Source of the DNA: a virus
Taxonomy: Duplodnaviria; Caudoviricetes
Virus record (IMG/VR): IMGVR_UViG_2654587505_000001
Location: 102,614-166,613 of that record
Length of the DNA stretch: 64,000 nt
Reading direction: 5' to 3' (one strand)
Notes under the pieces: generated by a model
Databases searched by the model: none
The model's input: only the letters and a program-made list of their open reading frames with translations
Told to the model about the DNA's origin: nothing
Translations under genes and position numbers: made by a program
Shown: one piece after another, positions 1-64,000 of the stretch
Layout: each line of letters begins with the position of its first letter
Position numbering within the stretch: the first letter of the stretch is position 1

Positions 1-96
1 ATTCACATAAAAATGAATGCATCGTATTGAATGGCTTAAAAACGATTGAAGAAGTTCATGAAGATATTTGGAACAAACTTTTGGAATTAGGAGTGG

Positions 97-678
97 TTGA
101 AAATCGAAAATAGAGTTGGAGATTGGATCGAGACATATACAGGTAAAAAACTATATCCTCTTGATCCACGCACAGAAGAGATTTGTATTAAAGATATCGC
201 ACACGCTTTATCCTTAATGACTCGCTTTAATGGTCATGGAAGATATTTTTATTCAGTGGCACAACACAGTTTAAATGTGATGTTCGCCGCTGAGTCAGAT
301 GGACATTCCAAAGACATCCAGTTAAAATGTCTGCTTCATGATGCAAGTGAAGCATATATTGCCGATATCGTTTCACCTGCTAAAAGATTTATGCCAGAAT
401 ATAAGAAAATTGAAGAGCAGTTACAAAACACTATATGGAAAACATTTGGAATAGAAGTAACAGAAGAAGATGAAGAGATTATTAAATTTTATGATTTAGC
501 AATGTTAGGACTAGAAGCAAAAACAATGATGTATTGTAAGAATTGGGATATTACAAATACGTATTTAATTGAATTAAATGAGAAACAGCCTTTAGAAATC
601 ATTAATTTGAAACAGGAAGATATGGAAGTTATTGAAAGTCGATTTTTGAGTGCTTTTAATTATTTGATGCTGCGGTAA
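97..678 (+). CDS. HD-domain phosphohydrolase (YfbR-like 5'-deoxynucleotidase family)
   Basis: RFNGH, YSVAQHS, LLHDASEAY motifs; 3' end overlaps the IS remnant. Confidence 0.85.
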   Translation: MKIENRVGDWIETYTGKKLYPLDPRTEEICIKDIAHALSLMTRFNGHGRYFYSVAQHSLNVMFAAESDGHSKDIQLKCLLHDASEAYIADIVSPAKRFMPEYKKIEEQLQNTIWKTFGIEVTEEDEEIIKFYDLAMLGLEAKTMMYCKNWDITNTYLIELNEKQPLEIINLKQEDMEVIESRFLSAFNYLMLR

Positions 679-809
679 ATATCCTTCAACAGGGATTAAA
701 GTTAGCGTAACAAAATTAACCGTAGGAACTACGGGGATAGCTTGCTAATTCTATTCTCATTAGAGAATATGGTGCAAGAATCCCGCGACTTTAGTCGTGG
801 GAGGTTCAA
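666..809 (+). mobile_element. IS200/IS605 remnant: last tnpB codons, omegaRNA region and right end
   Basis: Reads DAAVNILQQGLKLA* (TnpB C-terminus), then ACCGTAGGAACTACGGGGATAGC, hairpin TCCCGCGACTTTAGTCGTGGGA and terminal TTCAA. Confidence 0.75.
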
Positions 810-911
810 GAAGAAATGTTCTTTGAAATAATTAGGATTTATAAGAGTTTTTAAAGAAGATAAACATAATAAAATTTCGGTTTTATTAGGTATTGTGAGA
901 GGAGAAATTAT

Positions 912-2015
912 TTGAACGGTAAGATTAATAAAGGCGACAATTTAAAGATTATGAAGAAAATTCAAGATAATTACGTTGACTCGTGCATCAGTGATTTTCC
1001 ATATTGGCTTGAGTTTATGGGAAAGTATTGGGACAAAGGAAGTCCTTATGAATGGACTTTACCAAGAGCAAAAGAGCTTTATAGAATTATTAAACCCGGG
1101 GGATATGTTCTAATTTTTGGTCATCCGAAAACAAATCATCGTATGAAATGTGCGTTTGAAGATGTAGGATTTCAGATTGTTGACGAGATTGATTGGTTAT
1201 ATATGACTGGATTTCCTAAGAATCAGGATATCGGAAAATTATTTGACAAACGAGCAGGAGTAGAAAGAGAAATAATTGGTTTTGTTCCAACTTCAAAAGG
1301 AATTCGTCCCGACAGTCATAATCTCATAGGTGATAAATGGGAACACAAAGGTCATCCAATAACAGTGCCAACAACCGAATTAGCAAAACAATGGGACGGT
1401 TGGAAGACAGCGGGATTAAAGCCAGCAAAAGAACCTATTACAATTTTCCAAAAACCGCTTGAAGGCACATATTGCGACAATATTGAGAAGTATGGGTGTG
1501 GTGGGATGAACATTGATGCTTGCCGAATTCCGACTGACGATAAATTGGTTAGGCCGAGCATTCAAAGATTTGACAATGAAGTTTATGGAAAAGGACTTGG
1601 TGCAGGAATACAAGTGGAACCAGAAGGTAGATTTCCGATGAATATCATTACTTTAGACGAATCTATTTGGTTTAGCAAATATGCAAATCCCTTTCCACAG
1701 TGGACGGATCAAGAGCTAAGTAAAAAGACGCAAACCAAAGAAAAGACACTAACAGACGGAACAAAAAACACTCATCCTACAGTTAAACCTGTAGAACTGA
1801 TTAAATGGTTGATTAAACTTGTTACACCTAAAGATGGGGTAACAATTGATATCGCGGCTGGAAGTTGTACTCATGGAGTAGCATGTGAAGAGTTAAACAA
1901 AGAAGGATATAGTCTGAAATGGTGCAATATCGAAATGGACGAAGATGAAAAAGGAAATAGTTTAGGATACATAGATATCGGTAAAAAGAGGTTAATGCAA
2001 TTATTTAATACATAA
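912..2015 (+). CDS. DNA N6-adenine/N4-cytosine methyltransferase (beta class)
   Basis: SDFPY motif IV variant, HPTVKP, DIAAGSCT motif I. Confidence 0.85.
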   Translation: MNGKINKGDNLKIMKKIQDNYVDSCISDFPYWLEFMGKYWDKGSPYEWTLPRAKELYRIIKPGGYVLIFGHPKTNHRMKCAFEDVGFQIVDEIDWLYMTGFPKNQDIGKLFDKRAGVEREIIGFVPTSKGIRPDSHNLIGDKWEHKGHPITVPTTELAKQWDGWKTAGLKPAKEPITIFQKPLEGTYCDNIEKYGCGGMNIDACRIPTDDKLVRPSIQRFDNEVYGKGLGAGIQVEPEGRFPMNIITLDESIWFSKYANPFPQWTDQELSKKTQTKEKTLTDGTKNTHPTVKPVELIKWLIKLVTPKDGVTIDIAAGSCTHGVACEELNKEGYSLKWCNIEMDEDEKGNSLGYIDIGKKRLMQLFNT

Positions 2016-2060
2016 AAAATGTTAATTAAAGTAGATATTTATTGGGTGAGGTGATAGGTA

Positions 2061-2612
2061 ATTGCTAAAACGGAATTAACAACAAAACTTGAAAAATCAA
2101 TTTACAGTACAACAAATAAACAAGGAACGTTCGGCTGCTTTGAAGTTACAATTGGTTGGTTTGGTAACGAAAGAGTTGACTACATTACATATGATACAAA
2201 GAGAATTTGGTGGTGCTATGAAATAAAAGTATCAAAAAGCGATTTCTATAGCAAATCAAAGAAAACCTTTGTTGGACATTTCAACTACTTCGTGATGCCG
2301 AAGGAACTGTACGAAGAAGTCAAGAGTGATATTTCAGAGCATGTAGGCGTTTATGCAGAAGGCAGTTATTCAATCAAAAAGGCTAAGAAGGTTGAATTGG
2401 GCGTTGATGAGCAGATATTAAAGGACTCGATGATTCGATCTTTAGCAAGGGATGTAGAAAAGCTTTTTAGGAGTGAAAATCAATCATATGTAGACAGAAT
2501 GAACCACAGGATTAGAGAATTAGAAAAGGATAGAGATAATTGGCGAGACAAGTATCAGAGATTGATGAATATTGGATATGAGAAATATGGAAGTGGATGG
2601 TATAGAGAGTAA
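2061..2612 (+). CDS. PD-(D/E)XK nuclease-like protein (MmcB-like), probable ATT start
   Basis: Frame open from ATT 2061 behind RBS GAGGTGA; RVDY...YEIKVSKSDF lies upstream of the ORF-track start. Confidence 0.7.
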   Translation: MAKTELTTKLEKSIYSTTNKQGTFGCFEVTIGWFGNERVDYITYDTKRIWWCYEIKVSKSDFYSKSKKTFVGHFNYFVMPKELYEEVKSDISEHVGVYAEGSYSIKKAKKVELGVDEQILKDSMIRSLARDVEKLFRSENQSYVDRMNHRIRELEKDRDNWRDKYQRLMNIGYEKYGSGWYRE

Positions 2613-2635
2613 AATTGATTTTTACGGGGTGAAAT

Positions 2636-2791
2636 ATGGACAATGAAAAGTTTGCAGAAAAGGTAAAATCACTGAGAAAAAATCCAGATGAATACATTAA
2701 ATTTATAGAGGAAAATTTTGGATTTAAGTTGTTATATTATCAAAAACTTTTCTTAAAGTTACTGATGAATAAAAAAATAAAATTCTTATGA
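2636..2791 (+). CDS. Hypothetical 51-aa protein
   Basis: RBS GGGGTGA, MDNEKF...KIKFL*, stop inside junction palindrome. Confidence 0.6.
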   Translation: MDNEKFAEKVKSLRKNPDEYIKFIEENFGFKLLYYQKLFLKLLMNKKIKFL

Positions 2792-2810
2792 AATAGAAGT
2801 TTTATTCATA

Positions 2811-2835
2811 AAAAAATAACCAGATAGAATCTGGT
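2811..2835 (-). terminator. Rho-independent terminator of the minus-strand moron
   Basis: ACCAGAT-AGA-ATCTGGT hairpin followed by a T run on the - strand. Confidence 0.6.
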
Positions 2836-2856
2836 CAGATCAGTAAATAAGTAATT

Positions 2857-3003
2857 CTATTTTTTCTTACCAGATCTAGATTGAGCAAGAGCTGATCCTG
2901 CCAACGATTTAGTTAACGCACTTGTTGACTTGCTACTAAGTGCTTTTGATGCCTTTGTAGAAATAGGATCAGAAGTTACTTTACGAGTACTGCTTTTAGC
3001 CAT
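2857..3003 (-). CDS. Small basic Ser/Lys/Ala-rich 48-aa protein (moron)
   Basis: MAKSSTRKVTSDPISTKASKALSSKSTSALTKSLAGSALAQSRSGKKK; RBS GAGGTGA, own promoter and terminator. Confidence 0.75.
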   Translation of the reverse strand: MAKSSTRKVTSDPISTKASKALSSKSTSALTKSLAGSALAQSRSGKKK

Positions 3004-3042
3004 TTATCATCACCTCAATTCATTCATGACGTTTATAGAAAT

Positions 3043-3109
3043 ATTTTACAACACAATATATAGTGTGTCAACCACTTTTGTTCTTATTTGTTCCTACTAT
3101 ATGTGGTGA
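3043..3109 (-). promoter_or_regulatory. SigA promoter overlapped by tandem NrdR-like boxes
   Basis: TTGACA-17-TAAAAT on - strand; ACACAATATATAGTGT 3051-3066 and CTACTATATGTGGTGA 3094-3109. Confidence 0.7.
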
Positions 3110-3145
3110 TAAAATTACACTTTCATTAGGATCGGAGGTAATCTT

Positions 3146-3352
3146 TTGATTGATTCACTACCTTCAGTATATGCAAAAGATGTACTATTTGATGGGGAAG
3201 TAGATGAATATACTCAAATACTAAATGCTTATCCAATCAGTCATCAAGATTCTATTGAGATTCTTAGATGGGTTGCCAGATTAAAAGGAAATGGATTATC
3301 AAATGATATGATTATTAACCGATTGATGAGAAGGGGGAAGTTTTTGATTTGA
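3146..3352 (+). CDS. Hypothetical phage protein
   Basis: ORF with RBS GGAGGT after junction palindrome. Confidence 0.6.
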   Translation: MIDSLPSVYAKDVLFDGEVDEYTQILNAYPISHQDSIEILRWVARLKGNGLSNDMIINRLMRRGKFLI

Positions 3353-3543
3353 AAATTATCGCAGTAGACAATTTTGGTCGTGAAAGTGTTGCAGATAAAT
3401 TGATTGCCGAAAATGTAAGTGAATATTGGGGTAAATATATTGTTGAGTTAATGAATGATAAACAGCATGACGATAGCTTACATTATTTTAAGCTAGTCAG
3501 TGATGATTATAGACTGTGGAGAGGTATGGAGGAGTTGGTTTGA
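3349..3543 (+). CDS. Hypothetical phage protein
   Basis: Coupled ORF with RBS. Confidence 0.65.
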   Translation: MKIIAVDNFGRESVADKLIAENVSEYWGKYIVELMNDKQHDDSLHYFKLVSDDYRLWRGMEELV

Positions 3544-3545
3544 GT

Positions 3546-3737
3546 ATGTATCTATATGTTAAATTCACAGATACATTTGAAAGATATATAAACATGGTAA
3601 ATGGAATTGATGGAGTTCCTGTTCATGAGCGTGTTGTAAGAGTTAAATTTACAGACGAACAAATTGAATTGTTGCATCCTAGAAAAGTTGGTGTTGATTG
3701 CGGCAAAGATGTCCTTGAATACAGGACATCGATTTAA
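3546..3737 (+). CDS. Hypothetical phage protein
   Basis: RBS GGAG, ATG 3546. Confidence 0.55.
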   Translation: MYLYVKFTDTFERYINMVNGIDGVPVHERVVRVKFTDEQIELLHPRKVGVDCGKDVLEYRTSI

Positions 3738-3793
3738 ACTCAAGAAGAATAGATTACTTTAAAATCGGATTTTTATTGGGAAGTGGATGTAAC

Positions 3794-4021
3794 ATGAAGA
3801 AAGATAAAATTAAAGTTCATTTTTATTGTGGGATGTATCGCGGTGAACCAAAGTGGAGATATGGTTATGATTGGTATAAAGAACCTGAAGAATGTTATAA
3901 CGAAGGTATCATTGAAGTAGATAAAATTGATTGGGAAGAAGAATCTGTTAGTTATATTTGCCCTGAGTGTAAAAATGAATTATATCAATCTGATGGTCAC
4001 TTTGAATTAGTAAGTGAGTAA
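3794..4021 (+). CDS. Hypothetical Zn-ribbon protein
   Basis: CPEC motif; follows palindrome. Confidence 0.6.
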   Translation: MKKDKIKVHFYCGMYRGEPKWRYGYDWYKEPEECYNEGIIEVDKIDWEEESVSYICPECKNELYQSDGHFELVSE

Positions 4022-4081
4022 GATTGAGAATTCTGATTGAGAGGATAACTTTGAAAAAAATGGATGGAGGATGATGTAAAA

Positions 4082-4273
4082 ATGTTGCCTGAACACGAGA
4101 TCAAATATCGAGTTTATTACAAAGACAAAACTAATAATGTTGCATGGTATTCAGACGATTCCGACTATGAATTAGCAGAAAAGAGATATGAATACAAAAT
4201 AAATAATGATGAATATTATGATGTGAAACTTGTTAAAGAAACTATTAATAGAACTGTGTTGAGAGAACAATAA
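4082..4273 (+). CDS. Hypothetical phage protein
   Basis: RBS GGAGGA, stop in palindrome. Confidence 0.6.
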   Translation: MLPEHEIKYRVYYKDKTNNVAWYSDDSDYELAEKRYEYKINNDEYYDVKLVKETINRTVLREQ

Positions 4274-4309
4274 AATGGAAAATTTATAGGAATTGAGGAG
4301 GATTTAAAA

Positions 4310-4558
4310 ATGAGAGATATAATCATTGAGACTGCCAAGAAAAATACTGAAATAAATTCTGCTAATGCTGCTGACCTACACTTACTAAAATTGAAATCTA
4401 TCAAGGATTTAGATTGTGTGAAAGATTTGATGTGTGAATGGGCAGCGGAGTCTTTAGATGATAAAGAAAATAGAAAATGGATTAGACAAGATATTAAAGA
4501 TGGTATCACATTTATCTTTTGGTACGATCAAGAAGGGAAATTGGAATATAGCCGTTGA
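4310..4558 (+). CDS. Hypothetical phage protein
   Basis: RBS GAGGAGG. Confidence 0.65.
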   Translation: MRDIIIETAKKNTEINSANAADLHLLKLKSIKDLDCVKDLMCEWAAESLDDKENRKWIRQDIKDGITFIFWYDQEGKLEYSR

Positions 4559-4568
4559 GGTGGGATTA

Positions 4569-4841
4569 ATGATGAATCCTGAAAATGATAAATTTACTTT
4601 GGATGAGTTAATCGAATTGAAAATCCATATTGAAAATCGAATTCAGCAAATAAAGGACAATATTGCCACGAGTGTACTAAACGATGCTGAAGATCGAATT
4701 ATTCAATATCATAGGAAAAGACTGTCCGAAGCAATGACCAATTTAAGAAGGTTAAAAAAGTTAGGATTTAGTGTAAATTCAGAATTCGACCAAGAAACAA
4801 TTAATATGAGCCAATTAATTATAAATGAAAAATTTGTATAA
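4569..4841 (+). CDS. Hypothetical coiled-coil protein
   Basis: RBS GAGGTG, ATG 4569. Confidence 0.6.
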   Translation: MMNPENDKFTLDELIELKIHIENRIQQIKDNIATSVLNDAEDRIIQYHRKRLSEAMTNLRRLKKLGFSVNSEFDQETINMSQLIINEKFV

Positions 4842-4878
4842 TTTATAAATGGTCTCATTCTCATAGGGAGTTGATGTT

Positions 4879-5073
4879 TTGTTTATTAGAAAGCGCAAAG
4901 TGTTAGATGAAATTGAGGCAATGCGGAACGAGTTATTGCAGCATATTGATACTTGGAGTAAATCAAATAGCGAAGATAAGTGGGAGAGGTTAGATAAGTT
5001 TAGGTTTGCTAGTGATGAACTAGCAGAGTTAGCATACTGGCTTAAACACAATGAACGATATAGACCACGATAA
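4879..5073 (+). CDS. Hypothetical phage protein
   Basis: RBS GGGAG, stop in palindrome. Confidence 0.6.
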   Translation: MFIRKRKVLDEIEAMRNELLQHIDTWSKSNSEDKWERLDKFRFASDELAELAYWLKHNERYRPR

Positions 5074-5108
5074 AAGGCTGATTTTATTGGGAAAGGATAA
5101 ATAAAAAA

Positions 5109-5396
5109 ATGCCAATTGTAACAAAAGACAATACTAAGTATTTACAGTTTGGTTACGGAGACATTTTTGTGGGCGAAGCAAAAGATAGTGAAACAGGCAT
5201 GACTTATGGAGTGGCATTTGTTCTGAGCGAACCAAGAGATATTGGTGCGGAATGGAATGAGGTTAAAGGGTTGACATTAGACCAATTAGATACTCATGTC
5301 ATTATGCAGTTTGATAAAATAGAATCTCTTGATGTGGTAATTGAAACATTGCAGAATATTCGTAAGACAATGCAGATGCAAGATAACGCATACTAA
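5109..5396 (+). CDS. Hypothetical phage protein, paralogue of 6164-6421
   Basis: Shared QxGxGD, GxAF and S(L/I)DxVIxxL patterns. Confidence 0.7.
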   Translation: MPIVTKDNTKYLQFGYGDIFVGEAKDSETGMTYGVAFVLSEPRDIGAEWNEVKGLTLDQLDTHVIMQFDKIESLDVVIETLQNIRKTMQMQDNAY

Positions 5397-5434
5397 TCAA
5401 ATAAATGATGGATTTCATTGGGAAAGGAGATAAT

Positions 5435-5611
5435 ATGAAAAATCGGGAAACTGTAAAGATAGGTTCGTTTCGAGATTTTGATATTTACAAACGAGACGAT
5501 TTGAATATGTATATTAAGTTTCATGAAACAGGCGATGTATACACAATGGGATTTGAAGAAGGCACTTTGATCAAAATTTCCAATTTGCTTAAAGAAAAAA
5601 TCGGTCTATAA
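5435..5611 (+). CDS. Hypothetical phage protein
   Basis: RBS AAGGAG, bracketed by palindromes. Confidence 0.6.
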   Translation: MKNRETVKIGSFRDFDIYKRDDLNMYIKFHETGDVYTMGFEEGTLIKISNLLKEKIGL

Positions 5612-5641
5612 AAGGTAGATTTTATATGGTTGGAGGAAAGT

Positions 5642-5893
5642 ATGATTCATGAATTAAAAACTTGGTCTGAATATTTTCATAAACTTAAAACTGAAGAAAA
5701 AACCTTTGAGGTCAGAAAAAACGATAGAAACTTTAAAGTTGGAGACTTGTTGTTACTTAGAGAGTACAATCCAAATACCGGATATACTAATGAAGTTTGT
5801 TGGCGAAAGATTACATATATTCTCGATGATCCTAATTTCGTCAAAGATGGTTTTGTAATACTTGGGATAAAGAATGCAGAAGTTTTCTTTTAG
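5642..5893 (+). CDS. ASCH/PUA-like (DUF3850) protein
   Basis: HELK...KTFEVRKNDRNFKVGDLLLLREY. Confidence 0.85.
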   Translation: MIHELKTWSEYFHKLKTEEKTFEVRKNDRNFKVGDLLLLREYNPNTGYTNEVCWRKITYILDDPNFVKDGFVILGIKNAEVFF

Positions 5894-5923
5894 TAAATGA
5901 AATTCATTTTCATGGGGTGGGAA

Positions 5924-6130
5924 GTGGTTTATATTAAAACTATTTATATTAAAGCAACGTATAAATCTGGAAGAGTACATTATTTTACAATTAATAATTT
6001 TGATAATTTTCGTTCAGCAATGAATCATATGCTTAAATGCAAATGGAATATATTCGATCATTTTGTAATTAATATTGATGAAGTTGAAACATTTGAAGAA
6101 ACAACAGCCGATAAGCAAATCATTAGTTGA
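5924..6130 (+). CDS. Hypothetical phage protein
   Basis: ORF between palindromes; start GTG 5924 or ATT 5933. Confidence 0.55.
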   Translation: MVYIKTIYIKATYKSGRVHYFTINNFDNFRSAMNHMLKCKWNIFDHFVINIDEVETFEETTADKQIIS

Positions 6131-6163
6131 GCAAATCAAATTTCATATTTATAGGGAGGAAGT

Positions 6164-6421
6164 ATGCAAATTCAATTAGGCAAAGGTGATGTAGCAATTA
6201 TGCTTGCTACAAATGATGAAAATCGGAGTGCTAACGGAATTGCATTTGTTAGAAGAAATGCTGAATATCTGATTGCGGTTGATGTTGACTGCGATGTGAC
6301 GAATGAAGAAATCGAGAATGGAACTTTGGGGTATATATTCTTTAGTAATCCCAAATCGATTGATGCTGTAATTAATCAATTAAACAAACTAAAAGAAAAA
6401 TATGGACAATATATAAAATAA
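6164..6421 (+). CDS. Hypothetical phage protein, paralogue of 5109-5396
   Basis: RBS GGGAGG; shared motifs. Confidence 0.7.
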   Translation: MQIQLGKGDVAIMLATNDENRSANGIAFVRRNAEYLIAVDVDCDVTNEEIENGTLGYIFFSNPKSIDAVINQLNKLKEKYGQYIK

Positions 6422-6479
6422 TAGTTGGTAAATGAAATAGTGTTTTATCTGGATTCATAAGCAGATATGGGAAAGCAGA

Positions 6480-7232
6480 TTAAAAAAGCAAGCGACTTAC
6501 TTCTTTATTTTTGTAATGAAGATAAGATTTTTCTAACATTTCATAATCCCAAAACTGCACGCGGTTTTTTAAATTTCTATATACATTCCATTTAAGTGTT
6601 TCATAAAATAACTTCTCCTTCTTGCGAGGGGCGACAACTACCATCTCAACAGCAAAATTTCTAAGTTCGTTGAATTTATTTAAGGATTTTGAGAAATCGG
6701 TGGTATTCTCAACTTCAAAAATCTTTCTAGGAAAGAGGGTGTCTGTATTTCCATTAAGCCATATTACATCAATGGTTTTAATTCTATTTATAACTTCTTT
6801 GTAAGTAAATTCAGGCAATTTTGTAAAACTTGCCAAATTTTTTAACGGTATATCAATGTATTTTCGGTTTTGATCTTGAGCAGGAACATAGGTTTTATAA
6901 CCTAACATATTCCCTGAAGTGATTAACATTCCTTGATTGTAAGAGTGTAAATTTAACTTAAAATCTTCATTTTGTTTATCATGTTCCATAAGGTTAATTA
7001 CATTATCTGGTAATTTATCTTTAAACTCATTTAAAGCCCAAAGTCCCGGCCTGATCTTAAAAAAATACCTTTGATCTTGAACTATTCTTCTAATGGTCGC
7101 ATCAGGCGTTTTAGTTTTCCAGTTAACATGCTTTACCTGTAAAACTTCTCTGTATAAATCTAATAAAGTGGTATAACCACCTTTTTGTTTCATAACATCA
7201 ATAACTACTTGAGTCTGAGTAATTTTCTTCAT
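6480..7232 (-). CDS. Winged-helix (HARE-HTH-like) plus PD-(D/E)XK restriction-endonuclease-like protein
   Basis: KTPDATIR...FFKIRPGLWAL N-domain; IDVIW...FEVE catalytic pattern. Confidence 0.65.
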   Translation of the reverse strand: MKKITQTQVVIDVMKQKGGYTTLLDLYREVLQVKHVNWKTKTPDATIRRIVQDQRYFFKIRPGLWALNEFKDKLPDNVINLMEHDKQNEDFKLNLHSYNQGMLITSGNMLGYKTYVPAQDQNRKYIDIPLKNLASFTKLPEFTYKEVINRIKTIDVIWLNGNTDTLFPRKIFEVENTTDFSKSLNKFNELRNFAVEMVVVAPRKKEKLFYETLKWNVYRNLKNRVQFWDYEMLEKSYLHYKNKEVSRLLF

Positions 7233-7321
7233 TGTTTTTGCTCCTACAGGAAGAATATGTATATGTAAAACAATATCAAAAAATTAATAAAAATACTAGT
7301 CTATCAATGGAGAGTGTCTAT

Positions 7322-8173
7322 TTGAATAAAAAATATATAAAATCGCCTATGAATTATATTGGGGGAAAATATAAATTACTCCCACAATTACTGCCGCTTT
7401 TTCCTGAAAATATTGGCACATTTGTTGATTTGTTTGCTGGTGGTTGTAATGTAGGAATTAACATTGAAGCCAAAAAAGTGATTTGTAACGATAAGGAACA
7501 AGCTATTATAAATTTATACAATGAGTGCAAGAAACATTCAAGCGAAGTAATGCTAGAAATTTTAGATAAAACAATTAAAAAATATGAACTTTCTAAAACA
7601 AATCAAGAAGGATATTTAAAATTAAGAAACGATTATAATAGTGGGAATAGATCGTGGTATATGTTTTACGCATTACTAACTCATTCCTTCAATAATCAAT
7701 TTCGATTTAATTCTAAAGGCGAATTTAATATGTCTTTTGGGAAAAATAGAAGTAGTTTTAATCCTACTTTAAGACGACATTTTATAGCTTTTGTGAATAT
7801 CTTAAAACAGAAAAATATTGTGTTTACAAATAAAGATTACAAGAAGTTAACTATTGGAAAACTAAAAGAAGGAGACTTTGTATATTGTGATCCGCCATAT
7901 TTAATCACTACAGCAACATATAATGAACAAGGTGGATGGACAGAAAAAGATGAAAAAGAACTATTGTATATGCTTGATTATTTAGATATACATAAAGTTA
8001 AATTTGCTCTATCTAATGTTTTAATACATAAAGGAAAAGAAAATAAAATTTTACAGGAATGGTCAAATAAATATAAAGTGCATAAAATGGATTATAATTA
8101 TGCAAATTGTAATTATCAGTCAAAAATAAAAAATAAAGACAGTACAATTGAAGTTCTTATTACAAATTATTAA
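7322..8173 (+). CDS. Dam/D12-class DNA adenine methyltransferase
   Basis: NYIGGK, DLFAGG, FNxKGEFN, YCDPPY; TTG start behind GGAG. Confidence 0.9.
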   Translation: MNKKYIKSPMNYIGGKYKLLPQLLPLFPENIGTFVDLFAGGCNVGINIEAKKVICNDKEQAIINLYNECKKHSSEVMLEILDKTIKKYELSKTNQEGYLKLRNDYNSGNRSWYMFYALLTHSFNNQFRFNSKGEFNMSFGKNRSSFNPTLRRHFIAFVNILKQKNIVFTNKDYKKLTIGKLKEGDFVYCDPPYLITTATYNEQGGWTEKDEKELLYMLDYLDIHKVKFALSNVLIHKGKENKILQEWSNKYKVHKMDYNYANCNYQSKIKNKDSTIEVLITNY

Positions 8174-8231
8174 AGATAATAAAAATCTGATTTTTATCTG
8201 TTAAAAATAAAATAATTAAGGATGGTGTATT

Positions 8232-8954
8232 TTGAGTAAAAAATTATTGGGAAGCTTAGAGTTAAATAGAGTTTATCAACGAGACACGCTTGAAGGTATG
8301 AAATTGATTCCAGATGAAAGTATTGATTTGACCGTCACCGATCCTCCTTATCTTATGAACTACCGAAGTAATCGGCGGGTTAAGCAAGAAAAATTCGACT
8401 ATATCAAAAACGACAAAGATTCACATGAATTAATTTCTGAATACATAAAAGAATTATACAGAATACATAAAAATGATACGGCTGTTTATATGTTTTGTTC
8501 TTGGCATCATATCGATTTTTTTAAACAAGAATTTGAAAAATATTTTACCTTAAAGAATTTAATTGTATGGAATAAGAACAATCACGGTTCAGGAGATTTA
8601 AAAGGATCATATGCTCCAAAACATGAATTGATTTTGTATGGTCATAAAGGAAGAAGTTTATTCCGTGATAAACGTATTCCCGATGTTATTGATTTTGCAA
8701 AGATTCCAAGTGTCAAATTAACACATCCCACAGAAAAGCCAGTTGGACTTTTAGAAATTTTTATTAAAAATAATAGTGATGAAGGAAATATTGTTTTTGA
8801 TGGTTTTGGGGGAAGTGGTTCGACGTTCGTAGCAGCAAAGAATTTAAAACGAAATTATATTGGATTTGAAATTGAAAAACAGTACATTGAAATGACAAAT
8901 TTGCGTCTTGAATCAGAATATGATGAAGACACTGATTTTAAATTACTAAGCTAA
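8232..8954 (+). CDS. DNA N6A/N4C methyltransferase (beta class)
   Basis: TDPPY, HPTEKP, DGFGGSG. Confidence 0.9.
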   Translation: MSKKLLGSLELNRVYQRDTLEGMKLIPDESIDLTVTDPPYLMNYRSNRRVKQEKFDYIKNDKDSHELISEYIKELYRIHKNDTAVYMFCSWHHIDFFKQEFEKYFTLKNLIVWNKNNHGSGDLKGSYAPKHELILYGHKGRSLFRDKRIPDVIDFAKIPSVKLTHPTEKPVGLLEIFIKNNSDEGNIVFDGFGGSGSTFVAAKNLKRNYIGFEIEKQYIEMTNLRLESEYDEDTDFKLLS

Positions 8955-8992
8955 TAAAGGCAAATTTCATTGGGAGACTTTAGAGAGGGTGA

Positions 8993-9079
8993 TTACAGCA
9001 GCCCCATAAACAGTTTCCAACTAAACCTAAGCTTAAACCTTACAGTCCCAGATTTTGTTTTTTCATATACTATTTCCAT
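8993..9079 (-). CDS. 28-aa peptide on the minus strand
   Basis: RBS AGGAGG, MEIVYEKTKSGTVRFKLRFSWKLFMGLL*, between palindromes 8954 and 9190. Confidence 0.45.
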   Translation of the reverse strand: MEIVYEKTKSGTVRFKLRFSWKLFMGLL

Positions 9080-9220
9080 ATACTCATCATCCTCCTACTA
9101 TAAGAATCGTTTCTTCATTCTATATAGTTGCGAGAGAAGATAATATTACTCGATTTTGGTGTACTGTACTGTTTGTTAATAGAAACTTAATAAAAGAGCG
9201 ATTTTAAGGGGGGTGAAAAT

Positions 9221-9457
9221 TTGAATGAAGATCAAAAGTATAACTATTTCCGAGACAGTTATATTGATTTTATTACCGCTATGTTTAACTGTGAAATTTC
9301 TGCAATGAACGCAGAAAACAAACAACGTGAAGTTCAAGGTGATAGCATGGCTTACATTGAAGAAGATTATTACAAAGTTTCTCGAAGATATAAGATGATT
9401 GTTGATAAATATATTGAGAAAATGAATAAAGATATGAGAAAAATGAAAAGTCTATAA
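9221..9457 (+). CDS. Hypothetical phage protein
   Basis: RBS GGGGGTG; bracketed by palindromes. Confidence 0.65.
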   Translation: MNEDQKYNYFRDSYIDFITAMFNCEISAMNAENKQREVQGDSMAYIEEDYYKVSRRYKMIVDKYIEKMNKDMRKMKSL

Positions 9458-9487
9458 AACAATGCTTTCATGAGGAAGTGAGTTAAA

Positions 9488-9649
9488 ATTCTGAAATATC
9501 AAGAGATGTACGAAAGAGCATGTAACTACCGTAAAGCCGCTGGAATGAGAGAGTTAACATATACTGAACGGATGGAAGAAAAACTATATTTTCTTATTGA
9601 TCTGAACAATCAATTGCTTGAACGACTTCAAGGAAAGACAAATGAATAA
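9488..9649 (+). CDS. Hypothetical ~53-aa protein, ATT/CTG start
   Basis: Open frame LKYQEMYER...KTNE* behind GAGGAAGTGA. Confidence 0.45.
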   Translation: MLKYQEMYERACNYRKAAGMRELTYTERMEEKLYFLIDLNNQLLERLQGKTNE

Positions 9650-9830
9650 AATAATAAGATACATAAATGAGAATGAGATTGACGATATGGTCACTGCAAT
9701 TGTAAAGAGTGGTAAGGATTTAAAAAAGGTACTCTATGACATTCGTATGGCACGAGTTAAATTTCAAACAAAGTCACAACACTTACAATGGGCATTGGAA
9801 AAATATTTACCTAAAGATGAGGAAGAATAG
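9642..9830 (+). CDS. Hypothetical phage protein
   Basis: Coupled ORF, ATG 9642. Confidence 0.6.
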   Translation: MNKIIRYINENEIDDMVTAIVKSGKDLKKVLYDIRMARVKFQTKSQHLQWALEKYLPKDEEE

Positions 9831-9831
9831 A

Positions 9832-10008
9832 ATGTCAAAATCAATTGGATTATTTACAAAGGAAATGTTAGATAAAGCTAAGTTTGATTGGTGTAACTTA
9901 AATGGAAAGTCGCTGCTAATCAGGGTTATAGAACAAGATGGTTGGAGATTCGTTTATGGTATGGAATCAAATAAGTTGTATCTTTTGGATCATAAGCTAT
10001 TAAAATAG
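9832..10008 (+). CDS. Hypothetical phage protein
   Basis: RBS GAGGA, ATG 9832. Confidence 0.55.
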   Translation: MSKSIGLFTKEMLDKAKFDWCNLNGKSLLIRVIEQDGWRFVYGMESNKLYLLDHKLLK

Positions 10009-10065
10009 GGTATTCGGATTTTGTGGTGGAACAACTGGAAATAAAACGTCAATTGAGGTGATAAA

Positions 10066-10326
10066 ATGAATCCAAAGTTTCAGACTATAGTAGATGAATT
10101 TAAGAAGCATAACGTTATATTCGGTGACGATGAATTGATACATGATATTCTCGAAAAAAGTGATATTTCAATTGATGAGTTACCCGAATTTGCTACGTTC
10201 TTAGCGGAGGAGTACGAAAGAACAAAAGACGACAAGGTAGAACAATTGCAATACGGAATTAATTTTATTTTTGAGACGAGAAGAGAAGGTTATAAAGTAA
10301 ACTACAGATCTAAGTATATCAATTAA
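10066..10326 (+). CDS. Hypothetical phage protein
   Basis: RBS GAGGTGA. Confidence 0.65.
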   Translation: MNPKFQTIVDEFKKHNVIFGDDELIHDILEKSDISIDELPEFATFLAEEYERTKDDKVEQLQYGINFIFETRREGYKVNYRSKYIN

Positions 10327-10407
10327 TTGGAAACCATTAAGATTCATTCCACCACACAATCCGAAAAGCCTTAAAATAGTGTTTTTATTGGAAAGGAGCA
10401 AGGAACA

Positions 10408-10638
10408 ATGTTTTGGATATTATTCTACTTAGTCACTGGAATCACAATATTGCTATTATTGAGGGGATATCAATATTTTTCACCACCTTCAAGACTGGTG
10501 CAGATTAATAAGGGTACATATCAATTCAAAGATTATATCGAGATGCCTGAATGGTTGTGGCGAATTATATTAACGATTTTTTGGCTACCCTACATAATTG
10601 CACTATTTATAACAATTAGAAAACATCCACCATTTTAA
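10408..10638 (+). CDS. Small membrane protein
   Basis: Two hydrophobic segments; bracketed by palindromes. Confidence 0.6.
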   Translation: MFWILFYLVTGITILLLLRGYQYFSPPSRLVQINKGTYQFKDYIEMPEWLWRIILTIFWLPYIIALFITIRKHPPF

Positions 10639-10677
10639 ATCCTACGAAATGGTGGTTTTATTGGAGGAAAATAAAAA

Positions 10678-10806
10678 ATGAAAAGAGTAAGTAGAATGAC
10701 ACCAGAAGAATTTAGTGACAGAGCAGATTTATTTTTAAGAGGAGTTATTGTGGGTGCAATAATTGCGGGTTCTGTTTGGTTAATTGCATCACATTATAAT
10801 ACATAA
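10678..10806 (+). CDS. 42-aa membrane peptide
   Basis: RBS GGAGG; GVIVGAIIAGSVWLIA; stop in palindrome. Confidence 0.55.
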   Translation: MKRVSRMTPEEFSDRADLFLRGVIVGAIIAGSVWLIASHYNT

Positions 10807-10821
10807 AATTATTCTTTCATA

Positions 10822-11016
10822 GAGAGTGAATGTGGGCTTGAGGAAATAGGTACTCACACATTGCGAAAGACATTCGGCTATCACTTTTACCAGAAGACGA
10901 AGGATGTGGCGATGCTGCAGAACATATTCAACCATGCGTACCCGTCGCTCACGATGAGATATATTGGTATCAATCAAGACATGATTGATAATGCAGTAAG
11001 CAAATTCACTCTTTAG
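10822..11016 (+). pseudogene. C-terminal fragment of a tyrosine recombinase (phage integrase family)
   Basis: GTHTLRKTFGYHFY...LQNIFNH...TMRYIG (HxxR, H, Y residues); no start, cut at palindrome 10803-10820. Confidence 0.85.
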
Positions 11017-11026
11017 GAGGGTATAC

Positions 11027-11281
11027 ATGAAAACGGTCATTAAACTCCCAAAGGATTGTACGTGCGGCGGCACTATATTTACAGATTCCATGTGCATGCC
11101 TTGTTTAAAACAAGCAGAGGAAAAGCTGCTTAATAAAATCGATGAACTTCAAGAACAGTTAGATGAGTACGAGTCTAGCTTGGACATAATCCAATGGCAT
11201 ATCCGGAATCCAATCTGCCCCGGCGGGTGCGGTGAAAACACTGCACATTGCCAGTGTTGTGAAGAGGAAGACGAAGAGTAA
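11027..11281 (+). CDS. Cys-rich hypothetical protein
   Basis: RBS AGGAGG; Cys clusters. Confidence 0.6.
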   Translation: MKTVIKLPKDCTCGGTIFTDSMCMPCLKQAEEKLLNKIDELQEQLDEYESSLDIIQWHIRNPICPGGCGENTAHCQCCEEEDEE

Positions 11282-11472
11282 TGCAAAGGTTTGAATATCG
11301 AAGGACTTGGGGGGATAAGAGTGAAAATTGATCAAGTTGAATACGAAATTCTAAAGGTATGGGTTGAAATGTTGGAGTGTGATGAAACTGCTGCAGTAAT
11401 CGATGAAATGAAAGGTTTGATTGCAGCTTATGAACAATCGTGAATACGGAAATACATGAGGAGGGTTTGAAC

Positions 11473-11679
11473 GTGATCGAATGGGTTGAATATGACAGGA
11501 ACAGCAGAGCGATTGAAAGCCACGTTAATCACCTGATTACGGACGGCCGGAATGTTTGGATTGCCCAACATGCTAAATATAAATACCGTGATGGTTATGG
11601 CTGGCATGAAGATAGAGAACCACTAAGTCTGCCGGTTACGCATTGGGCGAAGATCAATTTACCTGAGGAAGAAATATGA
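11473..11679 (+). CDS. DUF551-like phage protein
   Basis: IEWV...VTHWA pattern. Confidence 0.55.
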   Translation: MIEWVEYDRNSRAIESHVNHLITDGRNVWIAQHAKYKYRDGYGWHEDREPLSLPVTHWAKINLPEEEI

Positions 11680-11900
11680 GGAGATTGAGCAACATGGGCG
11701 GTGGTCGGTTCGAGTATCACCCAGAAGAATTAGATCGTAGGCGCGAAATTCGTGAAGATCGCTATGCAACAGCATTTTGCAACGTATTAACCGCAATTGA
11801 ATCTGAATTAGCCAAGTGTGACGGTGACATTGTAACGCGTGACAGTTTGGAAGATTGGCTTTATAAGAGATTGGTGCAGGAAAGATTGCGAAAGGACTAA
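11676..11900 (+). CDS. Hypothetical phage protein
   Basis: Coupled ORF with RBS. Confidence 0.55.
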   Translation: MRRLSNMGGGRFEYHPEELDRRREIREDRYATAFCNVLTAIESELAKCDGDIVTRDSLEDWLYKRLVQERLRKD

Positions 11901-11947
11901 GGTCAAATAAAGGCGGCAAGCCGCAAAATAGAAGGAGGGATAGATAC

Positions 11948-12136
11948 ATGGATAAACAGAAGTCAGCAAATTACACTTACAAACTCTTCTACGAAGATAT
12001 AGAGGACGGTTTCAAGGAAAAAGAAGCTGCAACGCTCGAAAGCGAAAATCCACTGGACGAAAAGTATCTCGAATACAAATGCAGCATGTACGCCGATATG
12101 TACGGACTTGGGTATGTCACTTGGCGCGAGGTGTAG
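11948..12136 (+). CDS. Hypothetical phage protein
   Basis: RBS AAGGAGG. Confidence 0.6.
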   Translation: MDKQKSANYTYKLFYEDIEDGFKEKEAATLESENPLDEKYLEYKCSMYADMYGLGYVTWREV

Positions 12137-12140
12137 ATAC

Positions 12141-12611
12141 ATGGAACTGATTGATAAACAGAAACTGCAAGAAATCGAGCGGATCGCAGGCTCCAACGAG
12201 TTTTGGGCGCTTGGTTCGGGCGAGCATCTGAACATGATCGACACACTAATTGATTTTGTCCACTCCACCCAAGAGGAGATAGCCAAAGAATCGAAATTAA
12301 AGCACGAAGCATACAACAATCTAACTAGATGCCACGAACAGATGAGTGATTTTGCTGAGGAAATAGCCAAACTGAGACGGCAACGCGACGAGGCTAGAGA
12401 AGGGGCCGAAGAGTCGCAAAACGATTACATCAATGCCAAATACAAAAACGATGCCCTTGAAGCAAGAGCAATACAGGCAGAACAGGAACGGAATGCACTA
12501 CTGGAAGGAATGAAGAAGATCGCAGAGTTCAAGAAAGGCGAGGCGCTTGTTTATGTGACGGAGATTAAAAACATCGCCCGTTCCTTCATCGCCAAGATCG
12601 AAGGGAAATAA
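12141..12611 (+). CDS. Coiled-coil phage protein
   Basis: RBS GAGGTG, start MELIDKQKL. Confidence 0.65.
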   Translation: MELIDKQKLQEIERIAGSNEFWALGSGEHLNMIDTLIDFVHSTQEEIAKESKLKHEAYNNLTRCHEQMSDFAEEIAKLRRQRDEAREGAEESQNDYINAKYKNDALEARAIQAEQERNALLEGMKKIAEFKKGEALVYVTEIKNIARSFIAKIEGK

Positions 12612-12690
12612 CCATATACGGCTACCGCTGTCGCTGAGTATTTCGGTCGACTCGAAGGCGGCAAGCCGCAAAACATAAGGAGGAACAAAG

Positions 12691-12903
12691 ATGCTATGTA
12701 AAGCTAGTGAAATTAAAGTGTACCTTGTAGTCGAATATGTTGGGAAAACGATAGAAGACGAGATAGAGGAATTCCTCGAAAATCACCCCAATAAAGTGAT
12801 TATCGATATCAAATTTGCGATCATGCAAAACGGTGAAAAGGTGAACGAGGTTTACCGCGAAGCTCTCATCATCTACAAGGAGGTTCCACATGGAACTGAT
12901 TGA
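12691..12903 (+). CDS. Cse60/DUF2758-like small protein
   Basis: IEDEIEEFL...IIDIKF...ALIIYK pattern. Confidence 0.5.
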   Translation: MLCKASEIKVYLVVEYVGKTIEDEIEEFLENHPNKVIIDIKFAIMQNGEKVNEVYREALIIYKEVPHGTD

Positions 12904-13237
12904 TAAACAGAAACTCATGAAGAACGAATACGAGATTCGAGGTGAGATTACGGCTATCTTAATAGACAGTCCTAAGTATGGACGCAAAGAGGCTTTAATC
13001 AGCACATCGGATTTGGAGAAGGTATCAGCGCTCGCCGGAACATGGCACGTGCAATACAGGAAGTCTATCAACGATTTTTATTGTCAGATGCATACCCCTT
13101 GGGTCAATGGAAAAAGAGACGTAATCCTGCTTCATCGCTTTATCTTGGACTCGCTCGACGGAATGCAAGTAGACCACATGAACAACCGCACTTTGGACAA
13201 TGGTACAGGAAGGTATGGAGTGGAAATGAAGACATAA
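12890..13237 (+). pseudogene. Truncated HNH endonuclease
   Basis: LHRFI...VDHMNNRTLDN then abrupt switch to unrelated sequence. Confidence 0.7.
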
Positions 13238-13351
13238 TTCAAGCATTAAGAAGTAACCTAATGTTTTGGTCGTTATTTTGGTGCGAGTCGAGGTGTGGTG
13301 GGCATCACAAATTCGTATTATCAAATATAAAATAATAGGGAGTTAAAGTAA

Positions 13352-13579
13352 ATGTCGTTTAAACAAGATTGTGTTGAAGCATTTATTGAAAGATTAGAAG
13401 AACAAAAGTTGGATAGTTACAGTATTGAAATTGCTAAACAATCCTTTATGTCTGGTTTTGAATTTGGATCATTAAATGGAGCAAGTGATGATATAAAGAA
13501 GGGAGTAGTAAATCAATTGAAACCAATTAAGGATAAAAAGGCAAAAGAAATAATTGAAAAGTTAAGACTCTTTAGATAA
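13352..13579 (+). CDS. Hypothetical phage protein
   Basis: RBS GGGAG. Confidence 0.6.
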   Translation: MSFKQDCVEAFIERLEEQKLDSYSIEIAKQSFMSGFEFGSLNGASDDIKKGVVNQLKPIKDKKAKEIIEKLRLFR

Positions 13580-13606
13580 TGAAACTTGGCTTCATGAGGA
13601 GGAAGA

Positions 13607-13825
13607 ATGAAAAAATACTGGGTTGGATGTTTTCAATTAACTCCATTTTATAACGATAGGTTACAAGAAAGTATTTTTAAAAATATGGTCATTACTGATG
13701 AATATCTTGATGAACTTGGAGACCAATTTCAAAACACAGTAGCGAAACACGAACGAGGATGGACTTTTGATGAGTGGTGTGCTGAAATGGTGGGTACATT
13801 TCTATGGGGAACTACCATCAAATAA
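13607..13825 (+). CDS. Hypothetical phage protein
   Basis: RBS GAGGAGG; between palindromes. Confidence 0.6.
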   Translation: MKKYWVGCFQLTPFYNDRLQESIFKNMVITDEYLDELGDQFQNTVAKHERGWTFDEWCAEMVGTFLWGTTIK

Positions 13826-13848
13826 AGAATTTATGAGGAGATGAAGAT

Positions 13849-14091
13849 ATGATAGATCATTTAAAGAAGCATTCACTACTATATGTGATTGGCATTATAG
13901 TTGTGGTTTTCGGTGTACTTTTTCCAGACTTCAGTATCGAAATTTACGGAGGATTAGCTTGGTTGGCAGTAATCACAAGCAATGTAGTTGGTTTATTAAT
14001 GGTTTACTGTGGGATTTTCGGAGGAACTATATCTTATACCTCAGAAGGCTTAATCCCAACTCTAAGACGGTGGCTTAAAAAATCCAAATAA
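13849..14091 (+). CDS. Membrane protein
   Basis: Two hydrophobic segments; between palindromes. Confidence 0.65.
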   Translation: MIDHLKKHSLLYVIGIIVVVFGVLFPDFSIEIYGGLAWLAVITSNVVGLLMVYCGIFGGTISYTSEGLIPTLRRWLKKSK

Positions 14092-14132
14092 AAGCAGCAA
14101 TTCATTAGAATTAATATAGGAGAAAATATAAA

Positions 14133-14396
14133 TTGAATAAGAGTGTATTTCTGTATGTATATGGTGGAGATTTTTCTGCACAGGATTTTGAGCAGAAGTT
14201 CAATCCAGATGAATTTTATGAAGCAATGCTAATTGAAGATGTAAAATATAAAGTAATCGAAGATGATGAGTCTTACATTGAAGTGAAAATAAAAGAATAT
14301 GATGGTGACATTAGCGATGAAGCTATTGAGTTCATCAAGAATTTGCTTTGTGATGATGATGACTTAAAACATAGTAATTTGTATAAGGTAAACTAG
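14133..14396 (+). CDS. Acidic hypothetical protein
   Basis: RBS AGGAG. Confidence 0.65.
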   Translation: MNKSVFLYVYGGDFSAQDFEQKFNPDEFYEAMLIEDVKYKVIEDDESYIEVKIKEYDGDISDEAIEFIKNLLCDDDDLKHSNLYKVN

Positions 14397-14435
14397 GATA
14401 AAGCTCAACTTTTATTAGGAAAAAGGAGAAATTAA

Positions 14436-15095
14436 ATGGTTTATATTGTAACAGTTGACAATAAGGGATTTACAAGTAGAGAAGATGCTTTGAAATATCT
14501 TGAGGAGAATTTTTTGATTGAGCAATCAGATATGAATGAACCTGATGAGATTGTAGCAAAGATTAAAAATATTCTTCCTGATGGTATTACAGTGAATCTA
14601 TCGTATAATACAAATGGCTGGGGTAAATACAAAATTGAAGTAGGTAATGATGATTTTATTATTGATACATATCTGGAAACTGAAAATAAAAATCCATACG
14701 GAGGATTATATACATCAATCGGTGAAGTAATTGGGTTTTATTCTTGGTCTATCCCTTGTGTACTCGAAATTCTAAATAAAGTAACAGAACGATACAAATT
14801 TAAACAATTCAAACTCGATAGGTATCATGATGATTACGGAAATGGACATTATTTTGAATTTCATTATGAAACTGTGGAAGGCAATTCATACCAAATAACA
14901 TATGAAGGTGGAAATATTGATGAATTCATTGCTCAATTTGAGTAGCATTTTTTAACTGAACTTGTTGGAGATTTCGTAGAAGCTCGTGATAATGGATACT
15001 TTGAAGATTATTGTATTAATAATATTCCAATTAGAGGTCTTTTGGAACGAGCAAGAAACATGGGTAAAAAAGTAAAACTAGAAATTGTAGATTGA
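14436..15095 (+). pseudogene. Hypothetical gene with internal TAG at 14943
   Basis: Frame continues 49 sense codons to TGA 15095, next to palindrome 15098. Confidence 0.6.
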
Positions 15096-15137
15096 CCATA
15101 AAATCGTGATTTCATTTGGAAAAAGGAGAAGTGTAAG

Positions 15138-15320
15138 ATGCAGGTTATCAGGGAGCAAACTGACTATATAGTAAAAATCTCTGCTGAAGATTTGAAGGAT
15201 ATGTGGTGGTTTTTCAATGATTATTTGATCGAAAACCCGTTTAGATATGAGGACAATGAAACAAAGTGGGATGTCGCTAAGAAATACACTGACTCTTTTA
15301 AGTTTGTGGTAAGTAAATAA
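15138..15320 (+). CDS. Hypothetical phage protein
   Basis: RBS AAGGAG; between palindromes. Confidence 0.6.
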   Translation: MQVIREQTDYIVKISAEDLKDMWWFFNDYLIENPFRYEDNETKWDVAKKYTDSFKFVVSK

Positions 15321-15351
15321 AATTGTAAATTTATTTGGAAGGTGGATTAAT

Positions 15352-15528
15352 ATGGAGTGGATTTTAGCATTAAAAGTTTTATTTTTATTCCTTGGTGTTT
15401 GGTGGACATTAGTTAATACAGGTAAGTTTTTCAAAAACAATGATATTCCAAGTTGGAATATATTTCTTCAAGCATTAGGCATCGTAGGTTTTATTGTTCT
15501 ACAGTTTGATTTACTTCAGATAAAATAG
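15352..15528 (+). CDS. 58-aa membrane protein
   Basis: MEWILALKVLFLFLGVWW...; between palindromes. Confidence 0.6.
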   Translation: MEWILALKVLFLFLGVWWTLVNTGKFFKNNDIPSWNIFLQALGIVGFIVLQFDLLQIK

Positions 15529-15556
15529 AGAATTTCATCCGAAAGGAGAGGTAAAA

Positions 15557-16024
15557 ATAATTGATCCAACTCAAGATGGAATAACTCATGTAAACATTTA
15601 TAGTCAAGGAAAAACTGAACTTGGTAAAATGCTTAGTAATTTTTATCGATTCGATATAGCAACCAAAGATGGGAATTTTAGTTCTGTTGAAGGTTATTGG
15701 TACTGGCTAGGCATTGAGGATTGTAAAGAGAAAGAGGTATTAAGAAACCTCAGTGGATATTCAGCGAAAAAGACTGGAACAGAATTAAAAAAGAAATACA
15801 AAGAAAGACATGATGAAGAGTTTCAAAATAAAATATTGAAAGCAATATGGTATAAGGTAAAAAGAAATGTAGGTATGTTTGATAGTAAAATTGCTGTGCT
15901 ACCATTAGAGCATTACTATAATTTTGGTGGCAAAGTTGTGGACGTAAAAGGAAAATACATATGGATGTTTGAAGGAATAGAGAAAATGAGAGATTATGTT
16001 TTAAAAAATACAATAAAAAGTTAG
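15557..16024 (+). CDS. Phage protein, possibly NADAR-like; ATA/ATT start
   Basis: IDPTQDGITHVNIYSQGKTELGKMLSNF...FSSVEGYWYW; frame open from 15557 behind AGGAGAGGT. Confidence 0.6.
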   Translation: MIDPTQDGITHVNIYSQGKTELGKMLSNFYRFDIATKDGNFSSVEGYWYWLGIEDCKEKEVLRNLSGYSAKKTGTELKKKYKERHDEEFQNKILKAIWYKVKRNVGMFDSKIAVLPLEHYYNFGGKVVDVKGKYIWMFEGIEKMRDYVLKNTIKS

Positions 16025-16061
16025 CTTCACGGGGAAATTAAAAAAAGGAGAGAATAAAATA

Positions 16062-16577
16062 ATGCCAAATTTATATCAAGTAGCTGAACAATATAGACAA
16101 TTTTATAATTACATGGATGAAGTCTTATCTTCAGATGAAGATTTTACAGAAGAAGATTTGCAACTATACTTTGAAACTTTAGAATCTATAGAAGATAATC
16201 TAGAACAAAAGCTTGAAAACACAATTAAATTCCTCCGTAATATTGAAGGTGACATTGAAGCATTTAAAAAAGAAAAGCAAAGACTTGAGCGTAAGCAACG
16301 ATATCTTCAAAATACATATGATCGATTAAAACAATGGATGAAAGACTCTCTTGAGTTGAATGGAATCGATAAGATGAATGCAGGAAATTTCAAAGTTCGA
16401 TTGCAAAAGAATAATCCTTCTGTGGAAGTGTATGATGTTGAAAAAGTACCAAAGCAATATGTTACTAAAACAGAAATCCATGTTGATAAGAAATTATTGC
16501 TTACAGAATTAAAAGAAGGTAAACAGATTGATGGAGTTCAGTTGGCTCCAGAAGGAAAACATATTCGGATTAGTTAA
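16062..16577 (+). CDS. Siphovirus Gp157 family protein
   Basis: NLYQ start, coiled coil, LQKNNPSV, VDKKLL...LKEG...GVQL. Confidence 0.85.
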   Translation: MPNLYQVAEQYRQFYNYMDEVLSSDEDFTEEDLQLYFETLESIEDNLEQKLENTIKFLRNIEGDIEAFKKEKQRLERKQRYLQNTYDRLKQWMKDSLELNGIDKMNAGNFKVRLQKNNPSVEVYDVEKVPKQYVTKTEIHVDKKLLLTELKEGKQIDGVQLAPEGKHIRIS

Positions 16578-16587
16578 TTAAATATAA

Positions 16588-16637
16588 AAATAAAATATAC
16601 ATAACTATTGATTTTAAAATGTAAAAAATGCTATACT
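16588..16637 (+). promoter_or_regulatory. Early SigA-type promoter (repeated family)
   Basis: AAATAAAATATACA..TATTGA..TGCTATACT; related copies ~24060, 31940, 32850, 38341, 44113. Confidence 0.6.
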
Positions 16638-16764
16638 CATCATGCAAGTGAAGGTGAAGAGTATAGCTTTAAAAAAGGAGAGTGAAAAACAATTCCTAAA
16701 AACATTGACAAATATACTCAAAAGTGATAAATTATACTCATAAGACATACGAAAGGGGTATCTT

Positions 16765-17415
16765 ATGAGTAATCACTATAAGCCACAAGAATTTGCTGAA
16801 ATGATCGGGGTATCAGTCAAGACCCTTCAGCGTTGGGATAGAGAAAAAACGCTTATAGCTAATCGTCATCCTTCAGGGAGAAGATATTATACTCATAAGC
16901 AATATGTGGATTATATAGGTGAAAGTCAACCAAAAGGTAAAGTCGTTATTTACACAAGGGTTTCCACTTCTAACCAGAAAGACGATCTAGCGAATCAAGT
17001 TGAATTTCTCAAACAGTATGCCAATTCAAAAGGAATTATCGTCGATGAGATATTCGAAGATATAGGAAGTGGGCTTAATTACAATCGAAAAAAGTGGAAC
17101 AAACTTCTTGAAGATTGTATGTTGGGTCATGTCTCAAAAATCTTGGTATCTCATAAAGATAGATTTATCCGATTTGGTTATAGTTGGTTTGAGAAATTTC
17201 TTGAATCTAATGGTGTAGAATTAGTTGTTGTAAATAACGAAAAACTTTCTCCGCAAGAGGAATTAGTGCAAGATTTAATAAGCATAATTCATGTATTCTC
17301 TTGTAAAATCTATGGTCTTAGAAAGTATAAGAAAAAAATTCTGGAGGATGAAGATATTGCTAAAATCGTACAAGACAGAGATCATATTGAACGAGCAACA
17401 GAAGAAGATATTTAA
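16765..17415 (+). CDS. tnpA: IS607 serine transposase
   Basis: MerR-like HTH (GVSVKTLQRWD), YTRVST, DIGSGLN, KDRFIRFG. Confidence 0.95.
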   Translation: MSNHYKPQEFAEMIGVSVKTLQRWDREKTLIANRHPSGRRYYTHKQYVDYIGESQPKGKVVIYTRVSTSNQKDDLANQVEFLKQYANSKGIIVDEIFEDIGSGLNYNRKKWNKLLEDCMLGHVSKILVSHKDRFIRFGYSWFEKFLESNGVELVVVNNEKLSPQEELVQDLISIIHVFSCKIYGLRKYKKKILEDEDIAKIVQDRDHIERATEEDI

Positions 17416-18526
17416 GCAAACTATAGGCGTTTGTCGTTTTGCTTATAACTTCTTTATTGCACACAACCAAGAGAAATACAAAAAATCAAATAAATTCATT
17501 TCAGGAATGGATTTTTCCAAATGGCTGAATAACGATTTTATTCCAAATAATCCTGAATATTCTTGGATTAAAGATGTGTATGCTAAAGCAGTTAAGCAAT
17601 CAATCATGAACGCCGATAAAGCATTTCGAAAATTTTTCAAGGGTGAAAGCAGATTTCCAAGATTCAAAAAGAAGAAAAACCAAGATGTAAAAATGTACTT
17701 TGTAAAAAATGATGCAAAGACGGTTATTCCATGTGAACGCCATAGAATTAAGATTCCTACTCTTGGATGGGTGAAGATAAAAGAGAAAGGATACCTGCCC
17801 ACAAATGCTACTATTAAAAGTGGGACAGTTTCACAGAAAACAGATCGATACTATGTCTCTGTATTAGTAGAAGAAGATGCTGCGTCTGAGAGTACTGATA
17901 GTAATGATGGAATTGGAGTTGACCTTGGATTAAAAGAATTTGCAGTAATATCTAGTCAGGATAGGCCAGTTAAAAATATCAATAAAACAGCAAGAGTAAG
18001 AAAAATAGAAAAATCTCTGAAGCGACAGCAAAGAAAACTTTCGAGGAAATACGAAAGCGCTAAGAAAAATAAAAACAAAAAGGAGGAAACTGCTACTAGG
18101 CAAAACATCCATAAACAAGTTCTAAAGGTACAGAAACTTCATTATCGCCTATCTAATATTCGAGAGAATCATATTAATCAGACAATCAATATGATTATAA
18201 AGCAAAAGCCACGTTTTATAACGATTGAGGATTTGAATGTTAGGGGAATGATGAAGAATCGGCATTTAGCAAAAGCAGTGGCACAACAATGTTTCAATCA
18301 ATTCAAAACTAAACTTGAAGTTAAGTGTAAAATTAATGGGATTGAATTGAGAATTGTTGATCGTTTCTATCCATCCAGTAAACTTTGTTCGTGCTGTGGA
18401 CATAGAAAGGTAGATTTGAAACTATCAGATCGAATTTATGTTTGCGATAATTGTGGAAACACGATGGATAGAGATATGAATGCTGCTGTAAATTTGAAAA
18501 ATGCTAAAATCTACAAAGTAGCATAA
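17357..18526 (+). CDS. tnpB: TnpB RNA-guided endonuclease
   Basis: GVDLG, IEDL, CSCCG/CDNCG zinc finger, DRDMNAAVN. Confidence 0.95.
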   Translation: MLKSYKTEIILNEQQKKIFKQTIGVCRFAYNFFIAHNQEKYKKSNKFISGMDFSKWLNNDFIPNNPEYSWIKDVYAKAVKQSIMNADKAFRKFFKGESRFPRFKKKKNQDVKMYFVKNDAKTVIPCERHRIKIPTLGWVKIKEKGYLPTNATIKSGTVSQKTDRYYVSVLVEEDAASESTDSNDGIGVDLGLKEFAVISSQDRPVKNINKTARVRKIEKSLKRQQRKLSRKYESAKKNKNKKEETATRQNIHKQVLKVQKLHYRLSNIRENHINQTINMIIKQKPRFITIEDLNVRGMMKNRHLAKAVAQQCFNQFKTKLEVKCKINGIELRIVDRFYPSSKLCSCCGHRKVDLKLSDRIYVCDNCGNTMDRDMNAAVNLKNAKIYKVA

Positions 18527-18689
18527 TCAAAAGCTAGTGTAGATATGTACCGTGGGCTACACGGGAATTTACGCCTGTGGAGTGTTGATGAACCTGTAGT
18601 AGCGAGTATTTGGCGAGGCAGAGCACGTTGAAACAGGAATAATCTCGATATGGGTATATTTGTCCATATTTTGAGTAGCAGAGTGAAAA

Positions 18690-19073
18690 ATGTTAATAAA
18701 CAATCAAATTGAACTACATCAAAAAAGTGTAGATTATGTTAAAGAAGTATTTTCAAAATACATTGAAGTGGAACAATTAGACTCAATTGTAACAAATCCT
18801 ATCATACATATTTATCCTAAAAAAGATACATATGAGCAAGATGGAAAATTGAATGGCTACATAGATGCATTGTTTTCTGAGTTTCATGTTTATGATACTG
18901 AGAAGAAGACCGTTTGGAAAAGTAAAAGATTGCATGATGGTATTTGTCCTTATGAAGATTTATATGTTAATCAAATTAAAATTTTTAAAGATTTAAGCAC
19001 AATGATTTCCTTAAAAGGAAAGTACATAGTAAGTGGATCGTATACGACTTTCGATATTTATAAATACCGTTAA
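18690..19073 (+). CDS. Hypothetical phage protein
   Basis: ORF separated from its RBS/promoter by IS607; stop in palindrome. Confidence 0.65.
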   Translation: MLINNQIELHQKSVDYVKEVFSKYIEVEQLDSIVTNPIIHIYPKKDTYEQDGKLNGYIDALFSEFHVYDTEKKTVWKSKRLHDGICPYEDLYVNQIKIFKDLSTMISLKGKYIVSGSYTTFDIYKYR

Positions 19074-19102
19074 AATTACGTTTTCATTAGGAGGTGATAA
19101 AT

Positions 19103-20428
19103 ATGAACAAGTTAAAAATCGTAGAGTTATTTGCGGGCATTGGAGCATGGAGTAAAGCATTAGAGAGATTAAACATAGAACACGAAGTTGTTTATGTAGT
19201 AGAATTCGATAAAAAAACTATTGATTCGTATAATATTATACATAACACAAATTTTGAACCAATAGACATTACACAAATTAACCCTAAATCAGTTCCAGAT
19301 TGCGACATAATCTTTTACTCTCCTCCTTGTCAAGCATTTAGTATTGCAGGAAAACAAAATGGATTTGGTGATCCAAGAGGAACTTTATTCTTCGATGCGT
19401 TCAAGATTATTCAAGAAAAGAAACCAAAATATGCAATTATGGAAAATGTTAAGGGACTCACGCAAAAGAAATTTCAGTTTGAGTTTGAAACCATGTTTCA
19501 ACTTTTAGAACAAGAAGGATACAAAAATTATTGGAAAGTATTAAATGCAAAAGATTATGGAATTCCACAAAATCGGGAAAGAGTATTTATTATAAGTATT
19601 AGAAATGATATTGAACAAGAGTTTGAGTTTCCTAAGTCATTTGACAATGGGTTAAGATTAAGAGATTTACTGGAAGAAGAAGTTGATGAGAAGTTTTATA
19701 TAGGTGCAGATAAAGTTGAAAAATTAATAAGAGAATTAAAAGAAAAAGACTTTCTTAACGTCATTGCTGTGAAAGGTGATTTACTAACAAGAAACAACCC
19801 TCAGAGACAATATGGTTTTAATGAAAAAATGTTTACAATTCGTTCTGCTGTTCAGCATGGGGTATTAATTATTGACGATACACAAGGATTTGACGGAATT
19901 AGATATTATGAAGATATTGTTCCCTCATTAAGAAGTCAAAGAAGTGGACTTAAAACCTTAGAAGTTAGACCGTGTTTAACTCCAGATAGAATTAATAAAA
20001 GACAAAATGGACGAAGATTTAAAGAAAATAATGATCCATCTTTTACCATAAACACGCAGGATAAACATGGAATATTACAAATTGGGTTGCTTGACATTAA
20101 AGGAAATGAACAAATTAGACGAGTATATAGCCCAGAAGGGATATCCCCTACTATTAGTACAATGCAGGGGGGAAATAGACAACCAAAAATTATACTAGTC
20201 AAAAAGAGTGACAAATATTATTTTGTGTCGATCAGGAAATTAACACCACTTGAGTGCATAAGGCTTATGGGGTTTGACGATGAAGACTACATAAAACTAA
20301 AAAATAAGAAAATATCAAACAGTCAAATTTATAAAATGGCAGGGAATAGTATAGTAATTGATGTCGTTGAAGCAATTTTAAAACAATTGTTTATACATAA
20401 TAATGAAAAAGTAATAAATAAAAAATAA
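19103..20428 (+). CDS. DNA (cytosine-5) methyltransferase, long variable region
   Basis: ELFAGIG, SPPCQAFS, ENV, QNRERVF, RKLTPLEC, GNS. Confidence 0.95.
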   Translation: MNKLKIVELFAGIGAWSKALERLNIEHEVVYVVEFDKKTIDSYNIIHNTNFEPIDITQINPKSVPDCDIIFYSPPCQAFSIAGKQNGFGDPRGTLFFDAFKIIQEKKPKYAIMENVKGLTQKKFQFEFETMFQLLEQEGYKNYWKVLNAKDYGIPQNRERVFIISIRNDIEQEFEFPKSFDNGLRLRDLLEEEVDEKFYIGADKVEKLIRELKEKDFLNVIAVKGDLLTRNNPQRQYGFNEKMFTIRSAVQHGVLIIDDTQGFDGIRYYEDIVPSLRSQRSGLKTLEVRPCLTPDRINKRQNGRRFKENNDPSFTINTQDKHGILQIGLLDIKGNEQIRRVYSPEGISPTISTMQGGNRQPKIILVKKSDKYYFVSIRKLTPLECIRLMGFDDEDYIKLKNKKISNSQIYKMAGNSIVIDVVEAILKQLFIHNNEKVINKK

Positions 20429-20502
20429 AATCTATCTGTTTTAATGGATTAATTTATCTTTAATGAGGAAACAAATAATTAATTTTAGGAAGTGAAAATA
20501 AA

Positions 20503-20700
20503 ATGGAAGTTCAAAAAGAACAGCATATTAAAAAAGTCGAATATAAATGTCCAAAATGTCTTAACGGGATGCTACTACCAACAGGATTAATGTATATGAC
20601 TTATCCTGCCAAGTATCCACATAAATGCACAGACGAAAAATGTAAATATCAAGAAGTGTTAAATGAGTTGTATCCGAAAATTGTATTTGAAGATAAATAA
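20503..20700 (+). CDS. Zn-ribbon protein
   Basis: CPKC...HKC...C. Confidence 0.65.
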   Translation: MEVQKEQHIKKVEYKCPKCLNGMLLPTGLMYMTYPAKYPHKCTDEKCKYQEVLNELYPKIVFEDK

Positions 20701-20737
20701 GATAAAACTTTGTTTTCATTAGGTTTGAGGTGGTAAA

Positions 20738-21298
20738 TTGGCTAGAGTAACAAAGTGTCGAAGCTGCTTAGTTAAAGATCAGTCAGAAAAAGTAAAAGTT
20801 GATAACATGTATTTTCATGATGGTGAATGTTTAGACAAGTATCGAAAGCATAAACAGTTTCTTGAAAAAGAAAAGCAACAAAAAGACGAATTATTTTATA
20901 AACTTTTAAAAATACATAACATAGAAAAGACAATTGAAATCCCTCCACTTTTTTATATGAAAATTGAGGAAATTAGAAATGATTCGGGTTTACTTGGAAA
21001 AGTAGATAAAAGATATAAAGAGGGAGTTCCTTATAATGCAATAAGTTACACATATGATTACTGTAAAAAAAATATAGAGAATGTCTTATTAAACATGAAT
21101 TTTGAAAATAAGTTAGGTGAAATGTACTATTGTCTTGCTATTGTTAGGAATAATATTGTGGATGCTTATAATCACAAACTCAATCAAATGAAACAAGAGA
21201 AGATACAAAAAGAAGTCGTAACACAAGACATGTCATTAGATTATGAAACACCAAAAAGAATAAGAAAAGATGAAATGGATATTTCGGATATTCTATAG
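20738..21298 (+). CDS. YorH-like replication protein preceding the helicase
   Basis: CRSC/H..C N-terminus, acidic DISDIL tail, position as in SPbeta. Confidence 0.6.
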   Translation: MARVTKCRSCLVKDQSEKVKVDNMYFHDGECLDKYRKHKQFLEKEKQQKDELFYKLLKIHNIEKTIEIPPLFYMKIEEIRNDSGLLGKVDKRYKEGVPYNAISYTYDYCKKNIENVLLNMNFENKLGEMYYCLAIVRNNIVDAYNHKLNQMKQEKIQKEVVTQDMSLDYETPKRIRKDEMDISDIL

Positions 21299-21311
21299 GG
21301 AGTGATTTTCA

Positions 21312-22847
21312 ATTACTAATTACATAGATGCATTTGTTGTACCAAGTGAAATTCATGAATCAATGTTTGTAGGATATCTTTGGAATAAACCAGCTTTATA
21401 TTCAAAATATAAATCACATAAAATTGAGAAAAGTACTTTCACGAAAAGCATATGGTACTTTTATTATTACATAGGGAAAGAAATGTACGAAAACGGAATT
21501 AGATCTTTCGAAGACACTACAGTTTATTCTTTTTTAGTGTCCAGACCTCAAGAAGCAGGTAAAAAATCATTTTTAGACGCTTATAATGAGTTTGGTGGAT
21601 ACGATACCATATTTACGCTAATGGAAGAATGTAATAAGGATCGAGAGAATGATGAGTATCATTTTAGCGAAATTCAAAAGTATGAAAGTCTTAGAAAACT
21701 TCAAGAACTCAATTTTTTAAACGTTCACAGTGAAGAATTTATAAATAAATTAGCTAAACTCTCATTAAAACAAGTAATGTCGTTCTGCCAACACAAGTTT
21801 AAAACAGCATTTTCTCAAATTAATTCGGGAGATGTTATAGAATATAATTTGACTGAAGATATCGAAGAAGTGGTTGATGAATTGGATTTAGGTGAAGAAG
21901 TTGGACTACCGCTATTTGATTCTCCAAGACTGTCAAAAAAGATTAACGGACAAAAACTTGGGAATTTAATGTACTTGGTTTTATCTTCAGGTGTCGGTAA
22001 AAGTAGTATTGTTACAGAGAAATTTGTGCTATCGATATTTGAACATAATATTAAAGCGCTTGATCCTGAAAGTGGTTTGAATTTTGAAAAAGCATTAATT
22101 TTTGTGAACGAAGAAGGTAAAAAACGTTGGCAAGCTCGCTTATTAGCAACTGTCGCTTCCAGAATACTAAAAAAACCTATTGCGCGTGATGTTGTAAACA
22201 GAGGTGGTTACAGTAAAGAAAATAAAGAAACATTAAAAGAGGCAGCAAAATGGTTAAAACAAAATCAACCTGACTACATTAAACTCATTGTTCTTAAAAA
22301 GTATCGAATTGAAGATGTAATCAGCAGAATTGAACTTTATCGACCTCTTGGATACAAACATATTTATTTCGACACATTTAAACCAGAGGTATCACAACAG
22401 GCTGACCGATGGTTAGCATTCTCTAATTCTGCTCAAGAATTATATGATTGTATAAAAGAAGAGGCGAATAATTGCTCTTGTTTAGCTACAGTTCAAATGA
22501 AAATTGGTAAAGAGTTTAGATATATTGATTTAGATAGTATTGGTAAATCAATGGAGATTGTTGAGGTTGCTGCAATTGTTATGGCTGGACGACTCATTTA
22601 CGCAGATGAATATGAAGGTGGTAAAAACCCTATATATGCCTACAACTATGAAAAAGATGCTTTTAGTTCGAAATGGGTGAGAAAGACATATAAGCTTGAT
22701 CCCGAAAAGAAATATCTAATCCTATTCTTACCTAAAAATCGTGAGGGATCTGAAGATGAGCAAATTGTATTTGAGGTTCTTCAAGATTTTAATATTTGGA
22801 GAGAAGTTGCCTACGCTCAAGTCAAAAACACGGGAATAAACAAATAA
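21312..22847 (+). CDS. DnaB-like replicative helicase (YorI-like), probable ATT start
   Basis: Walker A SSGVGKS, FDTFK, KNREG; frame open from ATT 21312 behind GGGAGTGA. Confidence 0.85.
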   Translation: MTNYIDAFVVPSEIHESMFVGYLWNKPALYSKYKSHKIEKSTFTKSIWYFYYYIGKEMYENGIRSFEDTTVYSFLVSRPQEAGKKSFLDAYNEFGGYDTIFTLMEECNKDRENDEYHFSEIQKYESLRKLQELNFLNVHSEEFINKLAKLSLKQVMSFCQHKFKTAFSQINSGDVIEYNLTEDIEEVVDELDLGEEVGLPLFDSPRLSKKINGQKLGNLMYLVLSSGVGKSSIVTEKFVLSIFEHNIKALDPESGLNFEKALIFVNEEGKKRWQARLLATVASRILKKPIARDVVNRGGYSKENKETLKEAAKWLKQNQPDYIKLIVLKKYRIEDVISRIELYRPLGYKHIYFDTFKPEVSQQADRWLAFSNSAQELYDCIKEEANNCSCLATVQMKIGKEFRYIDLDSIGKSMEIVEVAAIVMAGRLIYADEYEGGKNPIYAYNYEKDAFSSKWVRKTYKLDPEKKYLILFLPKNREGSEDEQIVFEVLQDFNIWREVAYAQVKNTGINK

Positions 22848-22870
22848 GGCTTCTTAAGAGGAAGTGAAAA

Positions 22871-23959
22871 ATGGACAATGACTTCAAACTAATAAAACAA
22901 AAAATACTAAATGAAAATAAAGTTGAAGAATTGTTATTACACATGGAATGTGAACATGTAACTCTTAAAGGAAATCGATTTGAAGCTCAATTACCATCAA
23001 AATTTAAAAGTGATAATAAACGATCAGTACAAGTTTATTTAAATGAAAGAATATCATGTAGAATTCGCTCAAGAGGATTTTCTGAAGGAGATATTTTCAA
23101 GCTTGTTTCATTTATTATTTTTGAATGTTTCACAGAAGAATCTCAGAATAAACATAAGTATAAATCTAAAAAATGGATATGTGAAAAATTAGGATATTAT
23201 GAATTCATAAACGGTAATTATTATTCACAGCAAAAACAGGAAGATCCCTTAAAGTGGCTTAAAGAAGTCAGGAAAAAAAGAGTAAAAAAGAATCTGAATA
23301 ATACATATGAAAACAAAATTTTACCTGAAGAAGTATTAAATCAATTTGTAATGTTTCCGTATCTACCATACATTGAAGAAGGTATAAGTTATGAAACACA
23401 AATAGAATTTGAAATTGGTTTCGATATTCAATCTTCCAGAATTATATATCCAATACATAATCGGTTTGGAGACATTATTTCAATTAAGGGACGAACCATT
23501 GATCCAGATTATAAAAAAAAAGGCATTTACAAGTTCATCTATCTGTACAATTACAATAAAATAATTGAATGGTATAATTGGCATAGAGCATTATACTACA
23601 TCCTTGAGAAAAAAGAAGTTATAATTTTTGAGGGAGAAAAATCTTGCTGGTTGGCAACACAATATGGTTATCGTAATTGTATTGCCATTGGGGGGGATGA
23701 TATAAGTGATTTTCAATCTCAAATGATTAAAAACTTAGGGATTGAAATCAAGATTATCATAGCACTAGACAAAGATAAATCAGTAGATGATTTTAAAAAA
23801 CAAGCAAAAAAGTTCGGAAACGCCAGACAGGTTTATGCTCTCTGGGATGGTGAAACAAATTTATTGTCAGAGGAGTTGAAACATAGTCCAGTCGATCTTG
23901 GAATAGATGTTTTTGAAAAACTTTATAAAAAATGCTTCTTTTATAGAATTATCGCATAA
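22871..23959 (+). CDS. DNA primase (YorJ-like, TOPRIM)
   Basis: RIIYPI, KGRT, IFEGEKS, ALDKD. Confidence 0.85.
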   Translation: MDNDFKLIKQKILNENKVEELLLHMECEHVTLKGNRFEAQLPSKFKSDNKRSVQVYLNERISCRIRSRGFSEGDIFKLVSFIIFECFTEESQNKHKYKSKKWICEKLGYYEFINGNYYSQQKQEDPLKWLKEVRKKRVKKNLNNTYENKILPEEVLNQFVMFPYLPYIEEGISYETQIEFEIGFDIQSSRIIYPIHNRFGDIISIKGRTIDPDYKKKGIYKFIYLYNYNKIIEWYNWHRALYYILEKKEVIIFEGEKSCWLATQYGYRNCIAIGGDDISDFQSQMIKNLGIEIKIIIALDKDKSVDDFKKQAKKFGNARQVYALWDGETNLLSEELKHSPVDLGIDVFEKLYKKCFFYRIIA

Positions 23960-23988
23960 GAAAAAACCTTTGTTTATAAGGTTTTTTC
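23960..23988 (+). terminator. Terminator after primase
   Basis: GAAAAAACCTT-loop-AAGGTTTTTTC. Confidence 0.65.
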
Positions 23989-24155
23989 ATCTTAAAAACC
24001 TGATAAAATCCACCTTTTATTGTCTCACAAAAATAAAATCGAATTAAATATTAAACTAAAAAATACACAAACTTTATAAATGAAGTATTGTGTATTTTTT
24101 ATTCTTATGATATATTCTAACTATAAACAAATTATAGAAAACGAGGTGATAAAAT

Positions 24156-24242
24156 ATGTTGTGGGGGGTTCTTTGTGTAGGATGGTTATTCGCAATATTG
24201 TTAATATGTAAGTTCTTTAGCGTAACTTCTGATAAAAAATAA
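24156..24242 (+). CDS. 28-aa hydrophobic peptide
   Basis: RBS GAGGTGA; MLWGVLCVGWLFAILLICKFFSVTSDKK. Confidence 0.5.
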   Translation: MLWGVLCVGWLFAILLICKFFSVTSDKK

Positions 24243-24258
24243 TACATAATAAAGGTGA

Positions 24259-24636
24259 TTGAATACAGTGTGTTTCAGCAGCATAGATGAAATCATAGCA
24301 CATTATACAAGTGAACTTCAAAATAAAAAAAGGAGAATGAATTTGAAAATTACACCAAAAGCATTGAAACAATTTCAAGAATTATGTCCGTTGAGTAGTA
24401 GTAAATGTAATAGTTATCATGAAATTGAGTATAAAATTCATCGTTGCATTCAGTTAGGTGAAATTGCTGCATTAAATAATGATGGATCGAGACAAGTAAA
24501 TTATTATCATCTCAAGTTTACAATTAAAGGTGATAAAGTAATTGATATTAGAAAAGATAAAGGAGGAAGGTATGTTCACGTAAGCGAAAAAGCAAAAAAT
24601 GAATATGATATAATACATAGTAAGATTATGGTTTAA
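24259..24636 (+). CDS. Hypothetical phage protein
   Basis: ORF with RBS. Confidence 0.6.
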   Translation: MNTVCFSSIDEIIAHYTSELQNKKRRMNLKITPKALKQFQELCPLSSSKCNSYHEIEYKIHRCIQLGEIAALNNDGSRQVNYYHLKFTIKGDKVIDIRKDKGGRYVHVSEKAKNEYDIIHSKIMV

Positions 24637-24657
24637 TAAAAAAGGAGGTTTAATTAA

Positions 24658-25485
24658 ATGAAGATTTATATGCTTGGAAAAGGTGTGTATAAGGATTATC
24701 GTGAGATTGTAAAAGGAAATAAGAATATCACAGTAGAATTAGCACAAAGAAAATTAACTAGAAATGTGCATTTGTCTCATCGAGTAAAAATTAGCAAAGA
24801 TATTGAATTGTGTTTTTATGGAAAACTACATATTTATATAAAAAATGATAAAAAGATTATAAAAATATTCAATGCAGGTTATACATATCCTTGGTTTAAG
24901 AGAGATAAAGAAAAATATAATCAATTAAACGAAGTATTAGGACTTATGAAAAAGAAATCTGAGACAACTAATAAGTTGGCGACAAACGCACAAGAGTTAA
25001 CCGAAGCTATGAAAGATTTAATTCCAAAGAATATTACCACAAATGATGTTCATTTTATATGTATAGGAACAGACAGATCGACTGGCGATTCATTGTCTCC
25101 TATGATTGGTACAGAATTATCAAGGTTAGGGTACAAAGTTGATGGAAACTTGGAAACACCAGTACATGCCATGAACATTAATGAATATGTTGAGAAATTA
25201 CCGAAAGATAAAACAATTATCGCTATTGGTTCCGTTTTAGGGAAATTAGAGAATGTAGAAAAAATCCAATTTTCAAAAGGAGGTCATAGAACAGGTGCAG
25301 GTGTGGGGAGGGAGGGATTACCAATAGTTGGTGATTATTCTATTGGTGGCATAGTTAATGTAAGTGGATATATGGAATATTTTGTGCTTCAAAATACACG
25401 TTTAGCAGTAGTAAATAAATTGTCTAAAATTATAGTTGAGGCAATCAAGAATAGATTTCCAATACAAAATGAAGTGGCAATATAG
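24658..25485 (+). CDS. yyaC: Phage domain fused to YyaC-like spore protease (DUF1256)
   Basis: CIGTDRSTGDSL, PVHAMN, GAGVG, LQNTRL. Confidence 0.8.
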   Translation: MKIYMLGKGVYKDYREIVKGNKNITVELAQRKLTRNVHLSHRVKISKDIELCFYGKLHIYIKNDKKIIKIFNAGYTYPWFKRDKEKYNQLNEVLGLMKKKSETTNKLATNAQELTEAMKDLIPKNITTNDVHFICIGTDRSTGDSLSPMIGTELSRLGYKVDGNLETPVHAMNINEYVEKLPKDKTIIAIGSVLGKLENVEKIQFSKGGHRTGAGVGREGLPIVGDYSIGGIVNVSGYMEYFVLQNTRLAVVNKLSKIIVEAIKNRFPIQNEVAI

Positions 25486-25518
25486 GCATAAAATATTATT
25501 TTTATGAGGTGATAAATT

Positions 25519-25692
25519 TTGAAGTGTAAAGATTGTAAATATATACGTGAGATAGATGGTAACGATCAAAAAAATGACATGTGGGGATGTATATTCGGCA
25601 ATGGATTTTATCCAATGTTCTTAGATGAAGATTGCTCATTAAAAGAACCATTTAAAACTCAAGTTTACAATGAACATACTATAAAAGACTAA
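25519..25692 (+). CDS. Small Cys-containing protein
   Basis: RBS GAGGTGA, CKDC; between palindromes. Confidence 0.55.
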   Translation: MKCKDCKYIREIDGNDQKNDMWGCIFGNGFYPMFLDEDCSLKEPFKTQVYNEHTIKD

Positions 25693-25758
25693 TTTTATTT
25701 GAAGGAAAAGTTTATGACAAATGAAGAGATTGCAAAAATAATCGCACAATTAGTTTAT

Positions 25759-27174
25759 CAGTTCTTAGCCAGAATACTACCTCTTTAGGTGGGAGATGAA
25801 TGGCGAAAGTATTGACTTTTTAACATAAAATATAGTAAAAAATGTTATAGAGAGGAGGTGAAAAAAATGAAATTGTCATTCAAATTTAAACAAAAATTAA
25901 GCCAACAACAAATTAATATTATCGAAGAATTATCTTTTCACACAACTAAAATATACAATACAGCAAATTATATATGCCGTGAAACGGAGTATAAATCATA
26001 TACTAAACTTGAAAAAGAATTGAAATCAAACTGGCATAACGAATATTTACACTCACATAATTATCAGCAATGTCTAAAAATTCTTGAACAAAATTGGAAA
26101 TCTTATTTTGCTTCGATTAAAGACTATAAAAAGAATTCAAGTAAATATAAAGGAATGCCGCAACCACCAAAATATAAAAATAACAAAGATAAAAAGAATG
26201 AAGTCATATTCACCAATCTAGCCATTCGATACCAAGATGGGCTATTAAAATTATCTCTTTCTAAAAAGATTAAAGAAAAATTTCAGGTTCAAAGTTTAAA
26301 TTTTGCTATCGAATCTAGCAAAATACCTGTGAATTTTTCTGAAATCCAACAAATTAAAATTAAATGGGATATCTCAGATAAAGAATGGTATTTGATTATT
26401 ATCTACAACCAGCAAGAAGCCAACATTACAGAAAACTTTAAAAATATTATGGCTGTTGATCTTGGTCTTGATAATATCGCAACTTTAACATTTATGGATA
26501 ATAAAGAATGTATTATCGTTGATGGTAAGGAAGCAAAAAGCAAGAACTCATACTACAATAAAGAAATTGCAAGATTAACTTCTGTTGCTATGAAGCAACA
26601 AGGAGATTCTAATTTTTTTAAGCGAACCAAGAAAATTGTTAAATTACAAAAGAAACGCAATAATTATATGAATGACTTTGTTCATAAAGTTAGTAAGAAG
26701 ATTGTCGATTATGCTATTTGGAACGAATGCAAAACAATTGTAGTAGGTGATATTTCAGGAATTAAACAAAATAATGGTACTAAAACTTTTGTACAAATTC
26801 CTATTCAAAAGATTGTAGATAAACTAAAATATAAGGCAGAGTTGCTTGGTATTGAAGTCGTATTGCAAGAAGAATCATATACTTCCGGTTGTTCTGCTTT
26901 GGATATGGAAGAAATCAATAAGCAAAACTATGATAAAACTAGACGAATCCAAAGAGGACTATTTCAAAGCAAGTCAGGTATATTGATTAATGCTGATATG
27001 AATGGATCGTTAAATATTTTAAGAAAATATACTAAATGTACTCCCAGAGCAATTGAAAATGTGAGGGATAATGGATTCTTGAATAATCCAGTAAGAATAA
27101 GAGTTGTGTAACTAAACTTCTTACGAATCCCCCACTTCAACGAGCGCAAGCGAGTAAGTGGAGGGAGTGTTCAA
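25759..27174 (+). mobile_element. IS1341-like (IS200/IS605) tnpB-only element
   Basis: Inserted 3' of TTTAT, subterminal hairpins, ends TTCAA, no target duplication. Confidence 0.85.
25867..27111 (+). CDS. tnpB: TnpB
   Basis: AVDLG, VVGD, EESYTS, INADMNGSLNI. Confidence 0.9.
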   Translation: MKLSFKFKQKLSQQQINIIEELSFHTTKIYNTANYICRETEYKSYTKLEKELKSNWHNEYLHSHNYQQCLKILEQNWKSYFASIKDYKKNSSKYKGMPQPPKYKNNKDKKNEVIFTNLAIRYQDGLLKLSLSKKIKEKFQVQSLNFAIESSKIPVNFSEIQQIKIKWDISDKEWYLIIIYNQQEANITENFKNIMAVDLGLDNIATLTFMDNKECIIVDGKEAKSKNSYYNKEIARLTSVAMKQQGDSNFFKRTKKIVKLQKKRNNYMNDFVHKVSKKIVDYAIWNECKTIVVGDISGIKQNNGTKTFVQIPIQKIVDKLKYKAELLGIEVVLQEESYTSGCSALDMEEINKQNYDKTRRIQRGLFQSKSGILINADMNGSLNILRKYTKCTPRAIENVRDNGFLNNPVRIRVV

Positions 27175-27364
27175 AAACCAAATAATGATGAAAAAGATTT
27201 TGCCGTGCAATTACTGGTCGAAAAACTATGCATTCCAAGAGATATTAATAGTTACACAGAATTAGATGTAGAAAGAAATGTGTTATGGCATTTAAATATC
27301 CATGATGAAGTATACAGTGAGTAAACGAAAGAATGTCTTACAGAAAGAAAGGAGTAAGAAATAA

Positions 27365-27781
27365 ATGATTATTATTGAATGTTCAGGTGAGTATGCATTT
27401 GGTGGAAGAACAGAGGATATATTTGTTATTGAAAATCATGATACGTTAGAAGAGCTTCAAACATACATACAAAATAAGCAGCCAATCAAATGTAAAGAAC
27501 CAACAAACTATGTCAAAAGATTTATTATCGATAAGAGCGCACTACAAGATCGACTTGTATATCTTAATAATTATTTAAAAATCAGACAAGTAGATTTCGA
27601 TTTAATGAATCGTGATGAAATTGATCAATTATATAATCAATCATGCAAGAAGTGTGCTAGTCATGATGGAACTTTATCCGATATACTTAAATGTTACTAT
27701 TCCCCAGATGGGAAAGGTGGATGTTCACAACAATGGGAGCATTTTTCTTGGTTGAAAAATTTATCCAGAAAGAGCAAATGA
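27365..27781 (+). CDS. Hypothetical phage protein
   Basis: RBS AAGGAG. Confidence 0.6.
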   Translation: MIIIECSGEYAFGGRTEDIFVIENHDTLEELQTYIQNKQPIKCKEPTNYVKRFIIDKSALQDRLVYLNNYLKIRQVDFDLMNRDEIDQLYNQSCKKCASHDGTLSDILKCYYSPDGKGGCSQQWEHFSWLKNLSRKSK

Positions 27782-27812
27782 CACAACAAATTTAAAGAGG
27801 TGTTCTCTGAAA

Positions 27813-28181
27813 ATGTTTAAACAAAGACTGAAGACATTTATCTTACATTTAATTGGTATTCCACTTGGGATACTTGTAATGTCAGTTTGGATTGCTTTTA
27901 TTTGGGCTATAAGTGAATATACCCCTTTTCTAGAAATACTAACAATACTATTGGACAAATATCAGTATTACATATTGGGTATAGTAGTTCTGTGTTTTTC
28001 TTTAGCTGCAATATGGAAATTTGTATATTGACTTTTCATAGAACCATATAAAAATTATAAGTTAAATAAAAAAACAAAATGTATTGATGAAGATATAAAA
28101 GAAGTTAAGTACGTTGAAGTTGCAAACGGAGAAGTTAGTCACGGTGAACCGAGTTATGTTAAACAGCGAGAGGATAAATAA
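27813..28181 (+). pseudogene. Membrane protein gene with internal TGA at 28029
   Basis: Frame continues LFIEPYKNY... to TAA 28181. Confidence 0.5.
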
Positions 28182-28327
28182 GGCGAGTTAATTGATAATA
28201 ATGAAAGAATCGGGATTTAAAAAGGGAATGAAAGATAATATTGATTAGGGGAAAAAGTTTATGGGTGGCAGCATCTGTGTTAAAGGTGGGCTGATTATCG
28301 AAATGAGTGAACAATAGGAGGAAATGT

Positions 28328-28594
28328 ATGTGCAAACACGGTGAAACAAAAATTGTAAAGTTAAATAGACCAAGAGAAACATCTGGACGTACAGAGGTTC
28401 CTGTAGATGAGTGTATTGCGGATGAAATTCAATGGTTGAATGATATGGGTGTTTGGACATTAGGGTGTTGTTGTGGTCACGGTACTGGCGAAAAAACCAT
28501 ATTGATTCATTACTCATCAATAAAGTTGACTCAACAATTAGGGTATGTAGCCGAGTATTATGACCATCAAGACACTTGGAATATCAAGAGATAA
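28328..28594 (+). CDS. Hypothetical phage protein
   Basis: VDECIA...TLGCCCGHG; RBS AGGAGG. Confidence 0.7.
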   Translation: MCKHGETKIVKLNRPRETSGRTEVPVDECIADEIQWLNDMGVWTLGCCCGHGTGEKTILIHYSSIKLTQQLGYVAEYYDHQDTWNIKR

Positions 28595-28618
28595 TAAAAC
28601 GAAAGATTTGATTGGAAG

Positions 28619-28996
28619 GTGAAAAATACTTTGTATCGGTGGAAAAGCTTTAAACGTAAAATCAGAAATATCATTAGATGGTTTCCGGTTTTGTTAGACG
28701 ACCGAGATTTTGACTACAATTATCTGCTGATAATCATGAATAAGAAATTAAAACACATGGAGGAATTTTTTCTAACCGACAATACATACACTAAAGACGC
28801 TAGGAAACATGGTCAACAAATAAAAGTTGCAAGAATTTTAACAGATCGACTTATTACCGATGATTATTTTTCCGATAACCTATTAAATAAGAAAAATGTT
28901 GGTAAATGTATAAAACATCAAGATTATCTTAAGCAACAAGACCTAGATTATTTGTGTGAATTGATGAAAAAGAAATTATTTACTTGGTGGGATTAA
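28619..28996 (+). CDS. Hypothetical phage protein
   Basis: DRDFDY...WWD; paralogue fragment at 31253. Confidence 0.7.
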   Translation: MKNTLYRWKSFKRKIRNIIRWFPVLLDDRDFDYNYLLIIMNKKLKHMEEFFLTDNTYTKDARKHGQQIKVARILTDRLITDDYFSDNLLNKKNVGKCIKHQDYLKQQDLDYLCELMKKKLFTWWD

Positions 28997-29038
28997 GCAA
29001 ATAAAACAACGATCTCACAGGGAGGAGAAATAAAACGC

Positions 29039-29170
29039 ATGATACAGTGGATGATGGCTCATCCTTGGATGACATTCTTTATTATTCTAGCAATTGTTTT
29101 TTCTATTGATAATCTACATGTCAACTTAGTTAAATTACGAATGAAAAAGTATGAATCAGAAGACAAATGA
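29039..29170 (+). CDS. 43-aa membrane peptide
   Basis: RBS GGAGG; HPWMTFFIILAIVF; between palindromes. Confidence 0.6.
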   Translation: MIQWMMAHPWMTFFIILAIVFSIDNLHVNLVKLRMKKYESEDK

Positions 29171-29209
29171 AACACGATTTTATTAAGATATTAGGAGGTT
29201 TAAAAATGC

Positions 29210-29950
29210 ATGAATGATGAAACAAGGGTTACTTTTACACAGGATGAGAAAGAAATTCTTTTAAAATCCATTAAGGATATTTCTTTTGTAGCAGCTTCGT
29301 TATATGAGTGGATTAAAAAAGACGCTTTAACTGAAGGAATGAGGAAGACAATCCCATCGTTAATTGAATCTCATTTTACAGATATTGCAGAAAGACTAAA
29401 TTATAGTTCAACTCTAATTGAAGATGAGAAAAAACGTTACGACGATATTAGGAATGCTAATATTAAAATTAGAGAACTTGAGCAACGACTTGCTGATCAC
29501 ACTGACATAGATGGTATTCCAAAAGTTTTAGAAAATCTATATTGGAAAGTTTATGGCTGGTGGAGAGATTATGGATTTAATCATGTTAGTGACTTTCAGT
29601 TTACTAGCTATGGATCAATTTTGTGTAATTTTTCGTTTATGTTGAGTAGTAGAACATCTACTTTGTTTAGTAAATCTCCTGCGTCTGATAGGCAGAGACT
29701 TGCTGATTATATAGAATTACTTAAAAGTAAAGGATATGAAATGATTAAAGAAGATGGGTATGATTGGAAGGTGCTAGATACAGAAAATAATCGTAAGTTG
29801 TTAATTGATTTATTAAAAAACAGATTCCCCTCTATACATATTCATAAATTTGAAAGCAACTCACTTCGCAACACAAATCATTTTTATATTTGGCGTATTG
29901 AAGCGCTTATTAAAAACATTAAAGATGTGATTGAATATGAATCAACTTAA
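29210..29950 (+). CDS. Hypothetical phage protein
   Basis: 246-aa ORF, RBS AGGAGG. Confidence 0.75.
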   Translation: MNDETRVTFTQDEKEILLKSIKDISFVAASLYEWIKKDALTEGMRKTIPSLIESHFTDIAERLNYSSTLIEDEKKRYDDIRNANIKIRELEQRLADHTDIDGIPKVLENLYWKVYGWWRDYGFNHVSDFQFTSYGSILCNFSFMLSSRTSTLFSKSPASDRQRLADYIELLKSKGYEMIKEDGYDWKVLDTENNRKLLIDLLKNRFPSIHIHKFESNSLRNTNHFYIWRIEALIKNIKDVIEYEST

Positions 29951-30125
29951 AATTAGATGGAGTAAACGTGAAAAGGATTGGATTATAGACTATCTTAATA
30001 AACCTGACGGTTGGCTAACGCATGGTTTTGTTAGAGGTGATGACACTTTTTCTGAGTGGATTAAAGAATTTAAAATACGTGGATATGACCTAACAACGCT
30101 AAAGATCAGTATCAAACGAAAATGA
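29937..30125 (+). CDS. Hypothetical phage protein
   Basis: RGYDLTTLKISI. Confidence 0.6.
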   Translation: MNQLKIRWSKREKDWIIDYLNKPDGWLTHGFVRGDDTFSEWIKEFKIRGYDLTTLKISIKRK

Positions 30126-30137
30126 GGGGTGTTATAG

Positions 30138-30323
30138 ATGTTTAGTTATATCATGGTGTTATGGTTGGTATTATCGCTTTCAACATACACGGTAATTATG
30201 TACCAACAGTTTAGAAGTAAAGAATGGAAATATACTTGGAGTCACTTGTTTTGGTTTGTTTATGGAATTATCTTTACAGTGATTCCATATGAATATATGT
30301 TGCATCAAATCCAGTTAAAATAA
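30138..30323 (+). CDS. Small membrane protein
   Basis: Two hydrophobic segments. Confidence 0.6.
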   Translation: MFSYIMVLWLVLSLSTYTVIMYQQFRSKEWKYTWSHLFWFVYGIIFTVIPYEYMLHQIQLK

Positions 30324-30338
30324 TTGATTTAAGGGGAG

Positions 30339-30794
30339 TTGATTAATCTGATTAAAATTGTCGAAGGTGACTTGCTTAAGGCGACAGAGGATATTATTGG
30401 ACACCAAGTAAATTGTCGTGGAGTGATGGGATCAGGCGTAGCTGCACAGATTAAAAGGAGATATCCTGCCGCTTTTTATCAATATTCTGCAATGTGTGAA
30501 TTTTTAGGTTCGACTGCATTAGGAGTATGTCAAGTAGTTGAGGTATCAAAAGTAAAGTATGTTGCCAATCTTTTTGGTCAGAACGAATACGGAAGAGGAA
30601 TTCAACATACAGATTATGATGCTTTGCACTTAGCTCTGGAGTCGCTATATAAAAGAGCGAAAAGAGATGGCTTGAGTGTTGCACTTCCCTATAAACTTGG
30701 ATCGGATAGGGGTGGAGGGGATTGGGATGTTGTATATAAAATTATTGATAAAGTGTTTAAAAATTATGAAGTAACTTTGTATAAATTAGGATAA
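30339..30794 (+). CDS. Macro domain (Poa1p/TARG1/DarG-like ADP-ribose hydrolase)
   Basis: GDLL...HQVNCRGVMGSGVA...PYKLGSDRGGGDW. Confidence 0.85.
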   Translation: MINLIKIVEGDLLKATEDIIGHQVNCRGVMGSGVAAQIKRRYPAAFYQYSAMCEFLGSTALGVCQVVEVSKVKYVANLFGQNEYGRGIQHTDYDALHLALESLYKRAKRDGLSVALPYKLGSDRGGGDWDVVYKIIDKVFKNYEVTLYKLG

Positions 30795-30837
30795 AAGAGT
30801 CATTTTATTTGCTAATTTAAAAAAGGAGAAGACAAAG

Positions 30838-31272
30838 ATGAATAAACCTATTTTAAAACATGGTAACTCGTATTCACAAAATGAACAATTAAGTAAAGAA
30901 GGAAAATATATAAGTATACCATTTAAATTTTTGGATGTTGTGGAAACAGAGAGACAACGAGAAATAAGAGAAATAATTAACAAATATAATTATATGAGAT
31001 CGGATGATGAAGTTGAATTGACGATGGATGCAATTAATGAGATGTGCAATGACAGAGAAGTGAAAATATCTGAACCATTTAATGGTGTACCGAGAGCTTA
31101 TAATATTGATTTTGGAGATATTGAAGCATATATAACAATCACTGATGAGTATTGGGGTCAAGGGAATTATGATTATTCAATTTCTCTTGACGGTATTATT
31201 GTTAAAGATAATGTTTCGAATGAAAGAGTTGTAGAAGTTGCTACGTGGTTAGATGAGGCTTTTAACGGATAG
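30838..31272 (+). CDS. Hypothetical phage protein
   Basis: RBS AAGGAG. Confidence 0.65.
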   Translation: MNKPILKHGNSYSQNEQLSKEGKYISIPFKFLDVVETERQREIREIINKYNYMRSDDEVELTMDAINEMCNDREVKISEPFNGVPRAYNIDFGDIEAYITITDEYWGQGNYDYSISLDGIIVKDNVSNERVVEVATWLDEAFNG

Positions 31273-31462
31273 CAAAAAGCATGGTCATGAAATTAGAGTC
31301 GTAAGAATTTTGACGGATCGAATACTGAAAGATGAATATTCTAACAAGTATTTCAAAGCATCCAATTCTGATCATTTTAGACATCATGAGTATCTGAAAC
31401 AACAAGATATTGACTATCTATTTAAATTAATGAGTAGAAAAATTCGATTTTGGTGAGATTAA
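31253..31462 (+). pseudogene. 3' fragment paralogous to 28619-28996
   Basis: HGHEIRVVRILTDR...YLKQQDIDYL...FW*D versus HGQQIKVARILTDR...YLKQQDLDYL...WWD. Confidence 0.7.
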
Positions 31463-31487
31463 ATTACAAAGAAAGGAAACTTTTCTA

Positions 31488-31727
31488 TTGCGTCAAATCG
31501 ATAAAGATTTGTTGACACTTGGTAGTTTAACTGTTCTTTTAGAATCAACAGGAAAAAATATCAAAGATTATGTTGAAGACTATGACGGGCTAAAAATCGT
31601 TAATTTTGCTGAAGAGTCTGAAATTTATAAAACAGATAAAAACACAGAAAAAGCAATTGTAGAATTAGCTAACGAATGTTATAAACGTATCAAAAAGAAA
31701 TTTCCAAAGGAGGATAATAAAAAGTGA
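31488..31727 (+). CDS. Hypothetical phage protein
   Basis: ORF with RBS AAGGA. Confidence 0.55.
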   Translation: MRQIDKDLLTLGSLTVLLESTGKNIKDYVEDYDGLKIVNFAEESEIYKTDKNTEKAIVELANECYKRIKKKFPKEDNKK

Positions 31728-31912
31728 GTGATGGGAATAGGATTCAATGTAAAACATGTAAAGACATTATTCAGTCTATGAAACGACATGACTACATTCA
31801 GTGTGGATGTGGGAAGATTGCAATAGATGGAGGAAGTAGTTATCAAAAAATTTCATTTCCAAGTTATCCGACCGAAGATTGGGTAGAGTTTGATCAAGAT
31901 AAATTTGAGTAA
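31724..31912 (+). CDS. Small Zn-binding phage protein
   Basis: CKTC...HDYIQCGCG..IDGG. Confidence 0.75.
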   Translation: MSDGNRIQCKTCKDIIQSMKRHDYIQCGCGKIAIDGGSSYQKISFPSYPTEDWVEFDQDKFE

Positions 31913-32007
31913 AAAAATAATGAATATATACTAAGTATTATATTGACTTTTTAAAACAAAAAATGCTAAATTATCTTTATAAAAAAAACATAGAGGTGAT
32001 TATCTCC

Positions 32008-32439
32008 ATGAAATTTTACTCAACCGAGACTGAGATATTAGAAGTTCCATATTTAGATTCTTGTGTTTGTAACAAATGTGGTGATACTTACACTAAAAAT
32101 AAAATAAAAGATGTTACTTCTGTAAACGCAAAATTTGTTGATTATGGAACGATGTATGAGAATCAGATATGGAACTTTGATATGTGTGCTAACTGTCTTG
32201 TAGAGATTATCAAAACTTTTAAATACATACCAACAGGATTCATGGAAGATTATACAGAAGCAAGTTACATAAAGGACAAGCAAAAAGTTTTTGATAATTG
32301 GAAAGTTACAGGTGAGTGGGAGCCATATCTTGGTTATGAGTATGAAGAATTAATTGGACTTTTTGATGGATGGTATCATACAGCAGAGTTTATCAATGAG
32401 TTGATTGAGAAGTATTATCCAGATAAAGAAAGGCTTTAA
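32008..32439 (+). CDS. Zn-binding protein, paralogue of 48809-49162
   Basis: VCNKCG...FDMCANCLV..KTFK. Confidence 0.7.
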   Translation: MKFYSTETEILEVPYLDSCVCNKCGDTYTKNKIKDVTSVNAKFVDYGTMYENQIWNFDMCANCLVEIIKTFKYIPTGFMEDYTEASYIKDKQKVFDNWKVTGEWEPYLGYEYEELIGLFDGWYHTAEFINELIEKYYPDKERL

Positions 32440-32504
32440 AAGATACAGGTTTCATGAGGTGACAAATAAATGATAAAATATAAGGATTTATAAGGAGGAG
32501 AAAT

Positions 32505-32822
32505 ATGAATAGAATCACTCCAGAAATGGTATTAAAAGCATATCAGAAAACTGGTCTTAAGCCAATTAGAGGAGAATACTTTTCAGACGGTTGTGCTTGT
32601 GGCATGGGAGCAATCTATAAACTTCACGGTGGTAATATTATAAGTGGGATAGAAGTAGATAAATATACAATGAATTTAACGTCAATAAACTACATGGAGG
32701 GTTTTTATACTGGATTTGATGGAAAAGAAGACTTGACAGAAGAGACAGCTTTTAACAAGGAGGAATGGATGGGATATGTTGATGGTAAAGCAGCATGGGA
32801 AGCAGTAAAACATCTTGTATAA
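32505..32822 (+). CDS. Hypothetical phage protein
   Basis: RBS AGGAGG. Confidence 0.7.
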   Translation: MNRITPEMVLKAYQKTGLKPIRGEYFSDGCACGMGAIYKLHGGNIISGIEVDKYTMNLTSINYMEGFYTGFDGKEDLTEETAFNKEEWMGYVDGKAAWEAVKHLV

Positions 32823-32935
32823 AAGCGATGAAACTAGAATTTTATCATAAAATAAAATATACAAACTATTGACTATAAATTAACATTTTTGCTATATTAA
32901 CTAAGCAACAGGATATTAAATTAAGGAGTGATCAA

Positions 32936-33745
32936 TTGAGTGAAGAAATAAAAGATGAAAAAGTCTACTCATTCAGTAGAATCAATGGTTTTGCGTTAGC
33001 AGAAAAAGGAGAAGGATGCTTTTACAATTGGTTTAAAACATACATAGAAGGTGATCGCGGAGAAAATAACTATTTTGGTGAATATGGAACATTATTTCAC
33101 GAAACAATTGAAAAATTAATGAAAAACGAATTATTTGAATGGGATATAAAAAATGAATTAAATTCTAAAATGAAGCAGTTTGAATTTAAACCTCCATTTC
33201 TAGCAATGGGTAAATCGTACGTGGATTCAATACACCGTTTTTTCACTGATGGAAGTTACAGTGAAATATTCTCACAGTATCAAGTGTTGGAGTCAGAAGA
33301 GAAAAAGATATTTAAAGTTGGAGATATATTGGTTACTGGCTTTCCCGATCTTGTTGCTAATCATAAAAAATATGGACTAGTCATCGCAGACTATAAGACA
33401 GCTAAGAAATATGAAGGTGACAAGTTAGAGCATAACATTATGCAACTTTATCTTTACAGTATCCCGATTAAAGAGAAATATGGAAAATACCCAGATTATT
33501 TAATTTACATTTACCCGCGTGAAAAAGGTAAAAAAGAATTCGCTTATCCATTTGAAGTTAAAAAATTAGAAAAAACAAAACAATGGGTAATTGATACAGT
33601 AAAGAAAATCGAGTCTCATGGTGATTGGACTCCAAGATGTGTAAATGTAGATGGAACGAAAGACTTCTTTGCTTGCAACCTCTGTAACCATAGGAATAAT
33701 TGTGAACATAGAAATGATTATACGAAAAATAATTTTGTATTCTAG
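32936..33745 (+). CDS. Cas4/AddB-like PD-(D/E)XK exonuclease
   Basis: YSFS, GTLFH, GFPD, DYKT, QLYLY, C-terminal Cys cluster. Confidence 0.85.
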   Translation: MSEEIKDEKVYSFSRINGFALAEKGEGCFYNWFKTYIEGDRGENNYFGEYGTLFHETIEKLMKNELFEWDIKNELNSKMKQFEFKPPFLAMGKSYVDSIHRFFTDGSYSEIFSQYQVLESEEKKIFKVGDILVTGFPDLVANHKKYGLVIADYKTAKKYEGDKLEHNIMQLYLYSIPIKEKYGKYPDYLIYIYPREKGKKEFAYPFEVKKLEKTKQWVIDTVKKIESHGDWTPRCVNVDGTKDFFACNLCNHRNNCEHRNDYTKNNFVF

Positions 33746-33791
33746 CAATCAAAACAAATAATATAACATACATAAAAGGAGATAATAATTA

Positions 33792-34013
33792 ATGAAATTT
33801 TATGCACTAGCTAACACAAAAGAAAATGCGACTACAGTATTGGAACTTCAATCAAACATTCGTCATCGGGCAAAAATTGAGGCAAAAGAGATTGCTCATG
33901 AACGTGGATTGGAATATGTTGATGTATATCATGTACGTGGGTCACATAAAGGAGCAAGCACCATGCAGAAGAGATTTTCTTCAGGAGATCCAACACCAAG
34001 AAGCAAGAGATAA
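33792..34013 (+). CDS. Hypothetical phage protein
   Basis: RBS AAGGAG. Confidence 0.6.
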   Translation: MKFYALANTKENATTVLELQSNIRHRAKIEAKEIAHERGLEYVDVYHVRGSHKGASTMQKRFSSGDPTPRSKR

Positions 34014-34102
34014 TAAGAAAGGGGTTTATCCTCTTTCTAAACATAATGAAAGTTCTCAATTTTATTATTAAAAATAAATTAAGTTAAAGGAGTAATGTAA
34101 AT

Positions 34103-34504
34103 ATGAACAACGAAATTACATTGATTTTGCCAGTAGAATTATCTGAAAGAAGAAAGGTGTTAGAAAAAGAATTGGCTAAAGTTGTAACTGAATTGTGTTT
34201 TACTGGTTTGCGAGATGAAATTAATAAAGTGTTTGAAGAGTATAATATAGAACCAAAACCAACGAAGATTAAATGGGACTTCTGTGGTGAGTATGATGAT
34301 GAAGGTGGAACTACTTATTACCCTAATAATATTGCAGTCTATACCAATGGTGAAAAAGTTGAAATTGACAATTATACAATTAATAAAAAATCTAAATGGT
34401 CTGATAGTTATTATGATTATGAACTAGGTGAAGAACTACATGAAGTAATTTGTGATTACCGTCATGACCTCTATGAACACGATATTGAAGAAATTGACCT
34501 ATAG
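34103..34504 (+). CDS. Acidic hypothetical protein
   Basis: RBS AAGGAG; EYDDEG. Confidence 0.65.
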   Translation: MNNEITLILPVELSERRKVLEKELAKVVTELCFTGLRDEINKVFEEYNIEPKPTKIKWDFCGEYDDEGGTTYYPNNIAVYTNGEKVEIDNYTINKKSKWSDSYYDYELGEELHEVICDYRHDLYEHDIEEIDL

Positions 34505-34515
34505 GAGTTATACAT

Positions 34516-34914
34516 ATGAGTCATCCTGAAGTCCATGCAAAGAATTCTGTGAAAATGTTTGGTGGATCGGTTGAGGACTATCTTCCGATTCACCATTGGT
34601 TCGACAACTCCAAAGCTCACATGGCAGACATGAGACATAGGGCGCTTAAACATCATTCTGCTGGGATTTTTGAATGTGAGGAAGTATTCGGAAAATCAAT
34701 CATTAACAGCGAAGGAAAAACTGTTTACACTCGCTATATTGGTGAGCAGCATGTTATAGAGGACTTAGGATTCATCCCCACACTTGAAGATTGGTTTGAA
34801 AATATGGAGATGCAAAAATGGATGATGAATACAGACCAACGCATTAAAAAAGTTGCTCGTAAGGGTAATAAATTACCAAAAAGCATAAAAGACGAAGTTG
34901 AAAAATCCTTATAA
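34516..34914 (+). CDS. DUF6915-like protein
   Basis: HPxxHA.S...GG..EDY.PIH.WFD.SK...RHRALKHH...GEQHV.EDLG. Confidence 0.75.
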   Translation: MSHPEVHAKNSVKMFGGSVEDYLPIHHWFDNSKAHMADMRHRALKHHSAGIFECEEVFGKSIINSEGKTVYTRYIGEQHVIEDLGFIPTLEDWFENMEMQKWMMNTDQRIKKVARKGNKLPKSIKDEVEKSL

Positions 34915-34989
34915 ATAAAGGGATTTTCAAATCAAAAAAGACAATAAAATGCATATTTCAATAGGAAACAGAGGAGACTAATATGTTTA

Positions 34990-35250
34990 ATGAGTCGAGT
35001 CACGAAAATGGGTGAATATCAAGTGTACGTAAAACCAAAAGAACCAGTGACCACTAATTATGAACACAACGAGCTACTATGGACTATTAAGAGTAATTTT
35101 AAATCAAATGGTGGCATTCCAACAATAGTAGGAGTGGTTTACGTGAGGAAAGAAATCAGATATAAAGTTGAGTTTCCAAATGGAATGATCGATTACTTTA
35201 GATTAGATAATTTTGATAAATTTTATGAACTCACAACTGAGAAATATTGA
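34990..35250 (+). CDS. Hypothetical phage protein
   Basis: RBS GAGGAG; between palindromes. Confidence 0.6.
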   Translation: MSRVTKMGEYQVYVKPKEPVTTNYEHNELLWTIKSNFKSNGGIPTIVGVVYVRKEIRYKVEFPNGMIDYFRLDNFDKFYELTTEKY

Positions 35251-35306
35251 AATCAAATTGTTTTAAGATGAAAGAGCCATTTTATTATAAGATTGGAGGA
35301 AGATAA

Positions 35307-35696
35307 GTGGAAACTTATAAGTGGATTTTAAAACGTGAAAGTGAATTGGTAGACGCTATGAATCAGATTGCTCAAGAATTGGATACATTAAAAGTAGTGC
35401 GCGAATATTTATATAAAACATTTGTCACGAAAGCAGCACAAGAGTTGTTTGAGAAATATATTAAGCATATTGAGGGATATTGTAACTGGCAAAAGGTTTA
35501 TATTGATGGAGTAGGGTATGAACCGGATGAAAAGTTAATGAGAAGCATAGAAGAGAAAATTGGAATTTCAGAAAATGATAAGAAATCGTTTCGCGAGGAA
35601 ATTCTAATTAGATTATCTGCGTACAATAGAAAAGGGAAAATTTTTGATTATACATCTCATGAGGGATTGAAAGAAGCGATTGAAAAAAGTTTATAA
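35307..35696 (+). CDS. Stand-alone PrkA C-terminal domain fragment
   Basis: PDEKLMRSIEEKIGISENDKKSFREEILIRLSAYNRKGKIFDYTSHEGLKEAIEK resembles Bacillus PrkA C-terminus. Confidence 0.8.
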   Translation: METYKWILKRESELVDAMNQIAQELDTLKVVREYLYKTFVTKAAQELFEKYIKHIEGYCNWQKVYIDGVGYEPDEKLMRSIEEKIGISENDKKSFREEILIRLSAYNRKGKIFDYTSHEGLKEAIEKSL

Positions 35697-35736
35697 AAAA
35701 CAAGTTTCAATGGAAAAATGAGAGGAGATTGATTAA

Positions 35737-36186
35737 ATGCTATTTTGGACAATTGTATTTTTTACAATAAGTTTGATTGGTTTAATCAAGGGGGGACTTT
35801 TTAGTTCACTAAAAAGTAGATTAAAGCAAATTGAATTAAAAAAATTAAATGGGGGTGATGAAAAAGAATATGTCGTAGAGTGGTTAAAAGCTGGCTGCTT
35901 TCCTCTGATTGTTGTAAGTTTCTTATTTATCGCTGAAGTTTTATATCTTGTAAATGCACTAGACTATGATCCATATAAATTCCCTACCATTACTGCTATT
36001 GCAATATTAATTATTGGAATAATTAAAACAAAGAAGAGTAAAAAATCTAACGATATGACAGAAGAAGAGTTAATTGTTTATAAAGCAGAATTAGTTAAAA
36101 AAGATAAGAGAACTTTTATGTCAGTAATTCGATCATTTTTGTGGGTTGTATACTTTGGATATATGTTTTATGTGTTGGTATTTTAA
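35737..36186 (+). CDS. Membrane protein
   Basis: Four hydrophobic segments. Confidence 0.7.
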   Translation: MLFWTIVFFTISLIGLIKGGLFSSLKSRLKQIELKKLNGGDEKEYVVEWLKAGCFPLIVVSFLFIAEVLYLVNALDYDPYKFPTITAIAILIIGIIKTKKSKKSNDMTEEELIVYKAELVKKDKRTFMSVIRSFLWVVYFGYMFYVLVF

Positions 36187-36213
36187 AAATAAAAGCAGGA
36201 GAAAACAATATAT

Positions 36214-36537
36214 ATGAATACAATTATTATCAACGGTCAGAGATTCAATACTAGTGGAAACAATATCTCCGTCACAAACAACCAAGTGATTGTCGATGGA
36301 AAAGTTGTTCAAGGAAATTTATCTGGTATCGTAGAAGTAAAATTCGAAGGAGATTTAGCATCATTAAAATGTAATGGGAGTGCTACAGTAAACGGCAATG
36401 TTTTTGGAAGTGTGAATGCAGGAGGATCGGTAGATTGTGGAGACGTTGGTAAAAATATTGACGCTGGTGGTTCCGTAACATGTGGTTTTGTTGGTGGGAA
36501 TATTGATGCAGGTGGAAGCGTAAGATATAAAAAATAG
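36214..36537 (+). CDS. Gly-rich beta-helix repeat protein
   Basis: Repeats of GxVxGxI(D/N)AGGSVxC. Confidence 0.7.
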   Translation: MNTIIINGQRFNTSGNNISVTNNQVIVDGKVVQGNLSGIVEVKFEGDLASLKCNGSATVNGNVFGSVNAGGSVDCGDVGKNIDAGGSVTCGFVGGNIDAGGSVRYKK

Positions 36538-36559
36538 ACTTTAATACATACTAAAACGC

Positions 36560-36606
36560 ATACTAAATATAGTGATTATGATGAATTTACATACTATATA
36601 TTGATT
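36560..36606. promoter_or_regulatory. Tandem NrdR-like boxes
   Basis: ATACTAAATATAGTGA (36560) and ATACTATATATTGATT (36591), 31 bp apart. Confidence 0.7.
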
Positions 36607-36707
36607 TAAAATACCAATAAATGCATATTTCAATGAAAAAACGGAGGATTTAGTTAAGGCATTGTTGAATCAATTGAAATTCAATATAAATAAAGTATGG
36701 AGGTTAT

Positions 36708-37043
36708 ATGCCTAAATTTTATACATATATTCAAAACAATTCCGGTGGTTCATTTATTGTCAATGATGATGTTTGCGAGTATGTGATTATTGAAGCTGAC
36801 AATTATGAACATGCAAATTGGTTAGCAGAAAAGAAATATGGAATATATTTTGATGAGTGTAATCAAGGTCTCGACTGCTCTTATTGTGGGGATCGATGGA
36901 ATAAACAATGGAACAATAATTATGCTACCGATGTTCCAATGATTTATGGTAAACCACTTTCTGAAGTGGAAAAATCTTACTATAGAAAAAACTGTATTGT
37001 TTATTATCTGGATGGTCGCAAAGAATTGATTGATCTAAAGTAA
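36708..37043 (+). CDS. Hypothetical phage protein
   Basis: FYTYxQNNSGG...DCSYCGDRW. Confidence 0.75.
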   Translation: MPKFYTYIQNNSGGSFIVNDDVCEYVIIEADNYEHANWLAEKKYGIYFDECNQGLDCSYCGDRWNKQWNNNYATDVPMIYGKPLSEVEKSYYRKNCIVYYLDGRKELIDLK

Positions 37044-37091
37044 ATTCTATATATAGTATGATATAAATATTTTACATACTACATATTGATA
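37044..37091. promoter_or_regulatory. Tandem NrdR-like boxes
   Basis: ATTCTATATATAGTAT (37044) and ATACTACATATTGATA (37076), 32 bp apart. Confidence 0.65.
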
Positions 37092-37142
37092 TTATAATCA
37101 TAAAATTAACAATTGATTACAATTTAAAGGAGAGAAGAAAAA

Positions 37143-37406
37143 ATGCAATTCGTTGACAAATTAAAAGATTTCTTCAAATATAATGAGGGAGCATACTATC
37201 TGATCACAGACAATACAGGATACAATACAATTTTGAGGGTAGATGATGTTGTTTTTGAGACAGTGAACACAGAAAAATTTATTGCAGAGCATATTGGAGA
37301 GATTGAAGAATATTTCTATACTGATAAGGACTATCGCTTAGATTTTACGGTAAAAGGTAAGCAATATTTTTTGATTAATTATGATGATGGAGTCGTATCA
37401 ATCTAA
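37143..37406 (+). CDS. Hypothetical phage protein
   Basis: RBS AAGGAG. Confidence 0.65.
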   Translation: MQFVDKLKDFFKYNEGAYYLITDNTGYNTILRVDDVVFETVNTEKFIAEHIGEIEEYFYTDKDYRLDFTVKGKQYFLINYDDGVVSI

Positions 37407-37422
37407 TAAAGAGTGGGAGTTG

Positions 37423-37593
37423 ATGAATGTGTCATTACTTGAACAAATTCAAGAAATTTTAAGGTTACTTGAAGCAGCCAAAGATGACTTAGAAGCATGG
37501 GTTGATACTGTTGAAGAATTAGGTATTGATACAGATGAAACTAAAAACCTTATCTCGGAAATCAGATCAACTTTACATGAAGTAGGCTTCTAA
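37423..37593 (+). CDS. Hypothetical phage protein
   Basis: RBS GGGAG. Confidence 0.55.
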   Translation: MNVSLLEQIQEILRLLEAAKDDLEAWVDTVEELGIDTDETKNLISEIRSTLHEVGF

Positions 37594-37652
37594 AAAGCCA
37601 ATAAATCAGTTCTTTCAATGGGTGATGACCTATCATCAAAGGAGGATAAAAT

Positions 37653-38033
37653 ATGGAAAATATTATATTGAAGGTTAGAGCAGATTCTAAAGCGGCAATT
37701 GCAAAACTTTCTCAATATCGCCAAAAAGGTGACATTCAAAATTATAAAAGTATGTGCGATTCCATTGAAATTCTAATTAATATGCACAACAAGAATTTTA
37801 GAAATGTAAAAGTTAATGAAAAGACTCAAGAATTTCTAGAAGATATCATAGTGAAGTTAAATGACGAGATTTCTTTGCTTTCAAATTGCATGGATTCTCT
37901 CTTACAAAAAGAAGATGTACGAGATTACCGCAATTATTTGATATCATTGGATAGGTTAACATCGATTCATGAAAAGACAAAAGGTGAGTATTTTTGGAAT
38001 GCAAGGAATGAGAGATTAAGATTAAATCAATAA
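37653..38033 (+). CDS. Hypothetical phage protein
   Basis: RBS GGAGG. Confidence 0.65.
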   Translation: MENIILKVRADSKAAIAKLSQYRQKGDIQNYKSMCDSIEILINMHNKNFRNVKVNEKTQEFLEDIIVKLNDEISLLSNCMDSLLQKEDVRDYRNYLISLDRLTSIHEKTKGEYFWNARNERLRLNQ

Positions 38034-38049
38034 TAAAGGAGAATACATA

Positions 38050-38313
38050 TTGATTACACAAAATGATCTTAAACTGGCTTTTGATGCTGCAACAGTTAAT
38101 GGTGATCGATTCGTTGGACTGAAGATTCAGATGAGTGGTTTTGAGAAGGATGAAATCATTATCAATGAGCGAGAAAACTTTCAGGCAAAACTTGAATACT
38201 ACCAGCGAGTTTATGATGAAGATTTAAACCATAAGTTTTCTCAGGGAATCAAAATTCTTGGTATTACATCTGCCAATAGTTTTGATGAGATTCAAGCAGA
38301 TTTAATTGATTAA
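38050..38313 (+). CDS. Hypothetical phage protein
   Basis: EIIIN..ENF..KLEYY...YDEDL. Confidence 0.75.
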   Translation: MITQNDLKLAFDAATVNGDRFVGLKIQMSGFEKDEIIINERENFQAKLEYYQRVYDEDLNHKFSQGIKILGITSANSFDEIQADLID

Positions 38314-38415
38314 CTCCTATTGAAACTATGATTTCATATAAATAAAATATAAAAAATATTGACATTAATATGTAATAAATGATATATTAACTAGGCGATG
38401 AAGGGGGTGAAAAAG

Positions 38416-38631
38416 TTGATTGAAGTTTTCGAAGTTACTATTAAACAACACTACCCAATAGGTGTAAGAGAAGTTGAGTTCGCTGTTCCAGTTAAACTTA
38501 GTGAAGAAGATATTACTGAAGGAGTTTATGGTGATTGTGAAGCTGTTAAAATGGCATTGTATTTATTTTTGAGTGATTATGTCTTATCAGAAGGCAGTAA
38601 AATTGAAATTGTGAAAGTGATTAAAAGATAA
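38416..38631 (+). CDS. Hypothetical phage protein
   Basis: RBS GGGGGTG after promoter 38341-38388. Confidence 0.55.
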   Translation: MIEVFEVTIKQHYPIGVREVEFAVPVKLSEEDITEGVYGDCEAVKMALYLFLSDYVLSEGSKIEIVKVIKR

Positions 38632-38686
38632 TGAAATGTTATTCAATAATGTTTAATTAAAAATACATAATAAGGACGATACAATA

Positions 38687-39040
38687 TTGCTTGTAGTATA
38701 TGATTCAATGACAGGAAATGTCGAAAGATTTGTGAAAAAATTGGGAGTAAAAAATGTAAAAATACATAAAGAATTAATTGTAAATGAACCTTTTATTCTA
38801 ATTACATATACAACCGGTTTTGGACAATTACCTCAATCAACAACTAATTTTCTATCTAAAAATAATAGATATATCATAGCAGTAGCTTCAAGTGGGAATC
38901 GTAATTGGGGAAAAAATTATGGTTTTGCAGCAGAATTAATTTCAAAGCAGTATGACGTTCCAATAATATTGAAATTCGAATTAAGTGGAACAGAGGATGA
39001 CATTAAGATATTTACACAGGAGATGCAAAAATTTGTCTAA
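38687..39040 (+). CDS. nrdI: Class Ib RNR flavodoxin NrdI
   Basis: YDSMTGNVERF, TYTTGFG, SGNRNWG, KFELSG. Confidence 0.95.
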   Translation: MLVVYDSMTGNVERFVKKLGVKNVKIHKELIVNEPFILITYTTGFGQLPQSTTNFLSKNNRYIIAVASSGNRNWGKNYGFAAELISKQYDVPIILKFELSGTEDDIKIFTQEMQKFV

Positions 39041-39162
39041 TGAATCCAGAAAATAAATTAGGTGAAGTATATTACTCTAATAATGGTGAAAGAGCGACGA
39101 TTATCGGTTGCAAAAGTGGGAATTTTTTAGACTATAGTCAACACAATCAAAGGAGTAGATAG
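39040..39162 (+). pseudogene. Possible N-terminal remnant of a free-standing homing endonuclease
   Basis: 40-aa ORF LGEVYYSNNGERATII between nrdI and nrdE. Confidence 0.35.
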
Positions 39163-39167
39163 TATTA

Positions 39168-41267
39168 ATGGATAAAATTCCAGATTATATCAGACTTAAC
39201 AATGAAATTATGATTCAAAAGGATGGGAAATTTCAATTTGAAAAAGACAAAGAAGCTGTAAAAAGTTACTTTGTTGATTATATTAACCAAAACACAGTAT
39301 TTTTTCATGATTTAAGAGAAAAATTAGATTATCTAGTAGAGAATGATTACTACGAAAAAGAGTTTCTTGATAAGTACTCATTTAAAGAAATCAAAGAAAT
39401 TTTTAAGATTGCTTATGCCAAAAAGTTTCGCTTTCCTTCATTTATGAGCGCCTTTAAATTTTATAATAATTATGCACTTAAAACTTCTGATGACAAAAAG
39501 ATTCTTGAAAGATATGAAGACAGAGTTGCGGTGAATGCTTTATTCTTGGCAGATGGAAATTTTGAAAAAGCGAAGAAATTTGTTAAAGATTTGATTGATG
39601 GTAAGTATCAACCTGCAACACCTACATTTCTATCTGCTGGTCGCAAACGCAGAGGAGAATTGGTTAGTTGTTTCCTTCTTATGGTTGATGATTCCATGAA
39701 TGCTATTGCTAATGCAATTAACAACGCATTACAATTATCAAAACGAGGTGGCGGCGTTTCATTCAACTTGACTGACCTTCGCGCGTTAGGAGATCCAATC
39801 AAAGGAATTGAGAATCGTTGTAGTGGTGTTGTTCCTGTAATGAAACTGCTTGAGGATTCATTCTCTTACGCTAATCAGTTAGGTTCACGAGATGGAGCAG
39901 GAGCAGTATGGTTGAATATTTTCCACCTTGATGTCATCGACTTCCTCTCCACTAAGAAGATAAACGCCGATGAGAAGGCGCGTATTAAAACATTGTCTCT
40001 TGGACTAATTGTTCCTGATAAATTTTTTGAGTTAGTTGAAAAAGATTATGAAATGTATTTATTCTCTCCATATGGGATTCAAAAAGAATATGGGAAACGA
40101 ATGAGTGAAATCGATATTTCTAAAATTTATGAAGAACTAGTCGATAACCCAAGAATTAGAAAAAAGAAAATCAATGCTAGAGATTTACTTACAATGATTG
40201 CACAAGTACAAGTTGAAAGTGGTTATCCATATTTCTTCTTTGAAGATAATGCTAATAGACAACATCCTCTTAGTAATGAAGGAAAGGTAAAATTCTCTAA
40301 TTTATGTACCGAAGTATTGCAACTGTCTGAGACTTCAATAATTAATGATTATTATGAAGATGATGAAATTAAACGTGATATTTCTTGTAATCTTGGATCG
40401 CTCAATATTGTAAATGTAATGGAATCTAAAGATATTGCAGGAGCAGTTTCATCAGGTATTAGAATGCTCAATACGGTGGCAAATAAGACTCGCATTGAAG
40501 CCGTACCAAGTGTCGCTAAAGCCAATGATGAAATGAAAAGTGTAGGATTAGGAGCTATGAACTTACATGGTTTTTTAGCAAAAAATAAAATATCTTATGA
40601 GTCTAAAGATGCTGTAGAATTTGTTCATGCATTTTTTTCAGCAGTAAACTATTATTCAATTTTAGAATCTATGAAGATTGCACAAGAAACAGGATTTATT
40701 TTCAAAGGATTTAAAGGCTCAAAATATGATACTGGCGAATACTTTGAACAATATTTGCAAAATGATTATCATCCAAAAAGTGAAAAAGTAGAAAATTTAT
40801 TCAAAGGAATTGAATTGCCTACAAAAGAAGATTGGAGAGCCTTAAAACAATTAGTTAAGGAAAATGGTTTAGCACATAGTTATAGACTTGCGATTGCTCC
40901 GACGGGTAGTATTAGTTATGTCCAAAGTTCCACAGCTTCAATTTCGCCAATCACAGAAAAAATCGAACACAGAACATACAAAGATAGTGATACATATTAT
41001 CCAATGCCATTCCTTAATGAACAAACATTCTTTTTCTTTAAGGAAGCCTATGATATGGATATGTTTAAAATGATCGATGTTTACGCGGCGGCGCAAGAAC
41101 ATATCGATCAAGGAATTTCATGTACTTTATATGTCAAAGATACAATTACTACTCGTGAACTGTCTATGTATTATATTTATGCATGGAAAAAGAATTTAAA
41201 AACATTATATTACACAAGAACTAAAATGACAAATAACATTAATGAATGTGTAAGCTGTTCTGTGTAA
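39168..41267 (+). CDS. nrdE: Ribonucleotide reductase class Ib alpha subunit
   Basis: PATPTF, VSCF, SNLCTE, APTGSIS, C-terminal CVSC; no intein or intron. Confidence 0.97.
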   Translation: MDKIPDYIRLNNEIMIQKDGKFQFEKDKEAVKSYFVDYINQNTVFFHDLREKLDYLVENDYYEKEFLDKYSFKEIKEIFKIAYAKKFRFPSFMSAFKFYNNYALKTSDDKKILERYEDRVAVNALFLADGNFEKAKKFVKDLIDGKYQPATPTFLSAGRKRRGELVSCFLLMVDDSMNAIANAINNALQLSKRGGGVSFNLTDLRALGDPIKGIENRCSGVVPVMKLLEDSFSYANQLGSRDGAGAVWLNIFHLDVIDFLSTKKINADEKARIKTLSLGLIVPDKFFELVEKDYEMYLFSPYGIQKEYGKRMSEIDISKIYEELVDNPRIRKKKINARDLLTMIAQVQVESGYPYFFFEDNANRQHPLSNEGKVKFSNLCTEVLQLSETSIINDYYEDDEIKRDISCNLGSLNIVNVMESKDIAGAVSSGIRMLNTVANKTRIEAVPSVAKANDEMKSVGLGAMNLHGFLAKNKISYESKDAVEFVHAFFSAVNYYSILESMKIAQETGFIFKGFKGSKYDTGEYFEQYLQNDYHPKSEKVENLFKGIELPTKEDWRALKQLVKENGLAHSYRLAIAPTGSISYVQSSTASISPITEKIEHRTYKDSDTYYPMPFLNEQTFFFFKEAYDMDMFKMIDVYAAAQEHIDQGISCTLYVKDTITTRELSMYYIYAWKKNLKTLYYTRTKMTNNINECVSCSV

Positions 41268-41285
41268 GTAAAATATATTTGGAGG

Positions 41286-42266
41286 TTGTATAATTTGATT
41301 GAAGCGGTAAATTGGGATAATACAACTAGTGATTTTGCTAAGATATTTTGGGATCAAAACACTAAGCAATTTTGGCTTGATACAGAAATCCCTATATCTA
41401 AAGATAAAAAGACTTGGGAAGAATTAAGTGATATAGAACAAGATGTTTATATGAAAGTATTGGGAGGACTCACCTTGCTTGATACAGAGCAAGGTGGAGT
41501 CGGTATGCCACTCATATCTATGCATGTTCAGGACTTACAAGAAAAAGCCGTTTTAACATTTATGGCAGCTATGGAACAAGTTCATGCTAAAAGTTATAGT
41601 ACAATCTTTACAACACTTGCAAGTAAACAAAAAATTGAACAGGTGTTTGAATGGGTTAAACATGATAAATGGCTTCAAGATAAATCAAGATTAATTGAAA
41701 GTTATTATAAAAATATAACTGATGAATATTCACTAGCACAAGCTATGATTGCCTCTGTATTCTTAGAATCTTATATGTTTTACTCTGGATTTTTTTATCC
41801 TTTATTACTTGCAGGACAAGGAAAATTGAAGAACTCAGGAGAGATTATATCCTTAATTATTCGTGATGAATCAATTCATGGAGTTTTTGTTGGTCTTCTG
41901 TATCAAAAACTCATTTCTAAATTTTCCGCCGAACAAAGTGAAAAATTAAGAAACTTTTCTATTGAACTTCTTAATAAACTGTATGAAATTGAGTGTCGAT
42001 ACACAGAAGAAATTTATGATATTTTAAATTTATCTTCAGATGTTAAAAAATTTATTAGATACAATGCAAACAAAGCATTAATGAATCTTGGTTATGAACC
42101 ACATTTTGCAAATGAAGAAATAAATTCTGTTGTATTGAATGGACTGAGCACTGAAACACGAACTCACGACTTTTTCTCACAAAAAGGAAATGGTTATGCA
42201 AAGATTAAAGTAGAACCATTAAAGGATGAAGATTTTGAATTTATTTATAGCCTTACAAAAAAATAA
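41286..42266 (+). CDS. nrdF: Ribonucleotide reductase class Ib beta subunit
   Basis: LTLLDT, EQVHAKSY, RDESIHG, HDFFS. Confidence 0.97.
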   Translation: MYNLIEAVNWDNTTSDFAKIFWDQNTKQFWLDTEIPISKDKKTWEELSDIEQDVYMKVLGGLTLLDTEQGGVGMPLISMHVQDLQEKAVLTFMAAMEQVHAKSYSTIFTTLASKQKIEQVFEWVKHDKWLQDKSRLIESYYKNITDEYSLAQAMIASVFLESYMFYSGFFYPLLLAGQGKLKNSGEIISLIIRDESIHGVFVGLLYQKLISKFSAEQSEKLRNFSIELLNKLYEIECRYTEEIYDILNLSSDVKKFIRYNANKALMNLGYEPHFANEEINSVVLNGLSTETRTHDFFSQKGNGYAKIKVEPLKDEDFEFIYSLTKK

Positions 42267-42280
42267 TAAAAGGAGTTTTT

Positions 42281-42787
42281 ATGACAAGTAACAATAAATC
42301 TAACTATGAATCAGTACGTGAGTTCCATGCAGCATTTTCATATCCCATGCCTTCTGAACCAACACCAATGGACGAAGAAATGGTATTAAATCGAATGGGA
42401 TTTCTTGGGGAGGAGATGATTGAGTTGCTTCATGCAACTTCAGAATCCCCGAAACAATTTAGAGAGATGTTTAAAAAGCTACTTGAAAGATTAGAACAAT
42501 CATATGCAAAACAATCTTTAAAACCATTTCCTGAAGATAAATTGGTCGCTCAAGCTGATGCATGTTTAGATATGAGATATTTTAATAGTGGCGATTTCAC
42601 GCTACTTGGGATCAATCCTGACCCACTGTTTGAAATTGTGCATAGTTGCAATATGAAAAAGTTATTTCCAGACGGTAAACCGCGCTATAATGAGCATGGT
42701 AAGATTCAAAAGCCTGAAGGTTGGAACCCTCCAGAACCACTTCTAGAAGCTGAAATCCAACGTCAAATTGAAGAAGCACAAAAATAA
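42281..42787 (+). CDS. All-alpha NTP pyrophosphatase (MazG-like/dUTPase)
   Basis: VREFH, EEMIE, ADACLD, VHSCNMKK, GKIQKPEGW. Confidence 0.8.
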   Translation: MTSNNKSNYESVREFHAAFSYPMPSEPTPMDEEMVLNRMGFLGEEMIELLHATSESPKQFREMFKKLLERLEQSYAKQSLKPFPEDKLVAQADACLDMRYFNSGDFTLLGINPDPLFEIVHSCNMKKLFPDGKPRYNEHGKIQKPEGWNPPEPLLEAEIQRQIEEAQK

Positions 42788-42796
42788 TACATAATT

Positions 42797-42821
42797 GGGA
42801 GATGCTACGGTATCTCCCTTT
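42797..42821 (+). terminator. Hairpin/terminator
   Basis: GGGAGATGC-TACG-GTATCTCCC then TTT. Confidence 0.55.
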
Positions 42822-42843
42822 AATATCACACTAAGGAGGATTT

Positions 42844-43638
42844 ATGAAACAATACCTCGATTTACTTAAAGATGTATTAAACAATGGAACTATCAAAACA
42901 GATCGTACAGGTACAGGAACAATCTCTGTTTTTGGAAGGCAACTTAGATTTAATTTACAGGAAGGATTTCCACTTTTGACAACCAAGAAACTCCATCTTA
43001 AATCAATTATCCATGAATTATTATGGTTCCTGTCTGGAGAAACGAATATCCAATATCTAAAAGATAATGGTGTGAAAATTTGGGATGAGTGGGCTGATGA
43101 AAAAGGTAATCTTGGTCGTGTCTACGGTTCTCAGTGGCGCACATGGACAACTGCAGATGGGAAGACTATTGATCAAATAACACAGGTTATTAATCAAATT
43201 AAATTCAATCCAGATTCTAGAAGGCATCTCGTTTTAGCATGGAATGTTGGAGAAATCGATCAGATGGCTTTGCCGCCGTGTCATTATGCATTTCAATTTT
43301 ATGTAGTTAATAATAAACTTTCTTGTATGTTTAACATGCGTTCTACAGATGTTTTCTTAGGACTACCATTTAATATTGCTTCATACGCATTACTTACAAT
43401 GATGGTAGCCCAAGTATGCGATTTAGAGATTGGAGAATTAATTTATACAGGTGGAGATATACACATTTATTCCAATCATATTGAACAGGTTAAACTTCAA
43501 CTCACAAGAGAACCGAAACCACTACCAACAATGAAGATTGATCCAAAAATTAAAGATATCTTTTCTTTTAAATATGATCATTTTACTTTAGAAAATTATG
43601 ATGCACATCCTCATATCAAAGGAGAGGTATCTGTTTGA
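42844..43638 (+). CDS. thyA: Thymidylate synthase
   Basis: [30 protein letters not shown]. Confidence 0.97.
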
Positions 43639-44114
43639 TCTCTCTAATTGTTGCTCACGACAAAAACAGATTGATTGGTTCAAACAATTCTTTACCTTGG
43701 TATCTGCCTAATGATTTATCTCATTTCAAGAAAATAACTACTGGAAATATTGTAGTCATGGGGAAAAATACTTATGAGTCCATAGGCAAGCCTTTGTCTA
43801 ATAGAATAAATGTTATTTTAACTAGAGATAACTCATGTAAAATTGAAGGTTGTATTGTTTCTAATTCAATTCATAAATTATTACAAAATATATGTGTTGA
43901 AGAAGAAATCTTTATAATCGGTGGAGCAAATGTTTATTCTCAATTTATGACTATCGCAGATAAATTGTACGTGACTTACATCGATCATCAATTTGAGGGC
44001 GATACCTATTTCCCTGAATATGAATCAAATTTCAAATTAATAGGCGATGAAAAAGGCATGAAAGACGATAAAAATCCATATGATTATTATTTTAGAGAGT
44101 ACGTAAGAAAATAA
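43635..44114 (+). CDS. dfrA: Dihydrofolate reductase
   Basis: [26 protein letters not shown]. Confidence 0.95.
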
Positions 44115-44216
44115 AAAATAACATATTGACTAAAATATAATATCATGCTATATTTAATCCATAAGGTTTCTACCATATGGATTATTTTTTTATTCAATGG
44201 AAAGGAGAATAAACAA

Positions 44217-44774
44217 TTGCAGAAACCCAATTTAAACGTAAAAAATATCCGTCTTACAACTCATGCACACGAAAGAATTGAAGAACGTTTTAAAATCAAA
44301 GACAAAACATCAGCACTAAATCATGTCAAATCATTGCTAGGTAGAGCTAAATACATAGGTGAAATTGTTGGTGAAGACGGTAATAGATCGCATATGTATA
44401 CGGCTGATAAAATTGCAATACATATTAACTTAGACTTAACTGCAATATTAACTGTATATCCTATCGACTCGCACGGTCAATATTTTGGACTAAAAGAAAA
44501 AGTTAAAAATTTATACGAAAAAGAATTTAGAAAAGTAGATAGAATAGAACGTTCAATGTTAAGAAGAATGGAACATCTAAAACTTAAAACAGAAGCAGAA
44601 ATATCAGCATTAAAGTATAGAAAATACAAAACACGATCAAAAAATGTAAAAGAAGAATGTGAAAAAATGATTGCTAATCTCAATAACCAAGTGAATGATT
44701 TAGATTTAAAAATAAAAAATATTCAAAATAATAAAAGAGAGATTGCAAGAGCATACGCAACAGTGGTATTATAA
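44217..44774 (+). CDS. Hypothetical protein (THAxER motif plus coiled coil)
   Basis: RBS AAGGAG, TTG 44217. Confidence 0.65.
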   Translation: MQKPNLNVKNIRLTTHAHERIEERFKIKDKTSALNHVKSLLGRAKYIGEIVGEDGNRSHMYTADKIAIHINLDLTAILTVYPIDSHGQYFGLKEKVKNLYEKEFRKVDRIERSMLRRMEHLKLKTEAEISALKYRKYKTRSKNVKEECEKMIANLNNQVNDLDLKIKNIQNNKREIARAYATVVL

Positions 44775-44889
44775 ATACATAACATACATAATAAATACAT
44801 GGGAGTAATATAATGCAATTATCCGAATCAGCAAAATTTTTTACTGACGAAAAATCACTAAATATCATAGTAGTTAAGGGGATGGGGAG

Positions 44890-45513
44890 TTGAACTGGAA
44901 TTATATAAAAAGAAATAAGAAACTCAATAATGAAGAGTTAATCACTAAAGCAAAATCAGGTGACAATGAAGCAAAAGAATTATTGTTCAAAAATAATATT
45001 CCATCGATCTATAAAATAGTGAGAAGATGGAAGAAAATGGGGTGTAATATTGAAACTGAAGAACTTATCAGCATAGGCTGTCTAGGGATGCAAAAAGCAT
45101 ACAATTTTTATGACCCAACTAAAGGTTTCAAATTTACCACTTTGTTATATACAGCTATTAATAATGAGATTAAATATCATGTAAGAGCGACAAAACTTAA
45201 TAAAAGAGATTATTATCACATTATCAGTCTTGATAAACCTCATGAAGACGGAGATACACTTTATAACATAGTATCAGATACTAATATTATTGATCCTTTT
45301 TCACTAACCAATTCTATTTTCTTACGTAATTTATTAATAAAATTCTATGAAACTGCCACCGAAAGAGAAAAAATCATTATACATAAAATATACTATGAAG
45401 GCATTAGTGGAAGAGAATTGTCGGATGAATTAGGTATTACCCATCAAAGAGTTTCACAAATACATAAAAAAATTTTAGAAAAATTAAAGTGTATGACAGA
45501 GGAATCAGCATAA
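44890..45513 (+). CDS. Sigma-70 family factor (sporulation-sigma-like)
   Basis: AKSGDNEA, EELISIG, YDPTKGFKFTT, SLD, GITHQRVSQI. Confidence 0.85.
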   Translation: MNWNYIKRNKKLNNEELITKAKSGDNEAKELLFKNNIPSIYKIVRRWKKMGCNIETEELISIGCLGMQKAYNFYDPTKGFKFTTLLYTAINNEIKYHVRATKLNKRDYYHIISLDKPHEDGDTLYNIVSDTNIIDPFSLTNSIFLRNLLIKFYETATEREKIIIHKIYYEGISGRELSDELGITHQRVSQIHKKILEKLKCMTEESA

Positions 45514-45547
45514 AACAAAATATATACATTATTTGGAGTGAATGATA

Positions 45548-46273
45548 TTGAAAAGAAAACTTGTTATTAGTGATATCCATGGTTGTTATGAAGAATTCAA
45601 TGAACTATTGGCTCTAGTAAAATACAATCCCTCAGAAGATAGACTTATTCTTCTAGGCGATTACATTGATCGAGGCCTCAAAAGCAAGGAAGTTGTTGAG
45701 CAAGTAAAAGCCCTTCATGAAGAATGGGGAGTAATTACACTCAAAGGAAACCATGATCAAATGTTCTTAGACTCACTTGATAATCAAGATGACAGTACAT
45801 TCCTTTACAATGGTGGTCTTGATACAATCAATAGTTACTGTGGAGTCAATTGGTTTGAGGATGGTTTTACAATGAATAGATTTCAAGAAGCAAAACAATT
45901 CATTCAAAAGCATTATGGTCATCACATTGATTTTCTTAAATCCTTGTCATACTATCATGAAGATGATGAATATATTTATGTTCATGCAGGTTTGAACCCT
46001 CTGTATGAAAACTGGAAAGAACAACCCAAAGATAATTTCTTATGGACTAGAGACGTTTTCTTAAATAACCCCACATTAGTAGATAAAACAGTCATCTTTG
46101 GACATACACCTACAATCAATATGCAAGAAACAGAAGACATCTGGTTTACTGGAGACAAAATAGGAATAGATGGTGGATGTTGCTTTGGTCTTCAACTGAA
46201 TTGCTTAGAAATTAATGATGAAGATGGATACAAACAATACTATGTGGAAAGCAAAAATAAAAGAAGAAAATAA
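45548..46273 (+). CDS. Ser/Thr protein phosphatase-type metallophosphoesterase
   Basis: SDIHG, GDYIDRG, GNHD, VHAG, GHT, IDGG. Confidence 0.9.
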   Translation: MKRKLVISDIHGCYEEFNELLALVKYNPSEDRLILLGDYIDRGLKSKEVVEQVKALHEEWGVITLKGNHDQMFLDSLDNQDDSTFLYNGGLDTINSYCGVNWFEDGFTMNRFQEAKQFIQKHYGHHIDFLKSLSYYHEDDEYIYVHAGLNPLYENWKEQPKDNFLWTRDVFLNNPTLVDKTVIFGHTPTINMQETEDIWFTGDKIGIDGGCCFGLQLNCLEINDEDGYKQYYVESKNKRRK

Positions 46274-46361
46274 TTAGAGTAAAGTGAGATGATGAAATGA
46301 GTTATGGAAGAAATCCTCATTGCATTGAAAGAACGATTTTAAGGGAGATGAGAGATAAGAA

Positions 46362-46808
46362 ATGTTAAAGAACGAACTTAGTTTTATTGGTGAGAACATG
46401 AAAACATATTACTTCTTTATGAGCACCATTGGTACAATAGCAGTTATTTTCGGATTTATGGAAAATATACCAAAGTTCATTTACATACCATCAGTGATTA
46501 TAGCAATTGGTGCTTACTTATTTTCATTACACTTCTTATTATTTGGTCATCGTAGCAAAAGAACAAAAGAAGAACGAGCAAAAATTTATAAAGAAGGCTA
46601 TGATCACGGTAGATTCGATGAAGAGATGGATAAGACATATAGTATGGGAAAGTATGCTAACGAATCGGATAGTCCATTTAAAGGAAATTGCCCTGACTGT
46701 AGTTATCCACTACCTAACAATATTGGATTGTGCCATACAGGAGAATGCAAGAAATTACGTTGGATATTATTGAAAGGGGATAAATATGACAATAGATCAA
46801 GTTATTGA
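46362..46808 (+). CDS. Membrane protein
   Basis: Two hydrophobic segments, C-terminal CPDC. Confidence 0.55.
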   Translation: MLKNELSFIGENMKTYYFFMSTIGTIAVIFGFMENIPKFIYIPSVIIAIGAYLFSLHFLLFGHRSKRTKEERAKIYKEGYDHGRFDEEMDKTYSMGKYANESDSPFKGNCPDCSYPLPNNIGLCHTGECKKLRWILLKGDKYDNRSSY

Positions 46809-47385
46809 GTTAGGTAAAATAAATTATGATAGCAGTGTTTTTAGTTTAGATTATTGGATATGGTGGGTTATTATAATATTGCTCTTAATAATTGAATTGT
46901 CAATTTGGTTATTCGACTCTTTCTTAGATAATGAAGAAGTAAAAGGAAAATGTATCCTATTATCCGTTATAGTATTTATGTGTTTGCTTGGGTGGAATGG
47001 TCTCGCAGATATGAATAAAGAAGAAGAACTAATAGAGAAATGGAAAAGTGAAGTGGCCTATCCATATATCTCGAAACTTCCAGAAGAAAAAAGAGAAGTG
47101 GTTTACATTAAAATTGATCCTGAGCTAAGTCACAAAAAAACAGGTGGTTGGTTATATACATATAGTACTGAAGTGCAGCGAACACCACTTACTATATCAT
47201 TTAAGGGAAATGGTGTAGAGACATATACGAATTGGTATGAGACACACATGGAGTTATCTCATGAGCAACGTCCATACGTCACATTTAAAAGGTTAGAAAG
47301 GGACTTAGGTCATAACGTTAACAAAGGATTGTATGATGTTAAAGTTTATTTGCCTGATAGTTATCAGTTTATTGAAATAAAATAA
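46786..47385 (+). CDS. Membrane-anchored protein
   Basis: Two hydrophobic segments then soluble domain. Confidence 0.65.
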   Translation: MTIDQVIELGKINYDSSVFSLDYWIWWVIIILLLIIELSIWLFDSFLDNEEVKGKCILLSVIVFMCLLGWNGLADMNKEEELIEKWKSEVAYPYISKLPEEKREVVYIKIDPELSHKKTGGWLYTYSTEVQRTPLTISFKGNGVETYTNWYETHMELSHEQRPYVTFKRLERDLGHNVNKGLYDVKVYLPDSYQFIEIK

Positions 47386-47427
47386 GTCACTTAAAATTCC
47401 AGTTTCATGGCGAAAGGAGAGCATGAA

Positions 47428-47679
47428 GTGAAAGTAAAACTAAGGAACATCACGCTTGGTACAGAAAATGAAAATCCTTTTGATCTAGAGGACGAAGGAG
47501 AATTTTATGGGGTTGCAAAATTAGAAATCGAACAGGAGGTTGGTAAAATATACAATCAAACAATAAGGTACAAAAATGATGAATTTTATTTGAATATCTC
47601 TTGTATGCCAGAGGAATTGCAATTAAAAGCAAAAGAATTTTTCGATCTACTTAAAAAAGAAATCTGTAAATTACGATAA
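47428..47679 (+). CDS. Hypothetical phage protein
   Basis: RBS AAGGAG; between palindromes. Confidence 0.6.
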   Translation: MKVKLRNITLGTENENPFDLEDEGEFYGVAKLEIEQEVGKIYNQTIRYKNDEFYLNISCMPEELQLKAKEFFDLLKKEICKLR

Positions 47680-47713
47680 AATACACTGTTTCATTAGAAA
47701 AAGGAGAATACAA

Positions 47714-48058
47714 ATGAAAAAATTTAAAATGCGTATGTATGACAAGAAACACAATGTAATGGAGTATATTGACTATTGTTATTATTTTGAAGAGAACGGA
47801 ATCCATGAATTGAGAGATTTTCGAGAATATGAAATTCCTATGTTCTCTACGGGTAAAACAGACAATGATGGAGCGGAACTTTGAGAGGGTGATAAACTTA
47901 CTAATGGGTACGTGTATGGTGAAATTGTTTATTCGGAAGAACATGCTGCATTCATGATGAAATATCTTCATTTGAATGAAAACAATTTGATCACTCTCAA
48001 GGAAGCACTCTATAGGGGATTCTACAGGATTGGCAACGTGTACTATGATGAACATTAA
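47714..48058 (+). pseudogene. YopX-family gene with internal TGA at 47882
   Basis: FKMRMYDK...STGKTDNDGAEL*EGD...IGNVY. Confidence 0.8.
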
Positions 48059-48102
48059 AAGTTATGAAATACACTGTTTTATCAGGAGAAGGGGATGAAA
48101 AA

Positions 48103-48615
48103 ATGGAAGTATGGTTTACCGCTGATACACACTTTGGACATAAGAATATTATTGCTTATGAGAATCGACCATTTAATTCTGTCGAGGAAATGGATGAAGA
48201 ATTAATTGATAATTGGAATTCTTATGTGGAACCATACGATTTAATTTTTCACTTAGGAGATGTATTCTTTTACAATTCAAAAAAGCAGCAAGAAATGATT
48301 CCTAGATTGAATGGTAGAAAGATATTAATTCGTGGTAATCATGACGAGGGATATAGTGATTCAAAATTTCACCAACTGGGATTTGATGTACATAATTATT
48401 ATATTTTTGATAAGTTTCTATTGAGTCATTATCCTCAACAAGAAGAAGCGCTCTGGGAACTAATTTTACAAACTGATATTATTGGTAATGTTCATGGGCA
48501 TGTTCATTCACGGATTCAAGGTTTAGATCAGAATATTTATAAGTGCGTTAGTGTTGAATTGGGACAGTATAGACCATTTCATATAGATGAAATTTATCGG
48601 CATTTTGGAAGATGA
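48103..48615 (+). CDS. Calcineurin-like phosphoesterase
   Basis: ADTHFGH, LGD, GNHD, HYP, HGHVH. Confidence 0.9.
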   Translation: MEVWFTADTHFGHKNIIAYENRPFNSVEEMDEELIDNWNSYVEPYDLIFHLGDVFFYNSKKQQEMIPRLNGRKILIRGNHDEGYSDSKFHQLGFDVHNYYIFDKFLLSHYPQQEEALWELILQTDIIGNVHGHVHSRIQGLDQNIYKCVSVELGQYRPFHIDEIYRHFGR

Positions 48616-48664
48616 AATATTTATATGTAGCAAATGAAACTCAAGATTTTATTAGAAAAGCAAG

Positions 48665-48745
48665 ATGCAAGATGAACTAGTTCAATACTTCATTGTAAAC
48701 TCGGAACTTGATATGTCAGTAGGAAAGATTGCTGCTTAAGTAGCT
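48665..48745 (+). pseudogene. Remnant of a Pth2-type peptidyl-tRNA hydrolase
   Basis: LVQYFIVNSELDMSVGKIAA*VA, compare the Pth2 motif MSxGKxAAQxAH. Confidence 0.6.
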
Positions 48746-48808
48746 AATTATTGTATAAAAATTAATCTCAAATGGAGATTAGAACAAAAAAAATTATTTT
48801 ATAGGGAG

Positions 48809-49162
48809 ATGAATAAAAATATGAGAAATTATGAAGAAATCCTAGCGACTAAAATTGATCAAAAACTCAAATCAGTTGTTTGTAATAAGTGTGGGAAAAC
48901 AAGTGAAGTCACATGGAATGAACATGACCATGAATACTGGGGCCATGAAGATATGCATCATGTAGATGTGACATTTGAAGAAGAAGATAACAAGTATCGT
49001 TCAAAATGTTGGTTGTTTGATCTTTGTGATGAATGTTTGGTTGGATTTGTGAAGACATTCAAACATGCTCCAGATTGGTTTAGAGGAAATTATGGACACA
49101 GCACACAAAGAATATTTGAAGAATGGGTTAGCAACGGTTGTAAGTCATACGATAGGTTTTAG
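48809..49162 (+). CDS. Zn-binding protein, paralogue of 32008-32439
   Basis: VCNKCG...FDLCDECLV..KTFK. Confidence 0.7.
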   Translation: MNKNMRNYEEILATKIDQKLKSVVCNKCGKTSEVTWNEHDHEYWGHEDMHHVDVTFEEEDNKYRSKCWLFDLCDECLVGFVKTFKHAPDWFRGNYGHSTQRIFEEWVSNGCKSYDRF

Positions 49163-49218
49163 AAAATTAAAATAAAAGATGCATTTTATTAGGAACAAAA
49201 AATAAAACGGAGAGTGAT

Positions 49219-50004
49219 TTGGTGGGAAAAGAGTTACTTGGTAGTCTTGAATTAAATCGTATTTATCAAATGGATTGCTTAGAAGGGATGAAGTTAATTC
49301 CTAACGAGTCAATTGACATAATTTTATGTGATCTGCCATATGGCACAACAGAAGCAAAATGGGACAGTATAATTCCAATTGATAAACTTTGGATACAATA
49401 CGAAAGGATTATTAAACCAGATGGAGCAATTGTGTTAACTGCTAGTCAACCATTTACAACAAAATTAATTCAAAGCAATTATGGACTCTTTAAATATGAG
49501 TGGATTTGGGTTAAGAGTAAACCGACAGGATTTATAAATGCAAAAAATGCCCCATTGAAAAAACATGAAAATGTTTTAGTTTTTTCTAAAGGAGCAACAG
49601 CGAATAGGAGTCCTCGAAATATGAAATATTTTCCACAAGATCTTAAACCTTTAGGAAAAAAGAAAAAATCAAAAAATAATCCAGATGATATATTCGGAAC
49701 AAGACCCAGTAGAAATAATGATGGATATGTGCAAGAATTTACAGGATATCCAGATAGTATATTAGAATTTGCAAGTGAAAGCAAAACGGTTCATCCAACA
49801 CAAAAACCATTGGCGCTTTTTGAATATCTTATAAAAACATACACCAATGAAGGCGATATAGTTCTAGACAATTGCATGGGTAGTGGAACAACTGCTGTAG
49901 CAGCTTTAAAAAATAATCGCAAATTTATAGGATTTGAAACGGAATCAAAATACATAGAAGTTGCAAATAAACGCATTGATTCAATATATAATGAAATTGT
50001 ATAA
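49219..50004 (+). CDS. DNA N6A/N4C methyltransferase (beta class)
   Basis: CDLPYG, HPTQKP, DNCMGSGTT. Confidence 0.9.
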   Translation: MVGKELLGSLELNRIYQMDCLEGMKLIPNESIDIILCDLPYGTTEAKWDSIIPIDKLWIQYERIIKPDGAIVLTASQPFTTKLIQSNYGLFKYEWIWVKSKPTGFINAKNAPLKKHENVLVFSKGATANRSPRNMKYFPQDLKPLGKKKKSKNNPDDIFGTRPSRNNDGYVQEFTGYPDSILEFASESKTVHPTQKPLALFEYLIKTYTNEGDIVLDNCMGSGTTAVAALKNNRKFIGFETESKYIEVANKRIDSIYNEIV

Positions 50005-50037
50005 TGAAATTGAAGACAAAAAACTTTTATATGGAGA

Positions 50038-50256
50038 GTGACAATTATGTGGCTTACATATGATGAAAATGAATACATATCAAAACAATATCGCAAATAT
50101 CTCGACAATAAGTTGTCACTTGATAAATTTAATGAACAGATTCAAAAGAAATTCAATACCGATTACGACTTTAGAGCAGTAATTAAGGAGTGTAAATTAC
50201 AAAATAAAGGATCTTATGATATTGGGTGGGCATTACTTGATCTTGGGGAGAAATAA
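50038..50256 (+). CDS. Hypothetical phage protein
   Basis: ORF with RBS. Confidence 0.55.
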   Translation: MTIMWLTYDENEYISKQYRKYLDNKLSLDKFNEQIQKKFNTDYDFRAVIKECKLQNKGSYDIGWALLDLGEK

Positions 50257-50580
50257 ATGAGAATTGTTAACATTTTAAATGGAGAGATTGAATTTATAAA
50301 ACATGATGATGACTTGGTTAAATTAGTTGAAAATCATATGGGATACGACATGTCATGCGCTATCAAAGACTTGGTTGAAAGAGCAGATGAAGTTAAATAT
50401 AAAACAGAAAGCAATTTGTTGAGTTATGAACTAAGTCTTGAAGAAAGTAGAGAAGGATATCTAGAATTATGCGACATGTTAGAAAGGATGGTAAATACTT
50501 TAGAAAAGAAAAAAATAAATAAAACAACCTTACAAGAGATTATAGACAGAATGGAAAACATAATAAATCGACATATTTAA
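50257..50580 (+). CDS. Hypothetical phage protein
   Basis: RBS GGGGAG. Confidence 0.65.
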   Translation: MRIVNILNGEIEFIKHDDDLVKLVENHMGYDMSCAIKDLVERADEVKYKTESNLLSYELSLEESREGYLELCDMLERMVNTLEKKKINKTTLQEIIDRMENIINRHI

Positions 50581-50625
50581 AACACTATAAAAAGATACTT
50601 TTATCAGGAAAGGAGGAGAACAGTT

Positions 50626-50811
50626 TTGACATATGAATACATTAGACCATATAAAGAAGATAAGCCTAAGAGATGCCCTCGATGTGGATGTGAAATCAAT
50701 CCTTTTGGTATTATTTTAGAAGAAAACTGTGGTTTTCTTGGATTGGGAATAAAAAGAACTTCGATTAAGTCTTGCATGAAGTGTGACTATAAGATTAAAA
50801 AAAGAATATGA
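50626..50811 (+). CDS. Zn-ribbon protein
   Basis: CPRC...CMKC; between palindromes. Confidence 0.6.
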   Translation: MTYEYIRPYKEDKPKRCPRCGCEINPFGIILEENCGFLGLGIKRTSIKSCMKCDYKIKKRI

Positions 50812-50840
50812 AAATACTCCATTTTATAAGGTGATTATTA

Positions 50841-51113
50841 ATGATGGAAGATGTTACAAATTACATACAATCAAGATACTTAATGCCGATTAGCGATTTA
50901 ATAAGTAAATATAAATTAAAAATTTATTCTGATGGTATGGCATACTATGTAATTCACAATAATGATGAGATTGGCTATTGGTTTTATCATAATAATGGAA
51001 TTGATTTTCTAACAACCGTAAAATATGGTCTACAAAAACAAACATTTAATGATTGGAAAGCAGTTGCAGAATTTATTGAAAAGCAAATAAAAATTTATTT
51101 CGAAAGAAGATAA
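50841..51113 (+). CDS. Hypothetical phage protein
   Basis: RBS AAGGTGA. Confidence 0.6.
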   Translation: MMEDVTNYIQSRYLMPISDLISKYKLKIYSDGMAYYVIHNNDEIGYWFYHNNGIDFLTTVKYGLQKQTFNDWKAVAEFIEKQIKIYFERR

Positions 51114-51121
51114 GAAAGGGA

Positions 51122-51712
51122 CTAATTCCAGTCCCACTTTAAATTCATGTCTTGATATTCACCTGCTCTAAAATAGTTCCCGAAACTATCTCTATTAGGG
51201 AAACCTTCAGGATGAGCGGGATAAATAGTTAATTCATGTCTGCACTTGTGACACCAAGTTTTCTTAGAACTTTCATATACATAATGCGTACCTTTAAAGT
51301 AGCATGCATAACACTCATATCTTAATTTATATCTCTTTTTACCATCGTGTTGTCCTATTTTAATTCCTGTGATAAGGTAATCAGGTTGATCATTAGTTTC
51401 TTTATATGTAGATTCTAATTCTTCTTTATTTTCAGTTAGTCCTTTAATTAGTTGTTCTTTAATTTCATTCTTTTCAATTTCAGTTTTATCTATTCGTTGT
51501 GGTTCAATTGGTTTTACTTCATTAAAAAAGTTACTGTAAGCATCGCCTATTTTAGAGTAAGTATCAACCATCTCAAAAACATCAGATTCAATACCAAATA
51601 ACCTAAAAACCTTATCAATTATCACAAGTTTACTTAATGAATCTGCTTCATTGATTTCAATTTCTGCTTCTTTACCTTTACCGTCATTAATAGAGATTTT
51701 TACATTAAGCAT
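51122..51712 (-). CDS. Moron: Zn-finger protein with own promoter
   Basis: CYAC/CHKC; RBS GAGGTGA; TTTACA-17-TAAAAT at 51769-51741 (-). Confidence 0.7.
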   Translation of the reverse strand: MLNVKISINDGKGKEAEIEINEADSLSKLVIIDKVFRLFGIESDVFEMVDTYSKIGDAYSNFFNEVKPIEPQRIDKTEIEKNEIKEQLIKGLTENKEELESTYKETNDQPDYLITGIKIGQHDGKKRYKLRYECYACYFKGTHYVYESSKKTWCHKCRHELTIYPAHPEGFPNRDSFGNYFRAGEYQDMNLKWDWN

Positions 51713-51871
51713 AGATTCACCTCTTTGCATATTAATATCTATTTTAAGTTAAAGAAGGGGAAATGTAAAATAAAAAAATTAACAAGTTTTCATTGGAAAA
51801 CATTATTTAATTTAACGAATGACCAAGGTTCTTTGGTAAAGAAGATGAAATTTGAATTTTATGGGGGAAAC

Positions 51872-52186
51872 ATGAAAGCAAAAGAACGAGCAAGAGCAAT
51901 TGGAGAAGCATTATTGGCAGTTGCAAGTGATACTGTAGTTTCACGAGATGACGAGAAATTATTCGGCATCCTCTTTGCAAACCATCTTCAAATGAATGGG
52001 TATAAAAAAGATATTGATCCAGACTTGCTAATCCTCTCGATGAGAGACGCATATCATGAGTTGCAGCATCACAAAAAACATAATCCAGAGGCAACAATTG
52101 AAACTGTATTTACAAAGCAATACATAGATAAACTGATTGAAAAAGGTTGGTATACAAGACCAGAGGATAAGGTTTTAGAATGGTAA
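51872..52186 (+). CDS. Hypothetical phage protein
   Basis: Between palindromes 51845 and 52186. Confidence 0.65.
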   Translation: MKAKERARAIGEALLAVASDTVVSRDDEKLFGILFANHLQMNGYKKDIDPDLLILSMRDAYHELQHHKKHNPEATIETVFTKQYIDKLIEKGWYTRPEDKVLEW

Positions 52187-52219
52187 TAAAACAAGAAATT
52201 TATGAAGAAAAGGAGAGAA

Positions 52220-52957
52220 ATGACAAAAATGAGAACTGAAACCGTAAAGGTTAATTTACAGTTTAATGTTACTAGAGAACTTGAAGATAATGAGGTCTTA
52301 TGTCCTGTATGTAGCGGCACATCATTGCATATTCAAGGAATCCCATTGGCGCAAGTGACGAACGGAATTTATGAGATTAAAAAATTTGGCAGGTACGACA
52401 CAATTGTTGGATGTGGCTCATGTTATTATGGGGTACAAAAGAAATGTGAACATTGCGATAACCTACTTGGGCGCAGTAATCTTTGTACGTGCGATAAATC
52501 TAGATGGGAACAAAGAAACAAAGAGGAGCAAAAAGAAAGGGAAAAATGGGGGAAAATTAATAAAATTACATACAAAGAAGCGCTAGATAAATATGAAATG
52601 ATTTACATTGATGGTTTTGAAAAATATTGTGCTCCTGATGAGCTTTCAGAATATCTTCAATGGTATCTTGATGATAACAGAGAAGTTACAGTTGAAGATA
52701 TACTTAGCCTGAGAATTTATGGGACGTATATTACAAATGCAATGTTTGATGCAACAAGCATTTTAGAAAATGCTACAGAGGAACTTCATGAAGAAGCATA
52801 CGATCGTTCAAAACACATCTTAAATAAATTACAGAGCTACTTAGACGAAATAGCTAAGGAAATTCAGCGGGATACACTAACCTACTTTCCAGATGAAAAA
52901 GTAGGTATTCAATTGACCAGCAAAGATATTGAAAAGTTTGAACTACAGTTCAAATAA
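52220..52957 (+). CDS. Cys-rich (DnaJ-like Zn finger) phage protein
   Basis: CPVCSG, CGSCYYG, CEHC. Confidence 0.7.
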   Translation: MTKMRTETVKVNLQFNVTRELEDNEVLCPVCSGTSLHIQGIPLAQVTNGIYEIKKFGRYDTIVGCGSCYYGVQKKCEHCDNLLGRSNLCTCDKSRWEQRNKEEQKEREKWGKINKITYKEALDKYEMIYIDGFEKYCAPDELSEYLQWYLDDNREVTVEDILSLRIYGTYITNAMFDATSILENATEELHEEAYDRSKHILNKLQSYLDEIAKEIQRDTLTYFPDEKVGIQLTSKDIEKFELQFK

Positions 52958-52991
52958 AAACTAGATTTTATAGGGAAAAGAATATGTGGAT

Positions 52992-53231
52992 TTACTCTGT
53001 GTATCGTATAATATTTTCAACATTATATTTTTTCTCTACTCCTTGTGAATGAGCAATAAAATTAATTGTATCGAGTATTCGTACAAGTGTTTCTATCTTA
53101 ATTGCTTTTGTATCACCACTAGTCAATTCTAGTATCAAATTAGGTCTTAGTTTAGCTTCAACAGCTAATTTATTTTTCGTAATTCCTAATTCTTCAAGTG
53201 TGTCATTTATAGTAAATTCAATTCTACTCAT
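52992..53231 (-). CDS. XRE/Cro-C1 HTH regulator
   Basis: LGITKNKLAVEAKLRPN...IKIETL. Confidence 0.85.
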   Translation of the reverse strand: MSRIEFTINDTLEELGITKNKLAVEAKLRPNLILELTSGDTKAIKIETLVRILDTINFIAHSQGVEKKYNVENIIRYTE

Positions 53232-53318
53232 TATTGTTTTAACCTCCTATGTTGCTTTTATAAATAAATTATACAAAATACAATTAATTAATTCAATTAA
53301 ATTATTTTCGATTAACTA

Positions 53319-53347
53319 TTTACATTTAACGAAATTCGTTATACAAT
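53319..53347 (+). promoter_or_regulatory. SigA promoter with palindromic operator in the spacer
   Basis: TTTACA-17-TACAAT; TAACGAA-A-TTCGTTA at 53327-53341. Confidence 0.7.
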
Positions 53348-53378
53348 AATCCCATAACCAAATGGGAGGTTAATACAT

Positions 53379-53666
53379 ATGATCAAAATGGACGCAGAAG
53401 TAATCGAGTTAGGTAGGCAAATGGAGTCAGCAAAACAATCTAAACAGTCATTCATTAATTTTATCATTTATTTGGAAATACCTCAAGTTGATCCATGGGT
53501 TATTGGATGGTTAGAGGAATATTGGACAGATCAGATGAGTAGGGTGTTTTTTGAACGGTTTTATAATGGATCGTTGGATAGTACAACGTTGTATCTTGAG
53601 ACAGGTGAAATTTTACCTAGTTTACTAGATGATATCGAGGAATGTATAAGGAGCTTTTCGAACTAA
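53379..53666 (+). CDS. Hypothetical protein upstream of tnpB
   Basis: RBS GGGAGGT. Confidence 0.65.
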   Translation: MIKMDAEVIELGRQMESAKQSKQSFINFIIYLEIPQVDPWVIGWLEEYWTDQMSRVFFERFYNGSLDSTTLYLETGEILPSLLDDIEECIRSFSN

Positions 53667-53693
53667 TAATACACATCGAGAGGGGGTGAATTT

Positions 53694-54893
53694 TTGGAAA
53701 TTTATAAAACTATCAAGTTAAGAATTAATTGCAATGAATACGATCTTAAAAGACTTGAAATTTGCAACAAAGAAAGTGCTCATATATGGAACTTGTGCAT
53801 TAAAGAAAATAAAATGAATTTCGAGAAGAACAAAGAATTACTATCTAAAGGAGATTTGCAAAGTTTTGTTAAGAAAATAGATGTTAGTACTATATGCGCG
53901 TTCAATAAAACTTTCGTTTCCAGAAGAGTGTTTGAAGCATACAAAGCTATTTCAAAAGCTAGAAAATCTGGCAGGAAAGATCTGTATTATCCTTATAAGG
54001 ATAAAAAGTTTTTTCCGACAGAGTGGGACTCTTATCGTATGCATTTTAATTATGCTGACAATATTATCTACTTAGCTACTGCGCGATACATTGGGAATGA
54101 TGGAAAACCTCATAATGGGAAACAAATTGTCTTAAAATTCAAAACACCAATACCACATAATATAAAAACATTAAAACTAGTATACGAACATGGTCATTAT
54201 TATGCTTGTATTTCTTATCTTATTGAAGTGAAAGAAAAGAAACCTTTCTTTAGCAACAAAGCATCAATTGATCTTGGAGAGATTCATGCTATTACATCTG
54301 TGGATAATAACCGAAATCAATTAATTATTACTGGTCGCAAAATTCGCTCAATCAAACAATTTCGTAATAAAAGACAAGCAGAATTACGTTCAAAAATGGA
54401 TCGTTGCAAAAAAGGATCACGTCAATACAATAAATATCGAATTGCTTATGCTAAAATCAAATCAAAATGCAGAAAACAGCTTGATTACCATATTCATAAA
54501 CTGACTCGCATGTATACAAATTGGGCCATAGAGAAAGGTATCTCTGTGGTATATTGTGGAGATGTGACAGGTATAGAATATGGGACAAATGCTAAGGGAA
54601 ATAGTTTTACAAGGCAAAAAATTAACCAATGGGAATATGGTAAGATCATGAGATTACTAGAATACAAGTTAAGACTTGAAGGTATTCAATTCGAGAAAGT
54701 TGACGAGAGTTATTCTAGTCAAATTTGTCCTTGTTGTGGATTCAAAAACAAACCAAAGAATAGGAATTATAGGTGTGACAATTGCGAAGAAGAATTTCAC
54801 AGAGACATTGTTGGAGCATGGAATATTTTAAGTAATAATTGTAAATTGGATTTTACACCAAGTAATTATACGAAGTATCTACGTATTGCTTAA
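53694..54893 (+). CDS. tnpB: TnpB-family RNA-guided nuclease, no IS ends recognised
   Basis: SIDLGE, YCGD, SSQICPCCG, CDNC, HRDIVGAWNI. Confidence 0.9.
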   Translation: MEIYKTIKLRINCNEYDLKRLEICNKESAHIWNLCIKENKMNFEKNKELLSKGDLQSFVKKIDVSTICAFNKTFVSRRVFEAYKAISKARKSGRKDLYYPYKDKKFFPTEWDSYRMHFNYADNIIYLATARYIGNDGKPHNGKQIVLKFKTPIPHNIKTLKLVYEHGHYYACISYLIEVKEKKPFFSNKASIDLGEIHAITSVDNNRNQLIITGRKIRSIKQFRNKRQAELRSKMDRCKKGSRQYNKYRIAYAKIKSKCRKQLDYHIHKLTRMYTNWAIEKGISVVYCGDVTGIEYGTNAKGNSFTRQKINQWEYGKIMRLLEYKLRLEGIQFEKVDESYSSQICPCCGFKNKPKNRNYRCDNCEEEFHRDIVGAWNILSNNCKLDFTPSNYTKYLRIA

Positions 54894-55010
54894 GCAAAAA
54901 GTAGTAGACGGCAAGCATTTTGTCCATAATCAATTGATTTATTGATTATGTTGCTCATTGAAAAATGAGAAGTGGGCTTATAAAAACCCAATAAATGTAG
55001 AAGATATTTC
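54894..55010 (+). ncRNA. Putative omegaRNA downstream of tnpB
   Basis: GTAGTAGACGG start and stacked hairpins (CATAATCAAT/ATTGATTATG, CTCATT/AATGAG, GGG/CCC). Confidence 0.5.
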
Positions 55011-55323
55011 AGAAAGAAAAAACTTTACATTTGTATATGAACCAAACACCAAAGAAGTACATACATACGATACATCAATCAATACTACTAGGAAATTACT
55101 TATGACTTATCGAGAGCACAAAGGTAAACTAGTGCCAACTTATTCATCAAATAATGCAAATTATAACACCAATCCATTAGACAAAAAAACTGCTAAAGAT
55201 TATTTTGAAGCATTATACGAGAAATCACTTAAACCTAGTTCGTATTACAATATTTGTTTTCTTGGGTGGGTCAACCCAAAAACGTTTCAACCAATCGAAG
55301 AAGTGGAGGAGTTAAATAAAGGT

Positions 55324-56526
55324 ATGGATTATCAATTTGAGAAGAATAAATTATATGCACATTTAGGCGATAAATTAGTCAAAGAACTAAAAGAATATAA
55401 ATGTTTCATTGCTGGTGGAACAATCACAAGTTTATTCTGCAACAGAGAAATTAATGATATCGATGTCTATTTTCGTGATGAAGAATCATTAATTCAATTT
55501 ATTGAAGATAGCTGGTCTAGTGGATGGGTGATAACGAACACTAAAAAGGCCACTCTCGTTAAATTCCAAGGTAAAGACGTTCAATTAATTCACTTTGACT
55601 ATTTTAAAAACGCACAGGAGATTTTTGATACATTCGACTTTACGGTGTGCATGGGCGCTTTTGATTTTGCCGATGAGAAATTTTATCTTCATAATGATTT
55701 CTTAAAGCACAATTCGCAAAGAATTCTTATTTTTAACAAAAATACATCTTATCCAATTGTATCATTGTTACGTGTTCAGAAGTATAAAGATAAAGGCTAT
55801 ACAATCTCTAAACCTGAAATGCTGCGAATCGTCATGACTTGCATGAAACTAAATATTACTACTTTATCTGAGTTAAAAGAACAGATTGGTGGTATGTATG
55901 GAGTAAATTATGACAGACTCTTTGAAGGTGAAAGTGAGGATTTTTCACTTGAAAATGCAATTGATAAAATTGAAAATTTGTCATTAGATGATGATTATTT
56001 TAAGGCTCCAGAGTTTATGGAATTTGAAGATGCGGAAGAAATTATCGATGAAATCAGAAAACAGCCTATTAAATTCTTTAAAATCAATGATGTATATTAT
56101 CGAATTAGAACGAATGGAACAATTAAAAAATCTAATAATAAGCCAAAAAATGGAATCGAAATAGATGCTGGAAATAAGCTTAGTAATATGAAATTATATA
56201 AGTTTGTTAAAAATGAAAATAATACATATAGAAGTTATTATGATAGTAAATTTGAGTATAAAATTGGTGAGATTGCAATACCACAAAATAGAAGTTATGG
56301 AACACCATTACTATATTTTAACGAACTTAAGGAAATCAATGAGTCACCTTTCAATTCGAGGAAAGATAAAGCGCTGCTTGAAGTTGAATTTGAAGTTGAT
56401 GATTTTTACAGTAAAGATGGGTCACAAATTACCTTAAAAAAATGCAAAGTAATAAGAGAAGTTCCTAAAGAAGAATATCAACAATATCTTGATGATGAAC
56501 AAGAAGATGATGATCCATTTGCATAA
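55324..56526 (+). CDS. Nucleotidyltransferase-fold protein (polyA polymerase/CCA head-like)
   Basis: FIAGG, NDIDVYF, FDFTVCM; RBS GGAGGAG before ATG 55324; frame open further upstream. Confidence 0.7.
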   Translation: MDYQFEKNKLYAHLGDKLVKELKEYKCFIAGGTITSLFCNREINDIDVYFRDEESLIQFIEDSWSSGWVITNTKKATLVKFQGKDVQLIHFDYFKNAQEIFDTFDFTVCMGAFDFADEKFYLHNDFLKHNSQRILIFNKNTSYPIVSLLRVQKYKDKGYTISKPEMLRIVMTCMKLNITTLSELKEQIGGMYGVNYDRLFEGESEDFSLENAIDKIENLSLDDDYFKAPEFMEFEDAEEIIDEIRKQPIKFFKINDVYYRIRTNGTIKKSNNKPKNGIEIDAGNKLSNMKLYKFVKNENNTYRSYYDSKFEYKIGEIAIPQNRSYGTPLLYFNELKEINESPFNSRKDKALLEVEFEVDDFYSKDGSQITLKKCKVIREVPKEEYQQYLDDEQEDDDPFA

Positions 56527-56566
56527 ACCAAATAAAAGAACAATTTCATGGGGAGATGAGTTGAAA

Positions 56567-56734
56567 ATGGATATGTACAAGCAGATGTGTGTTCAGCAAG
56601 GATATATTCCGCTTACGTGTACATTGGATGGTCAGTTGGTCTGGTTGTTGGTAAATAAAGAGGGCAACCCATGCAAGGGATGTAACGAAGATAGAGATAT
56701 ATGCAAAGGGCGACCTAAAACTGAAACACGATGA
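56567..56734 (+). CDS. Small Cys-rich protein
   Basis: PCKGCNEDRDIC; between palindromes. Confidence 0.6.
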   Translation: MDMYKQMCVQQGYIPLTCTLDGQLVWLLVNKEGNPCKGCNEDRDICKGRPKTETR

Positions 56735-56766
56735 AAGGAAATATTTTATAGAGGGGAGGCTTCCAA

Positions 56767-59700
56767 TTGATCGGATGTCATTGTCATACTGCAAAAGGCT
56801 CTAATTTACGATTAATTGACTCAACAAATAAAACTAAAGACTTAATAAAAACAGCGGCAAAAATGGGGTATTCAGGAATAGCAATCACAGATCATGAAAG
56901 CCTATCTGCTCATGTTGAGGCAATTAAAATAGTAAAAGAATTGAAAAAGCCGGATAAAAATGGAAATACTGTTATCCCCAAAGATTTTAAACTTCTTCTC
57001 GGAAATGAAATTTACTTATTAATGGAGCCACTAGAAGAAGTAAAAAATAATTATAAAAGCGGTAAAACAAAATTTCCTCATTTCATTCTTATTGCCAAAG
57101 ATGCTATTGGTCATCGCCAATTAAGAATACTCACAAGTAAAGCATGGGAGCAGTCTTTTAAAACAGGTATAATGGAAAGAACTCCTACAGAAAAAGAATT
57201 CTTAGAACAAGTGGTTTCTGAAAATCGTGGACATCTTATTGCGTCAACTGCATGTCTTGGTAGTGAAATTAATATCTATCTACTAGAGATGAAAGTCGCA
57301 GAAGAAAATAACGATTTAGAAACAGTAAAAGAGTTAAAGAAAAAAATACATAATTTTATAAATTGGTGTATCAATACATTTGGAAAAGAAAACTTCTTTA
57401 TCGAAATTCAACCTGCATGGTCGGAAGAACAAATTTATTGCAATAAGAAATTAATTCCTATTGCCAAACATTATGGTCTTCAATGGATTGTTACTACCGA
57501 TGCACACTTTTTAAGACCAGAAGACAGAGAAATCCATAGGGCTTTTCTTAATTCCAAAGATGGAGAAAGAGAAGTGGATGATTTTTATGAAGCATGTTTT
57601 CTTCAAAATTTAGAAGAAATCAAAGAAAGACTAAATTATCTTGACTCTTCAGATGTCCAAATTGCAATTGAAAATACATTAAAAATTGGGGATATGGTTG
57701 AAGAATATGATCTATTTAAACCAGTTTCTATACCTAGAATAGAATTGCCTGAATTTGAAGTTCGCCATATCTTTAAACCAGCATATGATAAATATGAATA
57801 CATAGCAAAAATGGCTTATTCAGATGAGCCACAAGACAGGTATTTGATTAAATTAATTGAAGACGGATTTGATGCTAAAGTTCCTCGGAACACTTTAACA
57901 AGAGAGAGTTTTCATCAAAAATTAGCACGAATCAATATTGAACTTGAAGAACTATGGCATATTTCTTTGTCTCTAAAAGAAGCCATGTCAGCGTATTATA
58001 TAACCATAAGAGAAATTGTTTTAATTATGTGGGATGATTGCGGTGGGAATAGTCTTGTTGGGCCGGGACGAGGATCAGCGGCAGGCTTCTACATTAACTA
58101 TTTGTTAGATATTACTCAAGTTGACCCTTTACAGTACAATCTTCCACATTGGCGGCATTTACACAAGTCGAGACCTGATTATCCAGATATCGATTTAGAC
58201 AGCGAAGCAGCAAAAAGAAAACAAATCATCAATGCTCTGAAAAGAAAATTTGGTGAAAGAAAAGTAATTAATATTGCAACGTTTGGAACCGAAAAATCAA
58301 AAAGTGCAGTACTTACAGCTTGCCGTGGACTTGGCTACGATAATGACATTGCAATGCATATTGCTTCTTTAATACCTTTCGAAAGAGGTTCTAACTGGAC
58401 AATATCTGATTGTTTATATGGAAATGAAGAAGAAGAAAGGGAACCTGTAAAAGAATTCATAAATGAAATTGAAAAATATCCGAAATTAAAAGAAACAGTT
58501 TTGAAGATCGAGGGACTTGAAAATAAAAGAAGTATCCATTCTGGTGGAGTCTTCATCTACAATGAAGATTTGATTGAAAGAAATGCACTAATGAAGGCTC
58601 CTAATGGACAATGGATTACACAATTCTCCATGAGTGATAGTGAGTACATGGGTGGTATTAAATATGATCTTCTTACGGTTGAAAATGAAGATAAATTAAG
58701 AGTATCTTTAAATTTATTATTAGAAAATAATATGATTGAATGGCAAGACTCATTAAAGAAAACCTACGAAAAGTATCTTCATCCTGATGTATTAGAATAT
58801 GATAATCCTGAAATATGGAACAAAATGGGTAATGGTGAAGTCATTGATCTTTTCCAATTCAACACCCAAATAGGAGTCGAGACTGCAAAAAAAGTTAAAC
58901 CTCAAAATGTACTAGAAGCTTCAATTGCCAACTCACTAATGAGATTAATGCCTGATGAGGGTAGTACTCAACCTGTTGATTTATATGTAAAATATAAAAA
59001 TAATATTTCTCTATGGTATAAAGAAATGAGGGATCATCATTTAACTGATGATGAAATCTCAATCATGGAAAAGCATTTGAAGCATAAATATGGTATCGCA
59101 GATTCACAAGAATCTGTAATGATTATGGTTATGGATGAGAAGATTAGTGGCTTTGATATTGTAGAAGCCAACCTTCTTCGAAAAGGCATAGTCAAAAAAA
59201 ACAAAGATAAAATCGAAGAAACAAGACAGCTTTTTTACAAAAAAGGGAGAGAAAGAGGAACTTCAAAACATCTACTGAATTATGTATGGGAAGTCCAAAT
59301 TAAACGACAAATCGGATACTCATTTTCAGATTTACATACTACAGTATATACAATCGTTGGATTACAAGATTTGAATCTATATCATCGTTATGATCCATTA
59401 ATTTGGAACACAGCTTGTCTCACTGTAAATAGTGCGAGTTCAGAAGATGAAAATAATGATGAATCCGATGAAGGAGAAGAAAAGAAAAACAAATCTACAA
59501 ACTATGGTAAAGTCGCTTCTGCTATTGGAATGATGCAATCCCATGGAGTAAAAATTGGTCTACCAGATATTAATAAAGCATCATTTGGATTTAAGCCCGA
59601 TTTTGAAGTAAGACAGATTACATACGGACTAAAAGGACTTGTTGGAGTTGGAGATGAATTAGCGTCTATCTTGGTTGAACATAGACCATATAAATCATTC

Positions 59701-60711
59701 GATGACTTCCTTGAGAGAATGCATGACACAGGATTAGTTAAAAAAGGACAAGTGCTTCAATTAATTAAAGCAGGATGTTTCGATTCTTTTGGTGACAGAA
59801 TTGAAATTATGAAACACTTTATAACAACTAGAGTTTACTCACCAAAAGATAAATTGACTATGCAAAACTTTAATATATTAATTGAAAATAATTTAATTCC
59901 TGAAGAATATTCTTTGTACAAGAGGTTGTTTAAATTTAGAAAATACGTCACGAAAAAAGTCTACAGAACGGAAGGTAAAGATAAACTATACTTACTGGAC
60001 GATATTTCAACTGAATTTTATTATGAACATTTTACAACTAACGGAATTGTTGAGTATAAGGACAATCTTCCTGTTATTTCTGAAAAAATCTTTAAAAAAG
60101 AATATGATAAAAAAATGGACGGTATTAAAGAATGGCTTCAAAGTGTAGATACATTAAATATGGTTAACAACCATTTATATGAAATTGAGTGGGAAAGTAA
60201 TGCTTCAGGAACAATCAGTAAATGGGAAATGGATTCGCTATCGTTCTACTATACTGAACACGAATTAAAACACATCAATAAAGAAATATATGGAATTGAA
60301 GATTTTAATTCTCTTCCTGAAGAACCTGTTGTAGTCAGTCATTACGAATCTAGAGGACAACAAAAACCAAGGTTTAAATTATGTTGTATTGCTGGAACAG
60401 TACTTGACAGAGATAAAAATAAACACACTATTGCTTTGCTTACAACTGATGGAGTAGTTACTGTTAAGTATTATGATGGTGCTTTTGCTCACTATAATAA
60501 GCAAGTCTCCAGACTAAATGGAGATAAAAAGGAAATATTAGAGAAAAGTTGGTTTACTCGTGGAAATAAATTGGTGGTATATGGATATCGTCGCGGTTCA
60601 CAATTTAAGCCATACAAGTATTTTGATTCACCTGTTAAGCACACAACTATGTTAATAACCCAAGTCAATGATGACGGAACAATTATCGTCAAAACCGAAC
60701 GTGAGATATGA
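56767..60711 (+). CDS. dnaE: DNA polymerase III alpha subunit (YorL-like)
   Basis: PHP HCHT/TDHE, GRGSA, PDIDLD, SIHSGG, KYDLL. Confidence 0.95.
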   Translation: MIGCHCHTAKGSNLRLIDSTNKTKDLIKTAAKMGYSGIAITDHESLSAHVEAIKIVKELKKPDKNGNTVIPKDFKLLLGNEIYLLMEPLEEVKNNYKSGKTKFPHFILIAKDAIGHRQLRILTSKAWEQSFKTGIMERTPTEKEFLEQVVSENRGHLIASTACLGSEINIYLLEMKVAEENNDLETVKELKKKIHNFINWCINTFGKENFFIEIQPAWSEEQIYCNKKLIPIAKHYGLQWIVTTDAHFLRPEDREIHRAFLNSKDGEREVDDFYEACFLQNLEEIKERLNYLDSSDVQIAIENTLKIGDMVEEYDLFKPVSIPRIELPEFEVRHIFKPAYDKYEYIAKMAYSDEPQDRYLIKLIEDGFDAKVPRNTLTRESFHQKLARINIELEELWHISLSLKEAMSAYYITIREIVLIMWDDCGGNSLVGPGRGSAAGFYINYLLDITQVDPLQYNLPHWRHLHKSRPDYPDIDLDSEAAKRKQIINALKRKFGERKVINIATFGTEKSKSAVLTACRGLGYDNDIAMHIASLIPFERGSNWTISDCLYGNEEEEREPVKEFINEIEKYPKLKETVLKIEGLENKRSIHSGGVFIYNEDLIERNALMKAPNGQWITQFSMSDSEYMGGIKYDLLTVENEDKLRVSLNLLLENNMIEWQDSLKKTYEKYLHPDVLEYDNPEIWNKMGNGEVIDLFQFNTQIGVETAKKVKPQNVLEASIANSLMRLMPDEGSTQPVDLYVKYKNNISLWYKEMRDHHLTDDEISIMEKHLKHKYGIADSQESVMIMVMDEKISGFDIVEANLLRKGIVKKNKDKIEETRQLFYKKGRERGTSKHLLNYVWEVQIKRQIGYSFSDLHTTVYTIVGLQDLNLYHRYDPLIWNTACLTVNSASSEDENNDESDEGEEKKNKSTNYGKVASAIGMMQSHGVKIGLPDINKASFGFKPDFEVRQITYGLKGLVGVGDELASILVEHRPYKSFDDFLERMHDTGLVKKGQVLQLIKAGCFDSFGDRIEIMKHFITTRVYSPKDKLTMQNFNILIENNLIPEEYSLYKRLFKFRKYVTKKVYRTEGKDKLYLLDDISTEFYYEHFTTNGIVEYKDNLPVISEKIFKKEYDKKMDGIKEWLQSVDTLNMVNNHLYEIEWESNASGTISKWEMDSLSFYYTEHELKHINKEIYGIEDFNSLPEEPVVVSHYESRGQQKPRFKLCCIAGTVLDRDKNKHTIALLTTDGVVTVKYYDGAFAHYNKQVSRLNGDKKEILEKSWFTRGNKLVVYGYRRGSQFKPYKYFDSPVKHTTMLITQVNDDGTIIVKTEREI

Positions 60712-60845
60712 ATTTTCTAAAATAACGTAATTTTATCTCTGTATATCTCACTAATACTCACTCATTCTCTTGTTTTTATCATCACAATACCCAATAAAAT
60801 CACTCTTTTATTACCTATAAATTTACATAAGGGGAATGACACAAC

Positions 60846-61136
60846 ATGAAAAATAAAAAAACTAAAAGAAATAAGAAGAAGATCAAACCAAGTAAATACA
60901 CAAAACATAAAAGAGTATATGCAAAATGGCTATCAAAAGATGGAGATTGGAGTTTTTATGTTTTTAGGAATCAGTCAAAAGAAGTGGTTGAAAGATTATT
61001 AAAATTTAAAAAAGCAAAATACATAAAAGTTAGCGAAAAAAGAATTGATAATCCAAATCAAACACATAATAAATTGATGATTAATAGTGCAATACATACA
61101 TTTGAACAACATTATGAAGCAAAGGAGGTGATTTAA
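60846..61136 (+). CDS. Basic hypothetical protein
   Basis: RBS AGGGG. Confidence 0.6.
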   Translation: MKNKKTKRNKKKIKPSKYTKHKRVYAKWLSKDGDWSFYVFRNQSKEVVERLLKFKKAKYIKVSEKRIDNPNQTHNKLMINSAIHTFEQHYEAKEVI

Positions 61137-61139
61137 GTT

Positions 61140-61337
61140 TTGGATAGATTTGAGTACAGAGATGAAGGAGAATCACCAGAGGAATTTTCAACATGTGCTA
61201 ACGAAAACTGTAGAAAAACTCTATATATCGGGGATGAGATATTAGAGCACTACGGTCTCGTGTGTTGTAGGAATATTAATTGTTTAATTGCAATCACTGA
61301 AACAAAAGAAATGATCGCTGAAAATGATGAGGAGTAA
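61140..61337 (+). CDS. Small Cys-containing protein
   Basis: RBS AGGAGGTG. Confidence 0.6.
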   Translation: MDRFEYRDEGESPEEFSTCANENCRKTLYIGDEILEHYGLVCCRNINCLIAITETKEMIAENDEE

Positions 61338-61342
61338 AGCAT

Positions 61343-61477
61343 ATGAAAAATTGTATATATAAAACAATTAAAACACTGTTACTAAGAATTTATGAGTTAG
61401 AAAACGAAAATAAAGGATTAGTAAATTCGGTTCGTGAACTACAAAATCAAATTCAAGTTTATAGAAATAATAAATAG
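61343..61477 (+). CDS. 44-aa coiled-coil peptide
   Basis: RBS GAGGAG. Confidence 0.45.
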   Translation: MKNCIYKTIKTLLLRIYELENENKGLVNSVRELQNQIQVYRNNK

Positions 61478-61489
61478 AGGAGTGATTAT

Positions 61490-62020
61490 TTGAGTAACCA
61501 TCTATATGGTTTTGATATTTCAATGGAACAGACAGGTATCACAATTTTTGACTTAAGAACTTTAAAACCAATACATATAACATCCGTTAAAACTAATGAA
61601 AAACATACACATGGCATGAGGCTCTATACAATTGCATCGGTTGTTGAAGAGTTAAAGAATACATATGAACCAAAAGTGGTAGCAATTGAAAGAGGATTCT
61701 CAAGATTTAACACTTCTACACAGGTAATCTATAGAGCGCACGGATTAGTTAATTACCTAATGCGAGATTATGAACAAAACTATTACCCACCAAAGCAGGT
61801 TAAAGAAGCAATTGTACGTGGAGATGCCACAAAAAAGTTTGTGCAAGACATCATTCAAGTAGCATATCCAGATATTGTTTTCAATAATGAAGATGAATCT
61901 GATTCCTTTGCAGTAGCACTCACATATCTTATCAAAAACAAATTGTTGGAATGGGATAAAAAGAAGTATAAGGAAATGTTGAAACCAAAGAGAAAGATGA
62001 AGAGTAAAAAAGAAACATAG
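61490..62020 (+). CDS. RuvC-like Holliday junction resolvase
   Basis: GFDIS, AIER, GDATK, DESDSFAVA. Confidence 0.85.
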   Translation: MSNHLYGFDISMEQTGITIFDLRTLKPIHITSVKTNEKHTHGMRLYTIASVVEELKNTYEPKVVAIERGFSRFNTSTQVIYRAHGLVNYLMRDYEQNYYPPKQVKEAIVRGDATKKFVQDIIQVAYPDIVFNNEDESDSFAVALTYLIKNKLLEWDKKKYKEMLKPKRKMKSKKET

Positions 62021-62181
62021 AATAATAAAGAAATAATTTCGTAAGGAGAATGAAAATTTTATTAAAATTAATTTTTCAACAACCACTTTTCTGTTCATTT
62101 TTCAATTTCTATACATAGAGATGCAGATATAATTATAAGACAATCTTGGAGGTGCATAGTTATTTGCAAGAGGTGATTACA

Positions 62182-62310
62182 ATGGAAAGTAAGATAATTG
62201 ACGATAAAAAACCTAAACTCTTGACTATAGAAAAAATCACATATGCTGGTAAATTTAATTATTATGAATACATAAAAAAAGAGTTTATTGAGTTAATAAA
62301 AAGAAAATGA
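62182..62310 (+). CDS. 42-aa protein, candidate recombination directionality factor
   Basis: RBS GAGGTGA; directly upstream of the serine recombinase. Confidence 0.5.
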   Translation: MESKIIDDKKPKLLTIEKITYAGKFNYYEYIKKEFIELIKRK

Positions 62311-62349
62311 GTTTACACTGAAATGGACTTATATATACTTACAATATCA

Positions 62350-62400
62350 TTGAAATAAATGCTGTCATTATATATACTTATGATAGCATTTTTTTATTTT
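62350..62400 (+). promoter_or_regulatory. Recombinase promoter within an inverted repeat
   Basis: TTGAAA-17-TATACT inside AATGCTGTCAT...ATGATAGCATT, followed by T run. Confidence 0.55.
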
Positions 62401-62413
62401 GAGGTGATACAAT

Positions 62414-64000
62414 ATGAAAACAGCTATATATACAAGAAAATCAACTTTAAAGGTTGGTCAGAAAGAGACGATTGAAAATCAGATTAAAATATGCAAAAGA
62501 AAAGCAAAAGAATTGGGATTGGTTATAGTTGATGTTAAAACTGACTCAGCAACTGGTACTGATGATAATAGTAGACCAGAAGTAAAGGAATTAATAAAAG
62601 ACGCCATCAATGGAAATTACCAATGTGTAATCATGAAGGGAATTAGTCGTCTATACCGCAAAACTTCAAAAGGATTAGAATTAATCGAACGTCTAGATCA
62701 AAGTGGAATCAGAGTTGTTACTGTAGAGGAACATTTTGATTCATTTGCTCCTGAAAATAGGACGGGAACAGGTAAATTAGATTTGTCTAGATTGACTATG
62801 TATTTAATGTTTGCAGAAATGGAGTCCAAAAAACTTGCAGACAGGGTTAAATATACTCAAATTGAAAAAGCCTATGCAGGAGAATGGAATCAACCAAGCA
62901 GCGTTCCTTATGGATATGAATATGTACCCGAAACAAAAAAACTACAAATTAAAGATTCTCAAGCAGATATTATTAGATTGATATTTAAATTGTATATAGA
63001 AGGAATGGGTATGAAATCAATTGCCCATTATCTTAATGGTAACAACCAAGATAAAATACAGTATCCTTCGCCTAAATCTAAAAGGTGGAATGAATATACT
63101 ATTGGCTTTATTTTAAAGAATGAAGTCTACATTGGGAGCGTTGTATATAATAAGCGAAGCAAAAAAGAAAGGCCGTATAAAAATCCAGAAGCAATTGGCA
63201 AAACAACAGAAGATATTTATATTGGCAATGATTTTAATGATAAAGATAAATGGATTACTGTAAAGAACGCTCACGATCCCATTATAGGTGAAGATACTTT
63301 TTCTAAGGCACAGGAGATAATGGGTGTTAAGGCCGCAAGAAAAGGTATAAGAAATAATGTATCCTTGTTTGCTGGTGTGGCAAAATGCGGGAAGTGTGGA
63401 CATGGTATGACTTTTAAACGTGGTAAAAAAAACAGTGATGGCAAGGTAGTCACAAGAAATAATTACTATTGTATGAACTATATCCGATATGGGAGCCAGT
63501 ACTGTGATTCTCATCACGTTAGAGCAGAAGATTTGGAAGAAACGATCTTTAACAAACTCGATGAGTTACGAAATAATAAAGAACAATTTGATCAAATATT
63601 TAATGATTCCATAAAACATATTGATGATGGGAGTGTTTCAGACGATAAGGAAATGAAAAGAATTGAAAAGGAAATTGAACAAGTAGCTAAAAAAATGGAC
63701 AAGCTTCTGGAAAAAAACATGGAAGGAAAGATTAATGATAATCAGTTTGAATTGTTTAACAAGCGATACTCAGACGATCTAGATAGGCTTACAAGCAGAC
63801 TGGAAGAAATAAAATTAAAATCTCAAAATAACATTGATAAAGAATTATTATTAAAAAGTTTTCGTAATCGATTAGATGAAATTGCTGATTATCGTAATAA
63901 ATCACTTGAGGAAAAGAGATATACTATTTTAAAACTGATTGATTTTATTATAATTGAAGATGGGATTATAAAGCATTTGCAGTTTAATTTTAGTTATTAA
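62414..64000 (+). CDS. Large serine recombinase (phage integrase, SprA-like)
   Basis: YTRKS, SRLYR, PYGY, NEVYIG, CGKCG zinc ribbon, coiled coil. Confidence 0.95.
   Translation: MKTAIYTRKSTLKVGQKETIENQIKICKRKAKELGLVIVDVKTDSATGTDDNSRPEVKELIKDAINGNYQCVIMKGISRLYRKTSKGLELIERLDQSGIRVVTVEEHFDSFAPENRTGTGKLDLSRLTMYLMFAEMESKKLADRVKYTQIEKAYAGEWNQPSSVPYGYEYVPETKKLQIKDSQADIIRLIFKLYIEGMGMKSIAHYLNGNNQDKIQYPSPKSKRWNEYTIGFILKNEVYIGSVVYNKRSKKERPYKNPEAIGKTTEDIYIGNDFNDKDKWITVKNAHDPIIGEDTFSKAQEIMGVKAARKGIRNNVSLFAGVAKCGKCGHGMTFKRGKKNSDGKVVTRNNYYCMNYIRYGSQYCDSHHVRAEDLEETIFNKLDELRNNKEQFDQIFNDSIKHIDDGSVSDDKEMKRIEKEIEQVAKKMDKLLEKNMEGKINDNQFELFNKRYSDDLDRLTSRLEEIKLKSQNNIDKELLLKSFRNRLDEIADYRNKSLEEKRYTILKLIDFIIIEDGIIKHLQFNFSY

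Follow-up and report, generated by a model that had tools for sequence, protein, structure and literature searches.

Many accessory genes in the early arm of an SPbeta-like phage are separated by a short inverted repeat, ATRAAA-N6-TTTYAT, whose copies almost all differ in their centre. A first-pass annotation read these repeats as the recombination sites of a system that captures, shuffles and deletes single-gene cassettes, which raises the question of what the repeats are, what might read them, and whether genes are in fact exchanged there. We addressed this in a window of 64,000 nucleotides (positions 102,614 to 166,613 of IMG/VR record IMGVR_UViG_2654587505_000001), to which all coordinates below refer, and in related phages.

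A repeated dyad at gene junctions

The window holds 21 exact matches to the motif, whereas dinucleotide shuffles gave a mean of 0.38 and a maximum of 2, with none of 100 shuffles reaching 21. Allowing up to one mismatch gave 40 matches against 9.5 expected (largest number in shuffles, 17). The enrichment over shuffled sequence that the first-pass annotation had proposed as a check was thus found, and the motif is real. With exact arms, the counts for spacers of 5, 6, 7 and 8 bp were 4, 21, 6 and 3, and zero for 2-4 and 9-10 bp, in agreement with the annotated "mostly 6-bp" spacer; the four examples it quoted (5070, 9454, 35268 and 56532) are all present as quoted. Information content is confined to the six bases of each arm. 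The genome has a G+C content of 31.6% and the arms are AT-rich, as would suit a chance product of AT-rich intergenic DNA. However, the whole 166,613-bp record has 39 N6 copies with inverted arms, compared with 3 everted copies and 2 and 3 direct repeats, so composition does not explain the count; across all other arrangements and spacers the counts are 0-12. These controls, the shuffles and the near-absence of the reversed pattern from five proviruses (see below) refute an origin by chance, to which we assign practically no probability.

For the inventory we took N6 sites with at most one mismatch together with exact N5, N7 and N8 sites. This gives 52 sites in the window, close to the roughly 55 first annotated, with 49 between plus-strand genes and 3 within genes. 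Genes were called with our own simple caller based on open reading frames and Shine-Dalgarno sequences, and distances from site to start are therefore approximate. A stop codon lies within the left arm at 14 of the 49 intergenic sites, as annotated. The upstream gene's stop lies in the left arm of the exact N6 site at 2788..2805, and stops are contained in the exact N6 sites at 5070..5087, 5608..5625, 9454..9471, 30791..30808 and 52954..52971, in the one-mismatch N6 sites at 4270..4287, 14088..14105, 19070..19087 and 35693..35710, in the N5 site at 29167..29183 and in the N8 site at 50808..50827; the stop is 5 nt upstream of the exact N6 site at 56532..56549 and 18 nt upstream of the N7 site at 48634..48652. 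On the other side, the annotated ribosome-binding site following the right arm is also borne out: GG occurs within 8 nt of the right arm at 33 of 49 sites, and the site ends 10-35 nt before a called start at 31 of 49. Starts follow the exact N6 sites at 869..886 and 3109..3126 by 25 and 19 nt, and the large serine recombinase gene begins 16 nt after the one-mismatch site at 62380..62397. Gene 9221-9457 starts 13 nt after the one-mismatch site at 9190..9207 and has its stop in the site at 9454..9471, and is thus flanked by sites. The N7 site at 56731..56749, which shares a long junction with the site at 56532, precedes the polymerase start by 17 nt, and an exact N6 site lies downstream of the polymerase gene (60794..60811).

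Further exact N6 sites lie directly 3' of a terminator-like hairpin (24003..24020), upstream of the TnpB gene at 25858-27111 (25681..25698), before a promoter-like TTGACT box (32828..32845), and, together with a one-mismatch site at 15317..15334, within a long stretch that has no plus-strand gene call (15098..15115). The other intergenic sites are exact N6 at 10803..10820, 20702..20719, 25488..25505, 35268..35285, 49172..49189, 50587..50604 and 51845..51862; N6 with one mismatch at 3759..3776, 5401..5418, 10371..10388, 10644..10661, 14398..14415, 34944..34961, 38320..38337, 47391..47408 and 52186..52203; N5 at 5897..5913 and 6432..6448; N7 at 8179..8197 and 15520..15538; N8 at 34046..34065; and a same-spacer N7 pair described below. 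Two one-mismatch matches within genes are probably due to chance (3809..3826, and 23307..23324 in the primase-like gene), and an N8 match within the 3' end of the primase-like gene is uncertain (23925..23944).

The statement that a site lies at nearly every accessory-gene junction holds in that the sites do lie at junctions, but is overstated, with only 43 of 110 consecutive plus-strand gene pairs having one. The regions annotated as lacking sites contain no N6 copy, whether in nrdI-nrdE-nrdF-thyA-dfr (38687-44114), in the gap (22848-22870) that separates the 494-aa gene from the primase-like gene or within any of the window's three TnpB units; the one exception is a doubtful N5 match in the junction that follows nrdF, where it overlaps a GGAG ribosome-binding site (42266..42282). 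Across the whole genome, 35 of the 39 N6 copies are intergenic despite a coding fraction of 0.86, and 35 of 39 lie beyond 60 kb in the record, in the early arm.

The same site recurs across the SPbeta-like family. In SPbeta itself 14 exact copies were counted where about 0.6 would be expected, 27 IMG/VR loci have 74 N6 copies against 3 everted, five whole proviruses have 13-23 copies each against 0-2 of the reversed pattern, and eight genome-contig loci (four from Paenibacillus, two from Bacillus and two prophage regions of metagenome-assembled genomes) have 22 against 1. The motif is phage-specific and occurs at a much higher density in prophages than in the DNA of their hosts; for instance, 19 of the 37 copies in one Bacillus genome lie on its single 154-kb prophage contig. 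Thus, the view of the motif as a specific, family-wide site at gene junctions stands.

Its two-fold symmetry could be read in RNA, as a small AU hairpin upstream of the ribosome-binding site acting in translation, processing or stability. The adjoining ribosome-binding sites, the tolerance of 5-8 nt spacers and the weak folding of perfect copies (-2.3 to -5.2 kcal/mol, z -2.3 to -4.6) suit such an element. Against it, across 136 distinct sites we found no covariation between the arms: positions 3 and 16 pair 164 times where independence predicts 162.5, and the corresponding figures for positions 7 and 12 are 72 and 93. The C variant at position 16, which makes an A-C mismatch in RNA, is as frequent (14 of 39) as the G variant at position 3, which leaves a G-U pair (13 of 39), and two sites of the TTTCAT type show no folding (-0.1 kcal/mol, z-scores of +0.8 and +1.3). 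SPbeta copies also occur in regions transcribed from the opposite strand and between convergent genes. We therefore consider an RNA element very improbable, and the lack of covariation points instead to a putative double-stranded protein site.

Where homology stops

We used six genomes of the SPbeta group, which are Bacillus relatives of the window phage rather than that phage, to relate the sites to mosaic boundaries. On the early strand, a boundary fell in 62 of 101 junctions with the motif and 112 of 321 without it, the same direction being seen in all six genomes, in statistics that count non-independent genome pairs and rest on a crude gene caller. Motif junctions are, then, more often mosaic boundaries. 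However, only 36 of 255 pairwise replacement events had a site at the boundary, the other 219 having no motif, and a site lay within 30 nt of 16% of boundaries compared with 11% of non-boundary junctions, so that mosaic joints do not require the motif and are not strongly predicted by it.

The 176 block ends near sites comprise 84 points where homology starts and 92 where it ends. Starts cluster at site positions -6 to +5 (47 of 84) and ends at +12 to +29 (46 of 92), the outer site edges together holding 93. As judged from these alignments, homology that approaches a shared site from either side runs through it and stops at the opposite edge, with the whole site, spacer included, being shared. 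The first-pass expectation that breakpoints would fall within the spacer fails here: positions 6-11 hold 2 of the 92 end points and none of the 84 start points, with one further end point in the left arm (positions 0-5). At outer-edge block ends the spacer is identical at all six bases in 45 of 49 cases, and no hybrid spacer was seen among these 49. Without conditioning on the partner, it is fully identical in 20 of 33 pairs sharing only the left flank, 19 of 31 sharing only the right and 28 of 47 sharing both; the rate of full identity is the same whichever flank is conserved, and the same as when both are homologous. In this comparison, identity drops directly past position 18 from 70% to 27%. 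Between two homologous flanks, spacer conservation is 0.91 compared with 0.90-0.92 in the flanks themselves. The spacer thus evolves no slower than its surroundings, and there is no visible selection to keep the addresses. Where junctions are compact, the bases at the site's edges are the only dispensable ones, and sharp boundaries could therefore arise by selection alone.

For the window phage itself, a metagenome relative has 7 of 19 listed piece ends in a site or within 6 nt of one. Pieces begin at 3760, 5070, 6442 and 15530 (in the sites starting at 3759, 5070, 6432 and 15520) and end at 4276, 10817 and 19092 (sites starting at 4270, 10803 and 19070), with those at 3760 and 5070 being exact.

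Comparing copies between genomes, we found 271 with the same spacer, whereas the flipped null gave 4. Unrelated DNA lies on both sides of 109 of the 271, in that flank homology is not detectable, and of 89 by tblastx. In five events, one gene block has been exchanged for an unrelated one while the two conserved copies that bound it stayed the same; tblastx shows no similarity in four of these events. The sites thus appear, in the sequences compared, as conserved islands between unrelated flanks, and because copies are kept while the neighbouring genes are swapped, they look like seams of phage gene shuffling.

The localisable crossovers in laboratory hybrids of phi3Ts and SPbeta do not follow this pattern. 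Of 15 switches between parental sequences, 7 are localised to 89 bp or less and none of these is at a site, the nearest site being at a distance of 894-7404 bp; the remaining 8 fall within stretches of 1.4-18 kb in which the parents are identical, and are not placeable. Ordinary homologous recombination therefore does the mixing observed in these crosses.

Addressed joints, operators or cassettes

Another way to view the site is through the proteins that might read it. The first-pass suggestion that integrase-fold genes lie elsewhere in the genome is correct: the phage encodes a homologue of MrpR, which has the integrase fold, and a YopP-like protein that matches PF00589 with 42.5 bits (cut-off 27.1). 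In an alignment of ten YopP-like sequences, R169, K197, H257 and Y293 are invariant, while H283 is present in nine and R260 in eight; SPbeta's own YopP has a lysine at the second catalytic arginine. The gene occurs in every one of the 14 SPbeta-like virus records with a completeness of at least 90%, so that the family appears to carry, as a core gene, a tyrosine recombinase with an apparently intact catalytic set. Three candidate binders, the YopP-like protein, the YopQ-like protein (DndB-like, SroE) and the HU-like YonN, are conserved in both this phage and SPbeta. SroD, the phi3T/SPbeta counterpart of the YopP-like protein, is reportedly an auxiliary repressor.

The reading that we put forward, and to which we give about an even chance, is that the ATRAAA-N6-TTTYAT sites are individually addressed module joints, dyads read by a phage protein at which related phages exchange genes. 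The site would be a two-fold symmetric, double-stranded one, special to SPbeta-like phages and read by a protein that they encode. Its copies border accessory genes and modules of the early arm, past a stop codon, before a ribosome-binding site or both, and since each copy has its own 6-bp spacer, each junction would have an individual address. Among related phages, a given copy keeps its place and its spacer while unrelated genes take over the DNA on one side of it or on both. The simplest route to this would be a crossover in which two phages that both have the copy recombine there; the interval between two shared copies would then be exchanged in register, with gene order kept. The arm-spacer-arm geometry and the need for spacer identity would fit the YopP-like tyrosine recombinase, which we infer to be the reader. 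Alternatively, another phage protein may bind the site for regulation, and general recombination may use its 18 identical bases as a linker.

A purely regulatory role, which we regard as possible but rather unlikely, would make the site an operator for the SroD/YopP-like, SroE/YopQ-like or YonN protein; the binder would silence or punctuate transcription at numerous junctions, as with mycobacteriophage stoperators, and boundaries would coincide with sites because the site fills short gaps and must stay. Symmetric arms around a free spacer of fixed length are the classical geometry of a dimer operator. Phage specificity, concentration in the early arm, the three conserved candidate binders, the large share of boundaries that lack the motif and the avoidance of sites by the localisable hybrid crossovers all point the same way, and stoperators provide a precedent for repressor action at numerous sites across a phage genome (in the account of PMC9283540 drawn on here). 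However, this role leaves unexplained the equal sharing of a neutral spacer whichever flank is conserved, as well as the same-spacer copies between unrelated flanks. Sites also follow stops as well as precede starts, and long junctions have a pair of them, as at 9190/9454 and 56532/56731. Furthermore, MrpR ChAP-seq gave ten peaks, all at promoters with SPBRE, the repeated element of SPbeta, in the results of PMC10516654 consulted here, which rules out the known master repressor as the binder.

The cassette reading of the first-pass annotation, in which tyrosine-recombinase core sites cross over in the spacer and single genes are captured, shuffled and deleted within and between genomes as in integrons or pdif modules, fared unevenly. 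Its junction site is family-wide and linked to mosaicism, whereas the spacer crossovers and intragenomic cassettes were not borne out. The confirmed arm-6 bp-arm geometry and the apparently intact YopP-like recombinase agree with it, as does a 369-bp unit on the plus strand (47695..48063) between two N7 copies, at 47676..47694 and 48064..48082, that share the 7-bp spacer TACACTG. Compared with the left copy, the right one has the arm variants exchanged, as would be expected if a circle had integrated; the unit holds a 115-codon frame (47714-48058) with an in-frame TGA (47882-47884) and matches no Pfam family. A variable stretch of 4.5-6 kb in two SPbeta-group genomes is likewise bounded by the same 18-mer, which also suits cassettes. 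Canonical tyrosine recombinases require matching spacers, though, and the 90 sites within the phage have 89 different ones, so the sites would be mutually incompatible and intragenomic shuffling is not indicated. A search for a cassette flanked by different sites in different genomes gave 0 cases in which both flanking spacers differed. Neighbouring copies with a common spacer are rare: all the sequences scanned contain 12 such pairs, of which several are tandem duplications or likely due to chance. The avoidance of the spacer by block ends, the lack of hybrid spacers and the absence of attC-type covariation or a folded-strand signature likewise count against it. We consider this reading improbable.

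Comparison with known systems

The element closest to hand is SPBRE itself, which is bound by the integrase-fold repressor MrpR/YopR/SroF (as described in the portions used of PMC10516654 and bioRxiv 10.1101/2025.11.27.690993). Like the motif, it recurs between genes in this phage family, and it is read by a phage protein, as the motif would be. Of the 10 SPbeta upstream regions that PMC10516654 names in the part considered here, 9 contain a common box with AATATGTATA at its end; its sequence differs from the motif, so we rejected the identity of the two, and the window's phage has an SPBRE-like box of its own. SPBRE, on that partial account, lies between the -35 and -10 boxes of promoters, at about ten peaks, and is a site of some 24 bp read by a monomer, whereas the motif is a symmetric 6-N6-6 dyad found where genes end and start, in 14-39 exact copies per genome.

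The PeSLs of T4-type phages, promoter and stem-loop cassettes that mediate modular shuffling, are also short conserved intergenic motifs of accessory, hyperplastic regions, border insertions, deletions and replacements between related phages, and have been proposed as places of recombination (PMC2839356, in the portion used). They differ, on the same portion, in being composite promoters with terminators, whose copies are alike enough to recombine and give mini-circles (PMC2839356), while the motif is an 18-bp dyad resembling a protein site, with no hairpin covariation. Within one genome, its copies have nothing but the 6-bp arms in common, so exchange would be limited to the same copy in another genome.

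Stoperators are orientation-dependent, and we know of no link between them and mosaic joints. Those of Cluster A mycobacteriophages, as the relevant part of PMC9283540 describes them, resemble the motif as dozens of copies of one protein-binding site across a phage genome, but are asymmetric and read by a monomeric repressor, where the motif is two-fold symmetric.

Integron attC sites are longer, are recognised as folded single strands and conserve structure rather than sequence. The motif resembles attC cassettes in lying at the ends of promoterless genes, in one orientation and with stop-codon overlap; it differs in that its sequence is conserved and its pairing shows no covariation, and neither an IntI-type array nor an attI was seen.

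A similar geometry is that of the sites used in lox/FRT cassette exchange, XerCD dif and pdif, where a spacer of about 6 bp lies between inverted arms and sites with different spacers are used in pairs. The arms of the best-known recombinase sites are some 11-13 bp, whereas the motif, known here as a sequence pattern, conserves 6 bases per arm; no crossover is visible inside its spacer, though identical spacers would hide one. The two inverted arms and the spacer of about 6 bp nevertheless resemble those of a tyrosine-recombinase core site, a tyrosine-recombinase gene is present in all 14 near-complete records, and recombination only between sites of the same spacer would explain both why copies are kept whole and why exchange occurs in register.

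An inverted-repeat site at gene junctions

We counted the motif ATRAAA-N6-TTTYAT, two inverted 6-bp arms around a spacer, in the window and in shuffled sequence. There are 21 exact copies in the window against 0.38 expected, a number reached by none of 100 shuffles, and 40 matches against 9.5 expected when up to one mismatch is allowed, which bears out the enrichment over shuffled background implied by the first-pass annotation. Exact arms are found in the window at spacer lengths of 5, 6, 7 and 8 bp (4, 21, 6 and 3 copies) and at no other spacing; in the whole record, to which all genome coordinates below refer, the corresponding counts are 8, 39, 12 and 4, with only 1-2 copies at N3, N4 and N9. 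The 39 inverted N6 copies of the record compare with 3 everted arrangements and with 2 and 3 direct repeats. Thirty-five of the 39 lie beyond the first 60 kb of the record, and 35 of the 39 are intergenic although the genome is 86% coding. Sequence information is limited to 6 bases per arm, the flanks being near background except for GG at +21/+22, which is part of the ribosome-binding site after the motif. The spacers are almost all different: 90 sites in the whole phage (N6, up to one mismatch) carry 89 of them.

For positions relative to genes we used an inventory of 52 sites in the window (N6 with up to one mismatch, plus exact N5, N7 and N8), 49 of which lie between + strand genes. The upstream stop codon is supplied by 14 of these 49. 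In 31 the first base is no more than 12 nt from a stop, in 31 a called start follows at a distance of 10-35 nt, and in 20 both are true. Long junctions often hold two sites, one past the stop and one ahead of the next start (9190/9454 and 56532/56731). The claim that sites lie at nearly every accessory-gene junction stands as to where the sites are and is too strong as to how many junctions have one, since only 43 of 110 gene pairs carry a site. Its complement, that certain modules lack internal sites, was upheld for nrd-thyA-dfr, for the 494-aa gene with its primase-like neighbour and for the IS units, the sole exception being a doubtful N5 copy at 42266.

The window, which is the last 64 kb (102614-166613) of a 166,613-bp virus record with a G+C content of 31.6%, carries nearly all of its genes on the + strand. 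Its polymerase (1314 aa) shares 58% identity with YorL of Bacillus phage SPbeta, and 27 of the 272 ORF calls in the whole record have SPbeta counterparts (blastp, E 1e-5), including YonN (HU), YonO, YopP, YopQ, YopR and the large serine recombinase. Pfam matches in the window comprise five DNA methylases, RuvC, an IS607-type unit (16765-18526) and two further TnpB genes, a block of nrdI-nrdE-nrdF, a MazG-like gene, thyA and dfr (38687-44114), a sigma-70-like gene (44890-45513) and the start of the large serine recombinase gene (62414 to the end). The sigma-70 family gene has regions 2 and 4 and directly follows thyA-dfr; SPbeta gave no blastp match to it at E 1e-5, so this phage may have a promoter class of its own. 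The IS607-type unit consists of a MerR/resolvase TnpA and a TnpB; positions 16679-18679 are exactly missing from a related metagenome contig, whose joint runs from 16678 to 18680, skips 2001 bp and has 11 bases that fit both sides. No motif site lies at this clean insertion polymorphism. A G+C-rich palindromic repeat with ACTAAAGTCGCGGG occurs in three copies (window 781-808; genome 75401 and 89133), and in the probable source run the assembly contigs are interrupted at this repeat, a 143-bp contig having higher depth.

The motif is a property of the phage family as a whole. Split into thirds, SPbeta has 7, 2 and 5 exact copies where 0.12, 0.25 and 0.20 are expected, all of them intergenic or at gene ends. 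Across 27 IMG/VR loci found through the polymerase, N6 copies number 74 and everted ones 3 (at least two copies in 21 loci, none in 6); the corresponding numbers are 22 and 1 in eight prophage loci of genome_contigs (four Paenibacillus, two Bacillus, two MAGs). Five whole proviruses of the SPbeta group have 23, 14, 13, 15 and 17 copies, with 1, 1, 2, 0 and 2 of the reversed pattern. A Bacillus genome of 5.1 Mb has 37 copies, 19 of them on its single 154-kb prophage contig, and the rest are at control level (37 motif against 35 control matches overall); two Paenibacillus genomes gave 47 against 6 and 72 against 6. Because the motif is family-wide while its density in host DNA is that of the control, a host factor is unlikely and we rejected a host-factor site; the distribution suggests that the site should be bound by a phage protein or serve a phage-specific process.

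Several known elements were considered as the identity of the motif. The SPbeta repeated element SPBRE has been described from ChAP-seq and gel shifts as the site of the integrase-fold repressor MrpR, with the reported ChAP-seq peaks at SPBRE only (PMC10516654), and a box of about 24 bp is reported to be bound by monomeric MrpR (10.1101/2025.11.27.690993). We extracted from SPbeta the 300 bp upstream of the ten ChAP-seq target genes named in PMC10516654, and in nine of these regions a shared box, with AATATGTATA at its end, sits between a -35-like and a -10-like box. This box is unlike ATRAAA-N6-TTTYAT, SPbeta has both elements, and SPBRE lies inside promoters in about ten copies whereas the motif lies at stops and ribosome-binding sites in 39 exact copies per genome; the MrpR/SroF operator is thus ruled out by sequence and position. 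A box CAAATACATATA occurs in the window's phage at genome 51429, 51457, 61478, 87536 and 101824 (the last lies 789 bp before the window begins), adjoining TTGACA-like and TATAAT-like boxes, and is probably this phage's counterpart of SPBRE. A promoter of the YonO RNA polymerase was rejected because YonO is reported to initiate the late genes at a single site, upstream of yonK (PMC5467207), and a PamR site was rejected because the PamR inverted repeat differs (PMC5730154). The motif is not described in the passages we covered of the literature on SPbeta repeats, arbitrium and repressors (among them PMC10516654, PMC8270828, 10.1101/2021.11.22.469490 and 10.1101/2025.11.27.690993). The SPbeta group has a second element at junctions, TTAGARTAAAAATAAAAT, placed after the motif and ahead of the ribosome-binding site (SPbeta 113681-113698 and 132764-132781, with many copies in the five proviruses).

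Probable duplex recognition and candidate proteins

Whether the palindrome acts as duplex DNA or as a hairpin can be judged from how its two halves vary. Among 136 distinct 18-mers pooled from all sequences, positions 3 and 16 vary independently, with 164 Watson-Crick combinations against 162.5 expected (p 0.94), and pairing at positions 7 and 12 falls short of expectation (72 against 93). In RNA, G at position 3 would leave a G-U pair and C at position 16 an A-C mismatch, and the two are equally common in the genome (13 and 14 of 39 copies). Copies with TTTCAT have no fold (-0.1 kcal/mol, z +0.8 and +1.3), and perfect copies fold weakly (-2.3 to -5.2 kcal/mol). Independent, symmetric degeneracy of the two halves is what is predicted for a two-fold symmetric protein on duplex DNA, and these patterns fit a double-stranded, protein-site-like element rather than a hairpin.

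Candidates for a protein acting at the site are those common to this phage and SPbeta: a YopP-like tyrosine recombinase, a YopQ-like protein, an MrpR homologue, and the conserved HU-like and small HTH proteins. The YopQ/SroE-like protein (genome 91135-92520) has a weak DndB match (PF14072, 25.4 bits, below the cut-off of 29.1), which hints at a DndB-like DNA-binding fold in the second SPbeta repressor. Integration is reported to be the job of the serine recombinase (PMC10516654, PMC8270828), and the only tyrosine-recombinase-fold genes found were the YopP-like and MrpR-like ones. The MrpR homologue (genome 92541-93521; PF22822 and PF22823) belongs with a protein reported to be without catalytic residues (PMC10516654). 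The YopP-like protein (genome 44652-45701) matches PF00589 with 42.5 bits against a cut-off of 27.1. We aligned it with eight database relatives and SPbeta YopP, and R169, K197, H257 and Y293 are present in all 10 sequences, H283 in 9 and R260 in 8, Lys replacing R260 in SPbeta YopP and one other. As this phage's own protein has all six residues, its tyrosine recombinase is apparently catalytically intact. We know of no substrate assigned to this second, apparently intact recombinase; SroD, its counterpart in phi3T, is said to be an auxiliary repressor. Of the 22 records searched 18 have the gene, as do all 14 virus records that are at least 90% complete, and its co-occurrence with the motif is uninformative since all complete members of the family have both. 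Two MAGs that gave no YopP-like match have 1 and 2 motif copies in loci of 20-24 kb, which is no enrichment, but these MAGs are incomplete.

Mosaic boundaries and shared copies

A megablast of 12 kb of the window against the phage collection gave no match, and in polymerase-guided scans of viral_contigs and genome_contigs the best relative reached at most 66% amino-acid identity. Homology breakpoints were therefore examined in SPbeta and the five proviruses, which are 80-93% identical to it. Same-strand junctions of 10-200 bp are boundaries in 71 of 125 cases when they carry a site and in 150 of 487 when they do not (odds ratio 2.95), counts that are taken over genome pairs with shared history, from crude gene calls, and in Bacillus relatives of the phage. 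On the early strand 62 of 101 motif-bearing junctions are boundaries, against 112 of 321 motif-free ones, and every one of the six genomes shows this direction; the late strand gives a non-significant 9 of 24 against 38 of 166. A site lies within 30 nt of 16.3% of 575 boundaries, 10.7% of 488 non-boundary junctions and 2.4% of random positions, and just 36 of 255 pairwise events have a site at the boundary. The link of the motif to mosaic boundaries is moderate in these comparisons.

We then considered where homology ends relative to the site, using blastn blocks (at least 80% identity, at least 300 bp) with ends within 60 nt of one. Blocks starting near a site do so at -6 to +5 relative to its first base in 47 of 84 cases, and blocks ending near one do so at +12 to +29 in 46 of 92. 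Breakpoints within the spacer, as the first-pass annotation had envisaged, were nearly absent (2 of 92 ends at positions 6-11, with 1 more in the left arm at 0-5, and 0 of 84 starts), although exchange between identical spacers would leave no mark. The partner genome also has a site at 49 of 51 edge ends, with 6/6 spacer identity in 45. In 41 cases the site stays with the gene upstream of it, in 47 with the gene downstream. Blocks of 0.3-5 kb are exchanged between one and the same pair of copies in five events, and in four of these not even tblastx shows similarity.

The cleanest comparison is the one not conditioned on the partner having a site. Spacers are then identical in 28 of 47 cases in which both flanks are homologous, in 20 of 33 with only the left homologous and in 19 of 31 with only the right. 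Identity falls from 70% to 27% right after position 18 and rises from 39% to 58-84% at positions 1-3. Spacer identity that is equal whichever side has been replaced indicates that the site is shared by descent, and because left-only and right-only pairs share the whole site at the vertical rate, past exchange partners must have had the same copy, the 18 bp often being the sole sequence common to them.

Another way to view the same material is to ask how copies with one spacer are distributed between genomes. Same-spacer copies number 271, while the spacer is flipped in 4, a fair control for chance; in 120-bp gapped flanks homology is found on neither side in 109, on the left only in 54, on the right only in 53 and on both sides in 55. 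With tblastx on 500-bp flanks, run on + frames only so that late-region pairs are misjudged, 89 copies have no flank similarity; an ungapped flank test, which gave 170 such islands, was set aside as overstated relative to the gapped and tblastx tests. At islands, identity is at background directly outside the 18 bp. Of the exact words of 18 bp or more that are unique and have unrelated flanks, 64 of 201 are motif sites, a control restricted to unique words as it is otherwise swamped by the second AT-rich repeat TTAGARTAAAAATAAAAT. Were the site only an operator, selection in very compact junctions may be what makes the boundaries sharp; that reading leaves these islands, same-spacer copies among unrelated flanks, unexplained.

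Between this phage and the SPbeta group, shared spacers are at chance level (7 same against 4 flipped), and we found no case of a cassette moved between different sites in different genomes. Spacer flips were absent from 127 flank-defined pairs, one anecdote apart: SPbeta 99497 and provirus G001 99440 (in SPbeta orientation) are the same copy with the 6-bp spacer reverse-complemented, the left flank homologous and the right flank different. In two other proviruses one 18-mer, its second copy with one base changed, flanks a stretch of 4.5-6 kb (G003 53147/59224 and G004 47893/52384); the content of the stretch differs between the two genomes, and the sequences outside the two copies are mutually unrelated.

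The window's own lineage offers a smaller comparison. A 44-kb contig of one metagenome run shares rearranged pieces with window 1-20000, and 7 of 19 readable piece ends lie in a site or at most 6 nt from one (3760, 4276, 5070, 6442, 10817, 15530 and 19092), the 19 being those listed in our tables of joints and pieces, beyond which there are 17 further pieces. The ends at 3760 and 5070 are the first base of a site. Sites with a 6-nt margin cover about 3.5% of the 20 kb; roughly half of the junctions here carry a site, however, so that 7 of 19 is no excess against a junction-only null. Elsewhere in the window, the sites at 47676 and 48064 have a common 7-bp spacer, TACACTG, with a 369-bp unit between them and their arm variants swapped (ATAAAA..TTTCAT on the left, ATGAAA..TTTTAT on the right), a single case of the arrangement expected when a circle integrates at a matching site. 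Between these two copies is a 115-codon + strand frame (47714-48058) with an in-frame TGA (47882-47884), neither half of which matches a Pfam family; a "YopX-like" label, made from inspection and lacking Pfam support, was dropped.

Finally, we painted four phi3T(s) x SPbeta laboratory hybrids with parent-specific 21-mers, phi3Ts serving as stand-in for the phi3T parent of hybrid PP526179. Seven of 15 parental switches could be localised to 31-89 bp (two being the same patch in two records), and none of the seven is at a site, the nearest sites being 894-7404 bp off. The other eight fall within tracts of 1.4-18 kb identical in both parents and are unplaceable. Several edges of identical tracts are at sites (104630/104631, 106028/106035 and 119061/119066), which echoes the natural pattern and is uninformative on the laboratory event. 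As localised switches lie away from sites, ordinary homologous recombination mixes close relatives, and the sites would be relevant where flanks are unrelated.

Modes of exchange and known systems

Taken together, the data fit a site that is read by a phage protein on duplex DNA and marks module borders, with modules joined there. Two mechanisms could produce such joints. The first would be site-specific exchange that needs spacer identity, the spacer acting as an address that keeps exchange in register. In its fullest form this would be a natural recombinase-mediated cassette exchange in SPbeta-like phages, with the YopP-like tyrosine recombinase recognising the common 6-bp arms and each locus-specific spacer pairing only with the same junction of a co-infecting relative. 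Accessory modules would then be swapped in register between phages otherwise unrelated there, and dozens of mutually incompatible sites would guard the genome against self-deletion. We consider this full scheme unlikely. The second mechanism would be general recombination for which a conserved regulatory site, through its 18 identical bases, serves as the linker, of the type proposed for the PeSLs of T4-type phages (PMC2839356). The integron-like version of the first-pass annotation, with crossover in the spacer and intragenomic capture and shuffling of cassettes, is not what the data show.

The whole phage family, including SPbeta and phi3T of Bacillus subtilis, has a short protein-site-like element, a probable linker, at its module borders, in copies that are individually addressed and persist as islands among unrelated genes. 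How tailed-phage genomes keep their order despite gene swaps has been debated since modular theory proposed inter-module linkers, and SPbeta and phi3T form a tractable system in which the question of such linkers is directly testable. Even with a purely regulatory role, the element would be a second regulon-wide site, so far undescribed, in the SPbeta-like family.

Among known systems, integron attC sites conserve structure and vary in sequence, whereas the motif conserves the sequence of its arms, which do not co-vary. The core sites of tyrosine recombinases are closer in layout, with two inverted arms around a spacer of 6-8 bp (N6 39, N7 12 and N8 4 here), and the genome encodes a YopP-like enzyme with a complete catalytic set as a candidate; core-site arms, however, are about 11-13 bp, and the information in the motif is only 6 bases per arm. 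Stoperators are distributed operators that the phage repressor binds to block elongation; for the repressor MrpR, the ChAP-seq peaks are reported at SPBRE only (PMC10516654). PeSLs, which combine a strong sigma-70-type promoter with a terminator stem-loop, differ in that the motif is an 18-bp unit with no hairpin covariation and weak or absent folding, the promoter half of the comparison being judged from the 18-mer alone. Like them, the motif lies at the borders of replacements, as in the early-strand boundary counts and the five double-bounded swaps.
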